NCBI GenBank assembly: GCA_038212275.1
Contig: JBBQUR010000002.1
Coordinates: forward strand, 96,001-160,000
Source: Planctomycetota bacterium
GTDB taxonomy: Bacteria > Planctomycetota > B15-G4
DNA: 64,000 nucleotides
Direction of reading: 5' to 3'
In this document: in pieces, positions 1-64,000 of the stretch
Layout: every line of letters begins with the position of its first letter
How positions within the stretch are numbered: the stretch's first letter is position 1
Program-made: the position numbers and the translations under genes
Notes under the pieces: generated by a model
Seen by the model: only the letters and a program-made list of their open reading frames with translations
Database searches by the model: none
What the model was told of the DNA's origin: nothing

Positions 1-1941
1 AAGCCACTCGGCGTCGCTGCGTGCCACCGTGGCGGCCAGCGACGCCCACGTGGCGCGGCGCGACGAGGCGTGTCGATCCTCCGTGGCGGGAAGCGACGCG
101 CCGGGCCGTCGCAGGACCTCCATGCAGCGACGCGCCCACGACTCCCTGCCGGCGGCCTCGAGGTCGTGGCGCGCGGCGTCGAGAAGGCGCGGATCCGTGG
201 CGGCGTAGCGCGCCGGGCCGTCGTGACGCAGCAGGCCGCGTGCGAGCAGGGCGCGCAGTGCTGCCATGCCTTCGTCCGCGACGACCTCGCGAAGCACCTC
301 GCCGTCGGCCGGAGAGCCGAGCACGGCCAGCGCGCCGAGCAGCGCGCGCTGCGCCTCGGGCAGGGCGCCGAACTCGTCGGCCAGCGCGGCCTCCGGCGCG
401 AAGGACGCCGGCCAGTCGGCCCGCAACGGCGTGTAGAGCGCACCGTCGGCGCGCAGCACGCCATCCTCCACCGCGCGGGCGAGCAGGCGGTTGAGGTCGG
501 CGCGTCGGCCCGCGGTGCGTTCGTGGCCGTGCGCGGCCAGGGCGGACGCCATCTCCGGCGATGCATTCCCGGTGAGGCGACGCAGGTGCTGCTCGAGCGC
601 GCCGCGCGGCACGGCCGGCCACGGCACGAGCGTGAAGTTGCAGAGGTCTGCGCCCAGTTCCCGCTCGCGGATGACCGCGCCCAGCGCCTGCACCTGCTCC
701 GCGCTGCCGAGCGCGAGGAGCCGCGGTGCGCCGTCGTGCGCCGCCAGCAGCAGCGCCAGGGCCCGCTCGATGTCGGCGGCATCGGCCAGCACGAGCACGA
801 CGGCATCCGGCGCCGACGCGCGCACGCGCGCCACCATGCGGTCGGGTTCCTCGGCGTTGCCGACCCGGGCGACGCGGCGCCCCGCCACCGCGACGGCCAG
901 CTCGAGTTGATCGGCCAGCTCGGGCAGTTCCTCGGGATCGCGCACGCTGACGAGCGCGCTCTCCGGCTCCCTCCCGCGGCTCGTGAGCGCCACCAGCCGT
1001 GCGAGAGCCGCCTCGCGTCCGGCGAGAAAGGGCAGCTCGCGCGGGGACTCGGCTGTGGCCGCCGACGGCTCATCCCCCGGGTCGAGCAGCGCCTGAGCTG
1101 CGCGCGCCGAAACCGGCCGGTCGTCGGGGTGGCGACGCACGAGCGCCTGCACGAGCGCGGACAACTCGGGCGGCAGCAGCGCGGCGTCGAGCCCGGAGGC
1201 CTGCCAGAAGGATTGCCCGGGAAACCGGCCGTGGAAGGCGGCCGAGGGCTCGCCGCAACATGCGAAGGCGACCATCGCACCCACGGAGAAGAGATCGGAG
1301 CGCGGCGTGTGCGCGTGGCCGAGCAGCACCTCGGGTGCGATGTGGAACGGCGAGCCGGCACCCGCCGCGGCCGGGCCGCCGGCAGCACCCGCGGCACCCG
1401 TGGCACTGGTGGCACTGGTGGCACTCGGGAAACTCGCGGCACCGAAGGCTTCGGCTGCACCGACGAGATCCAGATCCACGAGGGAAGTGCTCTCCGCGCC
1501 GACGATCACGTTGGCCGCCTTGATGTCGCGGTGCACGAAACCGGCTTCGTGCAGGGCCGCGAGTCCGTCGAGCAGTTCGTGGAGGCGCGCGGCGGCGAAG
1601 CCGGCGGGTCGTTTCTCTCGCAGTGCTGCATCGAAGGGCAGGCCTTCGATGAAGGGTCGCAGCAGCCAGCTGCGGCCATCGTCGGCGCGGCCCCACGCCG
1701 TCGGCGCGACGAGTCCGCGAGCCGCGACGCGCGCAAAGAGCGCCACCTCGGCGTCCGTTGCCGAGCCTGCCTCCAGCCCGCCGAGACGCAGCACCGCATC
1801 GTGCGGCTCGCGGTCCTGGCGCACTCGGAGCACGTGGGCGCGCTCGGAGCGGCTGAGTTCCGCAGTGACTCGCAGGCCGGAAGGCAGCCCGGCCGGCAGT
1901 TGCACTCGCGGTGGTTTCGAAGCGGGCGGCACGGGGCTCAT
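1..1941 (-). CDS. Ser/Thr protein kinase-like domain followed by a degenerate STAND-type NTPase region; runs off the left edge (partial)
   Basis: Absent from the ORF track (no stop in window). Manual translation from ATG 1941: MSPVPPASK...FVHRDIKAANVIV...VDLDLV...GSPFHIAPEVL...SDLFSVG...HPDDRP, then PFLAGREAALARL. The + ORF 70..2061 is its antisense shadow. Confidence 0.85.
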   Translation of the reverse strand, partial: MSPVPPASKPPRVQLPAGLPSGLRVTAELSRSERAHVLRVRQDREPHDAVLRLGGLEAGSATDAEVALFARVAARGLVAPTAWGRADDGRSWLLRPFIEGLPFDAALREKRPAGFAAARLHELLDGLAALHEAGFVHRDIKAANVIVGAESTSLVDLDLVGAAEAFGAASFPSATSATSATGAAGAAGGPAAAGAGSPFHIAPEVLLGHAHTPRSDLFSVGAMVAFACCGEPSAAFHGRFPGQSFWQASGLDAALLPPELSALVQALVRRHPDDRPVSARAAQALLDPGDEPSAATAESPRELPFLAGREAALARLVALTSRGREPESALVSVRDPEELPELADQLELAVAVAGRRVARVGNAEEPDRMVARVRASAPDAVVLVLADAADIERALALLLAAHDGAPRLLALGSAEQVQALGAVIRERELGADLCNFTLVPWPAVPRGALEQHLRRLTGNASPEMASALAAHGHERTAGRRADLNRLLARAVEDGVLRADGALYTPLRADWPASFAPEAALADEFGALPEAQRALLGALAVLGSPADGEVLREVVADEGMAALRALLARGLLRHDGPARYAATDPRLLDAARHDLEAAGRESWARRCMEVLRRPGASLPATEDRHASSRRATWASLAATVARSDAEWL

Positions 1942-2217
1942 GGGCTGCCAAGCCTAACCCGGTTCCACGCGCGTGTCTGCTGGCCGTCCAAGCTGCGTAC
2001 GACATTCGGACATGAGCGTGCGACCCGGCGGATGGACTCGGAACCCGCGCCGGGGCCATGAATGGCGGGACAGAGGCGAAGCATTTCGTGCCCGGACTTC
2101 GCGTTTCGCAGGCCCGCTCGGCCACTACCGCCCTCACTTCGCGATCCGGATCCCCAGGTCCCCTGCCCCCTGCCCTCTGCCCGCCTGCCCCCTGAACCCC
2201 CAAGGAGAACTCGCACC

Positions 2218-3228
2218 ATGTCCTTCGACATCGCTCTTCGGTCCTACAGCATCTCCGCATCCCCGCGGACCCGTGGCGCTGCGTCTGCCGCCGCCGCCTG
2301 GCTTTTCTTGTCCGGCGCCGCGCTCGCGCAGAGCTTCAACGTGGACTACGGCTCGAGCACTCCCGCTCCCTCCGCCTCCTACGGCGCGGCCGCAGAGCAG
2401 CCGGGGCCGTGGAATGCCATCACCGGGCTCGAGGACCGCGCCGTCGCGCTGGTGGATGTCGCGGGGCAGCAGACGGCCGTGACCATCAACCCGGACCTGC
2501 CCTTCGGCCCCGCGGCCTTCAATCACCCCGGCACCTCCGGCGACGCCGAGGCCTTGCTCGACGACTATCTGGACCTGCACTCGGTGCCGGCCGCCTTTCA
2601 TGTGGACGGCCTGCAGCCGGGCACTTACGTGGTCTACACCTACGCGTGGGCGCCGGATGAGGCCGCGTTCAAGACCTTCGTCACCGTGAACGGCGCCGAC
2701 ACGCAGATTGTCGGCGGCAAGTGGCCGGGCGGCCTGCGCAAGAGCATCACGCACGCGGTGCACGTCGCCGGCATCGCCGAGGGCGAGTCGCTGGACATCC
2801 AGACCTTCGGCCTGGGAAAGGGCACGCTCAACGGCCTGCAACTCGTGCGCATGGACACGGCCTTCACGGATCTCGGCGGCGGACTCGAGGGCGAGTCCGG
2901 GCGGCCGGAGTTCTTCGGGCAGGGAGCGCTGACGGCGGGCACGCCGGTGACGCTCACGATCTCGCGTGCGGCGCTGCTCACGCCGGTCACGCTGGTGGCG
3001 GGCTTCGCGCGCGTGGACCTTCCGTTCAAGGGCGGCGTGCTCGTCCCCTCCCCCGACCTGATCCTGAGCCTGGGCACGACCAGCGAAGAAGGCACGCTCA
3101 CGCTCGTGACCACCTGGCCGGCCTCCGCGCCGTCGCAGACGGAGCTTTTCCTGCAGTGCTGGTTGCCGGACGCGGCCGCCATCCAGGGCGTCGCGGCGAG
3201 CAACGCGCTGAAACTCTCGGTGCCGTGA
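2218..3228 (+). CDS. Secreted protein: jelly-roll-like domain plus conserved C-terminal LPFKGGVLVP domain
   Basis: AAGGAG RBS before ATG 2218; signal peptide ending ALA-Q; C-terminus homologous to those of 10843..12468 and 56946..57908. Confidence 0.8.
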   Translation: MSFDIALRSYSISASPRTRGAASAAAAWLFLSGAALAQSFNVDYGSSTPAPSASYGAAAEQPGPWNAITGLEDRAVALVDVAGQQTAVTINPDLPFGPAAFNHPGTSGDAEALLDDYLDLHSVPAAFHVDGLQPGTYVVYTYAWAPDEAAFKTFVTVNGADTQIVGGKWPGGLRKSITHAVHVAGIAEGESLDIQTFGLGKGTLNGLQLVRMDTAFTDLGGGLEGESGRPEFFGQGALTAGTPVTLTISRAALLTPVTLVAGFARVDLPFKGGVLVPSPDLILSLGTTSEEGTLTLVTTWPASAPSQTELFLQCWLPDAAAIQGVAASNALKLSVP

Positions 3229-3278
3229 TCCGTCCACCCCGAGGCTGCCGCACACTCCAGGGCGCCTGGCGCCACCCG

Positions 3279-3700
3279 TCAGGCGTGCAGCCCGCCCACG
3301 CACAGGACTGAGGCGCCGACGAGATCGTCGAAGGCATTCTCGAAGGGAGTCGCGCCCATGTCGGCGGGCGTGCCGTCGGAATCGTGCGGACTGGCCGGGT
3401 TGCCGGCATCGATGCATGGCGAGGCGGGGAGCAGGCGGTCATCGTGGTTCGCGGCGCCCGAGAAGGTGCAGCCGGTGACGGCGGCGAACCCGTCGTTCAC
3501 CACCATGCCGCCGCCGCGCGCGGCGAGCGAAGCGCCCACGGAGTTCGCCGCGACCGTCCTGCCCTGCGCGTTCGCGTTGATCGTCGTGACAGCGGCGCCA
3601 CCGGTGCTCTCGATCACGAGCTGCTTGCCGAGCAGGGCGATGGTCTCGTCGTAGGTGCCGAGCGCGACGAGAATCGTGTCGGCGCGCAGAGGCGCGTGGC
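3279..3700 (-). pseudogene. Internally deleted remnant of a secreted right-handed beta-helix protein
   Basis: GTYDETIALLGKQLVIESTGGAAVTTINAN (typical N-terminus) joined almost directly to SPCIDAGNP..DSDGTPADMGA (typical C-terminus), then ENAFDDL; no signal peptide or credible start. Confidence 0.6.
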
Positions 3701-3860
3701 GCGAGCGATGATGACCGCGTGTTGCAGCGCGAAACTGTCGTGCTCGACGCAGGCGAAGAACGCTCGCTGCGTTGGCCCGCCGGCGAGCCGTGAAGCCGGG
3801 CCCTGCTCCGGCGGGCCGCTGCATGGCGGCCCCCGCGCATGAACGCTAGAGTGTCCTCCG

Positions 3861-3975
3861 TTCGCTAGGGGTGTGAGCCACGGGCAGCGTCGCGCGGGAA
3901 GGCGTGGCGAGGGCACGCGGCGCACTGAGATCAAACCCTTGGAACCTGATCAGCGCGAGCTGCGGAGGGAAGCGG
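3861..3975 (+). promoter_or_regulatory. TPP riboswitch
   Basis: CTAGGGGTG...CTGAGA..ACCCTTGGAACCTGATC...GCGGAGGGAAG directly upstream of thiC; TTCCCTCC near 3995 can pair with the GGAGGGAA strand (expression platform). Confidence 0.9.
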
Positions 3976-4044
3976 GCACGGACAGCGTGCGGCGTTCCCT
4001 CCTCGCGTGCCGATCAGCGCACGCCGTCACGGAGCACGAAACCC

Positions 4045-5892
4045 ATGTCCATCGAATCGCTGCCGCGCACTCCCTCCGCCGGGCCCAAGGCTTCTGACCT
4101 CGCCGCGCCGGCGCTCCCCGCCGGCCTCCCGCCGCTCGGCGACAACCCGTCGACGCAGCGCCAGGGCACCTCGCCCGGCAGCTTTGCGAACAAGGGCCGC
4201 GTCGGCACGGCCTGGACTTTCAGCTCGCCGGACACGCCCGGCATGCCGCAGCCGTCGGAGCAGACTGCGTGGAACTTCATGCCCGCGGACTGGACCTGCC
4301 TCGTTGACGACGCTGCGGCCGTCGCGACGGGCGCTCATGGCAGCCGCGACCCGGCGGCGCTGGCCGCAGCGCGCGCGCGGCCCTCCGCCTGGCGCGCGCC
4401 GGCCGACTTCGTGCCGCGCACGCAGCTCGAGCATGCGCGGCTCGGGACGATCACGCCGCAGATGGTGCGCGTCGCGGAGCGCGAGGCGCACCTCACGCCG
4501 GAGCAGGTGCGCGACGAGGTCGCCGCGGGGCGCATGGTCATCCCGGCCAACATCAACCACCTGAAGTGGGCGCTCGACCCGATGGCGATCGGCCGCGCGA
4601 GCCGCACGAAGGTGAACGCCAACATGGGCGCCTCGCCCGTGAGCAGCGGCACCGAGGAGGAAGTCGAGAAGCTGCGCTGGGCGGAGCAATGGGGCGCCGA
4701 CACGGTGATGGACCTCTCCACCGGCGGCGACCTCGATGCCTGCCGCGCCGCGATCGTGCGCGCCAGCACGGTGCCCATCGGCACGGTGCCGATCTACTCG
4801 ATGATTCTCGGGCGGAAGATCGAGGATCTCGACGAGGAGACCGTGCTGGCCAGCCTGCGCCACCAGGCCGAGCAAGGCGTCGACTACTTCACCATCCACG
4901 CAGGAGTGCGGCGCGCGCACCTCGACCTCGTGCGGCGGCGCCTCATCGGCATCGTGAGCCGCGGCGGCGCGCTGCTCGCCAAGTGGATGCTGCATCACGG
5001 TCGCGAGAACCTCATGTTCACCGCGTGGGAGCGCATCTGCGACGTCCTGCGCGAGCACGACGTCACCTTCTCCATCGGCGACGGCCTGCGCCCCGGCGGC
5101 ACCGCGGATGCGACCGACGCCGCGCAGCTCGCGGAGCTGGCCACGCTGGGCGAGCTCACCGAACGCGCCTGGCGCAAGGGCGTGCAGGTCATGGTGGAAG
5201 GCCCCGGCCACGTGCCCTTCGATCAGATCGAGTTCAACATGAAGCTGCAGCGTCGCCTGTGCCACGGCGCGCCCTTCTACGTGCTCGGGCCGCTGGTCAC
5301 GGACATCTTCCCCGGCTACGACCACATCACGAGCTGCATCGGCGCGACGGCGGCGGGTTACCACGGCGCCGCGATGCTCTGCTACGTCACGCCCAAGGAG
5401 CACCTCGCGCTGCCGAAGAAGGACGACGTCAAGCAGGGTTGCGTGGCCTACAAGATCGCCGCGCACGCGGCCGACGTGGCGCTGGGCATCCCCGGCGCGC
5501 GCGACCGCGACGACGAACTCACCAAGGCGCGCGCCGCGCTGAACTGGGAACGGCACTTCGAGCTGTCCTTCGATCCGGAGCTCGCGCGCCAGTACCACGA
5601 CGAAGACCTGAAGGTGGACACGGACTTCTGCGCGATGTGCGGGCACGACTGGTGCTCCGTGCGCATCAGCAAGGAGATCATGGAGTTCGGCAGCGGCAAG
5701 GATCGCGACGCGCAGCCGGAGCAGCGCACGCGGCCGTCGCCCGCGGTCGCGGCGGAGCGCGAGGCGCTCGACGCCCGCGCGCGTGCGGCGGCCGCCGAGC
5801 ACCACAAGCTCGGCTGCCACAGCGATGTCGTCGCGGACGACGGCGCGGCGAAGCGCCTCCAGGAACAACTGATCTCCGTGCCCCGACCGTGA
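4045..5892 (+). CDS. thiC: Phosphomethylpyrimidine synthase ThiC
   Basis: [54 protein letters not shown] Fe-S motif; TPP riboswitch upstream. Confidence 0.97.
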
Positions 5893-5942
5893 CGGCCGCC
5901 CCCCCGCGCCGGCCCCACCGCGCCGGCCTTGGACATCTCCGC

Positions 5943-6296
5943 ATGACCCCAGCTGAATCCGCCCTGCCCCTCGCCGACCAGGAGTGCGTGCCCTGCAAGG
6001 GCGGCGTGCCGCCGCTGACGCCCGCGCTTCTCGAGCCGCTCGCGAAGCAGCTCCCCGAGTGGACGCTCGTGAAGGCGCACCACCTGGAGCGCGAGTTCGG
6101 CTTTCCGGACTTCGCGTCGGCGCTGGCCTTCGTGAACGAGATCGGCGCGGTGGCGGAGAAGCACAAGCATCACCCCGACCTGGAACTCGGCTGGGGTCGC
6201 GTCGGCGTGACGATCTTCACGCACAAGATCGACGGCCTCACGCAGGCCGACTTCGTGCTGGCCGCGAAAATCGACCGCCTGCAGCTTCCCCGCTGA
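5943..6296 (+). CDS. phhB: Pterin-4-alpha-carbinolamine dehydratase
   Basis: CVPCKGG, FPDFASALAFVN, HHPDL, THKIDGLTQADFVLAAKID. Confidence 0.93.
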   Translation: MTPAESALPLADQECVPCKGGVPPLTPALLEPLAKQLPEWTLVKAHHLEREFGFPDFASALAFVNEIGAVAEKHKHHPDLELGWGRVGVTIFTHKIDGLTQADFVLAAKIDRLQLPR

Positions 6297-6352
6297 CCGC
6301 CAGCGAGTCCCTCGACCTCCCCCCATCTCGTCGCACCAGCGCACGGAGTCCC

Positions 6353-6751
6353 ATGCCCGACAGCAGTCATCCCCACTTCAACGACCGCGGCACTCTCGCC
6401 TGGCACGCGACGTTCGACGAGGCGCTCGCCGCGGCGAAGCGTGACGGCAAGCTCGTGTTCATCGAGATGGGCCGTGAGCAATGCAGCAACTGCCGCTCAC
6501 TCGTGGAGTCCGTCGTGACGCAGGCGAATGTCGCGAAGCTTCTGCAGGATGGTTTCGTCGCGGTGGCCTCGGACATCGACGACCCCGAGCCCGCCGTTCT
6601 CGACCTGGCCATGGCGAACCTGCCCGATGCGATGATGCTGCCCTTCGTGCTCTTCACCGACGCCGAGGGGAACTTCCTCGCCGGTGGCCACGGCGCCGTG
6701 AACCCCTCCGCCTTCGCCAGGACGCTGCAGACCCTCGCCGAGAAGCGCTGA
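6353..6751 (+). CDS. Thioredoxin-fold protein
   Basis: GGAG RBS; WHATFDEALAAAKRDGKLVFI..CSNC; LPFVLF cis-Pro motif. Confidence 0.85.
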   Translation: MPDSSHPHFNDRGTLAWHATFDEALAAAKRDGKLVFIEMGREQCSNCRSLVESVVTQANVAKLLQDGFVAVASDIDDPEPAVLDLAMANLPDAMMLPFVLFTDAEGNFLAGGHGAVNPSAFARTLQTLAEKR

Positions 6752-6863
6752 CACCCCCGGCGTGAGCAGCGCCCTCGGCGTGAGCGGTGCGAGCGAGACA
6801 ACAGCTGCCAGAAGTCGCGACGAGGCGTCGCGACACCTCATCACGCGGCTCGCTCGGACACCC

Positions 6864-6896
6864 GTGTGATGTTGAGGCACTGCCTCTACATCACAC
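6864..6896. repeat. 33-bp near-perfect palindrome
   Basis: GTGTGATGTTGAGGCA-C-TGCCTCTACATCACAC: 16-bp arms with one mismatch. Confidence 0.85.
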
Positions 6897-6904
6897 AGGC
6901 CGCG

Positions 6905-7155
6905 TGAGAAGGGTTCGTGAGAGCTGTCGAAGGTGTCCCGGTCCTGGCACCTGGGGTTGACGGGTCACCCCGGCAGCGGTCACTCCGGCTGCGAGCCATA
7001 CGGTGAGTGGGCCGGAGGGCAAATAATTCTGGAGCCGTCCCACCGGCTTCGAGAACAGGGGTAGACTCAACATCCACAAGCGTGCCCCGAATGGGCACAC
7101 CGAGAGGGCGGAGGCCCCCAAATGGCCCGGGAGCTGCTATCCCGGGCCATTGCTT
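6905..7155 (+). ncRNA. Candidate structured non-coding RNA, family unassigned
   Basis: Intergenic and lower GC; consecutive stems with G-U pairs valid on the + strand; ends at a 12-bp hairpin. Confidence 0.45.
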
Positions 7156-7156
7156 T
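7121..7156 (+). terminator. Strong hairpin, possible intrinsic terminator or attenuator
   Basis: AATGGCCCGGGA-7 nt-TCCCGGGCCATT followed by GCTTT (weak U tract). Confidence 0.55.
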
Positions 7157-7215
7157 GGATGGCGCCGCCCGCTTCCACTCCTTCTCCTGCCCCTCTCGAC
7201 CCGAAGAAGGCCACG

Positions 7216-9798
7216 ATGCCCCCGCTGCCGCGATTCCCGTTGCCGCTCCGCAGGTCTCGCACCGGGCTGACTGCCTTGCTCGTGACGTGCTGTGCGCTTG
7301 CGATGTCGACGCACGTGGCGGCGCACGTGCTGGTGCAGGCCGCGCGGCCTGGCAGCGGCCGAGTCGCCCCGCATGACGTGCTCGACGCGCCCCTCCGGGA
7401 AGCGCTGGCCGCCGCACGCAGCGTCGCAGCGCCGTCGCAACTCCCGGTCTATCTCGTGATGGTTGAGCAGCTCGACGGTGGGCGCGTCGCGGAGTCGCTC
7501 GGCGGCGTGCCGCAGAACGCGCGCCGCGCCGCCGTCATCTCGCGCCTGAAGCAGCACGCGGCGACAACACAGTCTGCCGTGCGTGCGGCGCTCGCCTCGG
7601 CGCAGGCGGCGGGCCGTGCGGGCAGCGTTCAGTTGCTGTGGATGGGCAACGCCGTGGTCTTCACCGCGCAACCCGACGTCATCGAGGCCCTGGCCGCACT
7701 GCCCGGCGTCGATCGCATCCGCCTCAACCTGGATCCGGACCCGTCGCAGGTGCAGGACGCCGTGTCGACGCCGCTCGCTGCCGCACCGGCCCGCGCGCCG
7801 ATGCCGGGGCCTGCGATCGCGCCCATGCCCGCACCGGCGCCCATGCCCGCACCGGCGCCTGTCGCACCGGCGGCCATCGCGGCGACGCTGGGGACGGCGC
7901 CCTATCCTTTTGCCGACGACTTCGAGTCGGGGACGCTGCAGCCGTGGTGGACGGTGGCGACGACGGGCAGCGGCTACGCGACGGTCAGCACGGCCAACGG
8001 GCCGGTGAACACCTGGCATGTGCTCATGGCCACGTCGGTGGACGGCGTGGATTCCACCGCGAGCCTCACGCTCTGCCTGAACCTGCTGGGCCAGTCCGAC
8101 GTCGGCATCCGCTTCCAGCACAAGTCGTTCAACGACGACGCCGACGCGCAGGACGGCGTCTTCGTCAGCACGGACGGCGTCACCTGGAAGCTCGCGCTCT
8201 CGCTGCAGAACGGCACGGCGACGTACTCGCCGAAGACCATCAACCTCGACGTGGTCGCGGCCTCGCTCGGCCTCTCCTACACGAGCAGCTTCTTCGTGCG
8301 CTTCCAGTGGCACGACAACTTCAACATTCCGTCGGACGGCTTCGGCTTCGACAACTTCGAGATCGGCCCGGGCCTCTACGTGCCGCCGCCGGCGCTTCCC
8401 GAGGCCAACCTCGTCGCGCTCCAGGCCCCGCAACTCTGGGAGCTCGGCTATCGCGGCGAGGGCGTACTCGTCGGCACCATCGACTCGGGCGTGCTCATCA
8501 CGCACCCGGACCTCGTGCACCGCATCTGGAACAACCCGGGTGAGATCGCGGGCAACGGCCTCGACGACGACGCCAACGGCTTCATCGACGACGTGCACGG
8601 CTGGGACTTCATCAACGGCACCGGCAACGTGGTCTCGACCGACCCGCACGGCACGAGCACGGCCGGCATCGTGGTGGGCGACGGCGGCGGCGGCAAGGCC
8701 ACCGGCATGGCGCCCGGCGCGACGCTGCTCGTCTGCAAGGTGCTGAGTCAGGCCAGCTACTGGCTTGCACAGCAGTACTGCATGCAGGAAGGCGTGGGCG
8801 TCATCACCTCCAGCTACAGCTACAAGTGGGCCGACGTCCCGCAGCCCGACTACCACATGTTCCGGCAGCTCACGGAGATGGAACTCGCGGCCGGCGTGAT
8901 CCACGCCAACTCGATCGGCAACCAGGGCTCGCTGCTGTCGAGCTACCCGGTGCCGTTCAACATCTCGACGCCCGGCAACTGTCCATCACCCTTCAGGAAC
9001 CCGCTGGACGTGGTGGGCGCACAGAGTTCCGTGCTCGGTTGCGGCGGCATCCAGCTGCCGCTGGACAGTCTCTACCTGCCTTCGGGCCGCGGCCCCGCCG
9101 CGTGGGACAACATCACGCAGTACAACCCGGCCTACGCCTACGCGCAGAACAGCGCCTCCTGGGATTATCCGTACGGCGGCTTCTCCGGCACGGGCCCCGG
9201 CCTGCTCAAGCCCGACCTCATGGCCTACGCGACGAACGTGACCACGGCCACCATCAGCACGACGTACACGATCTTCTCGGGCACGTCGGCGGCGACGCCG
9301 CATCTGGGCGGCGCGCTCGCCCTGCTCCGCCAGGTGCAGCCCGCGGCGCTGCCGCGCCACCTCGCCGCCGCGCTCGAGCTCTCCGCGAAGGACCTCGGCG
9401 TACCGGGCAAGGACAACCTCTTCGGCTCGGGCCGCATCTCGGCCTTCGACGCCGCGCGCCGGCTGCGCATTCTCGGCCGCATGAGCGACATCACGCCCGC
9501 GCTCGGCCACTCCGTCACTCTGGAACTCTTCGGCTACCCGTCGGCGCAGCTCTACGGCTTCTTCGCCGCGTCGATCTTCGACGGGGCCGGCGCCTTCAAC
9601 CTCTTGGCGCCGTTCTTCGCGCTCGGCCTGCCGCCGCTCGGGCCGGCGGGCACCGCGTCGGTGCCGCTGCTGCTGCCCAATGACCCGATCCTGGTCGGCG
9701 TCACCGTGTGGTTCCAGTTCGCTGCCAAGAACAATGACGCGACGTGGGGCAGCGGCGCGCTCATCTCCGTGCCCGAGGCGATCACGATCAAGCCCTGA
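7216..9798 (+). CDS. Secreted S8 (subtilisin-family) serine protease with propeptide, inserted jelly-roll domain and C-terminal domain
   Basis: Catalytic triad IDSG / HGT / GTSAATP; NPGEIAGNGLDDDANGFIDDVHGWDF loop; LKPDL; signal peptide. Confidence 0.92.
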   Translation: MPPLPRFPLPLRRSRTGLTALLVTCCALAMSTHVAAHVLVQAARPGSGRVAPHDVLDAPLREALAAARSVAAPSQLPVYLVMVEQLDGGRVAESLGGVPQNARRAAVISRLKQHAATTQSAVRAALASAQAAGRAGSVQLLWMGNAVVFTAQPDVIEALAALPGVDRIRLNLDPDPSQVQDAVSTPLAAAPARAPMPGPAIAPMPAPAPMPAPAPVAPAAIAATLGTAPYPFADDFESGTLQPWWTVATTGSGYATVSTANGPVNTWHVLMATSVDGVDSTASLTLCLNLLGQSDVGIRFQHKSFNDDADAQDGVFVSTDGVTWKLALSLQNGTATYSPKTINLDVVAASLGLSYTSSFFVRFQWHDNFNIPSDGFGFDNFEIGPGLYVPPPALPEANLVALQAPQLWELGYRGEGVLVGTIDSGVLITHPDLVHRIWNNPGEIAGNGLDDDANGFIDDVHGWDFINGTGNVVSTDPHGTSTAGIVVGDGGGGKATGMAPGATLLVCKVLSQASYWLAQQYCMQEGVGVITSSYSYKWADVPQPDYHMFRQLTEMELAAGVIHANSIGNQGSLLSSYPVPFNISTPGNCPSPFRNPLDVVGAQSSVLGCGGIQLPLDSLYLPSGRGPAAWDNITQYNPAYAYAQNSASWDYPYGGFSGTGPGLLKPDLMAYATNVTTATISTTYTIFSGTSAATPHLGGALALLRQVQPAALPRHLAAALELSAKDLGVPGKDNLFGSGRISAFDAARRLRILGRMSDITPALGHSVTLELFGYPSAQLYGFFAASIFDGAGAFNLLAPFFALGLPPLGPAGTASVPLLLPNDPILVGVTVWFQFAAKNNDATWGSGALISVPEAITIKP

Positions 9799-9807
9799 CG
9801 GCGCCTC

Positions 9808-10710
9808 TCAGCTGGCGGCGGGCGGAGCCTTCACGGCGAGCACCGCGCAGGGCGCCAGCCGCACGACCTTCTCCGCGGTGCTGCCCAGCAGCAGGTGCTT
9901 CATGCCGGTGTAGCCGTGCGTGGCCAGCACGACGAGGTCGGCGGACTCCTGCTTCGCGAGGTCGCAGATCCGTGTCGCCGCGTTGCCCGCGTCCACCAGC
10001 GGGCGCGCCTTGATGCCGCGCTTGACGAGGCCGTCGATGAGAGGCGCCAGCGCATTGACCGCGCTGGCGCGCGCGCCGTCTTCGAAGGCCACGGGCGACA
10101 CCGGAGGCATGCCGTAGGCCACGGGATACAGCACCGGCTCGACGATGTGCGTCACGATGAGCGTCGCGTCGAAGCGGCGGGCAAACTCCTCGGCGTTCTC
10201 CAGCGCCGCACGGCTGCAGTCGGAAAAGTCGATCGGGCAGAGGATCGTGCGGATCGAGACCATGGGTGCGGCTCCTTGGTATGCGGCGCCGTCCGGGACG
10301 TCCGCGGGCTTGAGATCGGGGGATCGGACAGTGAGCACCGGACACCCGGCAAGGTTCACCACGCGCTCGGCGACGCTGCCCAGCAGCACGTGCGACAGAT
10401 GGCTGCGGCCGACAGTGCCCAGCACGATGAGCTGCGCGCCGAGCCGCTTCGCCGCTTCGACGATGCCGAGCTCCGGCGCCACCGCGCGCACCACGCTTCG
10501 GCTGGCGACGACGTCGTCCAGCTCGGGGGGCACCGTCAGCGGAAGTTGTCGCTCGGCCTGCGCCCGCTCGAGTTCATGAAGCGGCACGCAATGAATCACG
10601 TGCAGCCGGGCTCCGCTGCCCGAGCAGCGCGCGAACTCCACCGCCCATGCCTGCGCGCAGGCCGCCGGAGCCGAAAAGTCGGTGGCCATCAGAATGATGG
10701 AAGGGAACAT
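9808..10710 (-). CDS. Tandem universal stress protein (two USP domains)
   Basis: ILMATDFS...GTVGRS..LLGSVAERVV and ILCPIDFS...ATHGYTG..LLGSTAEKVVR. Confidence 0.92.
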   Translation of the reverse strand: MFPSIILMATDFSAPAACAQAWAVEFARCSGSGARLHVIHCVPLHELERAQAERQLPLTVPPELDDVVASRSVVRAVAPELGIVEAAKRLGAQLIVLGTVGRSHLSHVLLGSVAERVVNLAGCPVLTVRSPDLKPADVPDGAAYQGAAPMVSIRTILCPIDFSDCSRAALENAEEFARRFDATLIVTHIVEPVLYPVAYGMPPVSPVAFEDGARASAVNALAPLIDGLVKRGIKARPLVDAGNAATRICDLAKQESADLVVLATHGYTGMKHLLLGSTAEKVVRLAPCAVLAVKAPPAAS

Positions 10711-10783
10711 CAGGCATGCTCTCCGGCGAGCCGATCGGCAGCGGGAGCACCCCGCGCCGGGCCCGCTCGCCCCGAGGAATCAT

Positions 10784-10799
10784 TGCAATCAGCGTGCCG
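10784..10799 (-). promoter_or_regulatory. Sigma-54 (-24/-12) promoter of the USP gene
   Basis: Minus strand CGGCACGCTGATTGCA = GG-N10-GC, close to consensus TGGCAC-N5-TTGC. Confidence 0.75.
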
Positions 10800-10842
10800 A
10801 TGCGGCACGGCCGACGCCAGTGCGGGCCCCCCGGGGGCAGCG

Positions 10843-12468
10843 TCACGGCACCTTGCTGGTGATCGCGTTCGTCGCGGAGTATCCGTGCGGCGCCGCACGG
10901 TCTTGGACCCAGGCCTGGTAGGTGATCGGGAATCCGGACGGCACGCCACCGGGCCAGAATCCCTGGAGCGCCAGCGCGCCCGAGGCGTCGGTGAGCAGGC
11001 CGAGCAGCACGAGGTCCGGTGCGGGCACGAGCACGCCGCCCTTGAAGGGCAGCTTGATCTGCACGAGCGAGATGCACACGGCCAGGTCGGACTGCGGCTG
11101 CGCATCGTCGATCTGCAGCGAGAAGCCCGAGCCCGTGGCGAGCGCGCCGGAACCGACGAGGTCGGGCGCCCCGAGCGCGCCGGCAAAGGCGCTGCCGACC
11201 CAGGTCCACGCCGCCGGCTGCGTCTTCACGACGCAGGTCGCGCCCTGCACGGCGAACGAACCCACCTTGTTGTTCGGCGCGCCCACGAGCATGAGCGCTC
11301 CGTCCAGGCCCAGCGTGGCGCCGAACTGTCCGGCGGGGCCGATCTCGGCCGGCGCGGCGAGCTGCTCGCCGGCCCAGGAGCCATTGCCGAATCGGAAGAG
11401 CCACGCCGAGCCGACATCGATGCCTGACGTGCCGACATCGTCCCTGGGCGCTCCCACGACGATCACGTTGCCGTCGACCTCGACGCTCGTTCCGAAAGCG
11501 TCGCCCGGAAGGCCGTCCCCGGCGAGCAGCGTCTGCTCCTGGACGAAGCTCGTGCCGTGGTCGCGATAGACCCAGGCGGTGCCGCGGCCGAGGTTGCCGA
11601 ACGGCCCGGCATCCGGTGCGCCCGCGACGATGACCGGCCCATCGACGGCGACCGAGGTCCCGAACGAATCCAGCGACATGCCGCCGGAAGGCAGCAGCTT
11701 CTGGCGCTCCACCCACGCACCCGCCACGCGGCGGAACACGTAGACCGCGCCGTTGTCGGTCGCGCCGTTGCTGTCTTCTTCCGGCGCGCCGACGACGATC
11801 ACGTCGCCATCGATGTCCACGCTTGCGCCGAAGCGGTCCCCCGCGAGGCCGTCCGACGCGAAGAGCTGCTGCTCCAGCACGAAGGAGCTGCCGTCGAAGC
11901 GATACACGTAGACCTCTCCCTGCTGGCTCTTCAGCGCGACGTCCTTGGCCGCGACGCCGACCACGATGCGGTCCTGCGTCAGGGCGAAGCGCCCGCCGAA
12001 GACGTCGAAGGAGGCGGCGTCCACCGCCGTCAGGGTCTGGCGCCACGTCCACACGCCGTCGATGCGGCGGTAGATCGCGATCGCGCCCGCGGAGTTCTTG
12101 AGGAGCAGCTTGCGGCCCGGCACGCCGACGACGCACAGGTCGCCACGCAGGCCGACCTGGCTGCCGTAGGCATCGAGCGACACGGGATCCACCAGCGTGA
12201 GCTTCTGCTCGGACTCCCAGGAGCTGCCATCCCAGCGACGGACGTAAGCTGCACCGCCGTCCGCAGCGAGGCCGATGTTCGCGCCGCTGGCGCCGATGAT
12301 CGCGGCATCGCCGTCGAGGCTCACGCTCTGCCCGAACTTGTCGCCGCCCGCTCCGTCGCTCGCCGTCAGCGTGTCCGTGGCCTGGGCCCGGACCGCCGGT
12401 GCGCCGAAAAGCAGCACCGCAGCCAGGGATGCGCCCAGCATGGGCACGAAGGAACCGGCTGAAAGCAT
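10843..12468 (-). CDS. Secreted FG-GAP repeat beta-propeller with conserved C-terminal LPFKGGVLVP domain
   Basis: Seven repeats of the type DxFGxSVxxDGDxxxVGAP...GxxYV; signal peptide VRA-Q. Confidence 0.9.
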   Translation of the reverse strand: MLSAGSFVPMLGASLAAVLLFGAPAVRAQATDTLTASDGAGGDKFGQSVSLDGDAAIIGASGANIGLAADGGAAYVRRWDGSSWESEQKLTLVDPVSLDAYGSQVGLRGDLCVVGVPGRKLLLKNSAGAIAIYRRIDGVWTWRQTLTAVDAASFDVFGGRFALTQDRIVVGVAAKDVALKSQQGEVYVYRFDGSSFVLEQQLFASDGLAGDRFGASVDIDGDVIVVGAPEEDSNGATDNGAVYVFRRVAGAWVERQKLLPSGGMSLDSFGTSVAVDGPVIVAGAPDAGPFGNLGRGTAWVYRDHGTSFVQEQTLLAGDGLPGDAFGTSVEVDGNVIVVGAPRDDVGTSGIDVGSAWLFRFGNGSWAGEQLAAPAEIGPAGQFGATLGLDGALMLVGAPNNKVGSFAVQGATCVVKTQPAAWTWVGSAFAGALGAPDLVGSGALATGSGFSLQIDDAQPQSDLAVCISLVQIKLPFKGGVLVPAPDLVLLGLLTDASGALALQGFWPGGVPSGFPITYQAWVQDRAAPHGYSATNAITSKVP

Positions 12469-12577
12469 GGGAGCAGAGAACTCCTGGTGCTGATCTTGAG
12501 GTGGGCGCCCGAACGCGCCGGGGAGACTACTTCGATATCGACCGTCGCGCCAGCCACCACATCAGGCAATTCCTGGA

Positions 12578-15262
12578 TCAGCGTTCCGCGGAGCGAAGGC
12601 GGGTGAGCCGTCCCCAGCGATTCCAGTCCATCACGTAAAGGTTGCCTGCGTCATCCCAGGCGGCGGAGTGCGGTGCGAGGAATTGCCCATCCACCCACTT
12701 CTCGCGCGGGACGCCGTTTTCTGCGCGCAGTGCCTCGTCGGGGTTGTCACCCAGCTGCGCGACGACCCGGTTGGCGCCATCGAGCACGGTGACGCGGCCC
12801 GCGAGGTCCGGCACCACGAGGAATTCGCCGTGCTGCTGCAGCTTGCACGGGCGGCGCAGATCGGGCGCGGCGGCGACGACGCCGAGCGGCGTGCCGTCCA
12901 GGCCGAAGCGCTGGATGCGGTGATTCTCGCGGTCGGCCACGAGCAGCGTCGGCTGCTCGCCGCGCGCCGCGCCGCGCGTGTCCACCCACACGCCGTGCGC
13001 GCAGTTCAGTTTCCCGACCTCGCTGCCCGGCCCGCCGAAGCACGAGCGCCAATTGCCCTCGCGGTCGTAGACGTGGATCCAATTCCGGCCGTAGCCGTCG
13101 GCGACGAAGATCGTGCCGTCGGGCGCCACCGCGATGCTCGTCGGCGCGAACTGCTCCGCGCTCTCGTACTTGCCGGACTTCATGGGCGCGCCGCGCTGCA
13201 GGAGGGTCGTCCCGTCCAGCGTGGACTTGAACCACTCATGCCGCGTGAAGTGCACGAAGTAGAGCCGCTCGCTGCCGGGAGCATCGGCCGTGCGCACTGC
13301 GCCGGGCGCGGCGTCCTCCGTCGCAAGCGTCATGCCGTGCACGCCATTGCCGAGGTCGTCGCCGAAGGCGGAGACCGGCGTGCCGTCCGCGCGGAAGGTG
13401 CGGATCGACGGCGGCGTGTCGAAGCTGATGTGCAGCAGGCCCGCGCGGTCCACGACGATTTCGCCGTGCGTGTTGCCCCACTCGGTGCCTGCCGGCGGCG
13501 CGAAGGCGCCGTGCATCCACTCGTAGGTGTGGGCACCGGAACCGAGCAGCACCCGCTCTGCCGACGCGGTGCCGCTCGCGCCGGCGGCCTTTGTCGCTTC
13601 GGCAGCCCCGGCGGCTCCGGGCGCTCCGGCCGCCTCGGCGACTTGGGCCGCCTGAAAGGCTTTGGCTTCCACGGGCTCCGAAAACACCTTGCCTGCAAGG
13701 CCCGGATGATCCTTCGCGATCCGCGTCGCGCGGAACAGCGCGTGCGCCGGCGCCCTGCCGCCCTGTGCGCTCGGCTCGATCTCGCCGCCGAGCGGATTCT
13801 CGAACTCCCACACGGCGTGACCGTCCGGCGTGACCTCGATCACGCGCCCGGTCTTGCCCTCGCAGATGAGCGTGTGGCCGTTCGGCAGGCGCTGCGCGCC
13901 GGAGATGAATTCCGAGAAGAAGCCCGGCGGGTCCTTGCAGATCCACGCCGGCGCGTCCGGTCCGAAGGGCCAGTCGCCATCGAGCAGGAAGCCGCGCGCG
14001 GGATCGAAGGGCAGCACGAGTTCGAGCACTGCCGAGGACGTGGCGCCGCGCTCGCTGAAGTTGTCGTACACGAGCACGCGCAGTTCGCCGGGTCTGCTGC
14101 CCGGCACCCACGTCGGGTTGTGCTGGTAGAAGAGGCGCTCGCCTTCCTTGTCGCCCTTGCCCCAGTTCATGGGGTTGCCCCAGCGGTAGAGCAGCGCGCC
14201 GCCATGGCCGCGTCGGCCGCCGGCCTCGCCCGCGGCCTGCTCCGTGGTCGTCGAGTGATCGATCACGAAGAGCTCTCCGGCGTGCGGCGAACTCAGCACG
14301 ATGAGGTCTTGCTCGGGGTGGTAGTCGAGGCCGTTGGTGTGCAACCAGTCGGCCTCGAGCTTCGGGCCGGCCGGTGGTGAGCCCGGTGTACCCGGACCGC
14401 CCGATGCGCCTGGCGACGGTGCGCCTGGCGGCGGCGCGCCGTGCGGCGGTGCTGCCGGCGCCGCCGCGGTGCCGCCCACGTAGCCGAGCGCGGCCATCTG
14501 CTCCTCGCGCTGTTCGCGCGCCACGCGCTCCTCGTCCGTTTCCGGCGCCTTGGCGATCGCGTCGAAGTTGATGTCGAGCCGGCCCGGGTGCTCGGACGGG
14601 TCGCCGAAGTGCGGCAGCGAGGCGTCGCGATGCTGCACGAGGTGATCCCACATGCGCCAGCGCCACACGACGTCGCCGCCGGCGGGGAGCACGGGCGCGA
14701 CCTCCTGCACGATGTCGCACCAGAAGCCTTCTTCCGGGAGGAAGGCCGGGTCGCGGCCCGCCGCCAGCGCCTCCTCGCGCGAGTGGTATTCCCACGCGAT
14801 GACGAGCACGTGCCCGTTCGGCATGAGGTGGATGTCGTGGTGCGCGGTGAGCTTGTCGTTGGCGAGTTCGTAGTCCCACACCACGGAACCGTCCCACGCG
14901 AGCTGCTGGATGCGACCGCCGATGCCGCCGCCGTGGAAGCGCGGGTTGGCATCCTGCATGCCGCAGCGCAGCAGGTCGCCGTTGTCCATCAGATATGTCG
15001 CGGCGCCGGGCGCGAACTGCGTCCGCCACGTGTGCACGACGTTGCCGTCCATGTCGATGAGATGGATGGACTTGCTGTTGAGCGGCGCGAGCAGCGTGTA
15101 GCCGCCCGAGGCCTGCGGCGTCGAGAGCGTCAGGCCGCGCGGTTCGGGTTCGGCCTGAGCACCGGGGGCAGGGTGCCCCTGCGCGTGGAGCGACGAGGCA
15201 GACAGAAGGATCGACAGCAGCAGTGCGCCTGCCGACAGGAACGCGTGGTGAGTTTTCAGCAT
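12578..15262 (-). CDS. Arylsulfotransferase (ASST)-like propeller fused to an NHL-repeat domain
   Basis: HHDIH..PNGH, WLHTNGLDY, YQHNP, ISGAQRLPNGHTLICEG; C-terminal half PTSIAVAPDG..VADGYG, HGVWVD, VADRENHRIQRF, APHSAAWD. Confidence 0.85.
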   Translation of the reverse strand: MLKTHHAFLSAGALLLSILLSASSLHAQGHPAPGAQAEPEPRGLTLSTPQASGGYTLLAPLNSKSIHLIDMDGNVVHTWRTQFAPGAATYLMDNGDLLRCGMQDANPRFHGGGIGGRIQQLAWDGSVVWDYELANDKLTAHHDIHLMPNGHVLVIAWEYHSREEALAAGRDPAFLPEEGFWCDIVQEVAPVLPAGGDVVWRWRMWDHLVQHRDASLPHFGDPSEHPGRLDINFDAIAKAPETDEERVAREQREEQMAALGYVGGTAAAPAAPPHGAPPPGAPSPGASGGPGTPGSPPAGPKLEADWLHTNGLDYHPEQDLIVLSSPHAGELFVIDHSTTTEQAAGEAGGRRGHGGALLYRWGNPMNWGKGDKEGERLFYQHNPTWVPGSRPGELRVLVYDNFSERGATSSAVLELVLPFDPARGFLLDGDWPFGPDAPAWICKDPPGFFSEFISGAQRLPNGHTLICEGKTGRVIEVTPDGHAVWEFENPLGGEIEPSAQGGRAPAHALFRATRIAKDHPGLAGKVFSEPVEAKAFQAAQVAEAAGAPGAAGAAEATKAAGASGTASAERVLLGSGAHTYEWMHGAFAPPAGTEWGNTHGEIVVDRAGLLHISFDTPPSIRTFRADGTPVSAFGDDLGNGVHGMTLATEDAAPGAVRTADAPGSERLYFVHFTRHEWFKSTLDGTTLLQRGAPMKSGKYESAEQFAPTSIAVAPDGTIFVADGYGRNWIHVYDREGNWRSCFGGPGSEVGKLNCAHGVWVDTRGAARGEQPTLLVADRENHRIQRFGLDGTPLGVVAAAPDLRRPCKLQQHGEFLVVPDLAGRVTVLDGANRVVAQLGDNPDEALRAENGVPREKWVDGQFLAPHSAAWDDAGNLYVMDWNRWGRLTRLRSAER

Positions 15263-15405
15263 GCATCCATGCTGACAGCCCGGCGGGGCGGACGGCAACC
15301 GCTCCCGCGAGCGCCGGGCGGTTATGCTCCGCGCCCCCGCGTCGGCCCCGCTTCGGGGCGACCCCGCGACGCGGCGACCGCCGGCTGCTCCGGGAGCGCG
15401 CGCAC

Positions 15406-18400
15406 ATGTCCACGTCACGCCTTCCGTTCGCGCCGCAGCTGCGGCTTCACGTGCTCCTGCAGTCGCTCCTGCAGTCGCTGCTGCTGTCGGTGCTGCTGTC
15501 GGTGCTGCTGTCCTCGGCGGCTGCGCAGGCCTCGCCGCAGGCGGGTGTTCCCGCGGTGGACGCGCAGTCCGTCCCGCAGGCGGCGCTCGCCGCGGCGGCC
15601 GTGCAGCCGCGGTCCGCCACCGAGGTGCTCCGCGCAGGCGACCGCATCTGCCTCGTCGGCGGCGCGCTCGCGGAGCGCTTCCAGCACGACGGCTGGATCG
15701 AGGCGCGGCTGCAGTGCCGGCTGCCGGAGCTGGGCCTGTCCTTCCGCAACCTCGGCTTCACGGCCGACACGCTCACCGTGCGCCAGCGCACCGACGGCTT
15801 CGGCACGCAGGACGAGTGGTTGACGCGCTGCCGCGCGAGCGTGATCTTCGGCTTCTTCGGCTTCAACGAGTCGTTCGCGGGCGAGGCCGGGCTGCCGCAG
15901 TTCCGCACGGACCTCGCCGAGTGGTTGCAGCACGTGCAGGGCCAGCGATACGACGGCGTCGCCGCGCCGCGCGTCGTGCTCTTCTCGCCGACGCCGGCCG
16001 AAGAGCTGCACGATCCGCACCTGCCGACGGCGGCCTCGCACAATGCGCGTCTCGCGCCGTACGTCGCCGCGATGGCCGACGTGGCGCGCGAGCACGGCGT
16101 CCCGTTCGTGAATCTCTTCGCGCCGCTGCGCGACGGCTTCGCGCTGAGCCTGCCGCCGCCGGTCGGCGCCGACGGCAGGCCCGGACCGGAGCACCTGACG
16201 ATCGACGGCATCCACCTGAACGAGCGCGGCAACGAGTCGCTCGCGTCGCTCATCGAGTCGGCGCTCGTGCCGGCCACGCACGAAGCGTCGTTCGCGCCGG
16301 ACGCCGCGCGGCTCGCGTCGGTGCGCGCGCTCGTGCAGGCGAAGAACGATCTGTGGTGGAACCGCTACCGCGTCACCGACGGCTACAACGTCTACGGCGG
16401 GCGCTCCGCGCTCAGCTACGACGGCCTCACCAACTTCGTCGTGCTGCAGCGCGAGCTGGAAATCCTGGACGCGGAAACGGCTCAGCACGACGAGCGCATC
16501 GTGGCCGCGGCGCGCGGCGACGCGCAGCTGGCGTCCTCGCCGGCGGGGCGCGGCGACATCGCGGTGCCCGAGCCCATCCCCGTCCCCACCAACCGGCCCG
16601 GCGAAGGGCCCGGCGGCAGGCACGAGTTCCGCGACGGCGAGTCGGCCATCGCGCTCATGACGCCTGCGCCCGGCATGGCGGTGAATCTCTTTGCGGACGA
16701 GGCGCGCTTTCCCGAGCTGGCCAATCCCGTGCAGATGGCGTGGGACACGCGCGGCCGGCTGTGGGTCGCCGCATGGCCCACGTATCCGCACTGGGCGCCG
16801 AACGATCCGACCGGCGACCGCCTGCTGATCCTGGAGGACGAGGACGGCGACGGCCGCGCCGACACGTGCAAGGTCTTCGCCGACGACCTGCACAATCCGA
16901 CCGGCTTCGAGTTCTGGAACGGCGGCGTCTTCGTCGCCGAGGCGCCGGACCTGCTCTTCCTGAAGGACACCGACGGCGACGACCGCGCGGACTTCGTGGA
17001 GCGCACGCTCGGCGGACTTGCGTCCTCCGACACGCACCACTCCGCCAACAGCTTCGTGCTCGGGCCGGACGGCGCGCTCTACTTCCAGGAGGGCATCTTT
17101 CACCAGACGCAGATCGAGACCGTGTACGGCCCGGTGCGCAATCACGATGCCTGCGCGTGGCGCTACGAGCCGCGCACGCGGCGCGTCGAACGCTATGCCG
17201 CGTACGGTTTCCTCAATCCGCACGGCCACGTCTTCGACCGCTGGGGCCAGGACTTCCTCACCGACGGCACGACCAACGAGAACTTCGTCGCGGGCCCGAT
17301 GGCCGGCTACGTGGAAGAGCCGCGCAAGCATCCAGGCACCTTCACCTTCTTCGCGCAGCGCAGCCGCCCCGCCGCGGCAACGGAGATCCTGAGCAGCAGC
17401 CACTTCCCTGCCGAAAACCAGGGCAACTACCTCATCGCCAACGTGATCGGCTTCCAGGGCATCTTCCAGTACCGCCTCGCGGACGATGGCGCGGGCTTCT
17501 CCGCCACCGAGGTCGAGCCGCTCGTGCACAGCGCCGACCCCAACTTCCGGCCCGTGGACATCGAGGTCGGCCCCGACGGCGCGGTCTACTTTCTGGACTG
17601 GCAGGCGCCGCTCATCGGGCACATGCAGCACCATCTGCGCGACCCGAGCCGCGATCACAGCCACGGACGCGTCTATCGCGTGACGTGCATCGACCGGCCG
17701 CTGTCGGCGCCGGTGCCGATCGCGGGCCGCCCGATCGAGGAACTGGTCGCGCTGCTGGCAAGCCCGGACGACCGCGTGCGCTACCGCACGCGCATCGAAC
17801 TCTCGGCGCGCGACAGCGACGAGGTCGTGTTCGCGGCGCGCGCGTGGGCCGCCGCCGTCCTCCGCACGGATGCCTACTCTGGACACGCCGCAGGCCGCGA
17901 GCACGATCTGCTCGAGGCTCTGTGGTTGCAGGAGCAGCACCAGGTGCTCGACCGCGAGCTGCTCATGCGCGTGCTCGCCTCGCCGGACGCCCATGCCCGC
18001 GCGGCCTCGGTGCGCGTGCTGCGCCATCTGCGCGCGCAGTTCGCCGCCGGCGTCGGCCTCTTTGGCTCGCAGCCCGGCGCGCCTGCCTGGGTGCCGTCCG
18101 TCGCGCATGCCACTCCGCTCATCGATGCGCCGGGCGCGCTGGACCTGCTCGCGAAGGCCGCCACCGATCCCGAGGCCCGCGTGCGGCTCGAGGTCGTCGT
18201 CGCGTGCAGTTTCTTTCCGGAGGCGCGCGCGGCGGAGATCGCGCTGACGGCGTGGCGCGCGGGTCACGACCGCTTCCTCGACTACGCGCTGGACGAGACG
18301 CTGGCCACGCTTGCGCCGCAATGGCGCGCCGCGCTCGCGAGCGGTCAGCCCCTCGCGGCCAATGACCCCGAAGCGCTCGCGCTGCTGCTCGCGCGCCTCG

Positions 18401-20832
18401 ACCTGTCGGAGCTGGCCGGCGTGCGCGAGAGCGATGCGCTCTACGTGGAACTTCTCGGCCGGCACGGCCAGAGTACGGACCGTTTCGTGGCAGCTGCTGC
18501 GAGCCTCGCGCGGCGCCGCGGCACGACACCCGCGCAGGAGTTGCTGGCCGCCATCGGTCGCGCCGACGCGCGCAGCGACGGCCACGCGGACCACCTGCTC
18601 TCCGGACTCTTCGAGGCCGTCGCCGCGCTGCCTGCCGACACGCAGGCCGAGCTCGCCGCGCCGATGGCCGCGCTGGCCACCGACGCCCGCCGGCCGAGCA
18701 CGCGGCGCCTCGCCACGGTGGCCCGCCTGCGCGCCGACGGCGACGTCGAGCGTGCGTGGGTGACGGCCTGCGCCTCGCCCGCCGCGCTCATCGACCTGCT
18801 CGACGCGCTGCCCTTCCTGCACGACCCCGCGCTGGCCGAGGCGCTCTTCCCGCGCCTGCTCGCGTTGCTCGACACGCTGCCGCCGCAGCTCGCGGCGAGC
18901 GGCGCGGGTGCGCCGGCAGGGGCGGGCGGCCATGGCGCAGGTGGCGCAGGTGGCGCAGGTGGCGCAGGTGGCGCAGGTGGCGCAGGTGGCGCAGGCGACG
19001 CAGGCGACGCGGGTGGCGCGGGCGAAGCGGGCGACGCGGCCGCTTCGTTGCGCGGCACGCCGGGCCGCTTCGTCCGCGTGGAGCTGCCCGGCCCGGCGCA
19101 CACGCTCACGCTCGCCGAAGTGCAGGTCTTCTCGCGCGGCGAGAACGTCGCGCGGCGCGGCACGGCGAGCCAGTCGAGCACGGCCTGGGGCGGCGTCGCG
19201 GCGCGCGCGCTCGACGGCAACACGAGCGGCACCTTCGCCGACGAAGGCCAGACGCACACATCCGAGGACCGCCCCGACCCGTGGTGGGAGGTGGACCTCG
19301 GCAGCGAGCAGCCGATCGAGAGCATCGTCCTGTGGAATCGCACCGAGGACGGCGGGCGCTGGGTCTCGCGTCTCGACGGCTACGTCGTGCGCGTGCTGGA
19401 CGGTCAGCGGCGCACCAGCTTCGAGGCGCACGGCGAGCGCGCCACGCCCGAGAGCATGGTGCTGCAGATCGGTTCGCCCGCGCAGGCAGTGCGACGCGCC
19501 GCGGTCGCCGCGCTGCCGGCGCTGGGCGTGCGTGAAGCGGACGCCGTGACCGCGCTCGTCGCGCGCTTCGATGACGACGAGCTGCGCGGCGCGATCGTCG
19601 CGGCGCTGCGCGCCGTGCCCGCGTCGCGCTGGCCCGCGGCCGCGCGCACGGCGCTGGCCGAAGCGCTGCTGGCGGACTTCGCGCGCCCCGATGCCGGCGA
19701 CTTCGGCAGCGACGCCGGCCGCGCGCGTCTCGCACTGGCCGACGAGCTGGCGCCGGCCCTCCGCGCGAACGGCAGTGTCGGCGGCGAGCTGGCCACGCGG
19801 CTCGCGGCGGCGCGCGAGCGGCTCGGGCCGCAGGTCATCGTCATCCGGCCGGTGCCGGACAGCCTGCGCTTCGACCGCACGGAGTTCGCCGTCGTCGCGG
19901 GCCGGCCCGTCGAGCTGGTCTTCGAGAACCGCGACATCATGCCGCACAACCTCGTGATCGCCGCGCCGGGCGCGCTGGCCACGGTGGGCATCGCCGGCGA
20001 GAAGCTTGCCGCCGATCCCGAGGCCGCCGCGCGCGGCTGGGTGCCGGACCTGCCCGAGGTGCTGCACGCCAGCCGCCTGCTGAATCCCGGCGAGAGCCAG
20101 ACGCTTGCCTTCGACGCGCCGGCCACGCCCGCCGACCATCCCTACGTGTGCACCTTCCCGGGCCACTGGCTCCGCATGAACGGCGTCATGCACGTCGTGC
20201 GCGAGGAGGACCTGGCCGCGACGCGCGCCGCGATCGCCGCGCGTGCGGACGTCGCCGTGACGGGCAACGCGCCCTCGCGGCGCTTCGTGCGCCTGTGGAC
20301 ACCGGCGGATTTCGCGACGGACCTGAACGCCGTCGATCACGCCTCGCCGCAGCGCGGGCGCGCGGTGCTGGATGCCGCCTCGTGCCTGCGCTGCCACAGC
20401 ATCGCGGGCGACGGCGAAGGCGGCACCACCGGGCCGGAACTGCGCGGGGCCGTCGGCAGGCATGAGCGGGCCGCGCTGCTCGCGCAGGTGCTGGAGCCGT
20501 CGGCCCTCATCGCGGAGGGCTACGGTGCGGAGCTCTTCTTCCTGCGCGGCGGAGGCGTCGTCTCCGGGCGCGTGCTCGGCAAGGACGGGCGCGTCGTGCG
20601 CGTGCTGGACGACCCGTACGGCGCCACGCCCCGCGAGGTGCCGCTCGATCAGATCGAGGAGCGTCGCGTCTCGGAGGTGTCGATCATGCCCGAGGGATTG
20701 CTCACGACTTTCTCTCGCGAGGAGATCCTCGACCTGCTCGCCTACCTGGAGTCGCTGCGGCTGCAGCCGGCGTCCACGCCGGGAGTCGCGCCGGAATCAG
20801 GACCCGCGCCGGCGACGACGCCCGGGCGCTGA
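15406..20832 (+). CDS. Giant PVC-type heme-binding protein: SGNH + dehydrogenase-like propeller + HEAT + F-type lectin/discoidin + cupredoxin + cytochrome c
   Basis: FRNLG/FGFNES/DGIHLN; NPVQMAWD, LEDEDGDGRAD, FRPVD..GPDGA; HT..PWWEVDLG..WNR; MPHN + CTFPGHWLRM; CLRCH + SIMPEGL. Confidence 0.9.
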   Translation: MSTSRLPFAPQLRLHVLLQSLLQSLLLSVLLSVLLSSAAAQASPQAGVPAVDAQSVPQAALAAAAVQPRSATEVLRAGDRICLVGGALAERFQHDGWIEARLQCRLPELGLSFRNLGFTADTLTVRQRTDGFGTQDEWLTRCRASVIFGFFGFNESFAGEAGLPQFRTDLAEWLQHVQGQRYDGVAAPRVVLFSPTPAEELHDPHLPTAASHNARLAPYVAAMADVAREHGVPFVNLFAPLRDGFALSLPPPVGADGRPGPEHLTIDGIHLNERGNESLASLIESALVPATHEASFAPDAARLASVRALVQAKNDLWWNRYRVTDGYNVYGGRSALSYDGLTNFVVLQRELEILDAETAQHDERIVAAARGDAQLASSPAGRGDIAVPEPIPVPTNRPGEGPGGRHEFRDGESAIALMTPAPGMAVNLFADEARFPELANPVQMAWDTRGRLWVAAWPTYPHWAPNDPTGDRLLILEDEDGDGRADTCKVFADDLHNPTGFEFWNGGVFVAEAPDLLFLKDTDGDDRADFVERTLGGLASSDTHHSANSFVLGPDGALYFQEGIFHQTQIETVYGPVRNHDACAWRYEPRTRRVERYAAYGFLNPHGHVFDRWGQDFLTDGTTNENFVAGPMAGYVEEPRKHPGTFTFFAQRSRPAAATEILSSSHFPAENQGNYLIANVIGFQGIFQYRLADDGAGFSATEVEPLVHSADPNFRPVDIEVGPDGAVYFLDWQAPLIGHMQHHLRDPSRDHSHGRVYRVTCIDRPLSAPVPIAGRPIEELVALLASPDDRVRYRTRIELSARDSDEVVFAARAWAAAVLRTDAYSGHAAGREHDLLEALWLQEQHQVLDRELLMRVLASPDAHARAASVRVLRHLRAQFAAGVGLFGSQPGAPAWVPSVAHATPLIDAPGALDLLAKAATDPEARVRLEVVVACSFFPEARAAEIALTAWRAGHDRFLDYALDETLATLAPQWRAALASGQPLAANDPEALALLLARLDLSELAGVRESDALYVELLGRHGQSTDRFVAAAASLARRRGTTPAQELLAAIGRADARSDGHADHLLSGLFEAVAALPADTQAELAAPMAALATDARRPSTRRLATVARLRADGDVERAWVTACASPAALIDLLDALPFLHDPALAEALFPRLLALLDTLPPQLAASGAGAPAGAGGHGAGGAGGAGGAGGAGGAGGAGDAGDAGGAGEAGDAAASLRGTPGRFVRVELPGPAHTLTLAEVQVFSRGENVARRGTASQSSTAWGGVAARALDGNTSGTFADEGQTHTSEDRPDPWWEVDLGSEQPIESIVLWNRTEDGGRWVSRLDGYVVRVLDGQRRTSFEAHGERATPESMVLQIGSPAQAVRRAAVAALPALGVREADAVTALVARFDDDELRGAIVAALRAVPASRWPAAARTALAEALLADFARPDAGDFGSDAGRARLALADELAPALRANGSVGGELATRLAAARERLGPQVIVIRPVPDSLRFDRTEFAVVAGRPVELVFENRDIMPHNLVIAAPGALATVGIAGEKLAADPEAAARGWVPDLPEVLHASRLLNPGESQTLAFDAPATPADHPYVCTFPGHWLRMNGVMHVVREEDLAATRAAIAARADVAVTGNAPSRRFVRLWTPADFATDLNAVDHASPQRGRAVLDAASCLRCHSIAGDGEGGTTGPELRGAVGRHERAALLAQVLEPSALIAEGYGAELFFLRGGGVVSGRVLGKDGRVVRVLDDPYGATPREVPLDQIEERRVSEVSIMPEGLLTTFSREEILDLLAYLESLRLQPASTPGVAPESGPAPATTPGR
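18934..19014 (+). repeat. 9-bp tandem repeat GGCGCAGGT (6 perfect plus degenerate copies) encoding a Gly-Ala linker
   Basis: Directly visible. Confidence 0.9.
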
Positions 20833-20963
20833 GGCTTCGTTCCGCAGCAGTCGTCTGCGGACTCTGCACGACTCCGACGCGTGCGTCGAGGTGCCGTGCC
20901 GCGTCGGCAGGCATTCGAGAGGCCGGGTAGACTCCCCGGCCCCCCATCCCACGGATCTCAACG

Positions 20964-22475
20964 ATGCTTGCCACCCTCGTGACCCTTGCGGCGACTGCTT
21001 TCGCCACGCTTGCCGTCGTCCCCGCCGCGCAGGCCGCCGACCTCACGCTCTCCAAGGTGGGCGGCGGCGCGCTGCAGACCACGACGCTCACGCTCAAGGG
21101 CAACCCGGGCACCAGATACCTGCTGCTCGTGTCGCCGTACGAACAGGCCGAGCAGATCAAGCCGGGTGTCGTGCTGGAGATCCCGACGGCATTCATCGAC
21201 CTCTCGGTCACGGTGCCGGGCTTTGCCGGCGCGCTCTCCGCGGGCGGCGTCGCGCAGGCCAGCTTCGTGCTGCCGGCGGACCCGGTGATCCTCGGCCTCG
21301 TGCTCTCCTTCCAGGCGCTGGACTTCCAGCCGATCACGCAGGCGTCCAACCTCGTGCGCCTGACGCCGGCGCTGCCGGGCAGCTTCGAGAACACGCTGGG
21401 CGACGCGGCGCTGCCGCTGGCCGGCGGCGCGGCCATCGAGCGGGCCGACGGCACGGTGCTGCTCGTCGGCGGCTCGGGCCCGGTGACGCAGATCTACGAC
21501 AGCAATCGCGAGGAGTTCAGCGTGGGCGGCGCGTCTTTCGGCGTCGGCCTGCTCGGGCAGTCCACCGCGCTGGCGGACGGGCGCATCCTCTTCACCGGCG
21601 GCTTCGGCCTCGACGGCCAGCCGAGCACGGCCGCCGCGCTCTACGACCCCGTCACCGACACGACCACGACGCTGGCCATGCTCTTCCCGCGTGCGGGCCA
21701 CGGCGCGTCGCTCATGCCGAGCGGCAAGGTGCTCATCACCGGCGGTTTCTCGGCCTTCGCGCTGACCGACGTCCTTGCGCTGCTGCAGGGCATTCAGGGC
21801 AGCACGGAGATCTTCGATCCCGCCACGCTGGCGTTCACCGCGGGCCCGACGCTGCTCGAGCCGCGCGCGCTGCACACCTCCACGACGACCTCCACCGGCC
21901 GTGTGCTCATCGCCGGCGGCCTCACGCTGGTGCCCATCGTGAACATCCCGACGGTGTCGGCCACGGCGTACAACTTCAACCCGGCCAACAACTCCTTCGG
22001 CCTGCCGATCTTCTTCTCCGGGGCGCGCCTCATGCACTCCGCCGTCGCGCTGGACAATGGCAAGGTGCTGCTCGTCGGCGGTCTCACTGCGGACCTCGCG
22101 GGCGTGCTCGCCTCGGGCGACCTCACGCAGATCGCGATCGGCTCCGTGGGCAACGGCCAGCTCTGGACGACCAACTTCCTCGGCGGCTCCTTCACCACCG
22201 TGCCGGGCCTGTCCGTGCCGCGTGCCGGCGCCGGTGTCGCCGCGCTGCCGGGCGGCGGCGCACTCATCGCGGGCGGCCTGCAATTCGACCTGTCGAGCGC
22301 GGCCCTCGGCCTCACGCCGCAGACGGCGTGCGACGTCTACTCGTCCGCCTCCGGCTTCGCTTCCATCGCGGACCTCGCCGCCGCGCGCACGCTCCCCGTG
22401 CTCGAGCGCCTCAACGACGGCACCGTCCTGGTGGTCGGCGGCGGCCCGCTGAGCGCGGAGATCTTCCAGCCCTGA
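20964..22475 (+). CDS. Secreted Kelch-repeat beta-propeller protein
   Basis: Signal peptide AQA-A; repeats R..H....L.DG.VL..GG....AE.YDP. Confidence 0.88.
   Translation: MLATLVTLAATAFATLAVVPAAQAADLTLSKVGGGALQTTTLTLKGNPGTRYLLLVSPYEQAEQIKPGVVLEIPTAFIDLSVTVPGFAGALSAGGVAQASFVLPADPVILGLVLSFQALDFQPITQASNLVRLTPALPGSFENTLGDAALPLAGGAAIERADGTVLLVGGSGPVTQIYDSNREEFSVGGASFGVGLLGQSTALADGRILFTGGFGLDGQPSTAAALYDPVTDTTTTLAMLFPRAGHGASLMPSGKVLITGGFSAFALTDVLALLQGIQGSTEIFDPATLAFTAGPTLLEPRALHTSTTTSTGRVLIAGGLTLVPIVNIPTVSATAYNFNPANNSFGLPIFFSGARLMHSAVALDNGKVLLVGGLTADLAGVLASGDLTQIAIGSVGNGQLWTTNFLGGSFTTVPGLSVPRAGAGVAALPGGGALIAGGLQFDLSSAALGLTPQTACDVYSSASGFASIADLAAARTLPVLERLNDGTVLVVGGGPLSAEIFQP
22404..22461 (+). repeat. 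Left direct repeat (3' end of Kelch gene) of the hipBA block
   Basis: 52/58 identical to 25374..25431. Confidence 0.85.
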
Positions 22476-22520
22476 GGCAGGTGCGGGCGGGCTCGCGAGG
22501 CCTGCCGCCCGAGCCGTCAG

Positions 22521-23777
22521 CTACACGCGCAGCAGGCGGGCCGCTTCCTCGGCGAGCGGATGCTCGAAGGCGCTGGCGTATGCAACGAGCGTCGCGGCCT
22601 TGAGGCGCAGTGCGCGGCCGGCGACGCGCCAGCCCGAGACCGCCGTGAACACCTCGCGCAGGATCTGCTTCGCCGTGTCGGCCGGCAGGCCGAAGCGCGG
22701 CGCAAGCGCGAGCGCTCCGGCGATGCTCGGGTCTTCGCCGTCCTCGCTCAGGGGGGTCTGGCCCGCACGCGCCCGCTCCATCTCGGGCACGGGATTGAGG
22801 TCGTAGGCCGGCGAGAGCGCCCAGCGGCCCGCCGCCCGCATGAGGAAGCCATGGTTGCGGAGGTGGTCGTCGACGTTGCTGGCGAGCAGCGAGAAGGCCA
22901 TGCGGCGCCACAGTTCGCGCAGGTCGGCCGCGACGTCGTCGCCGTGCTGGCGGATGCCATCCGCCAGCATCGTGTAGCTGCCGCGGCCGGAGTCCCCGCT
23001 CGTCTCGCGACCGGGAGCGGTCGGCATGCCGAGCAGGCTCGCTCCGGAGAGAAAGGGAGTGCGCTGGCCGCCGGCCCGATCGAAGCGCGTGATGACGGCG
23101 GCGTGCTTGCCGCGCACCGTCGCCAGTCGATGCTCCGCGACACGGATGCCGCACGAGCGTGCGAGGTGCAACGCGAGAATCTCCCCGGCGGCGATGTCGC
23201 GCGTGTCGTCGGGCTTGGGAAACTTCGCGAGGGCGAGATCGCCGCCGGCGAGGCTGACTGCGCACTTGGGTCGTGCGCCGCCCAGCGGCGAGCCGGCGCC
23301 GAGGAGGAAGCGCAGATCGTCCGCGGTGTCGGTTTCCGCGTGGATCGCGTCCGTGGCGGCCAGCAGGGCGGCGAGGCGCACGAGGGGAGGAACCCTGCCA
23401 CCGGTGGCGGCGAGGAAGGGGCTGCCGGCGTCGTGCCGGAAACGGAGCGCCCCGAGTCGCGTGGCGTCGTCGAGCGCGAGCACGAAATCCAGGTCGCGAT
23501 ACGGTCTGCTCTCAAGGACTCTTCTGCGCACGGCGCGTTCGATGAGCACGCGGCCCCAGCGATCGGGACCGCAGTCGGCCACGGCACCGAAGAGCGACGG
23601 CGCATGCTGCGCCCCGGATCGGAGCGGCAGGGAGGTGGGGTCGATCGCGAAGGCGCCCGCGTGCGTGAGCCATGCGCGCGCATACTCGAACGCGACGGAC
23701 GGCCCGCGCTCCGCGGCGTGCAGTCGCCCGACGAGCCGCGTCTCGCCCTGCCAGTCCACGTGCACTTCGACGCTCAT
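22521..23777 (-). CDS. hipA: HipA-family kinase toxin
   Basis: PDRWGR, GSPLGGARPK, LAKFP, RFDR, NVDDHLRNHGF, LSPAYDLNP. Confidence 0.93.
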   Translation of the reverse strand: MSVEVHVDWQGETRLVGRLHAAERGPSVAFEYARAWLTHAGAFAIDPTSLPLRSGAQHAPSLFGAVADCGPDRWGRVLIERAVRRRVLESRPYRDLDFVLALDDATRLGALRFRHDAGSPFLAATGGRVPPLVRLAALLAATDAIHAETDTADDLRFLLGAGSPLGGARPKCAVSLAGGDLALAKFPKPDDTRDIAAGEILALHLARSCGIRVAEHRLATVRGKHAAVITRFDRAGGQRTPFLSGASLLGMPTAPGRETSGDSGRGSYTMLADGIRQHGDDVAADLRELWRRMAFSLLASNVDDHLRNHGFLMRAAGRWALSPAYDLNPVPEMERARAGQTPLSEDGEDPSIAGALALAPRFGLPADTAKQILREVFTAVSGWRVAGRALRLKAATLVAYASAFEHPLAEEAARLLRV

Positions 23778-24094
23778 GGGCGCGGCCTGCGGATGCGCTT
23801 CGGCAGCCGGAGCTCGTCGAGGCCGAGCGCCAACTCATCGGTCGCGGGTGTGGCGAGGCTCCCGAGCCGATCGTGAAGCTGGAGGATGAAGGCCACCGTG
23901 GCCAGCGTGCCGGTCGCGACCGTCGGGTCGCCGCGCTCCAGGCGCCACAGCGTGTCGCGGCTGACGAAGGCGCGCGCCGCCATGTCGGCCGTGGAAATGC
24001 CGCGCTTGCGCCGGGCAAGTGAGAGGTCACGGCCAAGCCTGCGGAGTGCGTGCACCACGGGCAGCGGATGGGAGGATGCCTTGGACATCGACAT
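23774..24094 (-). CDS. HipB-like Xre HTH antitoxin (start uncertain)
   Basis: LGRDLSLARRKRGISTADMAARAFVSRDTLWRLERGDP; ATGA overlap with hipA. Confidence 0.88.
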   Translation of the reverse strand: MSMSKASSHPLPVVHALRRLGRDLSLARRKRGISTADMAARAFVSRDTLWRLERGDPTVATGTLATVAFILQLHDRLGSLATPATDELALGLDELRLPKRIRRPRP

Positions 24095-24133
24095 AATGTC
24101 GGCCATAGCAGTCAATAAATCAAATAACGTTGG

Positions 24134-24164
24134 ATATGACGGTCATATGGGATCGCAGATCCCA
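24134..24164. promoter_or_regulatory. Palindromes upstream of hipB (candidate autoregulatory operators)
   Basis: ATATGAC-G-GTCATAT and TGGGATC-GCA-GATCCCA in an AT-rich promoter region. Confidence 0.5.
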
Positions 24165-24442
24165 AGCCATGGAGGGGTGCTTCAGGCGTGATTCGGGACG
24201 CCACCCCACGCGTGGTGATCTGGGCTCAGGCCTGTCCGGCGCCGCGCGGTGGCAGCTCGGTCTGCTCGGCGCGCCAGACTTCCGGGTCGAATTCGCACAT
24301 CAGCGCCACGAAGCCCGTCACCAGGCCGGGCACGCCGGCGACCAGCGTGCGGTTGTGCTCCGAGAGCCTGGATGGAATGAGAAGAACACCCGGCCCGCCC
24401 CCTGCCTGATCATTCACGTCATGAATGATGATCATTCACGCG

Positions 24443-25375
24443 GTGAAGATCATTCCACGGCTGCTCGGAGACGCCTTGCGCGAGCGGCTGCGGGTCATGC
24501 CCGCGGTCGTCGTGACCGGGGCGCTTTCTCATCACGGGCTCAGCCAACCTGCTGCTGATGCGCCAAGTCGGCGAATCAGTGGCCGGCCGTGCGAGCTACC
24601 TCACGCCGTGGCCGATGACGAGGCGCGAGCAGCAGGGCCACGGGCGCTGCGGCGTGTGGGACGAGTTGCTCGCGGCCCGCGACGACGAGTGGCTGGACAT
24701 CCTCGCGGCGCATCCTGACGAGCCGGACGACTGGCGCGCCCTGGCTCGCCGGGGCGGCTATCCGACGCCTTCCATGGAGCTGCAGACCGCCGCCGAGCGC
24801 GCCATCTGGTTCGACGGCTACGCCCGCACCTACCTGGAGCGTGACCTGCAGGATCTCGCATCCATCGCCGCATTGCCCGACTTCCGCCGGCTGATGCGCG
24901 CCGCAAGCCTCAGGCTCGGGCAACTTCTCAATCAGACCGAGCTGGCCCGCGACGTGGCCCTGCCGCAGCCCACCGTGCACCGCTGGCTCAACCTGCTCGA
25001 GACTTCCTGCCTGCTCGTGCGTCTTCCGGCTTTCGCAGTGAACCGCACCAAGCGACTCATCAAGTCGCCCAAGCTCTACTGGAACGACACCGGCCTGGCG
25101 TGATGCGCGTCTCGATCGCGCGGAGCTGAGTTACTGGCGACCGGCGACCGGCGACCGGCGAGGAAGTGGACTTCGTGATCGAGACCGCGGGGAAACTTCT
25201 GCCGATCGAGGTCAAGGCCGCCGCACGCCCGCGACTCGGCGATGCCACCCACCTTCGCAGTTTCCGCACCGAGTACGGAAAGAAGTCCCGCGCCGCGCTG
25301 CTGCTGCACACCGGCAGCACGCTGGAATGGCTCGCACCCGACGTGCTGGCCGCGCCGTGGTGGAGGGTGCTCTGA
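24443..25375 (+). pseudogene. AAA_14/DUF4143 ATPase, fragmented
   Basis: PAVVVTGA with Walker A cut off; ESVAGR..GGYP..YLERDL..KRLIKSPKLYWNDTGL stop; EVDFVIE..PIEVK in a later fragment. Confidence 0.8.
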
Positions 25376-25431
25376 GCGCCTGGCCAACGGCTCCGTCCTG
25401 GTGGTCGGCGGCGGCCCGATGAGCGCGGAGA
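25374..25431 (+). repeat. Right direct repeat (orphan Kelch 3' end)
   Basis: Encodes ERLANGSVLVVGGGPMSAE versus ERLNDGTVLVVGGGPLSAE in the intact gene. Confidence 0.85.
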
Positions 25432-25659
25432 GGCGTGCGCCCCGCGTCCAGTCACGCGACGTTTGAGACGCCGCGCCATCCGCGAAGTGCGGACGGCGCG
25501 GCGCGAGATGCGCCCACCGGGAGCCTGTGCAGCGAGGCTGCTGCCCTGGACGCCACACTTTCCCTGGCGAATGGCCGGCCGTGAACTTGGCGTTCAGCCG
25601 ACGCCCATTCTTGCGTTCAGCCGCCCGGCACGGCTTCCACCCGCCATACCCCGGATCGC

Positions 25660-25785
25660 CAAGCCCTACCCCCCGATACCTCGCGTCTCGGCTGCGCGAG
25701 GCTCTTGGCGACACGCCCGCCGTCCTGATCAACGGCCCGCGGCAGAGCGGCGAGCCCACGCTCGCGCGTGCCGTCGGCGAGCCGC
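25660..25785 (+). pseudogene. N-terminal remnant of a second AAA_14 ATPase
   Basis: PRYLASRLREALGDTPAVLINGPRQSGEPTLARAV (decayed GPRQSGKTT). Confidence 0.6.
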
Positions 25786-25910
25786 GCGGGTACCCACCCA
25801 ATCACCCGCAGCGTGTCCCCCCGGTGCCGTGCTGGCCGCGCCCCATGTTGGACGGTGCTCTAAGCGCGGGCCGGTTGACCTGCACGGCTGAAGCCCGGCA
25901 GTGAAGCCGC

Positions 25911-27086
25911 CTACTCCCCCGCCGGCAGCGCGAGGTCCAGCGGATGGACGCCGGGCTTGTGCTTGCCGAAGCCGAACATCGTCGGCTCGTAGCTGCCGAC
26001 GAGGTCCACGTTGCTGCGCTCCGGGATCTCCTGCGCGAGCAGCAGGCACCAGTAGCAGGCATTCACGAGCAGGCGGCGCAGGTCTTCGGACTGCAGGTCC
26101 ACGGAGGCGCCCATGGTCGAGCAGAGCACGCGTTGCGCGCCGCTGCCGGGCAGCGCGATCTCGCGGATCCAGGTGACGGGCATGCGCGGCTCGTTGCGGC
26201 CGTCGGTCACGGGCGGCGAGCTGCTGCTCATGCCGGAGAGCACCTCGCCCTCCAGCAGCACGGTGGCGTCGGGCGGCAGCGGCCCGACGGTGTAGACGTC
26301 GGTCGGGCCCCACACGTCGGAGACGCCGCGCAGGATCGCGTGCGCCGCGACGCCGTCCGGGATCACGCCGCGCGTGCTCTCCTCGCCGTGGTGGCCGTAG
26401 TGCGCGACCCAGGTTTCGCCGAGCACCTGCTTGCCGAAGCCGCCGGGATACGCCGCGTCCGTGCTGTCCCAGCTCCAGCTGGCGTAGGGGCTCTTGCTGC
26501 CCGCGTCGTAGGCGAAGGCGTGCGTCGCGGTGCGCAGGCCGATGACCGGGCGCTTGCTGTTCACGAAGTTCACGAGGTGCGCCATGTCCTCGTCGGGCAG
26601 CTGGCGGAAGCGCGTGAAGAGCACGAGCAAGTCGGCGTGATCAACGGCATCGATGCCGGGGATGTGGTCGCGCGCGCCGGGGTCGATGCTGCCGTCGGCG
26701 GCGGTCGAGAAGAGCACCGTGCAGCGGAAGCCGTGGCGCACGGCGAGGATCTTCGCCAGTTGCGGCAGCGCTTCCTCGGAGCGGTATTCCTCGTCGCCGG
26801 CAATGAGCACGATGTGCCGGCCGGCGCCCGGGCCCGGGCCGGGTTCATAGGTCAGCGCGGGCAGCGCGGCGATCCGCGCGGCTTCGGCAGCGGCAGCCGC
26901 CTGTGCAGCTTGCGCGGTCGCCTCGGCCTCCTCGGCGGCGGCCTGCGCGAGATCATCGGACGCGCATCCCGCCAGGACCAGCGTGCCAGTCAACGCGCCG
27001 GTCAGCGCGCAGGTCAGCGCGCAGATCAGGGCGCAGGTCCGAGCACCGATCCGTGCGCTCGTCGTCGGCATCAGGCTTCGCAGCAT
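25911..27086 (-). CDS. ThuA-like (class I glutamine amidotransferase fold) lipoprotein
   Basis: Lipobox LAGC; IVLIAGDEEYRSEEALP, GLRTATHAF, GETWVAHYGHH, TMGASVDL. Confidence 0.85.
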   Translation of the reverse strand: MLRSLMPTTSARIGARTCALICALTCALTGALTGTLVLAGCASDDLAQAAAEEAEATAQAAQAAAAAEAARIAALPALTYEPGPGPGAGRHIVLIAGDEEYRSEEALPQLAKILAVRHGFRCTVLFSTAADGSIDPGARDHIPGIDAVDHADLLVLFTRFRQLPDEDMAHLVNFVNSKRPVIGLRTATHAFAYDAGSKSPYASWSWDSTDAAYPGGFGKQVLGETWVAHYGHHGEESTRGVIPDGVAAHAILRGVSDVWGPTDVYTVGPLPPDATVLLEGEVLSGMSSSSPPVTDGRNEPRMPVTWIREIALPGSGAQRVLCSTMGASVDLQSEDLRRLLVNACYWCLLLAQEIPERSNVDLVGSYEPTMFGFGKHKPGVHPLDLALPAGE

Positions 27087-27299
27087 CGCAGTCGGGCTCC
27101 CGTTCGGTGTGACGCAGGACACGTTACCGATTGCCGCCGCCCGCAGGCACCGGCCCGTCCGTGACGGGTGTGGCGAGAGGCACTCCGGGGACACGGCGGC
27201 CTCGTCGACCGGCCCTTCGGCGGCTGCGGCGCGCGCAGGCTCGGTTTGTCTGCGGGCCCGCGCCACGGGTACCGTGCGCTCTTCCCCCGGAGTCCCGCC

Positions 27300-28169
27300 G
27301 TGATCGTGCCCCGCACCACCCGCGACGAGGTCCTGAAGAAGCTGCGCGCCAAGGTCGAGCGGCGCCTCCCCGTGTTCATTGCCAGCGCGGGCAGCGGCCT
27401 CGTGGCGCGGCTGCTCGAGCAGGCCGGCGTGGACTGCATCAACACCTTCAGCGGCGCACGGCTGCGGGCCAACGGCATGGGCACGATGGCCATGATGTGG
27501 CCCATCCTGGACAGCAACGCGCAGACGCTGGACTACACGGAGCAGGACATCCTGCCCGCAATCAAGGGCGACGCCTTCGTGTGCGCCTGCCTCAATGCCA
27601 ACGACCCGCTGCGCGACATGCGCAGCGTGCTGCTGCGCTGCCGCGAGATGGGCGCGATCTCGGTCTCCAACATCGGGCCGTCCATCAGCTATGTGGACAA
27701 GGGCAGCACCATCCGCGCGGTGCTGGAGAAAAGCGGCATCACCTTCGCCAACGAGATCGCGATGCTGGCGCTCGGCCGCGAGCTGGGCCTCGTCACCGTG
27801 GGCCTCGCCTTCGACATGGAGGACAGCCTCGCGCTGGTGAAAGGCGCCCGACCCGACATTTTCTGCTTCCACGCGGGCACCACGAAGGGCGGACAGAGCG
27901 GCTTCGACAGCGGCGAGACCATCGCGCAGACGGCGCGCCGCACGGAAGAGGTCTACGCAGCGGTGCGCAAGCTGGCGCCGGAGACCATCCTCGTCGCGCA
28001 CGGCGCCGCGATGGAGACCGTCGCCGACGCGCAGTACATGCTCGCGCACACCTCGGGCCACGGCTTCTGGACGGGCTCGTCGACGGAGCGCCTGCCGATC
28101 GAACGCGCCGTCCTCGCGACGGCGAAGGAATTCGCCGCGTTGCGCTTCGACGAAGGAGGCCGTCCATGA
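27300..28169 (+). CDS. TIM-barrel signal-transduction / PEP-hydrolase-like protein (Tm-1 C-terminal homologue)
   Basis: AGSGLVA...GVD, HAGTTKGG, HG, GFWTGSSTERLP. Confidence 0.85.
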   Translation: MIVPRTTRDEVLKKLRAKVERRLPVFIASAGSGLVARLLEQAGVDCINTFSGARLRANGMGTMAMMWPILDSNAQTLDYTEQDILPAIKGDAFVCACLNANDPLRDMRSVLLRCREMGAISVSNIGPSISYVDKGSTIRAVLEKSGITFANEIAMLALGRELGLVTVGLAFDMEDSLALVKGARPDIFCFHAGTTKGGQSGFDSGETIAQTARRTEEVYAAVRKLAPETILVAHGAAMETVADAQYMLAHTSGHGFWTGSSTERLPIERAVLATAKEFAALRFDEGGRP

Positions 28170-29764
28170 AGACAGGGAAGCAGAAGCGGAAGTCCGGGAA
28201 GGCGAAGGCGGCTCATCCGGACGCTCCGGCGCAGGCCGACGCGAAGAAGAAGTCCCGCTCGAAACCCGCGCGCAAGCCCAAGCCCAAGCCCGCACCGAAG
28301 TCGAAGGCCGCTGCGAAGAAGCACGCGAAGCGCCGGGCGAAGCGGGAGACGGCCGAGCGGCGCGAGGCGAAGAAGCAGGCAGGGAAGGTGGCGAAGAAGG
28401 CCCGGAAGGCGCACGAGAAGCAGGAGCGCAAGGCCGCGAAGGAGTTGAAGCGCGCGGCGAGGGAACTCGAGCGCGACGCGCGCCGCTCCGGCGGCGGCAC
28501 GCGGGTGCCGCGCCCGGTCATCGCGGTGCTGGCCACGCTGGACACCAAGGCACCCGAGGCCGGCTACCTGCGCGAGTGCATCGAGGCTCTCGGCGGCGAG
28601 GCGATGCTGGTGGACATGGGCGTGCTCGGATCGCCGGGCGCCGTGCGCCACGCCGCGCCGGACGTCACGCGCGCGGAGGTCGCCGCGGCGGGCGGCTCCA
28701 CGCTGGCCACGCTGCTGGCCGCCCCCACGCGGCAGGCCGCCTCGCCGGTGATGATCGCCGGCGCGACCGCGCTCCTGAAGCAGCGCATCGCGGACGGCTC
28801 CTTGCACGCGGTGCTGGGTATCGGCGGCACGCAGGGCACCAGCAACGCCACGGCCGTGATGCGCGCATTGCCCTATGGCCTCCCCAAGATCATGGTGTCC
28901 ACCGTGGCGAGCGGCGACGTGTCGGCGTTCGTGGACATCAAGGACATCACCATGATGTTCTCGGTCGGCGACCTGCTCGGACTCAATCCGTTGACGCGCA
29001 GGATTCTGGGCAACGCCGCCGGCGCCGCCGTCGGCATGGCGAACTCCGGAACGACGCTCAAGTCGTCACGCGCGGAGTCCACCGACCGGCCGCTCATCGG
29101 CATGAGCAATCTGGGCGTGCTGACGGACGGCGCGCTGCTCGCGCTCGAGCTGTTCGCGCAGCGCGGCTACGAGGTGCTCGTCTTCCACGCCGTCGGCTCC
29201 GGCGGCCGCGCGATGGAGCAGCTCATGAAGGAAGGCGTCATCGGCGCGGTCTTCGACTACGCGCTGGGCGAACTGAGCGACGAGCTCTTCCACGGACTGC
29301 GCGCCGCGAACGCCGAGCGCTTCACCGTCGCGGGCTCGCTCGGCCTGCCGCAGGTGATCTGCCCGGGCGGCAGCGAGCACGTCGGCCTGCTCGTGCCGGC
29401 CAACACGGTGCCCGAGCGCTGGACCGGCCACGCGCACGTCTTCCACAACCCGATCATCCTCGCGCCGCGACTCTCGCCGGACGAGTTTGCGGGCGTCGCG
29501 CGCGAGGCCTGCGCGCGACTGGCGCACACCACCGGCCGCGCGGCCTTCCTCATGCCGCTGCGCGGGACGTCGCGCTACGGCGTGCCGGGCGGCCCGCTGC
29601 ACGACCCGGCCGGCGACGCGGCTTTTCTCGCGGAGCTGCACCGCAGCCTGCCGCCGGGCGTGGAACTCGTCGAAGTGGACGCCGGCGCCGAGGACGAACT
29701 CTTCGTGCGCACCGCGGTGGACAAACTCGTGGCGCTCATCGAAGCATCCGCGCCGACGTCCTGA
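28166..29764 (+). CDS. Tm-1-like ATP-binding protein (UPF0261) with Lys/Ala-rich N-terminal extension
   Basis: TLDTK..E, GGTQGT, LPYGLPKIMVSTVASG, FHAVGSGGRAME; AAGGAGG RBS and ATGA overlap support the long start. Confidence 0.87.
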   Translation: MKTGKQKRKSGKAKAAHPDAPAQADAKKKSRSKPARKPKPKPAPKSKAAAKKHAKRRAKRETAERREAKKQAGKVAKKARKAHEKQERKAAKELKRAARELERDARRSGGGTRVPRPVIAVLATLDTKAPEAGYLRECIEALGGEAMLVDMGVLGSPGAVRHAAPDVTRAEVAAAGGSTLATLLAAPTRQAASPVMIAGATALLKQRIADGSLHAVLGIGGTQGTSNATAVMRALPYGLPKIMVSTVASGDVSAFVDIKDITMMFSVGDLLGLNPLTRRILGNAAGAAVGMANSGTTLKSSRAESTDRPLIGMSNLGVLTDGALLALELFAQRGYEVLVFHAVGSGGRAMEQLMKEGVIGAVFDYALGELSDELFHGLRAANAERFTVAGSLGLPQVICPGGSEHVGLLVPANTVPERWTGHAHVFHNPIILAPRLSPDEFAGVAREACARLAHTTGRAAFLMPLRGTSRYGVPGGPLHDPAGDAAFLAELHRSLPPGVELVEVDAGAEDELFVRTAVDKLVALIEASAPTS

Positions 29765-29851
29765 GGCGCGATGGACCGCCGGAGACGGGATCGCCACACT
29801 ACGCCGCCCCGTCATGCGCGCCAGCATTCCCCGCTTCACAGAGCTCGCCCG

Positions 29852-32167
29852 ATGCACACACGGACGCTGATCCTCGCGACCTCGCTCCTGGCTTCCTGCG
29901 CGTCGCAGGCGCCGACTGCTCCGACCGCTCTGCATGCGCCGTCGGCGCCGTCGGCGCCGTCGGCAGCGTCGGCAGCGTCGGCCCCGTCGGCCCCGTCGGC
30001 GCTCAGCGCGCCATCGGCGTCACGCCAAATCGCGCCGGCGGACGACTCGCCCGCCGCATCGGCTTCCCAGGCCGCTCCCGACCTGCAGCGCCTCGTCGTC
30101 GTGCAGAACGGCAGGACCGGCGAGGTGCTCACGCTGAGTGAGCTGCTCGATGCGCTCGAGGAGAGCGATGTCGTCTTCCTCGGCGAGTCGCACACGGACG
30201 AGACCACGCACCGCGTGGAGCTCGCGGTGTACGAGGGCCTGCTCGCGCGACGCGACGGCAACGTCGTGCTTGCCATGGAGATGTTCGAGCGCGACGCGCA
30301 GGCGGCGCTCGACGACTACCTCGCGGGCCGCATCGACGAGGCGGCCTTTCTCGCGGCCAGCCGGCCGTGGGGCAACTACCACACCGCGTACCGGCCGCTC
30401 ATCGAGGCCGCGCGCGCGGCGGGCGCGCCCGTCGTCGCAAGCAACTTCCCGCGACCGCTGCGCATGCAGCTCATGAAGGACGGACCCGACACGCTGGCCG
30501 CGCTGCGCGACGCGGGAAGCCGCGACGTGCCCGCCGAACTGCTCCCGAACACCGACGCCTACTGGCGCCGCGTGGACAACGCCGTGCGCGGCCACAAGGG
30601 CATGATGGGCGGCGACGACAGCCCGGAGGCGCGACTGCTCTCGACGCAGTCGCTCTGGGACAACTCCATGGGCGAGTCGTGCGCGCGCGCGCTCGATGAA
30701 CATCCGGGCGCACTGGTGCTGCACGTGAACGGCGGTTTTCACAGCGAATACTGGGACGGCACCGCATGGCAGCTGGCGTTGCGGAAGCCGGACGCACTCA
30801 TCACCAGCGTGGCCATCGTGCCGACGAGCCAGCCCGCCACCGCGGACGTCGGCGGCCTGCCCGCGGCGGACTACGTCGTGTTCGCGGAGCAGCGCGCGGA
30901 GGACCTGGAAGGCGGCATCGGCGCCGTCTTCGTGCCGCGCAAGCTCGAGTATCGCTTCCACCGGCCCGCGGACGCGTCCGCCGATGCGCCCGTTCCGCTG
31001 CTCATCTGGCTCTCCGACGACGGCCTCACCGCCGAAGAAGGCCTGGAGCTCTGGAAGGAGCGGCTGGGCGACGAGGCGGCGATCGCCGTGCTGGAGGCGC
31101 CGAATCTGGAGCTGCAGGCGGACCTCGCGCCGGGCGGACGCTGGTTCGGCGGCGACGACTTCACGCAGGAGGCCGACGGCCTGCGCTTCGCCGTCGAGCG
31201 CGTCGCGGCCTTCCTGTTGCAGCACGAGGCGATCGATCCGGCGCGCATCTGCGTGGCGGGTGAAGGCACCGGCGGCACGGTGGCCGCGGCCGTCGCCCTG
31301 CTGGGCGGGCCATTCGGCGTGCGCGCCGTCGCGCTGCAGCCGCGCGGCTTCGCAAACCTGCGCGACATCCCGCTGCCGCTGCCCGAACTGCGCGGGGACG
31401 AGCCGGCGCCGGACTCGTCGCTGCGCGTGGTGCTTGCCGCGCAGGACGGCTCGCAGCATTCCGGCGCCGCGTGGTGGACGACCGAGCTCGCCGAGTACGA
31501 GGGCGTCGGCCTGCCGGGCCAGCTCGTCGAGGTGAGCGACGACCCGTGGCTGTCGCAGCGGCGCGACGAAAATGAGTTGCGTGCGGCACTGGGTCTGCCG
31601 GTGCGCGAGGCACCGCCGGCGTCGGCTTCGGGCAGCCGGCCATGCGTGCTCGTCCCCGACGACTCGACGCGGGCGCTGCACTGGGCGCGGCTCTTCGCTC
31701 TGCGCGCCGAGGCGCTGTCCGGTCAGCCGGTCGCCGTGCTGCAGGCGATTCCGGCGGGCGAAGCAGCGCAGCCGCTGTCACTGCAGGTGAAGGCCGCGCC
31801 CTTCGCGGCGCCCGACATGCTGCCGCTCTGCCCCGGCGATTTCGGCGGGACGACCATCGTCGTGCTTCCCGCGCGCACGCCGGCGGAAGAGGTCCTCGCG
31901 TGGCAGGCGATGGCCGCGGACGATCCGCTCAACAAGCAGAGCCGCTTCCATCGCCTGCGCGTCGCCACGGCGGAGACCGGGCAGTTGGGCAAGCTCCTGG
32001 AAGAACTGGAAGCCATGCACCGCACGAACGTGCTCATCGTGCCGGCCACTTTTCACGCCGACGCCGAGGCGATGCTCGCGCTGCAGCGCGACGTGCGCGA
32101 CGTCCGCGACCGCTTCACGCTGCACTGGCTGCCGGGGCTGGGCAGGCAGCTTCAGCCTGGCGGCTGA
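29852..32167 (+). CDS. ChaN-family lipoprotein fused to alpha/beta-hydrolase-like and further domains
   Basis: Lipobox LASC; DVVFLGESH, LAMEMFERDAQ, QSLWDNSM, HVNGGFHS; then IDPARICVAGEGTGG. Confidence 0.82.
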   Translation: MHTRTLILATSLLASCASQAPTAPTALHAPSAPSAPSAASAASAPSAPSALSAPSASRQIAPADDSPAASASQAAPDLQRLVVVQNGRTGEVLTLSELLDALEESDVVFLGESHTDETTHRVELAVYEGLLARRDGNVVLAMEMFERDAQAALDDYLAGRIDEAAFLAASRPWGNYHTAYRPLIEAARAAGAPVVASNFPRPLRMQLMKDGPDTLAALRDAGSRDVPAELLPNTDAYWRRVDNAVRGHKGMMGGDDSPEARLLSTQSLWDNSMGESCARALDEHPGALVLHVNGGFHSEYWDGTAWQLALRKPDALITSVAIVPTSQPATADVGGLPAADYVVFAEQRAEDLEGGIGAVFVPRKLEYRFHRPADASADAPVPLLIWLSDDGLTAEEGLELWKERLGDEAAIAVLEAPNLELQADLAPGGRWFGGDDFTQEADGLRFAVERVAAFLLQHEAIDPARICVAGEGTGGTVAAAVALLGGPFGVRAVALQPRGFANLRDIPLPLPELRGDEPAPDSSLRVVLAAQDGSQHSGAAWWTTELAEYEGVGLPGQLVEVSDDPWLSQRRDENELRAALGLPVREAPPASASGSRPCVLVPDDSTRALHWARLFALRAEALSGQPVAVLQAIPAGEAAQPLSLQVKAAPFAAPDMLPLCPGDFGGTTIVVLPARTPAEEVLAWQAMAADDPLNKQSRFHRLRVATAETGQLGKLLEELEAMHRTNVLIVPATFHADAEAMLALQRDVRDVRDRFTLHWLPGLGRQLQPGG
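32074..32143 (+). repeat. Left direct repeat (3' end of ChaN gene) of the 18-kb block
   Basis: Matches 50153..50258 apart from expansion of a 9-bp unit and scattered substitutions. Confidence 0.88.
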
Positions 32168-32230
32168 GGCGCGGGAGCGCCTGCGCGCTCGCCGCCGTCT
32201 CTGCCGCCGTTTCGGCCGCCGGCAGAAGCC

Positions 32231-34579
32231 CTACGACAGCTTGAAGCGCCTGAGCCGCAGCGCGTTGCCGATGACCGACACCGAACTCAGGCTCATCGCG
32301 GCGGCCGCGAGCATCGGGCTCATGAGCGTCCCGGTGAACGGGTAGAGCACTCCCGCCGCGATGGGCACGCCCACGACGTTGTAGAGAAAGGCGAAGCCCA
32401 GATTCTGGCGGATGTTCCGCACCGCGACGCGACTCAGGCGACGGGCGCGGTCGATGCCGAGCAGGTCACCCTTCAGCAGCGTGACGGCCGCGCTTTCGAT
32501 GGCGGCGTCCGTGCCCGTGCCCATCGCGATGCCTACGTCGGCCTGCGCGAGGGCCGGCGCATCGTTCACGCCGTCGCCGGCCATCGCCACGCGGCGCCCC
32601 TGTTGCTGCAGCGCGCGAATGCGTTCCAGCTTCTGTTCGGGGAGAACGCCGGCGAACACCTCGTCGATGCCGAGCTCGCGCGCGACCGCCTCGGCCGTTG
32701 CCTGCGCGTCGCCGCTCAGCAGGACGATGCGCAATCCGTCGGCGCGCAGCTCGCGGATGGCCTGCGGCGTCGAGGCCTTCACCGGATCGGCGACGGCCAG
32801 GCAGCCCGCGGCCACGCCATCGACCGCCACGAGCATGGCTGTCCGTCCCTGGCGGCGCATGTCCTCGGCGCGCGGCTCCAGCGTGGCGACGTCCACGTGC
32901 AGCTCCGCGAAGAGCGCGGCGTTGCCGAGCGCGACCGTTCGCCCGCCGACACGACCCGTGATGCCCTTGCCCGTCAGCGAGCGGAAGTCCCCGGTCGGCT
33001 GCAGGGAAAGGCCGCGCTCCTGCGCGCCTTTCACGATCGCCGCCGCGAGCGGATGCTCGCTGCCGCGCTCCAGGCTTGCGGCAAGCGACAGCAGCTCGTC
33101 GGCGCGCGAGGCATCCGCCCACGCACCGACGGGTTCCACGGCCACGAGGCGCGGCTTCCCTTCGGTGAGCGTCCCGGTCTTGTCCACGACCAGCGTGTCC
33201 ACGTCGCGCAGGCGCTCGAGGGCCTCGGCGTCGCGGAACAGGACGCCGGCGTGCGCGCCGCGCCCCATGGCGACCATGATGGACATCGGCGTCGCGAGGC
33301 CGAGCGCGCAGGGGCAGGCGATGACCAGCACCGCCACCGCGTTGATCACGGCATGCGCAAGCCGCGGCTCAGGGCCGGTGCTCCACCAGATGCCGAAGGT
33401 GAGGACGGCGATCGCGATCACCACCGGCACGAACCACGCCGCCATCCGATCCGCCAGGCCCTGGATCGGCGCGCGGCTGCGCTGAGCCTGCGCCACCTGC
33501 GCCACGATGCGGGACAGCAGCGTCTCCGCGCCCACCTTCTCGGCGCGCATGACGAAGGAGCCCTGGCTGTTGCTGGTTCCGCCGACGAGCTTGTCGCCCG
33601 CCTGCTTCTCGACGGGCATCGACTCGCCGGTCACCATCGACTCGTCGAGCACACCGGTGCCTGTCAGCAGCACGCCGTCCACCGGGACGCTTTCGCCGGG
33701 CCGCACGCGCAGGCTGTCGCCGGGAACCACCTCGTCCAGCGGCACGTCCTGCTCGTCGCTTCCGGACACGCGACGCGCCGTGCGTGGCGCGAGATCGAGC
33801 AGTGCACGGATGGCTGCCCCGGTGGCGCGCCGGGCACGCAGCTCGAGCACCTGACCGAGCAGCACGAGCGTCACGATCACGGCTGCGGCCTCGAAGTAGA
33901 CCGGCACCACGCCGGAGTGATCCCGGAAGGTGGGCGGAAAGACGTCCGGCGCCAGCACGGCCGCCATGCTCAGGAGCCAGGCGGACAGCACGCCGAGCCC
34001 GATGAGCGTGAACATGTTGAGCCGCGGCCACGGGGCAGGGACCACCGAACGTGCGGCGCGCACAAGGAAGGGCCAGCCCGCCCAGAGCACGACGGGCGTG
34101 GCGAGTGCAGCCTCGATCCACTGCAGGTCACGCGGCGACCCCAGCCCTGCCAGCAGGCCCCCCGGCAGCATGTCGCCCATGGCCACCGCAAGCAGCGGCG
34201 CCGTGAGCACGGACGCGATGAGTGCGCGGCGCGACATGTCGTGCAGCTCGGCGTTCGCTTCCTTCGTTCCGGCAGCGCCGCCTTCCCCGTGCGGCTGCGC
34301 ACGGACCGGCACGAGCGGTTCCAGCGCCATGCCGCAGATCGGGCAGCTTCCGGGCCCCTCCTGCCGCACGTCGGGATGCATCGGGCAGGTGTAGACCGAC
34401 GCCACCGGATGCTTGTCCGGCCCGGGTCCGGCGCGCTTCAGGAAGGCGGCTGGATCGCCGCTGAAGCGCTCGCGGCAGCTCGCGCTGCAGAAGGCGTAAC
34501 GCACCGCGTCGTGCACGTGCACGTACTTCGCGTGGTCCGGATCGACGGTCATGCCGCAGACGGGATCAGTTGCCTGCAT
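32231..34579 (-). CDS. copA: Cu(+)-exporting P1B-type ATPase with YHS and heavy-metal-binding domains
   Basis: DPVCGM..FCS, YTCPMHP..CPICGM, TGES, CPC, DKTGT, SEHPL, GDGVND, YN and MSLSS. Confidence 0.95.
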   Translation of the reverse strand: MQATDPVCGMTVDPDHAKYVHVHDAVRYAFCSASCRERFSGDPAAFLKRAGPGPDKHPVASVYTCPMHPDVRQEGPGSCPICGMALEPLVPVRAQPHGEGGAAGTKEANAELHDMSRRALIASVLTAPLLAVAMGDMLPGGLLAGLGSPRDLQWIEAALATPVVLWAGWPFLVRAARSVVPAPWPRLNMFTLIGLGVLSAWLLSMAAVLAPDVFPPTFRDHSGVVPVYFEAAAVIVTLVLLGQVLELRARRATGAAIRALLDLAPRTARRVSGSDEQDVPLDEVVPGDSLRVRPGESVPVDGVLLTGTGVLDESMVTGESMPVEKQAGDKLVGGTSNSQGSFVMRAEKVGAETLLSRIVAQVAQAQRSRAPIQGLADRMAAWFVPVVIAIAVLTFGIWWSTGPEPRLAHAVINAVAVLVIACPCALGLATPMSIMVAMGRGAHAGVLFRDAEALERLRDVDTLVVDKTGTLTEGKPRLVAVEPVGAWADASRADELLSLAASLERGSEHPLAAAIVKGAQERGLSLQPTGDFRSLTGKGITGRVGGRTVALGNAALFAELHVDVATLEPRAEDMRRQGRTAMLVAVDGVAAGCLAVADPVKASTPQAIRELRADGLRIVLLSGDAQATAEAVARELGIDEVFAGVLPEQKLERIRALQQQGRRVAMAGDGVNDAPALAQADVGIAMGTGTDAAIESAAVTLLKGDLLGIDRARRLSRVAVRNIRQNLGFAFLYNVVGVPIAAGVLYPFTGTLMSPMLAAAAMSLSSVSVIGNALRLRRFKLS

Positions 34580-34630
34580 GTCGCACCCCCGCGTCCCCGG
34601 TACCGGCCGTCAGCATCTCGCGTGCGCTCT

Positions 34631-36163
34631 TCATGATCCGGGCACCAGCTTCATGCCGCACTTCGGGCAGCGGCCGGGTTCATGCGAGATGACCTCCGGA
34701 TGCATCGGGCAGGTGTAGACGGTGCCGGTCGCGTCGGCACTTCCGGGTGCGTGGGCGCTTCCGTCGGCTGACGTGGCTATCACGTCGATGCCGTCGCGCT
34801 GCAGATCCGCGGCGCTTGCCGTCTCGGCGACCGTGCCGGCCGGATACGTGTACCAGCCGGGATCACCGTCGCCGCTCAGCGACTCGCGCACCTTGAGGAT
34901 GGTGAACATGCCGCCCATCGTGATCACGTCGAAGGGGCCGCGGCCGCCCAGCATCGGGATGCTGTTCGGCGGCACCGCCATGCCCATCTCCGCCATGTCG
35001 CCCATGCCCGCCTGCCCCATGGTCATGTAGTCGGGCAGCAGTCCGCGCACCTCGCGGTCCAGCCCGCCCGACTTGACCCCGATCATGTTGGGGATCTTGT
35101 GCCCCATCTGGTTCATGACGTGGTGGGTCATGTGGCAGTGCATGGCCCAATCACCCGGCGCGTCGGCGACGAACTCGACGTTGCGCGTGCTGCCCGTGGG
35201 CACCAGCACCGTGGTCTCGGGCCATTGGGCGGACTCGGGGATGTCGCCGCCATCCGTCGCCGTGATCCTGAAGGCGTAGCCGTGCAGATGAATCGAATGG
35301 TGATCCATCGCACTCAGATTGCCGAAGCGCAGGCGCACGCGTTCACCCTGCTGCGCGATCAACGCCGGCGTCCCCGGGAAGGCGCGCGCGTTCATCGTGA
35401 GGATGTTGAAGTCCGTCATCTCGTTCGGGTCGGGCCGCGACGTCCCAGGCGCGATCTTCCATTCGCTGAGCATGATCGCGTAGTCGCGATCCGCGCGCGG
35501 CGCCTTCGATTCGCGCGGGTGCACGACGATGAGGCCCATCAGGCCCAGCGCCATCTGGGTCATCTCGTCGTGGTGCGAGTGGTACATGAAGGTGCCGTGC
35601 TGGCGCAGCGTGAACTCGTAGCGGAAGGTCTCGCCCGGCGGGATGGCGCGCTGGTTGAGCCCGCCCACGCCGTCCATCCCGTTGGGCAGGTAGATGCCGT
35701 GCCAGTGCGCGGTCGTCGGCGCGGGCAGCCTGTTGGTCACGTAGATGCGGACGCGATCACCCTCGACCGCCTCGATGGTCGGGCCGTGCACCGAGCCGTT
35801 GTAGCCCCAGCACTCCGCGAAGAGCCCCGGCGCGAACACGTGCCGCACCGGCTCTGCGACCAGGTGGTAGACCTTCACGTCGTCGACGATTTTCCACGGC
35901 AGCGTGCTGCCGCCGGGCGTGATGACGGGCAGGTAGTCGGTGCCCGGCATGCCCGGCGGCAGCGAGGTGGCATGCGGTCCGGGAGCGGGAGGCCGGGCCG
36001 GGCCTGCGGCAGCAGCTGCCGCCGCTGCGCCCGTTGCAGCTGCCGACTCGCGGAGCGGGAGTGCCTGCGCACCCGATGCCGCGCCTGCCAGCAGCGCGCC
36101 TCCCGTGAGCATGGCGCCGCGGACGATGACCTCGCGTCGCGAAAGATCCTGCGGGGAACTCAT
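34631..36163 (-). CDS. Tat-exported multicopper oxidase with C-terminal heavy-metal-binding domain
   Basis: SRR signal; HWHG, MYHSH, HSIHLHG, HCHMTHH; YTCPMHP..CPKCGM. Confidence 0.92.
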   Translation of the reverse strand: MSSPQDLSRREVIVRGAMLTGGALLAGAASGAQALPLRESAAATGAAAAAAAAGPARPPAPGPHATSLPPGMPGTDYLPVITPGGSTLPWKIVDDVKVYHLVAEPVRHVFAPGLFAECWGYNGSVHGPTIEAVEGDRVRIYVTNRLPAPTTAHWHGIYLPNGMDGVGGLNQRAIPPGETFRYEFTLRQHGTFMYHSHHDEMTQMALGLMGLIVVHPRESKAPRADRDYAIMLSEWKIAPGTSRPDPNEMTDFNILTMNARAFPGTPALIAQQGERVRLRFGNLSAMDHHSIHLHGYAFRITATDGGDIPESAQWPETTVLVPTGSTRNVEFVADAPGDWAMHCHMTHHVMNQMGHKIPNMIGVKSGGLDREVRGLLPDYMTMGQAGMGDMAEMGMAVPPNSIPMLGGRGPFDVITMGGMFTILKVRESLSGDGDPGWYTYPAGTVAETASAADLQRDGIDVIATSADGSAHAPGSADATGTVYTCPMHPEVISHEPGRCPKCGMKLVPGS

Positions 36164-37776
36164 GGATGATCTCCGTGCTGGTGCATGGGCATTGGCATGG
36201 GCATGGGAGCGGATTCAGCGGGCTGCTGATCCGGCGCGTCGCTGGAAAGTCCGATCGCGGGCGGAGCCATCAGGGCGCTCTCCACAGCGGTCGTGGGAAC
36301 GGATGCAAGCGAACCGCCCACTGCGCGTTCGAGCGCCGTGCGGGCCAGCCAGTAGTCGCGCAGTGCTTCGACGCTCTGCCGCCCCGCGTCGATCTCGGCG
36401 CTGCGCGCCATGAGCAGCTCGAACACGCCCAGTTGCATCGCGTTGTAGTGGAGCTGCGTCTGCTGCACGATGCGGTCGCGCAGCGGAAGCACGACGGCGC
36501 CGAGGTAGTTGGCCCGCGCGCGCGCCGCCATCAATCTCGCCTGCTGGGCACGCACTTCGGAACGGATCCGCACGGCGAGCGCGACGTACTCCTGCTGGCT
36601 GCGCCGCAACAGCGCCTCGTCGCGTGAACGGCGCGCCTGTCCCTGGTCGAAGAGCGGCACGGGCAGGCCGATGGAAGGGCCCGTGGTGGTGTCACCCTGC
36701 GGCTCGCGTTCCAGATGCACTCCGACCTCGAGCGACGGAATGAGGGCCGTCGTGTCGGTGAGGTCGAGCACCGCGGCGGCGGCCTCGATCTCCCGCGCGG
36801 CCAGCGTCAGGTCGAGACGCTGGCTGAGGGCGAGCTCCTGAAGACCCTCGGGCGTGAGTTCCCGGTCGGGAAGTTCCGGCAGGCGCTGCGCGACCGTCCA
36901 CTGCGTGTCGTCGCCCCACAGGCCCATGAGCGCCGACAGCGCCTCGCGTCGCTGCACGAGGTCCGCCTCGGCCTGCAGCAGGTCCAGGCGCGCCGCGCCT
37001 TCGGCGACGGCTTCCGTTTCATACTCGAGCTCCGTGACGTTGCCGGCCTCGCGCAGGCGTCGCGCCACGTCGGCGGATGCGCCGGTGGCCACGACCACCG
37101 ACTGCCGGAGCTCCACGGTCTGCTCCGCAGCCTGCACCTCGAAGAAGGCCGCACGGACGTCGGCTGCGAGATCGATGACGGCATTCGCCACGCGCAACTG
37201 CGCGGCCTCGAACCCGGCCGCGGCCACGCGCTCGCGCAGCGAACGCGTGAAGATGCTCATGACGTCCTGGATCAGGTGCACCTCCAGCGGCCGGTGAGGA
37301 TCTCCGGGGAAGCGCAGCTCGAAGTCGAGGAAGGGGTTGGACAGCAGGCCGGCTTGCACGAGGTCCGCCTGCGAAATGCCGAGATCCTCGAAGGTGCTCT
37401 GCAGTCCCGCATTCCTGAGCAGCGCGATCTGCACCGCCGCGTCGAGCGTGAGTTCGTTCCGGAGCAGGTCGCTCACGAGCTGGGCGGCCTGCGCATCCTC
37501 CGGCCGTCCGCGATCCCAGGCGACGCGCTGCGGCACACGCTCCGCGACGAGGGACTGCACGGCTTGCAGGCCGCTGTCGTCGTCGATCGTGGTGCATCCC
37601 GCAAGTCCGGGCAGGCCTGCGAGGATCAGCAGCGCCCACCGGCGAGAGCGCCTGCGGGTCGTCAAGCGTGCGCATGCGAGCTGGGCTGGAGCCGGCGCGC
37701 TGGCGTGCCCGCGCTCCGGAAGGAGGCAATCCGGCATCCGTCCGTGGACGCCTGACAGAGGCTGAATTGTCTTCAT
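36160..37776 (-). CDS. TolC/OEP-family outer-membrane lipoprotein of the copper operon
   Basis: LAGC lipobox; AVQIALLRN, QAGLLSNP, LPVPLFDQG; Met/His-rich tail; ATGA overlap with the oxidase. Confidence 0.88.
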   Translation of the reverse strand: MKTIQPLSGVHGRMPDCLLPERGHASAPAPAQLACARLTTRRRSRRWALLILAGLPGLAGCTTIDDDSGLQAVQSLVAERVPQRVAWDRGRPEDAQAAQLVSDLLRNELTLDAAVQIALLRNAGLQSTFEDLGISQADLVQAGLLSNPFLDFELRFPGDPHRPLEVHLIQDVMSIFTRSLRERVAAAGFEAAQLRVANAVIDLAADVRAAFFEVQAAEQTVELRQSVVVATGASADVARRLREAGNVTELEYETEAVAEGAARLDLLQAEADLVQRREALSALMGLWGDDTQWTVAQRLPELPDRELTPEGLQELALSQRLDLTLAAREIEAAAAVLDLTDTTALIPSLEVGVHLEREPQGDTTTGPSIGLPVPLFDQGQARRSRDEALLRRSQQEYVALAVRIRSEVRAQQARLMAARARANYLGAVVLPLRDRIVQQTQLHYNAMQLGVFELLMARSAEIDAGRQSVEALRDYWLARTALERAVGGSLASVPTTAVESALMAPPAIGLSSDAPDQQPAESAPMPMPMPMHQHGDHP

Positions 37777-38399
37777 GATCGAGTGAGTCCGCTGCCGCGA
37801 AGTGTGTCGAGTGCACGCGCATCGCCCGGGCGCGCCTGCACGGATGGAACACGTGCCGTAGCGGTCCGGTCTGCCGCGATCGGGACGTCAGCGTCGCTTC
37901 GCTGGCGTCCGTGGAGCGGCTCGACGCCGGGCGTCGGCCTGCTCCGGTCGCATCCACACCGATACGAACAGTGGATCACGTAGAGCGGCGGCGGTCGCGA
38001 TCGGTCCGGCGCGCTGCTCGGAGCGCAACTCACCGGCGCGGCCACGAGAGGCCGGAACGAAGGCATGCGCTCGAGGAAGGCGTGAGCCGCCCCATGATCG
38101 GCGCCCATGTCCGGCTTTGCCGGCTCGCCGACGAGGACATCCGAATCCGCGCAATGGCAGATGTCAGCTGGTCGCTCGTTGCCGAGCCGCGGGCAGCCCG
38201 AGGCCGGCGCCGCACGCTCATGCGTCGTGCCGTCTCGTTCGGCGGCGCAGCACGCGCTCGTGCGGGCCGCATGCCCGCCGGATCCTTCTTTCCCGTCGCA
38301 ATCGCACCAGCCGATGCGCCCGCCCGTGGCGATGGCCAGCACGAGCGGCGCCATCAACCAGAACGTCCACGGTCTGTGCATCAGGAAGGACGATCTCAT
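37773..38399 (-). CDS. Cys-rich hypothetical protein leading the metal-efflux operon
   Basis: Hydrophobic N-terminus; CDC, CC and CHC motifs; RSRPPPLYVIHCSYRC. Confidence 0.55.
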   Translation of the reverse strand: MRSSFLMHRPWTFWLMAPLVLAIATGGRIGWCDCDGKEGSGGHAARTSACCAAERDGTTHERAAPASGCPRLGNERPADICHCADSDVLVGEPAKPDMGADHGAAHAFLERMPSFRPLVAAPVSCAPSSAPDRSRPPPLYVIHCSYRCGCDRSRPTPGVEPLHGRQRSDADVPIAADRTATARVPSVQARPGDARALDTLRGSGLTRS

Positions 38400-38505
38400 G
38401 AGGCTCGCGACACTAGCACGCAGTGCCGAGCGGCGCACATGGCTTCGGGCACTTTCCGCCGGTCACGCCTCACGTCGACGCCGAGACGGAAGGCGGCTCA
38501 CGGAC

Positions 38506-38676
38506 TCGGAGCTTCACCGTCCGCAAGCGCAGTGCGTTGCCGCTCACCGGGACGGAACTCATGCTCATCGCCGCGCCCGCGATGAGCGGGCTGAGCAGCA
38601 GGATGATCGGGCTGAGCAGCAGGCCGAAGAACGCGTGGAGCACCCCCGCTGCAAGCGGAATACCCGGCGCGATGCC
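38506..38676 (-). pseudogene. 3' remnant of a second copper P-type ATPase
   Basis: GIPLAAGVL..GLLLSP..AGAAMSMSSVPVSGNALRLRTVKL, with a 21-bp internal duplication at 38581-38622. Confidence 0.8.
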
Positions 38677-38915
38677 GACTTCGGCTCCCCGCCTCGGTGG
38701 GCATCGGACAGGTGCAGACCTGCCCGGCCGCCGAAAGGGCGGCTGGCTGGGCGGCGCGATGCAGCGCCGCGCCCGATCGCGCCGGTCTCCTGCTCCCGAC
38801 TGCCGGCACGAATGCCTGCGCCGAGCCGTTTCTACAAAGCGGTCTGCACGCACGCGCGACTCACGTCGCGGTCCGGCTCACTGCCACGGCGCCCACGCCC
38901 GCATGCGTCGCAGGA

Positions 38916-39101
38916 CTATCCGCAGCAGCTGCCGGCTTTGGGATCCACCTTCGAACCAGCCGGCGCAGCGAGGAACTTCTGCTGGCAGCGGCTGCTGCAG
39001 AAATAGAATGTTTTTCCATCGCGGTCGGTGTGCAGAGCGGTTTTTTCATCCACGGCCATTCCGCAGACGGGGTCCTTGTTCACGACTTTGGGTTCTTTCA
39101 T
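38916..39101 (-). CDS. Stand-alone YHS-domain protein
   Basis: KDPVCGMAVD...FYFCSSRCQQKF...SCCG. Confidence 0.85.
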   Translation of the reverse strand: MKEPKVVNKDPVCGMAVDEKTALHTDRDGKTFYFCSSRCQQKFLAAPAGSKVDPKAGSCCG

Positions 39102-39160
39102 GGTCTTGTTCCTGTTTCCTGGGACGGAGCAGCATGTGGCTCCGTGGTTGTGTCAAGCCT

Positions 39161-39280
39161 TCACGACGAAGACTTCCTGGACACCCTGCTGAAGATGACG
39201 ACGAGCAGCGCGGCTACAGCCAGGCCGAGCACGGGCCAGATCCACATCTGGCCGTCCATCCATCCCTCTGCATGATCCAT
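39161..39280 (-). CDS. 39-aa single-pass membrane protein
   Basis: Manual translation MDHAEGWMDGQMWIWPVLGLAVAALLVVIFSRVSRKSSS. Confidence 0.6.
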   Translation of the reverse strand: MDHAEGWMDGQMWIWPVLGLAVAALLVVIFSRVSRKSSS

Positions 39281-39334
39281 CACGAGGCACCTGCCTTTGT
39301 GCTGCGATCAGCCCGATTCGGACGATCCGCGCGG

Positions 39335-39493
39335 TCAGGCTCGCTTCGCGCGGAAGCCGCCGGCCAGAAGGATGATCAGGCCGACGAGCAGCACCAGCCC
39401 GAGCCCCCCGCCACCGTAGGCCGGCCCTCCGAAATAGTAGCCGCCACCACCGAACAGAAGCAGGAGAACCACGACAAGGACAAGTGTGTTCAT
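39335..39493 (-). CDS. Small Gly-rich membrane protein (DUF3309-like)
   Basis: MNTLVLVVVLLLLFGGGGYYFGGPAYGGGGLGLVLLVGLIILL. Confidence 0.75.
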   Translation of the reverse strand: MNTLVLVVVLLLLFGGGGYYFGGPAYGGGGLGLVLLVGLIILLAGGFRAKRA

Positions 39494-39609
39494 GGGAACG
39501 ATTCCGAAAGAGGAAAGACTGGCAGGCGAGATGGCGCCCTCGGGAAGACAACAGCAAGTCGCGCTCCAATGGCGGCAAGTCCGGAGGCGGACCCTGAGGC
39601 GGGCGTCAC

Positions 39610-42600
39610 TCAGGGCGACGCGCCTATCGCCGCATGGCCCTGCTGCGGCTTGCCGGTCGGCAGCCAGTCGCCGAGGACGACGTGCACGACGTGCCTGCCG
39701 CCATCCTGCACGCACGGGATGGCGGTGGCGGGGACGCTCACGCCATCGAGAGTCGTCGTCGCAACGCCTCGGCAGCGTCGCTCGGGATTGGTCACCGTGA
39801 TCTCGTGCCGCGTGCCGCGATGCACCCAGGTGAGTTCGAAACCAGGCCACGTGGAAGGGATGCACGGGTCGATCGAGAACGTGTCGCCGCGGAGTTGCAG
39901 GCCGAGGATGCTCTCGAGGCCCGCGCGATACAGCCAGCCCGCGGAACCCGTGTACCAGCTCCAGCCGCCCCGCCCCACGTGCGGCGCCCGCGCATAGACG
40001 TCGCCCGCGACGACGTAGGGCTCGGCCTTGTAGCGCTCCACGTCCTCCGGCGTGCGCGTGTGGTTCACCGGATTCAGCATGTGGAACAGCTCCACCGCTT
40101 CGTCGCCGCTGCCCAGTTTCGCGACGGCCATCAGGAACCACACGGCCGCGTGCGTGTACTGGCCGCCGTTCTCGCGGACACCAGGCGGATAGCCCTTGAT
40201 GTAGCCGGGCTCCTGTGCGGACACGTCGAAGGGCGGCGTGAGCAGCAGCACGAGTTGCGGGCCGCGGGCGACGAGCGCCGCGCGCACGGCGTCGAGCCCG
40301 CGCTCCGCGAAACGCACGGGCACCGCCCCCGTGAGCACGGCCCAGGACTGCGAGAGCGAGTCGATGCGGCATTCGTCGTTCTGCTGTGAGCCCAGCGGCG
40401 AGCCGTCGTCGTAGTAGCCGCGTCGGTACCACTCGCCATCCCACGACTGCTCGAGCGCCGCGGCGAGGCGCTGCAGCTCGTTGCGGTAGCGGCCGGCGCG
40501 CGGGCGCTCCGCACGCTCATCGCACAGCGGCACGAAGCGCGCGAGCACCTCGTGCAGGAACATGCCGAGCCAGGTGCTCTCGCCTCGCCCCTCGGCACCG
40601 ACGCGGTTCATGCCGTCGTTCCAGTCGCCGGCGCCGAAGAGCGGCAGCCCGTGCGCCCCGGACGTGAGCCCCTTGTCGATGGCGCGCACGCAGTGCTCAT
40701 ACAGCGTTCCGCAGACCGCGGACACGGTGGGCTGGCCGTAGGCCTCGTGCGCGTCGGCGGCAAGCGGCGGCGCCTCCAGGAACGGAAGGACCTCGTCGAG
40801 AACCGCCGTGTCGCCCGTGGTGCGCACGTATTCGGCGACGGCATACGGCAACCACAGCAGGTCGTCGGAGCAGCGCGATCGCAGCCCGCGTCCGCTGGGC
40901 TCGTGCCACCAGTGCTGCACGTCGCCCTCCACGAACTGTCGGGCCGCCGCGCGCAGCAGGTGCTCGCGCGTGAGGTCCGGCCGCGTGGAGAGCAGCGCGA
41001 GCACGTCCTGCAGCTGGTCGCGGAAACCGAAGGCGCCGCCCGGCTGGTAGAAGCCCGTGCGCGCCCAGAGCCGGCAGCTCACGCTCTGGTAGAGCAGCCA
41101 GCCGTTCATGAGCAGATCGAAGGAGTCGTCGGGCGTGCGCACCTGGATGGCGCCCAGCGTGCGGTTCCACGAGGCCTCCACGGCTGCCAGCGCGTCACGC
41201 GCCGCGTCCACGTTTCCGTGCCGGCCGAGAAGCCGCCGGGCGTGCGCGGCATCGCGCCCCTGGCCCAGCAGGAAGAGCAGCGTGTGGCTGGCGCCCGGCG
41301 CGAGCTCGACGGACACCTGCAGGGCCGCGCACGGGTCGAGCCCCGCGCCGAAGCCTTCCGAGAGCGTGGCGCGTTCGAGCGCCGCCGGATGCGACAGCGT
41401 GCCGTTGCGCCCGATGAACGAGCGCCGGTCTCCGGTGGCCGATGCCGGCGCCTCGCTCGAGAAGGCAAAGGCCACGTGGCCGGCGAAGTCATCGTTGTAG
41501 GCGCTCTGCGCGAACACGGCGCCGGTGGCCTCATCGCGCGACGTGAGGACGTGGAGGCGCTGGCCCTCGCGCGGCGGTCCGAGAATCCAGTCGTTGTAGG
41601 CGTAGACGCTCAACTGCCGCGTGACGCTGTCCGTGTTGGTCAGCGTGAGCAGCGAGTGCTTCAGCGGCTCGATGGCATCGACGAAGACGACCAGTTCGTG
41701 GCCGATGCCGCGCGTCGTGCGCGAGAAACGCGTGACGCCCGGTGCGTGGCGGATGACGATCGGGCCGTCGTCGGCCGCGCGCTCCATCGGCCCGGGCGTC
41801 GGCGACCAGGCCTGGCCGGTGCTCTCGTCGCGCACGAAGAGTGCCTCCGCGCTGCCATCCGTGACGGGGTCGTTCGTGAACGAGGTCAGGCGGTTCTCCC
41901 GGCTGTTGTGCGCCCAGGTGTGCGCGGCGCCGGACGCCGTCACCAGCGTCCCGAACTCCGGGTTCGCGAGGACGTTGACCCAGGGCAGCGGCGTCTCCTC
42001 CGCGCCGCGCAGCACGATCGTGTAGGCGCGGCCTCCGTCGGTGAAGCCGCCGCGTCCGTTGGGCAGCATGAGGTCCGGCGCCGGCGCGTCCGCCTCGCCG
42101 GGTCCGCCGTCGCGCGCTCCGTTGCGCGCTCCATCGCGTGATCCGGCACGCGCCGGCATCCCGCCGGACGTGATCAGCGACGTGAACGACGGCGCGGGCG
42201 CGGGAAGCGGCTGGAACAGCGGCTCGAAGGCGGCCGCCGTCGCGATGCCGTCGGGCTCGTGCAGGCGGTCGAGCTGGGCGCGCAGGTTGCCGCGGTCGCC
42301 GGAGAGCACGGCGCGCGCCACTGCCTTCAGCAGCGTGCGTTCGGCGCCGCTCATGCGGTCGGCACGCAGCAGATATGCGCCACCGGGCCGGTGCCTGGAG
42401 CTGCGCCACGGGCCGTTGTCCAGCAGCCCGGTGAGCTGTGCATGCACTTCGTCCATGTAGCCGAGCGGATGCTCGTTCAGCACGACGACATCCGCAACCA
42501 GCCCCTTGAGGCGCCAGTACTCCTGCGCCTGCAGCACCTGCCGCACCAGCGAGAGGTCGTCGTCCTCCACCACGCGCACGAGCAGGATCGGCAGGTCGCC

Positions 42601-45600
42601 GGAGATGCCGAAGGTCCACAGGCCGGGCTGGCCCAGCTCGCTGGCCGCGAGCGTGGCCGCGTCGGCCCGCAGCGAGGCGTCGACGTACAGCACGCGCGAC
42701 GCGAGTCGCTCGAAGAGCAGGGCGTCCTCGCTCGTGATCTCGAGGTGGCGCAGTCCGCTCCGTGCGTGCGTGAAGGCCAGCGCGAAGGTGCGGGAAGCGG
42801 CGACCGGGTCGTGGTACTTGCGCGCCAGCGCCTCCGCCGTCTCGCGATCGCTGGCGATGCCGGTCGCGAAGCACAGCCGCACCGACGCACCCGGCGCCAG
42901 GCGGATGCGCAGCCGCAGGCTCAGGATCGGGTCGAGCACGAAGCCGGTGGTGCCCGACAGCGCGCGGCCGTCGAGCGCTGCGGGCGAGCGCGTGTCGCGG
43001 CCGCGGCCGAGGAAGCGCGCCCGGTCGGTCTCCCATTCGACGGAGCTCTGCAGGCGGCCCTCGAGGCTGAGCACGTGCACGGCCCAGCGGCCCGGCTCGC
43101 GCGCGTCGCGCGGCCGCCGTTGGCACAGCAGCGCCGTGCTGTCCGGGAGGTACTCCGTGTGCAGGAAAAGCTTGCCGAAGGCCGGGTGCGCCAGGTCCTC
43201 CGCCTGCGCGGCGAGCACGACCTCCACGAGACTCGTCACGTCGATCTCGCGCACGCGCGGACCGTGATTCGACACGCGCAGCCGGCGCACCTCGATGTCG
43301 TCCTCGGTGGAGACCGCGACCTCGAGCTGGGTGGAGATGTCGCCGTCGCGGCGCCGGAAGGTCGCCTCCTCGGGACTGAACTCGACGAGGTAGTCGTCGG
43401 GCTCGTGCGCGGTGGGCAGGTAGGTCGCGGACCAGAGCGTGCCGTCGCGCACGTCGCGCAGGTAGATGCACGAGCCGCCCGGGTCGCAGGTCGCATCGCT
43501 TCGCGCGCGCGTGACCGCGAGGCCTGCGCTGAAGCTGCTCCCGCCGCCGGCGTTCGTGACCACCGTGACGAAGTTCCCGTTGGACAGGAACTGCGCGTGC
43601 GGAAACACGGTGTGCGGCGAGCGCACGCGCCGCACCGGCAGCGCGGGCAGCGGCGCCACCACGCGCATGTCGTCCAGCGGGCGCGGCTCGATCGCCGGGA
43701 CGTGCCGCGGCACGCGCTCCTGCAGCAGCAGCTCGGTGGCCTGCACGCGCGGATCGGCGTGAAAGCGCCGCGACATCGGCTCGCCGCACAGCGCGTTGCA
43801 GAGCGCGACGAGCGTCATCCCGGTGTGGTGAGCAAAGAAGGTCTGGACGACGACACCGACCTTGCCGTCGCCCGCCGGCGCGCCCTCGCGCGCCTCCGCG
43901 TCGCGCTGCGTGTAGTCGATCGACTCGAACAGGCCGTAACGGCCGGCCAGCCCTGCGGCCCCCAGGCGGCGCAGATTGGCGGCGCACTCCGCGGGCGCGA
44001 TGCTCGCGGCCAGCGCCGAGGCGTATGGGGCGACGACGAGGTCGTCCCCCAGCCCGCGCTTGAGCCCGAGGCCCGGCACGCCGAAGGCCTTGTACTGGTA
44101 GGTCTCGTGCCGGTCCACGACGTTGTATGCGCTCTCGGAGACGCCCCACGGCACGCCGCGCGCGTGCGCGTACTCCAGCTGCCGGCGCACGACCATGCGC
44201 GACGACTCATCGAGCAGCGTCTCGGGATAACTGCGCATGACGAGCCTCGGCATGAGGTACTCGAACATCGAGGCGCTCCACGACAGCAGCACCGGCGTGC
44301 CGTGTACGGTCGTCACCGAGCGGCCGAGGTGGAACCAGTGCGTCTGCGGCACGTCGCCCTTGGCAATGGCGAGGAAGCTCGCGACGCGTGCCTCCGACGC
44401 GAGCAGGTCGTAGAAGGACGCATCCGGGCGGCCCGGATTCTCCGCGTCGGCGAGCCGGTAGCCGATGGTGAAGAGCTTCCGCTCCGCATCGAAGAGGAAG
44501 CGGAAGTCCATGCGGTCGAACAGTTCGCCGGCGCGCGCGGCGAGCGCCGGCAGCCGGGCGTCATCGCCAAGCTCCGGCAGCGCCGAGGACAGCGTGAGCA
44601 GCGCGCTGGCCAGGTTGCCGCTGTCCACGGTCGACACGTATTTCGGGAGCAGCGGCTCGAGCGTGCGCGTGTCGTACCAGTTGAGCAGGTGGCCCTGGAA
44701 ATGCTCCAGCCCCTCCAGCGTGGACAGCGTCGCGTCGAGGCGCACGATGAGCGCCTCGGTGTCGATGAAGCGGAAGTCGTGCGCCGCGAGCGTGGCCAGC
44801 AGAGACATGCCGATGTTGGTCGGCGACGTGCGGTGCGCCACCGTCTCCTGCGGCACGAGCTGGATGTTGTCGGGCGGGAGGAAGTGGTCCTCGGGACCCA
44901 CCAGATCCCGGAAGTATTCCCAGGTCCGCAGCGCGAGCTCGCGCAGGAAGTCGCGATCCGCCTCGCTCAGCACCGTGGTGCGCACCGTGACCGGGAGGCT
45001 GAGCACGTACGCCAGGTACGGGGCGGCCAGCCACGCCGCCAGCAGCGGCCACGCCACGTGCAGCGCCGCAGGCTTCACCGCGAGCAGCAGGCCCAGCGAA
45101 GCCAGCGCGATGGCCGGGCTGGCGATCATCGTGCGCAGGAAGACTCCCACGCGCGGTTGGCCGACGCGATGCGCACTGGCGGCTGCCGTCTCCCACTCCA
45201 GCAGCCGGTGGTGCGTGAAGAACAGGCGGATCACCGTGACGAGGATCGCGTGCACCATGTCGGCCGCCTGGTGCGCGAGACAGGCCAGCTGGAGTGCGCC
45301 ACGCGCCGCCACCGGGCTCAGCTCATCGAAGCCGCCGCTCGCCCAGGCGCGCCACGTCTCGCCCGCCACCGGACCGGCCAGCGCACGCAGGAGCTGCAGC
45401 AGCACCGGCAGCGCGATCGGCGCGAGCACCATGGCGGTCCACGCCCACGGGCGCCCGGGCAGCAGCGTCCAGCCGCACAGAAGCGCGGCGATCGTCGCCG
45501 GCGCCGACAGGCTGCGGCGCAGGTTGTCGAGGATCTTCCAGCGCGCGATGAATGGCAGGCGGTTGCGCTCGATGCCATGGCGCGTGGGCACGAACGGGAA

Positions 45601-47949
45601 CAACCACCACAGGATCTGCCAGTCGCCCCGCACCCAGCGGTGCTGGCGGCGCGCGTGCGCGAGCACGCTGGCCGGATAGTCGTCCACGACCTCCACGTCG
45701 GTGACCAGCGCCGTGCGCGCATAGAGGCCCTCGAACAGGTCGTGCGAGAGCAGTGCGTTCTCCGGCACGCGCCCCGCGAGCGACGCGACGAAGGCGTCCA
45801 CGTCGTAGAGGCCCTTGCCGGTGTAGACACCCTCGTGGAACAGGTCCTGGTAGGTGTCGGAGACCGCCGTGGTGTAAGGGTCCACGCCGGTGTGGCCGGC
45901 GTAGGTGCGGGCGAAGAGCGAGCCGGCCGCGCTGGCCATGGTGACGCTCACGCGCGGCTGCAGGATGCCGTATCCCCCGGTCACGCGCCCCGCCACGCCG
46001 TCCACGTGCGGGCGGTTGAGCGGATGCTCGATGATGCCGATGAGTTCGCACGCCGCGTCGCGCGGCAGTCGCGTGTCCGAGTCGAGCGTGAGGCAGTAGC
46101 GCACCGACGGCAGGATGGACAGCTCGCCGACCTGCGTGGCGAAGCTCGTGTCGGTGGCGCCGCGCAGCAGCCGGTTGAACTCCTCGAGCTTGCCGCGCTT
46201 GCGCTCCCAGCCCATCCACGCGTGTTCGCGCTCGTTCCAGCGACGCTCGCGATGGAACAGGAAGAACCGGTCGGCGTGCGCCGGGCCGAAACGCCGGTTG
46301 AGGGCCTCGATGCCCGCGCGCGCCGCGTCGAGCAGCGCGGCGTCGCCGGGCAGCTGCGCCGAGTCCGCATCCACGAAGTCGCTCAGCAGCGCGAAATGGA
46401 TGCACGGATCCGTGTTGCCGAGCGCGAGCACCTCCAGATGTTCCAGCAGGTGCGCCACGCCCGACAGGTTCGTGAGCAGCGTCGGCACGACGACCATCGT
46501 GCGGGCGCTCGCGGGAATGCCCGTCTTGAAGCTCATGCGCGACAGGCGCCGCGGCGGGATCGCCCAGGCCGCGACGCGCTGCACGAGGCCGATGGCCAGG
46601 TCCGCGCAGGGCAGCAGCAGCAGCAGCGCGGCCAGCGCCATGGCGGACCGCGAGGCGCCGGCCTGCCACGCGTACCCGGCCGTCGCCGCGACCAGCAGCG
46701 CCGTCAGCAGACCGATGGGCAGCAGATACACGGGCGTCGGGTGCGCGAAGACGAAACGACGCAGCCGGCCTCGAAACTTCGGCCGACAGGCGACGTCCGC
46801 CTCGAGCCGGGCTCGCCCGCGGTCGATCAGGTGGTAGCCGACGTGCGTCGCAGCAGTCTGCGCCGCGACACTCTGCGCGGCCTGCCGTGCGCTCTCGATG
46901 GCGCGCAGCGCGACGCGCACCTGCGCCTCGCCCGTCGGCGCGGCCAGCTCCTCCACGGCCTGCCGCTGCCGGTCGCGGCTGAGGAAGTCCATCTGGCCGT
47001 AGGCGCCCGCCGGATCGCGCTGCAGCACGCGCTCCACGAGACTGACGGACTCCACGTACTTCGGCCAGTCGAGCACGGAACACAGCCGCAGGCTGGTGAT
47101 GGCGTTGGCCACCGACACCTGCGTGGCCGCCTGGCGCTGGTGCTCGCTGCGCACCTCGTCCTCCGCGGTCGCGTGCCGCGACGCCAGGTGCGCGTCGATC
47201 GCCGTGCGCACCGAGGCAAGACGCGGCCCGTACTCGCGCAGACGGTGCAGCAGCTGGACGACATACGCGGCGCCGGGCGACACCGGCAGCGAGCACGCCA
47301 GAAAGCCGCCCGCGCTCTCCAACCGCGACACGTATCCGTCCGCGGCCAGGCGCTGCCTGCGCGACTCCGTGATGCCGTCCGAGAGGCGCCGCAGGTTTTC
47401 GACGAGCGCAAGCCGCAGCATGCTCGGCCACGCCCACAGCTCGCCGATGGTGAGCGGCGCCACGCGCTGGTAGCTCTCCACGAAGAGCGTGAGTTGCTGC
47501 AGCGTCAGCCGGCTGTCGCTGTGCCGCAGCAGCTCCACCGCCATGGCATAGATGCGCGCTTCTCCGTCGTGCTCGCGCGAGGCGAGTCGCGTTAGCTCCC
47601 GGTAGTAGGTTCGCGGCAGGTTGCGCCGCACGTCCCGGATCTCGGAGGACAGCAGGTGGAAGTTGTCCAGCAGCCACTCGGCCGCCGGCGTGACGAAGCG
47701 GGAGGCGCGCACGTCGGACGCCAGCGTGAGGTAGGCCTCACGCAGGACCCGGGCGTTGTCCTCGAAGCGCGGGAAGATGTCGCGCGCGCGGCGCTCGGCA
47801 TCCAGCGTGAAGCTGGCGCCCAGCGACAGCGCACGCTCCTCGAGCCGCTCCATGCTGAGCAGTTCGTCGCGGAAGGGCTTGTCCGGTTCCGGCGCGCTCC
47901 CGCCCAGCAATCGTCGGAGGGCTCGAATCAAGGCAGCCTCCCGGGACAT
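39610..47949 (-). CDS. ndvB: Cyclic beta-1,2-glucan synthase (Cgs/NdvB/ChvB) with C-terminal GH94 phosphorylase
   Basis: [81 protein letters not shown]. Confidence 0.95.
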
Positions 47950-47999
47950 CGCGGAGCGAGCACGGAGCCACGCTGGCTCCGCAGCCCACGCATCCACAT

Positions 48000-48016
48000 A
48001 GCAAGCCGCATGCCAA
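48000..48016 (-). promoter_or_regulatory. Sigma-54 promoter of the glucan synthase gene
   Basis: Minus strand TTGGCATGCGGCTTGCT = GG-N10-GC, about 50 bp upstream of ATG 47949. Confidence 0.7.
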
Positions 48017-48221
48017 AGCCTGCGTGCCCCCGCACCGTTCGGCACGACGCGCGTGGGACCGGATGCCGGCGTCACGCGGCACCGACCGCCGCAGGTGCGT
48101 GGCGCCGCATCCCGACCGCACGCGGGTTCTACAAATCACTGCGCGCGTTGTCGCGGGCCCCCGGATCCCACCGTGCCGCCGGGGACGGCGAGGGGCGCGG
48201 CTCTCCGCACACTCTCTCGAT

Positions 48222-49910
48222 TCACGCCTTCCGCTGCGCTTCGGTCGGCGAACGACCCGCGCCCTGAGCCACGGCCAGCGCGGCGGTCACAATCCTCCGC
48301 GCTTCCTCGGCGATGCTGCGCAGGTGCGCCGCGTCGGCAAAGCTCTCGGCGTAGATCTTGTAGATGGCCTCGGTGCCGGACGGGCGCGCCGCGAACCATC
48401 CGCTTCGCGTCACCACCTTCACTCCGCCGAGAGAAGCCTTGTTCCCCGGAGCGCTGGTGAGAATGGCTTCGATCGGTTCGCCGGCCAGTTCCTCGAGTTC
48501 AATCTGCGCCGGCGACAGCTTCGCCAGCAGCTTCTTCTCGTCCGGCGTGACCGGAGCCTCCGTGCGATCCTGGAAGGGCTCGCCCAGGTCGCGGGTCAGG
48601 CTGCGGTAGATCGAGCCGGGGTCCTCGCCCGCGCGCGCCGTGATCTCCGCGGCGAGCAGACAGGGGATGAAGCCGTCCTTGTCGGTCGTCCACACGCGAC
48701 CGTCCCGCCGGAGGAAGGACGCGCCCGCGCTCTCTTCGCCCCCGAAGCCCAGCGAGCCGTCGAGCAGGCCGTCCACGAACCATTTGAAGCCCACCGGCAC
48801 CTCGAAGAGGCTGCGGCCGAGGCGCCTGGTCACGCGATCGATCATCGAACTGCTGACCATCGTCTTGCCGACCGCTGCGGTGACGGGCCACCCCGGGCGA
48901 TTCCGGAAGAGCTGGTCGATCGCCACGGGAAGAAAGTGATTGGGCGGGAGGAGTCCGTCGCCGGGTGTGACGATGCCGTGCCGATCATGGTCGGTGTCGC
49001 ACGCGAACGAGAGATCGAAGCGGTCCTTCATCCCGATGAGGCGTGCCATCGCATGAGGCGAGGATGGGTCCATGCGGATCTGGCCGTCCCAATCCACGGT
49101 CATGAAGCGGAAGGTGGGATCGACCGCGTCGTTGACGACGGTCAGGTCCAGCCCGTGGCGCTCCGCGATCCGCGCCCAGTAATGGACGCCGGCGCCGCCC
49201 AGCGGATCGACGCCAAGCCGGAGCCCTGCGCCGCGGATGAGGTCCATGTCGACGACATGGCCGAGGTCGTCGATGTAGCCGGAGAGATAATCGTGCCGGT
49301 GCGTCGTCGCCGCGCGCAGCGCCTGCTCGTGGGGCACGCGTTTCACGTCCGCAAGCCGGGCTTCGAGCAGCGCGTTGGCGTGCGCCTCGATCCACTCCGT
49401 GATGGCTGCCTCTGCCGGTCCGCCGTGCGGCGGGTTGTACTTGAAGCCGCCGTCATGCGGCGGATTGTGCGACGGCGTGATGATGATGCCGTCGGCGAAC
49501 CCGTCGTGTCGCCCGCGGTTGAAGGCCAGGATCGCGTGCGAGATCACCGGAGTGGGCGTGTATTCGTCCGCTTCGGCGAGCATCACGTCGACGGAGTTCG
49601 CCGCCAGGACCTCCAGCGCCGTGGCGCAGGCCGGGACCGACAGCGCATGCGTGTCCATGCCCAGGAAAAGCGGGCCGGTGATCGCGTGGCTTGCGCGGTA
49701 GCGGCAGATCGCCTGCGTGATCGCGACGATGTGCGCTTCATTGAAGGCCCGGTTGAACGACGAGCCGCGATGCCCCGAGGTACCGAACGCCACGCGCTGC
49801 GCCGGCACGCCAGGGTCGGGCCGGTCCGTGAAATACGCGCTGATGAGCCGCGGCACGTCGACCAGGATTCCGGCCGGCGCCGGCTTGCCGGCCAGCAGGC
49901 TGATGTTCAT
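48222..49910 (-). CDS. pgm: Phosphoglucomutase (glucose-1,6-bisphosphate dependent)
   Basis: FGTSGHRG, TPSHNP, DTDHDR, GEESAG, RPSGTE. Confidence 0.96.
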   Translation of the reverse strand: MNISLLAGKPAPAGILVDVPRLISAYFTDRPDPGVPAQRVAFGTSGHRGSSFNRAFNEAHIVAITQAICRYRASHAITGPLFLGMDTHALSVPACATALEVLAANSVDVMLAEADEYTPTPVISHAILAFNRGRHDGFADGIIITPSHNPPHDGGFKYNPPHGGPAEAAITEWIEAHANALLEARLADVKRVPHEQALRAATTHRHDYLSGYIDDLGHVVDMDLIRGAGLRLGVDPLGGAGVHYWARIAERHGLDLTVVNDAVDPTFRFMTVDWDGQIRMDPSSPHAMARLIGMKDRFDLSFACDTDHDRHGIVTPGDGLLPPNHFLPVAIDQLFRNRPGWPVTAAVGKTMVSSSMIDRVTRRLGRSLFEVPVGFKWFVDGLLDGSLGFGGEESAGASFLRRDGRVWTTDKDGFIPCLLAAEITARAGEDPGSIYRSLTRDLGEPFQDRTEAPVTPDEKKLLAKLSPAQIELEELAGEPIEAILTSAPGNKASLGGVKVVTRSGWFAARPSGTEAIYKIYAESFADAAHLRSIAEEARRIVTAALAVAQGAGRSPTEAQRKA

Positions 49911-50152
49911 GGCTTTCCTTTCTCCGGCGCACCCTGAAGGGCTGCCGGCTTCGTCGTCAGGTCTCGGTTCAGCACGATACCTGCATGGCCGCCTGCGCCG
50001 GCCTCAACCTCTACTCCGCATCAGTTCTCGCTACCCACACGAATGCCTGAAGACCCGAACAATGTAGGCAGTCGCTTACGGGCCCGCGTTCCGCGGCATG
50101 CTGAATCCACGCGCGCAGTCCCGCTGGAGTCGGAGCCGAAGCTGAAGCTGAA

Positions 50153-50258
50153 GCTCGCGCTGCAGCGCGACGTGCGCGACGTGCGCGACGTGCGCGACGT
50201 GCGCGAGGTGCGCGACTTCCGCGACCGCTTCACGCTGCACTGGCTGCCCGGGCTGGGC
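50153..50258 (+). repeat. Right direct repeat (orphan ChaN 3' end with expanded CGCGACGTG units)
   Basis: LALQ-(RDV)x4-REV-RDF-RDRFTLHWLPGLG versus LALQ-RDV-RDV-RDRFTLHWLPGLG. Confidence 0.88.
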
Positions 50259-50300
50259 GGGAGCAGCGCCGGCGCGCCGTGAGCGGCCGGGGTCGCGGCT

Positions 50301-51179
50301 TCAGACGGGGTCTTCGCCGGGTGTCGTCGGCGCGGCTGCGTCCGGCGCAACGAGTTGCACCGGGATCTGCACCTCGAACCACTTCTTCCCGTCACGGACG
50401 TCGGGGCCGTTGTAGTTGAGCACGCGGATGGGACCGGCGGGCTCCAGCGCCGGAAGCGCGAGCAGCGCGCTGCGCAGCGTCGCCAGGACCTGCAAGGCAG
50501 ACTTCAAGCCGTAGCTCCCGAGCGCCCCGGCCGAGAGGTAGACGCGCGGCACCGAATCGATCACGGTGACGTCGCCGTCGCGTTCCGTCGCTCCCAGATC
50601 CTTGTCGCGATAGAGGAAGGCCATGCTCCAGGAGCCGTCTTCCAACTCGCCGTCCAGCGCGAGGCCGCCGTAGTCCATCTCGACGGGCGCGGTCATCGCG
50701 ATGTCCTTCGACTGGATGTGGCGAAACAGCTTGAAGAAGCCGACGTTGGAGGCGAGGTCGGGGGCCATCGAGCCGGTGACCTCGGCGCGGCGCACGCTCG
50801 AGTAGGCCTTGAGCTCGAGGGCGCCAGGCGCGGTCGGGCGCGGATAGCCGACGGGCAGCGGCGTCGTGATGCGGCCATCGCCGCAGATCCACAAGTCGGC
50901 GCCGATGCGCGACACCTCCAGCAGCGGCTTGCGGCCGACGGGGATCACGTCGCCGGGTTCCGGCAGGGCGTCCGCGGCGTACACGACGACTGTGTGCGCG
51001 GTGGCGGGCTCGTGGGGCACGGCATCGGGCGGCGATCCCTGCGCGCAGGCCGCGGTGGCAGTCAGCGCCACGGTCAGGGTCATGACGAGGCCGCGGCACC
51101 GCGGCGGTGCGCCACGAAAACGAAGCCCGTCAACCGGAGGGCACGAGGACGGTGAAGAAGAAGCGGGATTCACGTTCAT
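50301..51179 (-). CDS. SOUL-family heme-binding protein, probably exported
   Basis: GFFKLFRHI..IAMTAPV, MAFLY, YNGP...WFEVQIPV. Confidence 0.85.
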   Translation of the reverse strand: MNVNPASSSPSSCPPVDGLRFRGAPPRCRGLVMTLTVALTATAACAQGSPPDAVPHEPATAHTVVVYAADALPEPGDVIPVGRKPLLEVSRIGADLWICGDGRITTPLPVGYPRPTAPGALELKAYSSVRRAEVTGSMAPDLASNVGFFKLFRHIQSKDIAMTAPVEMDYGGLALDGELEDGSWSMAFLYRDKDLGATERDGDVTVIDSVPRVYLSAGALGSYGLKSALQVLATLRSALLALPALEPAGPIRVLNYNGPDVRDGKKWFEVQIPVQLVAPDAAAPTTPGEDPV

Positions 51180-51258
51180 GGAGCGCTCCGGAGAGGGAAG
51201 TCCCGGCCCGCCGCACGAGGCGGCGGGCCGGGTGTCGAGGCGATCGAGGCGCAGAGAA

Positions 51259-52155
51259 TCAGCGCGGAAGCAGAACGGTGTCGATCACGTGGATGATGCC
51301 GTTCGAGGCATTCACGTCAGCCGTGATGATCTGCGCGCCGTTGACGGCGAGTCCGCCGTCCTTCGCCGTGAAGGCGAGCGTGCCGCCCTGCAGACTCTTG
51401 GCGGACTTGGCCGCCGCCGCTCCGGTGGAGTCCACCCTGCCCGCGACGACGTGCAGCTTGAGGATGCCGGCGAGCTTCTCCTTGTTCTCCGGCTTGAGCA
51501 GCCCTTCGACGGTGCCCGCCGGGAGCTTGGCAAAGGCGGCATCGGTCGGGGCAAAGACGGTGAAGGGACCGCCGTCCGAAAGGGTCTCGGCCAGGCCCGC
51601 GGCCTTCGCGGCAGCGAGCAGCGTGGCGAACTGGCCTGCAGCAGCGGCCACCTCGACCACGTTCTCGTCGCTCGGCATCAGGACCTGATCGATGACGTGG
51701 ATGACGCCGTTGCTGGCCATCACGTCCGCCGTCAGCACCAGCGCGCCGTTCACGGAGACGGCGCCGCCGTCCGCCTTGAACGCGAGGCGCTCACCCTGGA
51801 GCGTCATCGCGCCGGTCTGCTTGGTGACCATCGCGGCGTCCAGCTTCCCGGGGACGACGTGGTACGTGAGGATCGCCACGAGCTTCGCCTTGTTCTCGGG
51901 CTTCAGGAGTTCCTCGACCGTGCCCCGCGGGAGCTTGGCAAAGGCTTCGTCTGTCGGCGCGAAGACGGTCAGCGGGCCGTCGGCCTTGAGGGCATCGACG
52001 AGGCCCGCGGCCTTCACGGCGGTGACGAGGGTGGTGAAATTGCCGGCACCAGCGGCGGTGTCGACGATGTCCTTGCGCTCCTGGGCTGACGCCGGACCGG
52101 AGAGCAGCGCCATGGAACCGAGCAGCGCAAACGAGATGAGTGATGGGGCATGCAT
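51259..52155 (-). CDS. Secreted protein with two fasciclin (FAS1) domains
   Basis: Two copies of [10 protein letters not shown]...L..HVV.G...ASNG.IHVID. Confidence 0.95.
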
Positions 52156-52356
52156 GATGATTTCAGGTCTCCTCTGGGACTCGATCCGGCGCTTTCGGGC
52201 ACGGGGATCGACGTCTTGGTTGTCGGATTGAAACGTTCATACCGTTCATAGCATTCGAACCTGCCGGCGCCAGCCCGGCTTCGCTATTCCATGTTTTGCA
52301 GACTATGTGGCCATTGAGGCATGGCCTCCCCCGGCCTATAAACGGTCAAAGCAACC

Positions 52357-53235
52357 ATGATCAACGAGCCACCCAAGCCCTATCTGAGCCCGGCGGAGCT
52401 TGCCGAGGTGCTGGGCCTGTCGGTCTCCACACTCAAGCGCTGGACCGACAAGGGCCTCCTGAGGGTGGAGCGCACGGCAGGCGGGCACCGTCGGATCGCC
52501 ACTCACGAGGCCCTCCGCTTCGTGCGCGAGTCGGGCCTCAAGCCCGTCCTGCCGCAGCGGCTCGGCCTCAGACTCTCGGGACTGGCCTCTGCAGAGGATG
52601 GCGCGAGTCCCGAGGCTGTCGCGAGCGCCGACGCGCACCTCGGCCAACTGCTGCTCTCGGGCAGCTCCGACGAGGCGCGGCGTTGCCTCGTGGCCGCGTT
52701 CGTGGGCGGGGTGCCGGCAGCCGTGCTGGGCGATGCCTGGGTGCGGCCGGGACTCGAGCGCGTCGGCGAACTCTGCATGCATGGACCCGACGGCATCGCC
52801 ATCGAGCACCAGGCCAGCGACGCGATCATGCGCGCCCTCGCCGAGATGCGCGCGCTCGTCGAGCCGGCGGCCAGCGCGCCGATCGCGATCGGGTGCTCGC
52901 CAGCGGGCGACCCCTACGTGATTCCCTCGGCGCTCGCGGATCTCGTGCTCGCCGTGAGCGGCTTCCGGAGCACGAGCCTCGGTGCGGACCTGCCGCGACC
53001 CGCGTTGCTGGCAGCCGTGGCGCGGATGCAACCCCGGCTCGTCTGGCTCAGCGTCTCGGTCGACGAAGCCGAGGGATGCGGGCGCGCCGCACTCGAACGC
53101 CTGGCGGCGACCCTCGGCGAGCGGGGTGCTGCCCTCGTCATCGGCGGGCGCGCGGCACCCGAACACGTCACCGGCGCGACGATGTTGCGCGACCTCGGCG
53201 CCCTGCAAGCCTTCTCGCGCGGCCTGCTCTCCTGA
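52357..53235 (+). CDS. MerR-HTH plus B12-binding-like regulator (CarH/LitR-like architecture)
   Basis: LSPAELAEVLGLSVSTLKRW..RTAGGHRR; PGLERVGE..EHQAS; SLGADLP; VIGGR. Confidence 0.85.
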   Translation: MINEPPKPYLSPAELAEVLGLSVSTLKRWTDKGLLRVERTAGGHRRIATHEALRFVRESGLKPVLPQRLGLRLSGLASAEDGASPEAVASADAHLGQLLLSGSSDEARRCLVAAFVGGVPAAVLGDAWVRPGLERVGELCMHGPDGIAIEHQASDAIMRALAEMRALVEPAASAPIAIGCSPAGDPYVIPSALADLVLAVSGFRSTSLGADLPRPALLAAVARMQPRLVWLSVSVDEAEGCGRAALERLAATLGERGAALVIGGRAAPEHVTGATMLRDLGALQAFSRGLLS

Positions 53236-53383
53236 CGGCGACGTCGCGCAGCGCTCAACCCCGGAACCGGAACCTGCGCTGGACAGGAGAGGGCAGCGAG
53301 CGCACGTTGCTCCGCGAGACACACCATGAGCAGGTCGACATGCCGTCAGCACCCACTCCGAGCCCGCTTCAGGACACATCACG

Positions 53384-54049
53384 ATGAACACCCGGGACGC
53401 GCTCTCGAAGCTGAAAGCACTGGGCAACGCCAGCGTGCTCGCGCGGAACAAGCGGAACGGCGCCGGCGACAACCAGTTCGGCGTCCAGCTCGGCGACATC
53501 CGCAAGCTGGCGACGACGATCAAGGCCAACCACGAGTTGGGGCTGGCGCTCTGGGAAACCGGGAACATCGACGCCGGGCTGCTGGCGGTGCTCCTGATCA
53601 CTCCGAAGAAGCTGTCGGGCAAGGAGCTCGATGCCATGGTGCGGTCTGCCACGTTCCCGCAGCTCGCCGACTGGCTCAACGCCTACGTCGTCAAGCAGCA
53701 CCCCGACAAGGAGGCGATGCGCGAGAAGTGGATGCAGGCGAAAGATCCCATGGCCGCCCGCGCCGGCTGGAACCTGACCGCCGAGCGCGTCGCGAGGCAG
53801 CCCGACGGTCTCGATCTCACGGCGCTCCTCGATCGCATCGAGTCCGAGATGGCAACAGCGCATCCAGCAACCCAGTGGACGATGAACAGTTGCCTCGCCC
53901 AGATCGGTATCGAGTTTCCGGCCCACCGCAAGCGCGCCCTCGCGCTTGGCGAGTCGCTGGGGATCTACCGCGACTTCCCCGTCTCGAAAGGTTGCACGTC
54001 GCCCTTCGCGCCGATCTGGATCGGGGAGATGGTGAGGCGGCAGGCTTGA
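53384..54049 (+). CDS. DNA alkylation repair protein (AlkD-like HEAT family)
   Basis: FGVQLGDIRKLA..NHELGLALWETG..QWTMN. Confidence 0.8.
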   Translation: MNTRDALSKLKALGNASVLARNKRNGAGDNQFGVQLGDIRKLATTIKANHELGLALWETGNIDAGLLAVLLITPKKLSGKELDAMVRSATFPQLADWLNAYVVKQHPDKEAMREKWMQAKDPMAARAGWNLTAERVARQPDGLDLTALLDRIESEMATAHPATQWTMNSCLAQIGIEFPAHRKRALALGESLGIYRDFPVSKGCTSPFAPIWIGEMVRRQA

Positions 54050-54173
54050 GTCACCGCCGCATGTCTCTCCATCTCACCTTGCTAAGATCAAGTCGCTCGC
54101 CCGTGGCCTGCCGCGATGCCACCGTCGTAACGACTCAGGCATCACTCCAGCAGCTCGGATCGCCCTGTGCGGC

Positions 54174-55172
54174 TTAGAGCTCGCGGTCCACGCGCTGGAG
54201 CACTTCGTCGACCAGCGTGCTGAACGGGTCCAGGTATTGCTCTCCAACATGCAGACGCGAGTCGGGAATCGGCAGGCGACTCCAGGCGAGGTAGGGCTTG
54301 AATCGTTCGACGATGTCACGTGCTCGGGATGCATTCACAACCGGCGCCACCTGCGACTGCGAGGCTTCCTGCGCCCACGTGTGCGTCGCGACGAGGAATC
54401 CGAATGCGTGACTCCAGAAGCGCCAGGGCGGGATGTCGAACGGCGCGGATGCCTCGCTGAGAACGGCGTTCTTCGCGGGGCGATAAGGATCCCAAAGCCG
54501 GAGCACGCCTGCCCAGGCGTCCTCGTCGAGCGTGTACATGGGAGGCCGATCGGCACTCGCTTCGATGAACCTGGCCAGGGACATCTCGGCGGCGGCTCTC
54601 GCCACCGAGGCACGCGAGTAGGAGACCGCCTTCGACATGACGCTCTCGGTCGCCCAGATTCCTTTCTGCTGAAGCGCTGAACTCGCTCCGATCAGGAAGG
54701 CCATGAGATCGGCCTTTGCACCGACTCCGAACCCCGCCCGCAACCGAAGCATCAGTGTGGACGGTTCCAGCAGGTGCAACTCGACTGGGCCCTTGCCTGT
54801 TCGCGCTGTTTCCTCGGAAGTGTTCCCACCTGCGAGCTTCTTCCAGCGGGCATCGCCTGCAGTCATGGCCACCGATGCAAACCAGCCCACGCCGCCCTGC
54901 AGCATCGCTTCGGGGAATGCGGTCTGGATGGTCTTCAACCGCTGCACGCTCAGCAGGCGTGCACCACGATGAGCCCACCACCACAGGACATCGCGAAGGC
55001 GCTGCTCCCGATGTCGCATGGCAAGCGATGCCAGCACCAGGGCCTCGGGGTCGATGATCGCCTGCGCCGGGCGCTCTCCCGCGACCAACCCCTCGCCCTT
55101 CAGCGCGCGCCACTGTCGCCAGCACGCACGCACCGTGGCTTCTTCCGTGCGACTAGCGACGGTCGCGTACAT
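54174..55172 (-). CDS. Hypothetical protein with an internal winged-helix-like segment; partner of the nucleotidyltransferase
   Basis: 332-aa ORF overlapping the upstream gene; IDPEAL, LRLRAGFGVGAKAD, YSRASVARAAAEM. Confidence 0.7.
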   Translation of the reverse strand: MYATVASRTEEATVRACWRQWRALKGEGLVAGERPAQAIIDPEALVLASLAMRHREQRLRDVLWWWAHRGARLLSVQRLKTIQTAFPEAMLQGGVGWFASVAMTAGDARWKKLAGGNTSEETARTGKGPVELHLLEPSTLMLRLRAGFGVGAKADLMAFLIGASSALQQKGIWATESVMSKAVSYSRASVARAAAEMSLARFIEASADRPPMYTLDEDAWAGVLRLWDPYRPAKNAVLSEASAPFDIPPWRFWSHAFGFLVATHTWAQEASQSQVAPVVNASRARDIVERFKPYLAWSRLPIPDSRLHVGEQYLDPFSTLVDEVLQRVDREL

Positions 55173-55731
55173 GGGTGATCACCCTCGCCACGGCATCGGG
55201 AAACGTCGGGGACATGTCCTGGGTTTCGACCCAGCGCCGGGCGCGCTCGAGTTCCTCGTCCGTGGGCAGGAGTGCCACCAGATCCTGTCGATGGACGCTC
55301 TGCGGCCACTGGTCCACGGACGCGATGAGCTTGAGCGTGATCAGCGCCTGGCGCCCGGCCAATCCCACTCGCAGGCCCCGGAACCGCAACCACTCGACAT
55401 CCTCGCGAATGCCGTCGGGCAGTCCGGTCTTCCACTGGGCCCCGACGGTCGCGTTGATCCAGTCAGCATCGATGTTGAAGTCGCGGGCAACGCGTTTGAT
55501 CGCGTCTTCCAGAGCAGCGCTGATCCCCGGTTGGATCCACTCATCGCCGGCATCGGAGACCACCGCGATCACATCGACGTCGTTGGTCGTGCGTTGGACC
55601 CAGCCTCGAAGGCAGAGCGCTGCACCTCCGACCACGATGACGGACGCGGTCAAACCCTGTGCTTCGAGGTGGGCACCCACCGCATCCAGGAGCCTGCGCA
55701 GCAGGAGAGCGTTGAACTCGGCGTCAGCCAT
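55153..55731 (-). CDS. DUF6036-like nucleotidyltransferase
   Basis: VIVVGGAAL...RTTNDVDV, DWIN, LKL, H.QD. Confidence 0.8.
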   Translation of the reverse strand: MADAEFNALLLRRLLDAVGAHLEAQGLTASVIVVGGAALCLRGWVQRTTNDVDVIAVVSDAGDEWIQPGISAALEDAIKRVARDFNIDADWINATVGAQWKTGLPDGIREDVEWLRFRGLRVGLAGRQALITLKLIASVDQWPQSVHRQDLVALLPTDEELERARRWVETQDMSPTFPDAVARVITHVRDRR

Positions 55732-55858
55732 GATTGATCGATAATCGGCCGAATGCGCTCAATAATCAAGCCTATTGCACCGTTTATCCAGACGAACTTG
55801 TCGCAAACGGCCGAGAAACGACCGAATCCGGCCCTACCCGCGTGTGAGGGACGCTCCT

Positions 55859-56250
55859 TTAGCCGCCCTCGCGCTCGAACTCGAAGCGCCTGGGGCTGCC
55901 GCCCTCGGTGAAGCCGATCGTGGCGCTGAGGCCATCCGCGGCCGAGAGCTCGTACACGATGCGCTTCGGGTAGTCGTGGCTCGGGTTGTCGAACACGGCG
56001 CGTGTTCCGGTCAGCTCGGTGAGCACGAACTCGGTCGGATCCGCGCCGCCGGGCTGCGCGACGTCCTCCGCATGGCGGTAGAGCCCAACCGATAAAGACG
56101 TTTCACTCCAACCCGAGGGCAACACTCACGAGCAATCGGACTGGGGCGGTGGCGCGGTCGAGGCCAGAGCCGTCGAGGCCGACGCGCTCGAGAGTGCGCC
56201 GAGGGTTGCGAGGAGTGCGAGCGCTGTGGCCAGCCGGATGCGCGTGTGCA
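55859..56250 (-). pseudogene. DUF6265-like secreted protein, disrupted
   Basis: Signal-peptide fragment (MHTRIRLATAL...) ends in a stop; C-terminal VAQPGG..TEF..AVFDNPSHDYPKRIVY retained. Confidence 0.65.
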
Positions 56251-56945
56251 TGGCGGCGACCTCATTCGAGTTGTAAGTCGTGCGGGCGGCGTGACCGCGT
56301 TGCGGCGAAGTCCGGTGGCTGGCCTGGGGGGTTGCCGCGGGGCGCACGATAACGGTTGGCGTAGCGCGCTTGCGAAGTACGAAAGCCGCCGGTGATCCTC
56401 CGGTCGGCCTCCGGCCGCCTTCCGAAGCACCAGGCTCCGTCTTCCGCACACCTCGTTTCTTGTGACCCGTGGACACCTCCATCTCTGCATTCTCCTCTCA
56501 GAGTGTGGTCCACGGAAATCGTGGGGCGGTAGGGCCAGTTCGCGCACAGAGGTGACCACTCGACAACCACGACCGGACCGACGCGACGAATGTTCAGACC
56601 TGCCTCATCCGATGTATTGCGCCTCCCCCCTCCTCCCCGTGGTGCACCATGACTTCCAGTCAAGCGGATGCCGCCGCGTCGTCACCCGACGGCACCCGCA
56701 CTTCATACTCACGACAGGATCGACGTCATGTAATCCAAACAGACGCCTGCCGCGACGAGGAAGATACCGCCGCCAGCGGACACCGACCTCGCCATAGGTT
56801 GAAGAGCGCCGCACCGTTCCGCCCGAATTCCTCGAGTCCAACGAAGATGTACTTCTTTTGGACCCGCCTGGCGGCGACAACTCGCGCTCGGCGCCGTTGT
56901 TGTCGACCAATGCGATTCTGAGACGTATGCCGGGCGCTTCGGTCA

Positions 56946-57908
56946 TCAGGGAGATGTCATCAGGACGGTGTTGGACGTCTCGAAGCCCTTGGATAGCGAA
57001 ACATCCAGGATGTAGGCCTGTGCGTAAAGGACAAAGCCCGGGGGAACATTGTCCGGCCACGAACCGCCGAACTGGGTTGAGCCACTCCCATCGGTGGTGC
57101 CGGTGAGCAAGAAGCTCGGCATGAACACCAGGGAGCAACCCTCACGTGTCAGCGTGGCCGGCTGTGTTCCCAGCATGAGGACAGTCTGGGCATTGGAAGC
57201 GGCACCCAGCAGGGAGAGGGTGACGGGCGAGAACGGCTGCAGCGTTCCGGTCGCGAAGAGTGCTGCCGGCAAGTTCGTTCCGCAGGCGTTCTCGATGGTC
57301 GTGAACACGGTAGCGCCCGCGAGATTCACGTTATCAAGATAATCAGTATCAGGCCCGGATTGATACTCGGCGCGAATGCGCAGGCCGGTGATCGCCGCCA
57401 ACGCACTCTGCATCTGCACCTTCGTGGCAGCAACTCCGCCGCTGTTGCCAATGCGCCAGCCCGCCTCGGTCAGCGGAACCACATACGAAGTCCAGGTTCC
57501 ATCGACTGCCGGGTTTGCGGGCGTATCATAAACCAGGGTGATGCCGGCCCCCACCAGGATCACGTCGTTGTTATTTGAAAACTGACTCGGAGCGCCGATG
57601 ACCTGCCGCAGATCGAACGTCAACGCCTTCCCATATGCGTCGGAGTGGTTGCCGAGAAATTTCGCGGATGCGACAAAATAAGTGACTCCACCAATCACCG
57701 CGTCCAGGATCGAGACGGTGCCGTCTGGATTTCCATCCACGGCCACCCACGTCAATGGGGAGGCGAAATCGCCGGCAGCCGTCCAACCATCCACGTCAGT
57801 GTCGAACGTGCTGCTTGCCTGAGCCATGCTGGTCGCCGACCCCAGTCCGGCGGCGAACAACATCGCGAAAAATGCAATCAACATTGTCTGTGCGAGATGC
57901 ATTCTCAT
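56946..57908 (-). CDS. Secreted laminin IV (laminin B)-like protein with the conserved C-terminal domain
   Basis: STFDTDVDGW..GNPDG..YF.A..KFLGN..AYG..L.FD...LRIRAEY..DTDYLDNV; lower GC. Confidence 0.82.
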   Translation of the reverse strand: MRMHLAQTMLIAFFAMLFAAGLGSATSMAQASSTFDTDVDGWTAAGDFASPLTWVAVDGNPDGTVSILDAVIGGVTYFVASAKFLGNHSDAYGKALTFDLRQVIGAPSQFSNNNDVILVGAGITLVYDTPANPAVDGTWTSYVVPLTEAGWRIGNSGGVAATKVQMQSALAAITGLRIRAEYQSGPDTDYLDNVNLAGATVFTTIENACGTNLPAALFATGTLQPFSPVTLSLLGAASNAQTVLMLGTQPATLTREGCSLVFMPSFLLTGTTDGSGSTQFGGSWPDNVPPGFVLYAQAYILDVSLSKGFETSNTVLMTSP

Positions 57909-58433
57909 GTTCTCTTCTCCGATTATCATGGGTTTTTTCATGAACACGAAACAACTCTGAAAGGAACTACATTTTCCAGCAGCCACCCTCCAGGTCTTGG
58001 AATGAACTGGGAATGGCGATGCGTCGCGGTTTATTCATGAGCGGTGCTTTCCGCGAGCGGGCGAACTTCTTGCCGCGATGAGTGCGTCGGACGGCATGAG
58101 AGACATAGAGACTTCCACGCTAAGATCCTTCGCATTCGTTCTTCTCGAGCTGTCCATTGGGGTGACATCACGACTTTCGGGGAGAAGGTGTCGAGCGTTC
58201 CGCGATCCCTGCCGAGTGACACGCACAACGGTGTGGACGGTGTGCACGGGGTAGTTGACCCCGGCCTCCTTCGATGTGTGGGGTGCTCCATTGATAAAGG
58301 CGGCAAAAGGCGTACTTCAGTGCCACTTATCGCGGCACGCGGCGAGGAGGTCGAGGTTCTGCTACAAAATGGACCATCCCGCAGAGCGCAATGGATGCGC
58401 CTGCCCGCGCTCCTGGTCATCCCAAGGAAGGCA

Positions 58434-59567
58434 ATGAAGTACCTCACGCGAAACATCTACCGCTCGTTTCGCGAAGAGTTCGTCGATCACATGGTTGCGA
58501 ATGATGGCTGGCCGGAAGGGGCCATCCGCACACGGCTACTGGTTGAGAAAAAGCATCCAGCCAGGAGGCAGGATTATTCTCGCCTCCAGAACGGCGAAAT
58601 GGGGCCGGCCCACTACGCTCGCGCCTTGATCGAGATACTTCTGGAGAACTCCAAAGGGCGCATCACGCGTCACACGAACATACTGCTGGAGTACCTTCAC
58701 ACCCGCGGCTTCGAAACGGTAACGGTCAGCGACGTCGACGTGGTGCTCTCACAGGTATGCTCTCCGCCCATGCGCGAGTCTCGCGACGGCATGGTCAGTC
58801 CTTACAAGCACGATTCGCTTCGACATTACGGCTCAGTACTGAAGACGTGGCCGGTCACCGCGCTCTACACGCGCATGATCGCCGGAATTGGCGGACGCCA
58901 TTCTCTGGCTCTGGCTGCACACTGGATCTATGTGCGGGCGGCTCAAGAATTGGCGCCACGGAGTCAGTCCATGACCGAAGCCGAGTGCGTCGAATGGACG
59001 AACAAGCGGCTTGGACTGTCGGAGGACGAGTGTGCCGCATATCTGCATGCGCTCAGTAACAAAGAACCCTGGTCGGTCCTCTTTGCTCGCAAGGGTCGCT
59101 CTTCCTTCGGTGTCAGCGTTGCCGTTCCACTCCAGCAACGCATCTACGAAGAAGTGCGATCCGGAAAAATGGGTCTCTTTGATATTGAGCCGAAGCATAT
59201 TGAATCTCCCTCGAACCACCTCGCCTTTATCGCTCTTGCCGAGAATCCGGATGCGTACCGAGAGGGCAAGGATCCCACCAGGCTGTTACTTGGTGCGGTA
59301 GCGGCACAATACGCAGCTCTGTTCCGCTGCGGTCGGCCCGGGCGACTGCCGACGTACAAAGTGATCGCCCCTGAGGGGACCCGATCCAATCGCGACCGCA
59401 TGATCGCCAGCCAATTCCGCGCGCTGAGTTCACATGACCCTCGCCACAAGGTGAGGCTATGGGAACGAGAATTCGATTTCGAGACTGGCGAGGGATTGCT
59501 GCCGATAGAGGTGGTGATTCTTAGAAAACTCGGCGCGTCCGCGGGGTCGGCGCCGCCCGTCGTCTAG
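58434..59567 (+). CDS. Hypothetical protein (possible HTH plus GNAT-like domains)
   Basis: AAGGAAGG RBS; 377-aa ORF in lower-GC DNA. Confidence 0.65.
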   Translation: MKYLTRNIYRSFREEFVDHMVANDGWPEGAIRTRLLVEKKHPARRQDYSRLQNGEMGPAHYARALIEILLENSKGRITRHTNILLEYLHTRGFETVTVSDVDVVLSQVCSPPMRESRDGMVSPYKHDSLRHYGSVLKTWPVTALYTRMIAGIGGRHSLALAAHWIYVRAAQELAPRSQSMTEAECVEWTNKRLGLSEDECAAYLHALSNKEPWSVLFARKGRSSFGVSVAVPLQQRIYEEVRSGKMGLFDIEPKHIESPSNHLAFIALAENPDAYREGKDPTRLLLGAVAAQYAALFRCGRPGRLPTYKVIAPEGTRSNRDRMIASQFRALSSHDPRHKVRLWEREFDFETGEGLLPIEVVILRKLGASAGSAPPVV

Positions 59568-59858
59568 CAGCCAGTGACGACAACGGCACTTCGGTGCGTG
59601 AGCACTCCGCAAGGTCCGCGAGCAGCGGTTCGCGCACCATCGCGTGCCGGCACTTGAGCGCGGCGACGATCGGCACCAAGAACATTCGGAGGAGCCGCGC
59701 CGCGCGTGCCTCCGGCACGCCACGGGAACTCCGGCTCTGCGCAAGTTCCAACGGCCGGGCGTGACGGGGTACACGATGGGGTACATCGCGTTGCGTCGGC
59801 ATGGCAGGCAGGACTCGCTCGGTAGGCGTAAGTCCCGGTCGATTCACGACTAAGGCTG

Positions 59859-59935
<77 letters not shown>

Positions 59936-59982
59936 TCGACCTGCAGCATGACGTCCCTTCGGACGCCGCAAGCAAGCGGGAT

Positions 59983-60012
59983 GTTCTAGTCGAACGCGGG
60001 GTCTCGCGTCAA
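59983..60012 (-). promoter_or_regulatory. Sigma-70-like promoter for tRNA-fMet
   Basis: TTGACG-N18-TAGAAC. Confidence 0.45.
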
Positions 60013-60114
60013 CCGCAGCAAACGCCGGGCATCGCGGCGAGGCGCTCCGATGCGCCTTCGCGCTGCCGACTTGTCGCGGCCGCGCCGCGTGCTGCGCTGC
60101 GAGGGTGCAGCGCG

Positions 60115-60203
60115 TGGTGCCGGAAACAGGACTTGAACCTGCACCCCGTTTAACCGGGACCAGGCCCTCAACCTGGCGTGTCTGCCAATTCCACCATTCC
60201 GGC
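60115..60203 (-). tRNA. tRNA-Leu (GAG)
   Basis: GCCGGAATGGTGGAATTGGCAGACAC, CCAGG-TTGAGGG-CCTGG, long variable arm, TTCAAGT, ACCA. Confidence 0.96.
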
Positions 60204-60332
60204 ATGAGGCGCTGTCACCTCGGCGCGTGCGGCCCTTTGCCTCGCACGTGCGATCAGGGATTGCAGCGCAAACGCGGTCACGGCGTCAAGCCCCGGCCCC
60301 GCGCACAAACTGCTGGACTGCGGGGCGGGCTC

Positions 60333-60380
60333 ACTGCGGGACTGCGGGACGGTGGGACTGCCGAGCTGCCAAGCTGCCGA
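60333..60380. repeat. Degenerate 8-bp tandem repeat (ACTGCGGG / GCTGCCGA)
   Basis: Six units visible in intergenic DNA. Confidence 0.6.
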
Positions 60381-60403
60381 GTCGCGGGGCCGCGCGCCGG
60401 CAC

Positions 60404-62497
60404 TCAGGACCCGACGACGGTCTGGACGTCCAGGATCAGGTCCGCGTCGCGCTCGCCGAGGCGCAGGGCGAGGCCGGCGGCCGACAGCAGCGTCATCCAC
60501 TGCTTGTCCGCGAGCCATGCGGCCGCAAGCCGCGGGACCTCCTGCGTGAGCCGCTGGGCCTCCTGGGCCTCGAGGATGGCGTCGAGCCGCGCGTCGAGCA
60601 GCTTCTGCACGTCGTCGGGGAGGTTGTCCTCCTTGCCGCGGTACTGGGCGAACTCGGGGCCGGCCAGCAGCTCCTTGCGCTTGCGCAGGCGCGCCGGCAC
60701 GAAGTCGATGCGCGTCTCGTCCGCGGCAATCCAGTCCGCGTAGGGCGTGAGCACCTTGCGCAGCGATTCGGCGGAGGCCCACGCGACGAGGTTGGCGCGG
60801 TCGGTGCCGAAGGCCGCCACCGTCGCGCGGACGTCCTTGCGGGTCGCCAGCGCCGAGCGGCTGTTGGTGTAGATGGACACGATCTCGCGCAGCAGGTCGT
60901 TGTCGGTCGCGAGCACGGCCGTGCCGCTGCCCTTGGCGACGTCCGGGTCCAGCACGATGTAGGCGAACTCCTTCATCGGCAGGCCCACCACGCCCAGCCA
61001 CTTCCGCACGCCGACGCCTTCATCCACCTTGAAGCGCTGGTCGTCGGGCACGCCCAGGGCCTTGCTGCCGCGCACGACGACATCGTCGAACTCGTTCCAG
61101 AGCGACAGATCCTTGACGTTCAGGATCACCGCCAGGAGCGGCAGCGGCTGGCTGCCCTTGGGAACTTCGTGGTCCAGCGGCCGGAAGGCGAGCGTGAGCT
61201 CGTCGCCCAGCATGCGCGACAGGAAGCTGATCAGGCCCGCCACGTTGTCCACCTTCCACGTCGGGCTGTAGCGCGCCAGGTCGCGGATGCTGCTGTTGAG
61301 CAGCTGCAGCTCGTCGGGCCCGAGCGAGTCGGCCACCGTCTGCAGCAGCGGGCGGATCTCCACGTTCATGCTGATGACGGCGCTCATGTCCTGAGGCAGC
61401 AGGCCGGCCATCGCGGCGAGGCGCTCGCCCGCCTTGAAGGTCGGGGCGCCGAGCAGCCCGGCGCGCGCCACGGCCACATCCTTGGCGGACATCTCGCCGT
61501 GCACGCGCAGCGTGAGGTCATCGTCCACCTCGATGCGCCCGACCAGGTCTCCGAAGAGCCGCGGATCGACCAGTTGCGTGAGCGCATTGGCCAGCGCATC
61601 CGGCTTCTTCTCGGCCAGGCTGTCGCCGGCCTCGAGCCGCGTGAAGAGCCGGGCGAAGTCCAGCTGGAACTCGGCCGAGAAGCGCTCCTGCGGCTCGCCG
61701 GTCGCGGGCGGCAGGTCGTCGTGCCAGAGATTGGAGAGCCCGAGGCTGGAATCGGCGCCGCCGTCCGTCGCGCGGAGCAAGTCGCGCACCAGCGCCTCGG
61801 CTCGCCCCGCGATGAGCAGATCCTGCTTGCGGGCGTAGTACCAGGCGCCCCCCGCGTCTTCGGAGCCGGAGCCGTTCCAGTTCGCGGGCAGGTCGAGCCG
61901 GCGCCAGAACAGCCCGGGCACCTCGGCGTCCTCGACCTTGGTCAGCGTGGCGCCGGGCAGCGAGCGACTCAGCGCGGACTCGGTGTCCAGCAGCTCGATG
62001 GCCAGCTTGGCCTTGTCGCTCAGCCGCGCCATGAGTGCGTACTGCGCCTCGCCGGCACCGGCCGGCGGCAGCCGCCCCACGACAGCCACCTCGCGCCCGA
62101 GCAGGTCGGCCAGCGGGTCCAGTGGCGAGTCGACCAGCGCCGCACGGGTGGAGGCGATGCGCGCATCCAGCTCCTTCGGCCACTGCAGCGACTGCCACCA
62201 GGTCGTCTTCTCGAGGTCCTTGAAGGCGCGCGTGCGCCGCAGCCGCGTGACGAAGCGGGGTTCCGGGAAGGAATCGATGTCGCTGGAAAGGGCCTCGCGG
62301 TGCACGAAGAGGTCCACGTCCCGCGGCACGAGCGCGGTGAAGGGCGCCACGCTGCCCTCGAACGGATCGAAGAAGACCTGGGTGAAGGCGAAGTAGAGCA
62401 GCGGCAGCAACAGCACCAGGCCGATGCCGACCTTGACCAGCCAGCCGCGCGAGCCCTGCCGCCGCTCGCGGCGCTTCACGGTTCTCCTGCGGGCCAT
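60404..62497 (-). CDS. Membrane-anchored hypothetical protein
   Basis: AGGAG RBS; basic N-terminus plus one TM helix; 697 aa with host-like codon usage. Confidence 0.8.
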   Translation of the reverse strand: MARRRTVKRRERRQGSRGWLVKVGIGLVLLLPLLYFAFTQVFFDPFEGSVAPFTALVPRDVDLFVHREALSSDIDSFPEPRFVTRLRRTRAFKDLEKTTWWQSLQWPKELDARIASTRAALVDSPLDPLADLLGREVAVVGRLPPAGAGEAQYALMARLSDKAKLAIELLDTESALSRSLPGATLTKVEDAEVPGLFWRRLDLPANWNGSGSEDAGGAWYYARKQDLLIAGRAEALVRDLLRATDGGADSSLGLSNLWHDDLPPATGEPQERFSAEFQLDFARLFTRLEAGDSLAEKKPDALANALTQLVDPRLFGDLVGRIEVDDDLTLRVHGEMSAKDVAVARAGLLGAPTFKAGERLAAMAGLLPQDMSAVISMNVEIRPLLQTVADSLGPDELQLLNSSIRDLARYSPTWKVDNVAGLISFLSRMLGDELTLAFRPLDHEVPKGSQPLPLLAVILNVKDLSLWNEFDDVVVRGSKALGVPDDQRFKVDEGVGVRKWLGVVGLPMKEFAYIVLDPDVAKGSGTAVLATDNDLLREIVSIYTNSRSALATRKDVRATVAAFGTDRANLVAWASAESLRKVLTPYADWIAADETRIDFVPARLRKRKELLAGPEFAQYRGKEDNLPDDVQKLLDARLDAILEAQEAQRLTQEVPRLAAAWLADKQWMTLLSAAGLALRLGERDADLILDVQTVVGS

Positions 62498-62754
62498 GCG
62501 AAGGGGTGCTCCTGTGAGGAAGGGGCCAAGATTCTAGGACGCCGCGACGGCAAAGCGGCGTCCCGATCCTCGCCGGCCTCCCGCGCCAGGTCGGCGGCGA
62601 GCTCCCCGCGAGCGCCCCTCGAGCGCCCCTCGATTGAACCTCCAGCGAACGAGTCGACGGACCGCGGGGGCCGGGCGCCGATCCGGCGCGCTGCTCGCAC
62701 GCCGTCGATGTTGGCTGCCTTGCGAGCCTCCGGCCGCGCCGATATCGTCCCTCC

Positions 62755-63957
62755 ATGCAGCTTTCCCGGCGCGTTCTCAGCATGTCCGGCTCGGCCACCC
62801 TCGAGCTGGGAGCGACCATCGCGGCGTTGCGCGCCAAGGGCGTGGAGGTCATCGGGCTGGGCGCCGGCGAGCCCGACTTCCCGACGCCGCCCGAGGCCAT
62901 CGCGGCCGCCGCGGCCTTCATCGCCAGGGGGCGCGTGCTCTACACGCCGGCCAGCGGCATCCCGGAGCTGCGCGAGGCCGCCGCCGCGGAGCTGTCGCGC
63001 AGCGCGGGCACGCCGTTCAAGGCGTCGCAGGTCATCGTCACCAACGGCGCCAAGGAAGGCCTCGTGCTCGCCGTCCTCGCGACGTGCCAGCAGGGCGACG
63101 AAGTGCTCGTGCCGACGCCCGCCTGGGTCAGCTACGAAGCCATCACCTCCATCGCCGATGCGCGCATGGTGCCCGTGCCCTGCGAGGACAGCAGCGGCTT
63201 CAAGCTCACTCCGGCGCAGCTTCGCGCCGCCATCGGGCCGAGCACGCGCGCGCTCATACTGAATTCGCCCAACAACCCGACGGGCGCGGTCTACTCGCGC
63301 GCGGAGCTCACGGCCCTGGCCGAGGTGCTGGCCGGCACCGCGGTCACGGTCATCTCCGACGAGATCTACTCGCCCTTCAGCTACGCGGGTGAGCACGTCT
63401 CGCCGGCGTCGATCCCCGGCATGGTCGAGCGCACCGTGGTGATCAACGGCGTCTCCAAGAGCCACTCGATGACGGGCTGGCGCATCGGCTTCCTCGGCGC
63501 GCCGCCCGCGCTGGCGGACGCCGTGTCCAGCCTCAAGAGCCATCTCACCAGCAACTCCGCCGCGCCCAGCCAGCACGCCGCGCTGGCCGCGCTGCGCGCC
63601 GGCGACGGCTTCACGACGCGCATGCGCGCGGCCTTCGCCAAGCGCATGGCGCTGGCCGTGAGCGCGCTCGACGCGATTCCCGGCATCAGCCTCGTGAAGC
63701 CGGAGGGCGCCTTCTACGTCTTCCCGCGCGTCGACGGCTTCTACGGCGCGCAGGTCGCCGACAGCGCCGACATGTGCCGGCAGCTCCTCGACCAGCAGCG
63801 CGTGGCCGCGCTGCCCGGCGCCGCGTTCGGCGACGACCGCTTCATCCGCTTCTCGATCGCGATCGATGACGAGCTGCTGGCCGAGGGCCTGCGGCGCTTC
63901 GCCACGTATCTCGACACGTTGCGCGTGCCGGCCGGCAGACCCGGCGCGCCGCGCTGA
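62755..63957 (+). CDS. aspC: PLP-dependent class I/II (aspartate) aminotransferase
   Basis: GEPDF, NSPNNPTG, SDEIY, SKSHSMTGWRIG, PEGAFY. Confidence 0.92.
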   Translation: MQLSRRVLSMSGSATLELGATIAALRAKGVEVIGLGAGEPDFPTPPEAIAAAAAFIARGRVLYTPASGIPELREAAAAELSRSAGTPFKASQVIVTNGAKEGLVLAVLATCQQGDEVLVPTPAWVSYEAITSIADARMVPVPCEDSSGFKLTPAQLRAAIGPSTRALILNSPNNPTGAVYSRAELTALAEVLAGTAVTVISDEIYSPFSYAGEHVSPASIPGMVERTVVINGVSKSHSMTGWRIGFLGAPPALADAVSSLKSHLTSNSAAPSQHAALAALRAGDGFTTRMRAAFAKRMALAVSALDAIPGISLVKPEGAFYVFPRVDGFYGAQVADSADMCRQLLDQQRVAALPGAAFGDDRFIRFSIAIDDELLAEGLRRFATYLDTLRVPAGRPGAPR

Positions 63958-64000
63958 CGCACGCACCACCGCACTCACAAGCCAGAGGACGACACATGGG

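Follow-up and report, generated by a model that had tools for sequence, protein, structure and literature searches.

A terminal beta-sandwich domain on diverse exported proteins of Planctomycetota as a candidate envelope-targeting and anchoring module

The window analyzed here, a 64,000-nucleotide stretch of a Planctomycetota genome (GenBank assembly GCA_038212275.1, contig JBBQUR010000002.1, positions 96,001 to 160,000), contains three genes encoding exported proteins that end in the same domain. P0001/P0157 (2218..3228, + strand) specifies a 336-amino acid (aa) protein composed of a signal peptide, a beta-rich cargo of no known family (no Pfam or NCBIfam match to its translation) and the terminal domain, while P0002 (10843..12468, - strand) encodes a 541-aa FG-GAP_2 protein (E 3.4e-69) and P0003 (56946..57908, - strand) a Laminin_B protein (E 5.6e-23). 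The 336-aa form of P0001/P0157, with the same start methionine, is also present in a public collection; a full-length model of this first cargo, which the initial annotation had labeled a jelly-roll, was built from a three-sequence alignment; it reached a pLDDT of 40.9 and is unusable for fold assignment. The P0003 gene lies within a lower-GC stretch (GC 0.61 at 56-60 kb).

An initial annotation of this DNA had proposed that these proteins share a homologous terminal domain on unrelated cargo, and both parts of that proposal stand. In pairwise comparison, the C-terminal 134 residues of these proteins align at 38.5% (122 aa, E 8e-28), 29.8% (104 aa, E 3e-12) and 28.6% (105 aa, E 9e-12), delimiting a domain of ~124 residues; the cargos correspond to no Pfam family, FG-GAP_2 and Laminin_B, respectively. 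All three copies are of the core type: copy 1 (2854..3225, + strand; HMM iE 1.5e-40, model positions 2-124), copy 2 (10846..11217, - strand; iE 7.7e-41), whose sequence was used for modeling, and copy 3 (56949..57317, - strand; iE 4.3e-25, model positions 11-124), the most divergent of the three. The stretch LPFKGGVLVP.PDL is common to the two proteins for which it had been claimed, and a proline directly precedes the stop codon in copy 1 as in four proteins altogether, the three core proteins and the S8 protease described below. At the DNA level the copies are no more than 87% identical, and the stretch common to P0001 and P0002 is only 41 bp long (85%), which rules out recent gene conversion; the likeness of the copies is therefore attributed to selection.

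Three further loci in the window had been linked to the domain. P0004 (7216..9798, + strand), an exported S8 subtilase (Peptidase_S8 E 1.9e-33), ends in a divergent member (9493..9795, + strand) that keeps the FQ motif and the Pro-stop end and is devoid of PFKGG; its membership is supported by an unfiltered hmmsearch (E 4.4e-5), by hhalign (probability 74%) and by a jackhmmer search with this tail as its starting point, which settles on 144 ORFs belonging to the family. P0005 (20964..22475, + strand), recognized from its translation and a family search as an exported Kelch propeller protein, has a possible distant copy directly after its signal peptide (21051..21340, + strand), which remains borderline: the main HMM gives an E of 0.43 and hhalign a probability of 16%, and an HMM built from the S8 tail and the 36 most divergent members gives an E of 2.5e-4 that is partly circular. 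The supposed remnant near 3330 (3282..3845, - strand) proved to be a collapsed beta-helix paralogue with an internal deletion, as its residues 56-116 correspond to 139-199, and 128-173 to 837-882, in a beta-helix protein of 1000 aa that belongs to the domain family (BLASTP, C1:259857-262856). In that paralogue the domain begins at ~880; the remnant breaks off 15 residues past the expected domain start and gives no significant HMM match.

An HMM of the three core tails matched 107 of 38,109 six-frame ORFs in this 4.65 Mb genome (iE<=1e-5), rising after four rounds to 141 ORFs (iE<=1e-3), ~6 of which are short fragments that have neither start nor signal peptide. The domain occurs once per protein, never in tandem, and ends within 5 aa of the stop codon in 135 ORFs and within 20 aa in one more, the remaining five being N-terminal or internal. 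Among the exceptions are two giant Kelch proteins with N-terminal copies (iE 1.8e-19 and 6.7e-16). One further copy is carried on a Gly-Ala tether by a PMT_2 enzyme, a polytopic inner-membrane protein. The domain otherwise abuts its cargo directly, with no flexible linker; neither a linker nor a cleavage motif precedes it, and the 30 upstream residues match the rest of the protein in composition. In 85 of 128 proteins, the closest domain relative is attached to unrelated cargo, as is typical of a module.

A signal-peptide-like start was found in 77 of 96 full-length representatives from public data vs. 1 of 78 internal-methionine controls (a looser any-start screen on six-frame ORFs, giving 107/130 vs. 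188/400 controls, was too permissive and was replaced). A Tat-like signal was found in none of these 96 representatives, and a lipobox-like pattern in only five, each within the hydrophobic core of the signal peptide and not at the cleavage site. Pfam cargo families of ~27 kinds are present in 85 of 137 scanned ORFs, none overlapping the domain, and include cytochromes (MtrC-like), cytochrome c peroxidase, proteases, nucleases (ExeM/NucH extracellular nucleases in two of the 137), sulfatases, a membrane glycosyltransferase and adhesin-like repeats; many cargos are hydrolases or adhesin-like repeats. Ten of the 137 ORFs, eight of them above the curated cut-off, contain ‘choice-of-anchor’ families (B, C, D, J, L, Q), described in a preprint as surface proteins held by LPXTG, PEP-CTERM or T9SS (bioRxiv 10.1101/2023.03.06.531300).

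Within the domain, a glutamine in an aromatic-Gln-x-aromatic strand is invariant (135/135 copies in this genome), accompanied by a nearly invariant aspartate (92%), a lysine in PFKGG (only 76%) and a Ser-Asn pair; the same residues are conserved in the 150 best public representatives. A final proline is found in 90 of 135 copies here and in 127 of the 150 representatives, vs. 12% of background ORFs. The AlphaFold2 model of copy 2 is a compact 11-strand beta-sandwich predicted with high confidence (pLDDT 96.7), but of a generic type: fold searches returned only Ig- or macroglobulin-like matches (best Z 8.3), with no Foldseek match at E<=1e-3, and the fold therefore gives nothing on binding.

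As the initial annotation had suspected, the domain belongs to no recognized named family, and its tails contain no transmembrane helix. When each of 120 copies was compared with Pfam and NCBIfam at E<=1, no family matched more than two copies (no more than one for Pfam alone, SLH, dockerin, CBM and lectin families included), and a profile search of PDB sequences gave a single chance-level row (E 0.049). No description of such a domain appears in the literature listings and abstract openings. Domain proteins are currently annotated as ‘hypothetical’ or by cargo name only, leaving unnamed a domain that marks roughly 3-4% of the genes in this genome; a dedicated Pfam or NCBIfam model would at once label thousands of proteins as envelope-targeted. 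The domain also offers a handle for finding its receptor or machinery, and its presence on sulfatases, proteases, nucleases and MtrC-like cytochromes makes it relevant to the breakdown of polymers and to extracellular electron transfer in soil and sediment.

The domain is widespread beyond this genome, with at least 17,032 clusters in public data (of 1.84 billion cluster representatives searched); in the best 150 of these 17,032 matches, the domain ends within 3 aa of the C-terminus in 146. It is lineage-specific, present in 82 of the 401 Planctomycetota genomes sampled and in all 42 from this genome's class, all-or-none within every family itemized, at 87 to over 149 matches per genome. Two of 17 loci related to one paralogue, in records titled Solirubrobacteraceae and Clostridiales, gave no HMM match. 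Besides this genome, the order signal peptide-domain-MBL fold recurs in 3 of 67 homologues from other sources. Neither a characterized family nor rare, and enriched at the termini of signal-peptide proteins, the domain shows none of the features that the initial annotation had named as refuting a shared sorting or anchoring signal.

To our knowledge, the mechanism of protein placement in the unusual envelope of Planctomycetota is largely unknown. The domain probably fixes or directs the ~140 exported proteins to a common place in the cell envelope, and its more specific identification as a lineage-specific envelope-targeting and anchoring module is, in our judgment, close to an even call. Of the two functions originally envisaged, secretion signal or surface attachment, a shared targeting or anchoring role appears well supported, since the domain is abundant, terminal on signal-peptide proteins, lineage-specific and borne by cargo families that elsewhere have alternative anchors; a role in secretion is weakened by a conserved N-terminal family, by the inner-membrane copy and by the failure to find a translocon or processing enzyme. 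The conserved N-terminal copies and the inner-membrane fusion speak more for a module that binds or anchors than for an export signal confined to the C-terminus, although the extreme C-terminal preference and the terminal proline would also fit the latter, the N-terminal or internal cases are few (5/141), and the PMT_2 fusion is found in two genomes only.

If the domain is such a module, its proteins would be exported across the inner membrane by their Sec-type signal peptides, which are observed, and the folded domain would then bind a component common to the whole envelope. Candidates for this target are a glycan, the cell wall and an abundant protein of the envelope or surface, and the PMT_2 enzyme with its domain argues that the target is reachable from the periplasm. 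Binding would involve a conserved polar and aromatic patch, assuming that the conserved residues cluster into one, and enzymes, adhesin-like repeats and cytochromes would thereby be retained in one location and kept from diffusing. Such action would resemble an SLH-type non-covalent anchor more than a cleaved export signal: SLH and other non-covalent cell-wall anchors are binding modules found at either end of many cargo proteins and recognizing one envelope polymer, and the domain likewise tolerates either end of diverse exported proteins. SLH domains are, however, helical and occur in triplets, and there is no sequence relation (no Pfam match).

The domain may also fill the slot taken elsewhere by LPXTG, PEP-CTERM or T9SS domains. 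It occupies the same position behind ‘choice-of-anchor’ cargo as the PEP-CTERM/exosortase and LPXTG/sortase signals, but these consist of a short motif, a transmembrane helix and a basic tail and are cleaved by a transpeptidase of their own, whereas the domain is folded, without a transmembrane helix, and ends in proline. Both exosortase (PF09721; control positive) and sortase (PF04203; control positive in three Gram-positive genomes) are absent from this genome. Exosortase as a complementary system was also rejected, as 401 genomes revealed no association (both 33, domain only 49, exosortase only 138, neither 181; Fisher p 0.71).

A rather unlikely alternative is that the domain is a true C-terminal secretion signal, recognized by the translocon of an undiscovered T9SS-like outer-membrane export system and then removed or covalently attached. 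The T9SS C-terminal domains of Bacteroidota (type A Por_Secre_tail, TIGR04183/PF18962; type B, TIGR04131) are likewise single beta-sandwiches that form the extreme C-terminal end of numerous Sec-exported proteins carrying unrelated cargo, lineage-restricted and present in tens to hundreds of copies per genome. T9SS cargo reaches copy numbers like the 87 to over 149 per genome seen here, and the terminal position in 135/141 ORFs and 146/150 best representatives, the conserved last residue, the all-or-none distribution in the itemized families and cargo of kinds that are surface-exposed elsewhere would all fit such a signal. Yet none of 120 copies matches PF18962, TIGR04183 or TIGR04131 at E<=1, and the ~124 residues and 11 strands contrast with the roughly 80-100 residues and seven strands of T9SS domains. 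The fold comparison points neither way: the model is a beta-sandwich, the Foldseek and VIA matches listed are all generic (best Z 8.3), and no T9SS chain is among them. Nor is the position obligatorily C-terminal: N-terminal or internal copies account for five of 141, one conserved protein family bears the domain at its N-terminus (three other proteins share the signal peptide-domain-MBL order), and one copy sits on an inner-membrane enzyme that is unable to leave the cell. No conserved cleavage motif or linker lies upstream, and the only recurrent gene neighbors are kinases and ECF sigma factors. PorV (NF033710) was not detected in this genome, which is 91% complete, with a positive control in B. 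thetaiotaomicron; SprA (TIGR04189), Peptidase_C25 (PF01364) and Slam (PF04575) also had no match, but these absences are weak because their controls were silent too. T11SS (Slam) cargo, in which a C-terminal all-beta domain of ~120-150 residues takes diverse N-terminal effector domains to the surface, resembles the domain in size and cargo diversity, but the predicted sandwich differs from its 8-strand barrel.

It is similarly doubtful, if conceivable, that the domain marks the cargo of an undiscovered Planctomycetota surface-sorting system, a counterpart of T9SS and sortases with its own receptor, translocon or attachment enzyme. If so, more than 100 enzymes, adhesins and extracellular electron-transfer cytochromes would be placed on the surface of each cell.

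We consider it improbable that the domain is an ordinary ligand-binding or spacer module, CBM-like or adhesin-like, for external substrates or particles and with no role in protein placement. A beta-sandwich with conserved aromatic and polar residues would suit such a function, as would the many hydrolase and adhesin-like repeat cargos, but cytochromes, cytochrome c peroxidase, proteases, nucleases, sulfatases and a membrane glycosyltransferase have no common substrate, the domain is never tandem and nearly always terminal, and no CBM or lectin family matches it. Self-association that would build a surface lattice or a coat with covalent cross-links, for instance via the invariant glutamine and conserved lysine, is very improbable, as the lysine is present in only 76% of copies, and the Foldseek rows for adhesin domains containing intramolecular ester bonds (ranks 5, 7, 8 and 25) all fall below significance (E>1e-3). 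A two-copy complex prediction of the domain (homodimer) scored 0.01 against a mark of 0.42, which counts neither for nor against.

A search for a co-occurring translocon or processing enzyme, which the initial annotation had anticipated, found none, the two candidates being patchy. The PMT_2-domain fusion was rejected as core machinery: the enzyme part has any match in only 24 of 401 genomes (strong only in G322, G191, G331 and G271) and in two of ten sampled genomes of this genome's own family (f1), this genome not counted, and the fusion is present in only two of 12 loci read, those of this genome and G322; a relative with 44% identity keeps the fusion. The S8 protease was likewise rejected as a PorU-like processing enzyme, with strong orthologues (E<1e-60) in only 7 of the 22 domain-bearing panel genomes and in none of the 19 others. 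The recurrent neighbors are ECF sigma factors and Ser/Thr kinase-TPR proteins, the latter with 13 of 30 paralogues close to domain genes (p 0.008); both were discarded as machinery and are instead regulators.

The window (G000:C2:96001-160000, G000 being its genome) belongs to a 4.65-Mb assembly of 40 contigs with a GC content of ~71%. Translation and family scans place three ORFs encoding exported proteins at 2062-3228 (+; no cargo family in Pfam or NCBIfam), 10843-12468 (-; FG-GAP_2 cargo in Pfam) and 56946-57986 (-; Laminin_B cargo in Pfam). As the initial annotation had claimed, these proteins have homologous ends on differing cargo: their last ~124 residues align pairwise, with identities of 38.5% over 122 aa (E 8e-28), 29.8% over 104 aa and 28.6% over 105 aa, and both the shared stretch around PFKGG and, in each of the three, a proline directly before the stop codon are present. 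The Laminin_B-domain gene and several family-less ORFs lie in a stretch of lower GC content (window 52000-60000; 0.61-0.66 vs ~0.71 elsewhere), which may be an acquired island.

A profile HMM built on these three ends was run against all six-frame ORFs of this genome with 60 aa or more (38,109); it matched 107 ORFs at iE<=1e-5, and four rounds of rebuilding gave 107, 132, 133 and 135 ORFs, with 141 at iE<=1e-3. The domain ends within five residues of the stop codon in 135 of these 141; the remaining six comprise one 90-aa fragment and five ORFs with an N-terminal or internal domain. Of the 135 copies, 90 end in proline (vs 12.4% of 8,331 long ORFs), one glutamine is invariant (135/135), and a glycine, a proline and an aspartate are each more than 90% conserved. 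About six of the 141 ORFs, either short pieces or without start and signal peptide, are probably remnants. The remnant noticed near position 3330 proved to be a collapsed, truncated family member: the ORF at window 3282-3845 (-) matches first the beta-helix start of a 1000-aa paralogue and next the 46 residues that immediately precede the domain there, and stops 15 residues past the point matching this pre-domain segment.

More distant versions had been proposed at the end of the S8 protease and the beginning of the Kelch protein. Although missed with default HMM filters, the S8 tail (window 9493-9795) reaches E 4.4e-5 once they are disabled and an hhalign probability of 74%, and jackhmmer seeded with it reaches 144 ORFs of the domain family via intermediates such as C29:5865-8288; it is thus a divergent member, with the FQ strand but without PFKGG. 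The Kelch segment is borderline: it hardly matches the main profile (E 0.43, hhalign probability 16%), but gives E 2.5e-4 with one built from the S8 tail and the 36 paralogues that diverge most. An N-terminal copy is clear in two other Kelch proteins of the genome (iE 1.8e-19 and 6.7e-16). These giants of 1297 and 1741 aa, encoded in tandem at C4:144061-155149, have the domain directly after the signal peptide and Kelch propellers at the end; one of them additionally contains a malectin domain and a choice-of-anchor D segment.

Cargo was scanned in 137 of the 141 ORFs, leaving out four pieces in which very little sequence follows the first start codon. Outside the domain, a Pfam family was matched (E<=1e-5) in 85 ORFs, 34 of them with FG-GAP types, and none in 52. 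Repeat and binding cargo includes WD40, NHL/SGL, beta-helix, DUF7948/SBBP, CHRD, Laminin_B, PD40, Kelch/TIG/malectin, sortilin/BNR, DUF642, TSP_C and ice-binding-like families; enzymes and redox proteins include nucleases combining LTD with EEP, sulfatases, GSDH, a phosphoesterase, a phytase-like protein, an alpha/beta hydrolase, an MBL-fold protein, M10, M12 and S8 peptidases, a di-haem cytochrome c peroxidase, an MtrC-like multihaem cytochrome and one polytopic PMT_2 glycosyltransferase. NCBIfam identified ExeM/NucH extracellular nucleases in two of the 137 ORFs and ‘choice-of-anchor’ families in 10 (B, C in four, D, J, L, and Q in two), eight above the curated cut-off. Choice-of-anchor proteins are described in a bioRxiv preprint (10.1101/2023.03.06.531300) as proteins kept at the surface by anchors of the LPXTG, PEP-CTERM or T9SS kind; judging from these architectures, the anchor slot in this genome appears to be filled by the domain.

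For 85 of 128 proteins the nearest domain sits on cargo without BLAST relation, indicating that the domain has been joined to new cargo many times; cargo is homologous in the other 43 nearest-domain pairs, vs 3.3% of random pairs. No two copies are more than 87% identical in DNA, which rules out recent gene conversion and points to selection as the source of the shared peptides. The stretch between cargo and domain contains neither a low-complexity linker nor a conserved cleavage motif.

The initial annotation did not recognize the domain as a named family, and sequence comparisons with Pfam, NCBIfam and the PDB bear this out. When each of 120 aligned copies from this genome was scanned against Pfam and NCBIfam (E<=1), any one family appeared on two copies at most, and sorting-domain models were matched by none; a PDB profile search gave one chance-level row only. 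AlphaFold2, supplied with the paralogue alignment, predicts an all-beta fold of 11 strands (pLDDT 96.7, pTM 0.89), for which Foldseek returned nothing at E<=1e-3 and a wide VIA search gave a best Z of 8.3, to macroglobulin and Ig-like domains, a level VIA calls common. Given these sequence nulls and generic fold matches, the model describes a generic beta-sandwich without recognizable relative. Neighbors in the ESM Atlas are unnamed clusters from Planctomycetota, public annotation calls domain proteins hypothetical or names their cargo only, and full-text literature searches, judged from listings and the beginnings of abstracts, gave no description of such a domain.

Among 1.84 billion cluster representatives, the domain profile matched 17,032 clusters at E<=1e-3 (7,868 at E<=1e-10; 1,403 at E<=1e-30). 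The predicted enrichment at the termini of signal-peptide proteins is borne out among the best 150 of these, of which 146 have the domain ending no more than three residues from the C-terminus and 127 have proline as last residue; a signal-peptide-like N-terminus occurs in 77 of the 96 representatives from this set that start with Met and have at least 250 aa, vs 1 of 78 in the same test at an internal Met. Lipobox-like patterns were seen in five of the 96, each within the signal peptide's hydrophobic core, and Tat-like patterns in none.

In an even sample of the phylum Planctomycetota, 82 of 401 genomes contain the domain. All 30 itemized families are either all-positive (e.g. 10/10, 8/8, 4/4, 12/12, 8/8) or all-negative (0/20, 0/23, 0/11, 0/16), with the proviso that very divergent versions in ‘negative’ families could escape a profile built from one genome's paralogues. 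In the window's class all 42 genomes are positive, and expansion is uneven: one family (f104; G411-G415) has 5-14 matches per genome, vs at least 100 in its sisters. Named relatives are Planctomycetota or ‘Phycisphaerales’ MAGs, and a Solirubrobacteraceae genome gave no profile match. A MAG titled Pseudohongiellaceae (Gammaproteobacteria; L087/G401) has at least 149 matches, like Planctomycetota genomes, so its label or binning is probably wrong.

The search for machinery serving the domain yielded no convincing candidate. Sortase, exosortase and PorV each lack a match in the genome of the window, with positive controls matched for all three; SprA, C25 peptidase and Slam models were also without match, but their controls were silent too, making these absences weak. 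Exosortase, found in 171 of the 401 genomes, is independent of the domain (both 33, domain only 49, exosortase only 138, neither 181; p 0.71). Two candidate core partners were rejected: the PMT_2 fusion, whose enzyme has matches of any kind in just 24 of the 401 genomes and is joined to the domain in only 2 of the 12 loci read (G000 and G322), and the S8 protease, whose body has strong orthologues in 7 of 22 domain-positive panel genomes and 0 of 19 domain-negative ones. The only recurrent neighbors of domain genes are kinases and ECF sigma factors; Ser/Thr kinase-TPR proteins (13/30 paralogues) and planctomycete-type ECF sigma factors lie within 4 kb, which suggests local regulation.

Two architectures bear on how the domain may act. 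In this genome, as in 3 of the 67 homologues of other origin, it stands between a signal peptide and an MBL fold, from which it would seem to work without a free C-terminus. On the polytopic inner-membrane PMT_2 enzyme it sits on a Gly-Ala tether, in a fusion kept in a relative at 44% identity, and its target must then be reachable from the periplasmic side. Both speak against an export signal of the T9SS type, bound strictly to the C-terminus. A cleaved export signal of an as yet undescribed system we consider unlikely. Combined with the invariant polar and aromatic residues, the two architectures lead us to favor, with some hesitation, a binding module that would tether exported proteins to a shared envelope component. 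Export would proceed first by Sec, and we infer that the domain would then bind this envelope component, holding the exported proteins there, in a role similar to that of the anchors behind choice-of-anchor domains and in a mode similar to that of SLH-type anchors. A binding module directed at substrates instead is quite doubtful, and a lattice or cross-linking function is very improbable.

Elsewhere in the window, a 2821-aa protein (39610-48075, -) with GH94 supersandwich, GH94 catalytic and glucoamylase-like domains resembles, in its predicted architecture, a cyclic beta-1,2-glucan synthase. A copper-handling cluster (32231-38438, -) encodes a P-type ATPase with HMBD/YHS, a multicopper oxidase ending in HMBD, an outer-membrane efflux protein and a small ORF of no known family. 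Directly upstream of the Kelch gene, 15223-20832 (+) encodes an 1869-aa protein with GDSL lipase, DUF7133, F5/8 type C, cupredoxin and cytochrome c domains, and a HipA-like kinase toxin gene (HipA_C and Couple_hipA) lies at 22521-23777 (-).

Follow-up and report, generated by a model that had tools for sequence, protein, structure and literature searches.

Protein-dependent antitermination leaders are known in several forms, among them the RAT sites of BglG/LicT, the two-hairpin ANTAR sites, the PyrR sites, and boxB of lambda nut. In the first three of these, the hairpin that the protein binds shares sequence with the 5ʹ arm of the terminator. To our knowledge, gene control at the RNA level is almost undescribed in Planctomycetota. 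The greA leader of Escherichia coli is a leader-terminator attenuator that also releases short RNAs, GraL (PMC2836576).

The locus compared with these systems here lies in a 64,000-nt stretch of contig JBBQUR010000002.1 (positions 96,001–160,000; the window) from a Planctomycetota bacterium, whose assembly comprises 4.65 Mb at 70% GC and is 91% complete. A sequence-only reading of the window had flagged positions 6905–7155 as a multi-hairpin candidate non-coding RNA, either a divergent 6S-like RNA or a new RNA class. An uncatalogued, covarying motif does exist in this span, but it is restricted to 7056–7158 on the + strand, and its features suggest a 5ʹ leader or attenuator serving one gene, not a global regulator. 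The flagged 251 nt comprise a genome-specific spacer beside a REP-like repeat and what is very probably a real element of ~100 nt.

The intergenic gap and its genome-specific spacer

The flagged span sits in an intergenic gap of 465 nt between two + strand genes, and Pfam confirms the proposed thioredoxin and S8 protease flanks. Upstream, 6353–6751 (+) encodes a thioredoxin-like protein of 132 aa with a CSNC motif (Thioredoxin_7, E = 2e-12); downstream, 7216–9798 (+) encodes an S8 subtilase of 860 aa (Peptidase_S8, E = 1.8e-33). The S8 protein has a signal-peptide-like N-terminus, and an additional in-frame ATG is found at 7159. Its catalytic domain covers residues 414–739, and residues ~1–410 (window 7216–8450) gave no Pfam match. 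Genes for ThiC and a pterin-4a dehydratase lie further upstream, and genes for a Usp and an FG-GAP protein lie further downstream on the opposite strand. No TPP riboswitch accompanied the ThiC gene (3904–5889; Radical SAM ThiC, E = 2e-179) in the Rfam gathering-score scan of the window.

The thioredoxin-like gene showed a pattern of its own. Ten of 16 family orthologs have an in-frame TGA at the first Cys of CxxC, and the remaining six, among them the copy in the window, encode Cys there (CSNC and similar). Metagenome orthologs mostly carry the in-frame TGA at the same CxxC position; the TGA-containing copies are L041, L043, L044, L047, L048, L050, L051, L020, L058, L059, and many of L066–L145. 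In a protein of the Thioredoxin_7/DUF255 type, this pattern looks like a selenocysteine/cysteine pair.

We then examined folding across the flagged span. On the + strand, 6905–7155 folds with z −3.10 (2 of 200 shuffles were equal or better), compared with z −1.38 on the minus strand. The segment 7072–7158 gave z −3.95 with none of 200 shuffles as good, while 6905–7035 gave z −1.29 with 18 of 200 as good, which places the folding signal of the flagged span in its 3ʹ part. The complementarities listed in the sequence-only reading are all present in the sequence. RNAfold of 6905–7035 recovered helix 6923–29/6971–77, which closes the proposed three-way junction, along with a helix covering stem 6983–90/7010–17, and stem 7027–37/7044–55 appears in the minimum free energy (MFE) fold of 6905–7155. 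In the 15 other family genomes, however, the junction has no counterpart and neither stem has homologous sequence. The last two hairpins of the list, 7082–87/7093–98 and the 12-bp hairpin 7121–7132/7140–7151, are also in the MFE fold of 6905–7155, and these two have evolutionary support. The GC content of the span was reported as lower than that of its flanks, and it is somewhat so, at 0.60–0.68 versus 0.70–0.81.

Comparison with relatives divides the gap at the same place. When the entire gap was compared with 40 related genomes by BLAST, ~7036–7165 was recovered from six other genera of the family at 73–85% identity, and ~6927–7035 from none. The distance from the thioredoxin gene to the conserved element, 308 nt here, is the longest among 12 genome loci (others 53–232 nt, measured from the end of the thioredoxin alignment). 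The segment 6905–7035 is a genome-specific spacer with no sign of functional RNA. Just 5ʹ of the flagged span, and outside the RNA element, is an imperfect REP-like palindromic repeat of 36 nt (6862–6897), which matches on both strands at ~19 loci in its own genome and is the sole part of the gap that is repeated there. Assembly contigs of X1, the likely source run, break at this palindrome, where bin depth is 629 versus ~30.

A covarying three-hairpin element

To define the distribution of the conserved part, we used a covariance model, R1, built from nine sequences with a P1-P2-P3 hairpin structure. R1 gave exactly one strong match (71–103 bits) in each of 11 of 16 family genomes, with the window's own copy scoring 81 bits at 7056–7158. 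Beyond the family, it gave only two weak matches (26–28 bits) in 26 other genomes of the order, which equal the whole class as sampled, and only two (29–32 bits) in a 151-genome sample of the phylum. These four weak matches (L052, L053, L150, and L151) were rejected as copies of the element, as they consist of a P3-like hairpin and U tail with no P2; the L052 and L053 loci also have no thioredoxin or S8 context. An exact-pattern scan of species genomes returned 25 matches, of which 8 were true, including two new ones; the other 17, in Actinomycetota and other groups, were chance. A set of 80 metagenome loci, picked by the thioredoxin-like protein and not by the RNA, yielded 8 further copies. 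Records carrying the element were deposited as Planctomycetota or Phycisphaerales metagenome-assembled genomes, with one labeled Myxococcota and one "bacterium." In a related strain present in activated sludge runs X3/X4, there are 3 differences across 7094–7256, all at or beyond 7195.

The 20 distinct sequences collected supply 413 cells, of which 97.3% are paired; double changes occur in 27 cells and affect 9 of the 21 pairs. Column shuffling, repeated 500 times, never attained the observed pairing or double changes, and slid registers pair at 30–58%. The alignment used for these counts was fitted to R1 and favors the structure; the slid-register control and an independent MAFFT/RNAalifold analysis agree with it. 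Homology and covariation had been named as the checks for the flagged span, and they divide it: 7056–7158 is conserved and covarying, but the 5ʹ half has no counterpart in relatives. We hold with high confidence that the S8 leader contains a real, conserved RNA element on the + strand.

The conserved part opens with two boxes. A C-rich box, CCCACC (CCCCCC in relatives), is found at 7039–7044 (+), at the −35 position and 17 nt upstream of a −10-like hexamer, TAGACT (7062–7067, +), which is preceded by GGGG and whose TA..CT is invariant in all 20 aligned sequences. About 14 nt further on is P1 (7082–7098, +; 7082–87/7093–98), a GUGCCC/GGGCAC hairpin with a CGAAU loop, in which 5 of 6 pairs change on both sides across the 20 sequences. 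P1 is followed at 7099–7119 (+) by a stretch marked by sequence invariance: a linker (ACC..GAG), the P2 hairpin GGGC-GGAG-GCCC (7106–09/7114–17), and a C-rich 3ʹ flank. P2 was absent from the hairpins listed in the sequence-only reading. In relatives, it reads GGGGC-GGAG-GCCCC. Its stem shows no covariation, with 4 of 5 pairs invariant and one having a single G-U, and its loop is GGAG in 18 of the 20 sequences, UGAG in one (L050), and GGAC in one. The linker from P1 to P2 is 8 nt in 16 of 20 sequences and 6 nt in the window copy. This copy is among the weaker ones, with only four of the 20 weaker still, and its P2 has 4 pairs instead of 5.

The third hairpin, P3 (7121–7132/7140–7151, loop 7133–7139, +), is terminator-like and is followed by a U-rich tail to 7158. 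It is separated from P2 by 5–8 nt and shares no bases with it. P3 has 10–12 bp that are mainly G-C; across the 20 sequences, 98.5% of its cells are paired and 4 of 10 modeled pairs covary, which corresponds to the GC-rich stem-loop of an intrinsic terminator. The corresponding U-tract is also present: 109 of 180 tail positions are U (61%), against 15% T genome-wide, with 4–7 U per 9 nt. The window's own tail, UUGCUUUGG, has 5 U in 9. A consensus scan of 6300–7700, with a terminator rule of at least 5 T in 8, called no sigma-70 promoter and no terminator.

Other readings of these parts were rejected. A leader peptide (GGAGG-N8-AUG, with an ORF from 7122) has its AUG in only 12 of 20 sequences, inside the P3 stem. 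The P2 12-mer occurs twice in its own genome, the second time (on contig C7) outside any hairpin context, so P2 does not represent a repeated protein site of a regulon. P3 is not a common repeated terminator either, as a GGCCCGG...CCGGGCC hairpin is found at only 5 loci in the genome.

Thermodynamics does not favor the + strand: read on the minus strand, the 3ʹ part is just as stable (z −4.47 versus −3.95), and that strand also holds the best Rfam near-miss, the Bradyrhizobiaceae small RNA BjrC68 (RF02353; 19.8 bits, E = 0.012). These observations would suit a minus-strand antisense RNA, and palindromic sites bound by protein at the DNA level are a further reading of the same symmetry. We assign the element to the + strand because the U-rich tail of P3, the upstream −10-like box, and both neighboring genes are on that strand. 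G-U pairs, which had been put forward as working only on the + strand, leave strand undecided, although their 8 cells do exceed the 5 A-C/C-A cells in the 20 sequences. Loop lengths vary (5–23 nt in P1 and 7–11 nt in P3) with compensatory stem changes, as expected of RNA hairpins rather than of an operator with fixed spacing. An antisense RNA or a set of DNA sites is thus highly improbable. BjrC68 resembles the element in having two hairpins and a tail, but its score falls well below the gathering score of 39, its strand is opposite, and its hairpin order is reversed; the resemblance is due to chance among GC-rich hairpins.

At gathering score, Rfam 15 matched only two tRNAs in the whole window, in keeping with the earlier statement that SRP, RNase P, tmRNA, and common riboswitch motifs are absent. 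Matches at the region in E-value mode (minus-strand BjrC68, several microRNA models, and others) were discarded as chance. The motif at 7056–7158 is new to Rfam 15, and a literature search did not find it.

The proposal of a divergent 6S-like RNA sequestering RNA polymerase drew on the size of the flagged span and on two short sequence words. Like 6S RNA (RF00013), the element is an intergenic non-coding RNA candidate, but the two are unlike in length, architecture, and model score. RF00013 (gathering score 46.4 bits) gave no match in 6700–7300 even at E ≤ 10, and a gathering-score scan of the whole window did not return it either. Only ~100 of the 251 nt are conserved, and these ~85–100 nt form three separate short hairpins in place of the ~180-nt single helix that characterizes 6S, in which a large central bubble imitates an open promoter. 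Candidates for 6S lie at other loci. A full-length one in the same genome (G000, contig C22:73960–74123, L055) scores 34.8 bits, below the cut-off, and a canonical TTGACC-N17-TATCAT promoter is found upstream of it. The 6S model matches 8 of the 16 genomes of the family, 5 of them above the cut-off, and two genomes (G001 and G010) carry both an above-cut-off 6S match and the S8-leader element. The probability that the element is itself 6S-like is close to negligible. It does not resemble a CsrB/RsmZ-type sponge either, having only one GGA-containing loop (UGAG in L050), and no CsrA was found in its own 91%-complete genome.

Association with the S8 gene and its probable promoter

Next, we considered which gene the element belongs to. 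A thioredoxin ortholog lies upstream in 12 of 12 genome loci, and an S8 ortholog lies downstream in 10 of 12, with the remaining 2 loci ending too early to tell. In 12 loci with an unambiguous start, S8 begins 16–121 nt after the P3 tail; at one further locus, the first in-frame ATG, a putative start, is 5 nt after the tail. In three cases (L045, L046, and L047), the distance is only 16–26 nt, which leaves no room for another promoter there.

Loci without the element are also informative. Of five element-free family genomes, four keep thioredoxin followed by S8, and the fifth (58% complete) has no thioredoxin match; among the 15 family genomes with both genes, 4 therefore lack the element. With filters off, R1 reached at best 5.6 bits in these four genomes. 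Immediately upstream of S8, they nevertheless have CCCCC(C)-N18-TAGGCT/TATCCT/TAGAAT; P1 is also kept in one of them. The 80 metagenome thioredoxin loci include 8 with the element and 12 with S8 but no element, and at metagenome S8 loci without the element, the −10-like box is present, along with P1 in several. P2 and P3 are lost together, with L056, L068, and L069 retaining the boxes and P1 only. As the boxes persist before S8 where P2 and P3 are missing, we read them as the S8 promoter, so that every S8 transcript would pass P3. The hairpins therefore lie between the promoter boxes upstream and the S8 start downstream.

This predicted promoter differs from the housekeeping ones of the family. 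Family 6S promoters read TTGACC-N17-(GGGG)TATCAT, and 6S and tRNA promoters together read TTGACC-N17-TAnnnT. The genome's own 6S candidate carries caGGGGTATCAT, close to caGGGGTAGACT at this locus, and this likeness supports the −10 reading of TAGACT. The S8 promoter has no normal −35 and instead has the conserved C-rich box, which is not sigma-70-like. In 7039–7067 and at the corresponding place in L056–L059, this box is kept across genera, also where the leader differs. It is probably an activator site, which would make the S8 promoter activator-dependent. The combination of C-box and −10 has one other occurrence in the genome, and we rejected it as a general promoter type on that count; a pattern so confined to one locus would fit dependence on an activator.

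These loci also bear on whether the hairpins belong to the thioredoxin gene, with P3 ending its transcript as part of a 3ʹ UTR and the conserved boxes not forming a promoter. The thioredoxin gene is always upstream on the same strand in the 12 loci, and the consensus scan called no other terminator-like hairpin between its stop codon and P3. In contrast, the element occurs in none of 41 metagenome thioredoxin loci that lack an S8 match although their downstream sequence runs to at least 600 nt, the boxes stay before S8 even without P2 and P3, and the distance from thioredoxin to the element ranges over 53–308 nt while spacing within the element is fixed. We consider a thioredoxin 3ʹ UTR improbable.

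A stronger competitor, though still an unlikely one, is an independent, trans-acting small RNA of ~85 nt that has a promoter and a terminator to itself, in which P2 would be a seed or protein site for targets elsewhere, synteny with S8 would be inherited, and read-through would be incidental. A promoter-like box, three stem-loops, and a terminator are the standard layout of such an RNA; the element occurs once per genome, and the invariant 20-nt stretch is typical of a seed. That "seed," however, is mostly within a stable stem. The same boxes would drive S8 directly where P2 and P3 are absent, and with S8 beginning as near as 16–26 nt past the tail, the short RNA and the S8 mRNA would have a common transcription start. 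Loss of the element from 4 of the 15 genomes with the gene pair also counts against a trans-acting RNA, as does the lack of matches to Hfq (PF17209) and CsrA (PF02599) in its own genome, where at 91% completeness an absent match is not proof.

A candidate attenuator and its relation to known leaders

Our preferred reading is that 7056–7158 (+) forms the leader of the S8 subtilase mRNA, next to its promoter. Transcription would probably start a few bases past TAGACT, and the first ~85 nt of the RNA would fold into P1, P2, and P3. P1 would be structural, and P3 with its U-rich tract would be an intrinsic terminator, at which RNA polymerase would stop and release a short RNA of ~85 nt. S8 would then be produced from read-through transcripts only, at a level set by a factor that recognizes the invariant P2; the prematurely ended RNA could additionally act in trans. 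A promoter, a structured leader, a terminator architecture, and then a gene form the layout of a transcription attenuator. Judged from sequence and its conservation, we give roughly an even chance to the S8 leader element being an attenuator that also releases a short ~85-nt RNA.

How read-through might be set is constrained by pairing. Inspection of the 20 aligned sequences revealed no conserved alternative partner for either P3 arm, and the apparent complementarity between the P2 region and the C-rich UTR that follows P3 did not exceed that in mononucleotide shuffles at 9 loci (z −0.78 to +1.15). With no mutually exclusive antiterminator pairing, the classical logic of riboswitches and attenuators is missing, and because P2 does not overlap the terminator, read-through would need a mechanism other than a competing-helix switch. 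Since no alternative antiterminator pairing is present, a protein would be more likely than a small ligand as the P2 factor. No candidate gene for a P2-binding protein was found among the neighbors (ThiC, pterin dehydratase, Usp, and FG-GAP protein). We only tentatively suggest, as a somewhat doubtful possibility, that P2 and its fixed 8-nt linker are the docking site of an unknown RNA-binding antiterminator or a small ligand. If so, they would represent a new class of riboregulator, one that gates the production of a secreted subtilase in a family of uncultured Planctomycetota.

The absence of alternative pairing would equally fit a constitutive structural leader, whose hairpins protect the 5ʹ end of the S8 mRNA, for instance from RNases, or position it, while P3 neither terminates nor responds to a signal, and stable 5ʹ hairpins are a known mRNA-stabilizing device. 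Stabilization, however, does not need a 61% U tract in a 15% T genome, and a stem kept only for its structure would not require both P2 strands to be fixed in sequence. A merely structural role therefore has a low probability, similar to that of a thioredoxin 3ʹ UTR.

For the attenuator reading, the significance is specific rather than broad. The motif is supported by covariation, is not in Rfam 15, and is tied to a single gene, which encodes an S8 protease that is secreted. Should P3 act as a terminator and P2 govern read-through, the motif would offer a first handle on how extracellular protease is switched in these bacteria, as well as a compact promoter-leader cassette for genetics in Planctomycetota. 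Its reach is narrow, at one family, one copy per genome, and ~20 sequences, and the general impact is modest.

Set against known systems, the S8 leader shares with riboswitch platforms a 5ʹ leader position with a terminator, and covarying stems beside invariant nucleotides. It differs in having no multi-stem junction, pseudoknot, or antiterminator, with the conserved part being a plain 5-bp hairpin whose stem shows no covariation. Protein-dependent antitermination leaders are closer, as they too have a small, sequence-conserved hairpin just upstream of a terminator and no multi-helix junction of the ligand-binding type. Unlike in RAT, ANTAR, and PyrR sites, P2 and P3 of the S8 leader are 5–8 nt apart, no Rfam model matches, and no cognate protein was found. 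The E. coli greA leader resembles this locus in having a promoter, a short structured leader, an intrinsic terminator, and a gene tens of nucleotides downstream, and a premature stop would likewise give a small RNA and read-through an mRNA (PMC2836576). The two are unrelated in sequence and phylum, and the S8 leader has an invariant P2 before its predicted terminator, which suggests that a specific factor acts there.

Follow-up and report, generated by a model that had tools for sequence, protein, structure and literature searches.

How the end of a protein-coding gene can come to lie, in frame with a stop codon of its own, 18 kb from the intact gene that it resembles is the question raised by a locus in an uncultured planctomycete. 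The locus lies in a window of 64,000 nt (the whole stretch of DNA analysed; all coordinates are positions in it) from Planctomycetota bacterium (B15-G4; GCA_038212275.1, contig JBBQUR010000002.1, positions 96,001-160,000 of the forward strand), whose genome is a metagenome-assembled bin of 4.65 Mb in 40 contigs, 91% complete. The gene is of iron-uptake type and belongs to the ChaN family, and its homologues in protein databases bear the name 'ChaN family lipoprotein'. The initial annotation had described a near-terminal stretch of about 70 bp as recurring beyond an 18-kb island, and had proposed that cargo is repeatedly acquired at the 3' ends of coding sequences, by a trans-acting integrase or by recombination on short homology.

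Table 1. Features of the window that bear on the ChaN and Kelch repeat pairs.
Feature	Position	Strand	Basis and remarks
Kelch-repeat gene	20964..22475	+	Pfam; repeat copy 22398-22461 terminates 14 nt ahead of stop
hipA	22521..23777	-	Pfam; inside Kelch-case segment
HTH hipB-like gene	23774..24142	-	Pfam; inside Kelch-case segment
AAA_14/DUF4143 gene, 5'-truncated, frameshifted	24516..25375	+	Pfam; inside Kelch-case segment (22521..25375)
Orphan copy of Kelch gene end	25367..25431	+	89% identical over 65 nt
ChaN-family gene, intact, 798 aa	29771..32167	+	Pfam PF04187, E 1.7e-52
Repeat copy A, 73 bp, inside ChaN	32074..32146	+	Alignment; 2 units of 9-bp GACGTGCGC
Tail A, ChaN last 7 codons and stop, RQLQPGG	32147..32167	+	No sequence kinship to tail B
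Copper-type P1B ATPase, CopA-like (YHS, HMBD, E1-E2 ATPase, HAD domains)	32231..34579	-	Pfam
Multicopper oxidase, C-terminal HMBD domain	34631..36163	-	Pfam
Outer-membrane efflux protein (OEP/TolC-like)	36160..37776	-	Pfam; 4-nt overlap of its stop with oxidase start
About 1.1 kb lacking a clear coding signal	37777..38915	.	Frame GC3 scan; 0 Pfam families for its ORFs
Small YHS-domain protein, 61 aa, putative copper-binding partner	38916..39101	-	PF04945, E 1e-13
Cyclic beta-1,2-glucan synthase-like, 2821 aa (GH94 supersandwich and catalytic domains)	39610..48075	-	Pfam
Phosphoglucomutase, four PGM_PMM domains	48222..49910	-	Pfam
6-bp tandem array AGCTGA, 3.7 copies	50134..50155	+	TRF; abuts orphan 5' edge
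Repeat copy B (orphan), 109 bp	50153..50261	+	Copy-A 73 bp and four additional 9-bp units
Tail B, 7 codons and stop, GSSAGAP	50262..50282	+	In frame with orphan
Gene of no known family, 292 aa, right flank	50301..51179	-	Convergent on orphan; stops 18 nt apart

Both reading of the sequence and alignment place copies A and B in direct orientation 18 kb apart, as first described. Copy A terminates 21 nt ahead of the ChaN stop codon, in a C-terminus reading ...RFTLHWLPGLGRQLQPGG before the stop, where the alignment of orthologues reaches residues 791-798. The expansion of the 9-bp unit GACGTGCGC from two copies in ChaN to six in copy B, also part of the initial annotation, is borne out by a TRF array at 50165-50225 with a period of 9 and 6.8 copies. 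Outside this array the copies differ by two substitutions; a repeat search gives 93% identity across 61 nt and 95% across 40 nt, and the exact stretches common to both are just 30 and 31 nt long. Against the whole 4.65-Mb genome the two pieces reach E values of 4.6e-20 and 5.5e-13, the other matches (4/7) being GC-rich, 26-56 nt long and between 7e-5 and 9e-4, and A and B are the only two strong copies. The observed alignment score of the flanks was reached by 79 of 300 shuffles on the right and by 299 of 300 on the left, and since the flanks thus align no better than shuffled sequence, the homology ends sharply at both edges. Beyond the end piece, tblastn of the whole ChaN protein found no more ChaN sequence within 4 kb on either side of the orphan, Rfam gave nothing at gathering score between 20 and 54 kb of the window, scanning the end of ChaN for terminators and promoters gave nothing, and the search for other templated pieces around the ChaN and Kelch orphans returned only chance matches of 17-26 nt.

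The orphan remains open to its own stop. Its translation reads ...LALQRDVRDVRDVRDVREVRDFRDRFTLHWLPGLGGSSAGAP before an in-frame stop codon at 50280-50282, as the initial annotation had it, and the codon offset of the stop is the same in orphan and gene. At random genome positions (40,000 trials) a stop occurs within seven codons in 9.3% of cases and at exactly that codon in 1.1%. Glycine at position +1 after PGLG, as in the orphan tail, is shared by 12 of 14 metagenome relatives of ChaN and by 10 of 12 homologues from the database, and leucine at +3, as in tail A, by 14 of 15 GTDB relatives, in a comparison of tails that are short and variable. With such matches among relatives for each, both tails have the look of true ChaN ends that differ in ancestry. 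The idea that the orphan is an internal fragment without the 'canonical' tail of the GTDB relatives was dropped, as nearer relatives have PGLGG-type tails. One contig from another sequencing run (X4), at least 90% alike, retains tail A and 39 nt past the stop before diverging from 32206, so that tail A is not confined to the present arrangement; its 30-letter loose end at 32206 matches nothing in the window even with three mismatches allowed.

Direct repeats with sharp edges and an in-frame orphan fit the geometry expected of a single crossover in the last 100 bp of a gene. The reading that we favour, tentatively and at slightly less than an even chance, is that copies A and B are the two junctions, left and right, that an old additive insertion left behind, a decayed element of the CIME type that lacks its integrase. 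An approximately 18-kb circular DNA, carrying 73 bp similar to the near-terminal coding sequence of ChaN and a seven-codon tail with a stop of its own, would have undergone a single recombination with the chromosomal ChaN gene. ChaN would have been left whole with its end replaced by the incoming tail (RQLQPGG and stop), and the displaced native end (...PGLGGSSAGAP and stop) would have become the orphan before the old downstream gene. From then on nothing would have kept the orphan from drifting, and a pair of short tandem units would have expanded in it, while the copper-export set (CopA, multicopper oxidase, outer-membrane factor and small YHS protein), the cyclic glucan synthase and the phosphoglucomutase would have been either brought by the insert or accreted later. 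We infer the insertion event, its direction and the enzyme responsible, beside a repeat, sharp edges, frame, stop and gene content that can be observed directly. It also counts for insertion that the repeat is found within the terminal 100 bp of the gene, a place that DNA bringing a replacement end can enter without harm.

Prophages and islands are known that insert in the 3' ends of protein-coding genes and bring a substitute end, examples being e14 and phage 21 in the icd gene of E. coli and elements in guaA and fda. As in the e14 and phage 21 type, the target gene here is intact with what would be an element-supplied end, and the displaced end would be orphaned at the far junction. Unlike here, those elements encode their own integrase beside one junction; at the ChaN locus, moreover, identity breaks off 21 nt short of the stop codon, and tail A is not related to tail B. 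Another comparison is with the cis-mobilizable element (CIME), as defined by Guedon et al. 2017 (PMC5704250). In those terms the resemblance lies in a block between direct repeats, one of them in the 3' end of a gene, with no recombinase inside and with a right-hand repeat that would bear an end of the target gene; the pair 32074-32146 and 50153-50261 forms such an attL/attR-like direct repeat, with one member inside the 3' end of the target gene. The differences are that no ICE or IME remnant, related active element or matching integrase was identified, that the cargo has a native composition, with a housekeeping-type gene among its contents, and that CIMEs are described mainly in Firmicutes, whereas the host here is an uncultured planctomycete. 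Among the ORFs of the block, Pfam recognises no integrase, relaxase or transfer-gene family that would mark descent from an ICE or IME. Lacking a recombinase now, the block would be either a fixed, immobile CIME remnant or the product of host recombination on short homology.

The content of the block can be read for and against its arrival from outside. Copper-export clusters are frequent island cargo, and the patchy distribution of the glucan synthase, found in 1 of 15 genomes of the same family but in 4 of 8 and 4 of 5 genomes of two sister families, counts for insertion. The stretch at 37777-38915 could be decayed DNA. Pfam was run on sets of 13 and 16 ORFs, on 75 stop-to-stop ORFs of two unclear stretches, and on a further 18 (one in the wrong frame). 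No recombinase, transposase, excisionase or transfer-gene remnant was matched among the window ORFs scanned, hidden recombinase pseudogenes were absent from the 75 stop-to-stop ORFs, and none of the genome's six PF00589 matches is on this contig. Four tyrosine recombinases of the genome, encoded on contigs C30, C17, C35 and C4, are not Xer-like. The initial annotation's statement that neither recombinase nor transposase lies inside the block therefore holds as far as Pfam sees. Absence of any trace of mobility genes in the block and retention of tail A in the X4 contig both count against insertion.

The compositional shift that the initial annotation had proposed to look for at the borders is absent: GC ranges between 0.65 and 0.74 and neither border shows a step, GC3 in the block (0.83-0.92) is like that in the flanks (0.86-0.89), and the tetranucleotide distance of the block falls at the 27th percentile of 235 genome windows. 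The composition of the block is native, without any compositional sign of foreign DNA and hence without the dissimilarity to the host by which genomic islands are recognised. The best relative of CopA, 69% identical, comes from the same family as this genome. The phosphoglucomutase is the only one of its type in the genome, with orthologues of 62-66% identity in 8 of 15 same-family genomes and only weak matches in two more. All three observations speak against insertion. The island first proposed is thus supported in part: it fits the repeat geometry, the orphan tail and the recurrence of orphan ends elsewhere, but not the native composition or the lack of mobility remnants.

Native composition, a single-copy, housekeeping-type phosphoglucomutase and the lack of mobility genes would instead suit a scar of internal rearrangement, with no DNA acquired and with the phosphoglucomutase and the 292-aa gene always neighbours, the main rival explanation, which we consider somewhat unlikely. 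Without the 109-bp orphan the spacer between these two genes would be an ordinary one of about 280 bp, and slippage arrays lie at and within the orphan. The scar could have arisen by tandem duplication with its left end inside ChaN, later trimmed by illegitimate deletion, or as a short templated copy of nearby sequence made during repair or replication restart. Against this, the ChaN-like tail of the orphan and its stop at the same offset are left unexplained. The tail of a duplicate should equal that of its parent, whereas the ChaN and orphan tails are unrelated; nor does the second copy continue the parental sequence, as it does in tandem duplications. Relatives were of no help in finding an empty site, because none has a common gene order here: no neighbouring genes are common with the ChaN locus in those of 9 GTDB relatives or in 80 metagenome loci, and none with this locus in 11 loci of the phosphoglucomutase or 292-aa gene or in 7 Kelch-gene loci. 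The nearest ChaN relatives are 56-67% identical, and the best C-terminal match by protein search reaches 52% among near-length proteins and 58% among short ones.

A second case within 30 kb, reported in the initial annotation, was recovered at the end of a Kelch-repeat gene (Table 1). There the last four codons, which are strongly conserved, are missing from the orphan, cut as it is 12 nt before the conserved end; the final motif AE[IV][YF]QP and stop that it lacks is the end found in 9 of 9 and 30 of 31 homologues. An orphan without the conserved gene end fits a breakpoint better than a displaced native end, judging from the homologous sequences, and so counts against insertion; as an internal fragment, it is also what rearrangement would leave. 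Rearrangement does not account for the position of both source fragments within 100 bp of a gene's end, where a random source would fall about once in 20. It would also require two events with ends no more than about 100 bp apart, and this twice over, and no Ku gene for end-joining was found in this 91% complete genome. By eye, the ChaN, Kelch and tRNA-Asn repeats have no obvious common motif, which counts against insertion.

The genome-wide check for orphan 3'-end copies found five genes with orphan copies of their last 140 bp or less, ChaN and four more. One of these gene ends lies in low-GC DNA with an IS630-type transposase and a Schlafen-like helicase as neighbours, and another borders a low-GC insert; further orphan gene ends, some of them beside mobile or low-GC DNA, count for insertion. 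Several segments of 3-18 kb are edged by direct repeats of 48-138 bp, none with a recombinase inside. A conventional island is present at a tRNA-Asn gene on another contig (C4, 252.9-258.2 kb), where a 70-bp direct repeat (96%) surrounds a 5.1-kb insert that encodes a tyrosine integrase (PF00589, E 1.9e-14), together with an excisionase-like HTH_17 gene, at the tRNA end. Its repeat is of the same size class as that at ChaN, which counts for insertion, but the island, unlike the block, has its integrase and excisionase-like gene, and it targets a tRNA. A tRNA-Met fragment repeat was sought for the low-GC stretch at 53-60 kb of the window and not found. On contig C29, an orphan copy of the last 138 bp of a carbamoyltransferase gene lies 4.5 kb downstream in direct orientation, but there homology continues past the stop into the next genes (about 85% in DNA, CvpA 72% in protein). 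This is a real tandem unit, with its left end 138 bp before the carbamoyltransferase stop and with downstream genes duplicated too, and as such lends weight to rearrangement. The ChaN case is like it in having a copy of the gene end downstream in direct orientation, and unlike it in that homology does not reach the stop and no other sequence is duplicated.

The recurrence of orphan ends could be taken further, to the view that this lineage repeatedly adds blocks of genes where coding sequences end and has no need of a resident recombinase to do so, the last 60-140 bp being the sole anchor. Crossover would then be carried out by host recombination with circularised DNA of relatives, or by a small number of integrases that serve many dissimilar sites in trans, and the five genes with orphan ends and the several repeat-bounded 3-18-kb segments would be its footprints. 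We regard so general a habit as quite unlikely. The initial annotation's proposal to this effect gains from the additional orphan ends in the genome and loses by the Kelch orphan, which is without the conserved last codons.

The tail and own stop of the ChaN orphan are also what would be left of a second full-length ChaN, a paralogue or xenologue upstream of the 292-aa gene, had its first 2.2 kb been deleted and had gene conversion by the intact copy preserved the likeness of the central 73 bp. Identity that is high only in the middle of the repeat and drops on both sides would agree with such a history. However, no ChaN trace is seen at the protein level further upstream, the 5' edge of the orphan is sharp, duplication, deletion and conversion would all be required, and the Kelch case would be unaccounted for, making a lost second gene improbable.

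The bin consists of 40 contigs, and a wrong join at the common exact stretches of 30-31 nt could in principle have brought together a block and flanks that are not in one cell. Logan contigs (k=31) break inside the repeat and therefore cannot phase the junctions, and no useful bridging or skipping joint was found among the Logan joints listed; a joint from 44549 to 50162 (X3, X4) was set aside as it has just 20 nt on one side. We nevertheless hold an assembly artefact to be very improbable. The copies differ, in two versus six units and in substitutions, so that both sequences must exist in the reads, and the common exact stretches are below usual read length. The assembled form, moreover, pairs an intact gene with a spacer of normal length. 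Depth is even across block and flank: in run X1, from the source sample, the coverage check on exact contigs gave 22.6-29.5 in the block versus 26.8 in the right flank, and this likeness indicates that the arrangement is the main form in the population and not a minor variant.

Two other known systems were considered. Diversity-generating retroelements have a template and a variable repeat at the 3' end of a gene, with adenine-specific mismatches and a reverse transcriptase, and the locus is similar to them in that 60-140 bp of near-terminal coding sequence have an imperfect copy not far away. They were ruled out, as ChaN shows G/T and G/C mismatches and Kelch mixed ones, not adenine-tied in either, and no reverse transcriptase is found on the contig, the single RVT_1 match lying at the end of contig C12. 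A transposon with an exact target-site duplication of 2-14 bp was rejected as well, the repeat being 73 bp long and imperfect, with no transposase in the block. Self-BLAST of the window for inverted repeats gave one 41-nt inverted match, located elsewhere.

As it stands, the locus is an ordinary kind of genome scar, and the insertion favoured here would be an event of a known kind. If it is true, copper export and cyclic-glucan synthesis would have come to an uncultured planctomycete together, in a single block that left the target gene unharmed, and att-like scars could outlast all traces of the element that made them. The wider pattern of orphan gene ends in this genome offers a cheap marker by which to find such insertions in other metagenome-assembled genomes.

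The near-terminal stretch of the ChaN gene recurs 18 kb downstream, as the initial annotation had claimed. In this genome (40 contigs, 4.65 Mb, 91% complete; window at C2 96001-160000), positions 32074-32146 are found again in direct orientation at 50153-50261, with two substitutions between the copies when the 9-bp array is not counted. The orphan copy is also open to a stop of its own (50280-50282), reading ...FTLHWLPGLGGSSAGAP where the C-terminal end of ChaN reads ...LALQRDVRDVRDRFTLHWLPGLGRQLQPGG, and the reported expansion of the 9-bp unit GACGTGCGC holds, with two copies in the gene and about six in the orphan (TRF: period 9, 6.8 copies, 50165-50225). A 6-bp array abuts the 5' edge of the orphan (50134-50155). 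Against the whole genome, two pieces of the repeat gave E values of 4.6e-20 and 5.5e-13, the other four of seven matches being short and GC-rich (E 7e-5 to 9e-4), and the ChaN end repeat is confirmed as lying far above chance expectation. On reading the sequence, a perfect 12-nt palindrome, GCGCTGCAGCGC, was seen to open both copies (32079-32090 and 50158-50169); it may be either a protein-binding site or a chance occurrence in GC-rich coding DNA. Another 9-bp unit, TGGCGCAGG, is repeated about ten times within a 1869-aa multidomain protein of the window (GDSL lipase, DUF7133, F5/8 type C, cupredoxin and cytochrome c domains).

Homology ends sharply at both edges of the repeat. Alignments of the 150 nt flanking both copies did not rise above shuffled sequence on the right (79 of 300 shuffles reached the observed score) or on the left (299 of 300), and no second source for the orphan's flanks exists in the genome, where matches reach only 17-26 nt. 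A tblastn search with the whole of ChaN against 4 kb on each side of the orphan matched the end piece alone; that the orphan is the remnant of a second ChaN, since lost, is considered unlikely.

The orphan was at first read as an internal ChaN fragment because it lacks the Leu or Ile found third after PGLG in 14 of 15 GTDB relatives and in the intact ChaN, a reading reversed by the tails of nearer relatives. The protein ends in PGLGG followed by 0 to ~20 variable residues in 12 of the 14 relatives from metagenomes and in 10 of the 12 homologues from databases (tails such as GGRRAP, GGSTVDVNHP and GGIPAGG), a pattern that the GGSSAGAP of the orphan fits. Its stop also falls at the same codon offset as that of ChaN; among 40,000 random genome positions, a stop occurred within seven codons in 9.3% and at this precise codon in 1.1%. 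From this tail type and shared stop offset, the orphan is most likely a genuine end of ChaN whose tail differs in ancestry from that now carried by the gene. Such an end is the expected product of a crossover in the gene end with incoming DNA, and neither plain duplication nor a randomly templated patch would give rise to it.

The absence of a recombinase or transposase inside the block (see table for its genes) is borne out at the level of Pfam families. No recombinase, transposase or excisionase family was found in the scanned ORF sets (13, 16, 75 and 18 ORFs, the 75 being stop-to-stop ORFs from two unclear stretches and one of the 18 being in the wrong frame), none of the six genome-wide PF00589 matches lies on the window's contig C2, and an Rfam search of 20-54 kb gave no match.

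Features of the ChaN locus and of other regions noted in the genome
Feature	Position	Strand	Remarks
ChaN	29771..32167	+	798 aa; PF04187, E 1.7e-52
Copper P-type ATPase (CopA)	32231..34579	-	
Multicopper oxidase	34631..36163	-	
Outer-membrane efflux protein	36160..37776	-	
Stretch without clear coding signal	between efflux protein and YHS gene		~1.1 kb
YHS protein	38916..39101	-	61 aa
GH94-type cyclic glucan synthase	39610..48075	-	2821 aa
Phosphoglucomutase	48222..49910	-	
Kelch gene	20964..22475		65 nt repeated at 25367-25431, 89% identity
9-bp array in 1869-aa protein	18915-19040		
Lower-GC region	53400-59850		~6 kb
tRNA-Met	59859-59935	-	
C29 tandem unit	L037 (C29:10000-24000), 5163-11000		
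C5 low-GC islet	L154 (C5:46000-65900), 6944-10336		
tRNA-Asn island	L038 (C4:249000-262000), about 3945-9190		5.1 kb
C16 repeat	L174 (C16:87000-95000), 2212-5437		126 bp, 99%

A shift in composition at the borders, proposed earlier as a check, was not found. GC in the block ranges over 0.65-0.74 and does not shift at its borders, GC3 of its genes (0.83-0.92) is at flank level, and its tetranucleotide distance from the genome stands at the 27th percentile of 235 equal-size windows, so that composition gives no sign of a foreign block. Relatives give a mixed picture of the block genes. The genome has no second phosphoglucomutase of this type (next match 29% identical, E 1.7e-6), and orthologues of the enzyme at 62-66% identity were found in 8 of 15 same-family genomes, two more having weak matches only; the best match of CopA (69% identical) is in a genome of the organism's own family. 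The glucan synthase is patchy: it was found in 1 of 15 own-family genomes but in 4 of 8 and 4 of 5 genomes from two sister families, with full-length matches at 59-62% identity. A scar of genomic rearrangement, a rather doubtful reading, would explain the native content of the block but leaves both the position at a gene end and the second tail unexplained.

In the protein database, homologues of ChaN are labelled "Planctomycetota". Among 40 relatives the nearest ChaN is 56% identical; metagenome ChaN sequences reach 61-67% over partial contigs (among 80 loci). In the empty-site comparison proposed earlier, a second gene of this neighbourhood was found in none of 9 ChaN loci, 80 metagenome loci, 11 phosphoglucomutase or flank-gene loci and 7 Kelch loci. 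The stretch is present in two sediment runs as k=31 contigs, which break inside the repeat; on the coverage check, depth proved even (block 22.6-29.5, right flank 26.8), a figure uninformative on the junctions, which these contigs do not span. An assembly artefact is thought very improbable. One contig from activated sludge (run X4), similar at 90% or more, keeps the present ChaN tail and 39 nt past the stop, then leaves the window at 32206 for unrelated sequence, so that in a related organism ChaN is followed by something else.

The second such case within 30 kb, at the Kelch gene, was likewise recovered. Its copies enclose (22521-25375) a toxin-antitoxin pair resembling hipA/hipB and an AAA_14/DUF4143 ATPase gene that is frameshifted and truncated at its 5' end, in an islet of native composition (5th percentile). 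The Kelch orphan match ends 12 nt before the gene end and lacks the AE[IV][YF]QP* present in 9/9 and 30/31 homologues of two sets, which would fit either a breakpoint or later decay. The genome-wide search for orphan 3'-end copies that had been called for gave 55 rows with one copy in a good ORF and its partner not; six, from five genes, fall no more than 57 nt from the stop, namely those of ChaN and the Kelch gene, of a carbamoyltransferase (C29), of a peptidase-like gene (C8) and of a C23 gene whose orphan end is on C7. Most others belong to a dispersed non-coding repeat or to paralogues. On C29, the last 138 bp of the carbamoyltransferase, a small DUF5989 membrane gene and a CvpA gene occur twice (98%, ~85% in DNA and 72% in protein, respectively); unlike the repeat at ChaN, this duplication continues into the next genes. 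It bounds a 3.3-kb insert of low GC (97th percentile composition), which lies in its first copy and encodes a CarboxypepD_reg surface protein. The C5 islet encodes a DDE_3 transposase of the IS630 type together with a Schlafen-like (SLFN-g3) helicase. At its end stands an 89-bp orphan copy, 93% identical and extending over the stop, of the 3' end of the peptidase-like 627-aa gene (C8 72845-74728).

Other repeats and islands were also observed. The tRNA-Asn island is of the classical kind: the 3' half of the tRNA is repeated over 70 bp (96%), and the island carries a tyrosine integrase, an HTH_17 excisionase-like gene and a DUF3427 helicase. It serves as an in-genome control. In the window, the lower-GC region (down to 0.55-0.61) adjoining the 3' end of tRNA-Met contains a DUF6036 nucleotidyltransferase-like ORF, a Laminin_B-domain protein and ORFs without family, with no integrase or tRNA-Met end repeat within it; by composition it looks more island-like than the 18-kb block. 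On C16, a repeat spanning upstream region, start codon and signal-peptide-like start heads two successive genes, for a 1003-aa CarboxypepD_reg protein and then a 184-aa protein. C36 (14313 bp) and C40 (3469 bp) each carry the same sequence at both ends (233 bp, 97%; 82 bp, 100%), which would be consistent either with circular molecules or with assembly ends bounded by repeats.

Insertion of the block at the ChaN end is held tentatively, somewhat short of probable, with a small chance left for explanations beyond the four considered here. It accounts for the direct orientation, the sharp edges, the location in the last 100 bp of the gene and the ChaN-like second tail with its stop; it sits less easily with the native make-up of the block, where no mobility remnant is present, with the orphan of the Kelch gene and with the divergence of the X4 contig at 32206. 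Near-identity confined to a block whose tails are unrelated resembles an att core more than close-allele homology, and the agent may be either host recombination on 73 bp or a site-specific recombinase that has been lost or acts in trans.

Prophages are known to supply a substitute gene end, as e14 and phage 21 do in icd. We know of no description of a CIME-type block in Planctomycetota, but do not claim that the locus is unpublished. The CIME of Guedon et al. (PMC5704250) is an integrase-less block with attL-/attR-like repeats at a gene 3' end, and the ChaN block is like it in its repeat bounds, its gene 3' end and its lack of an integrase. The ChaN locus would be a new member of this kind.
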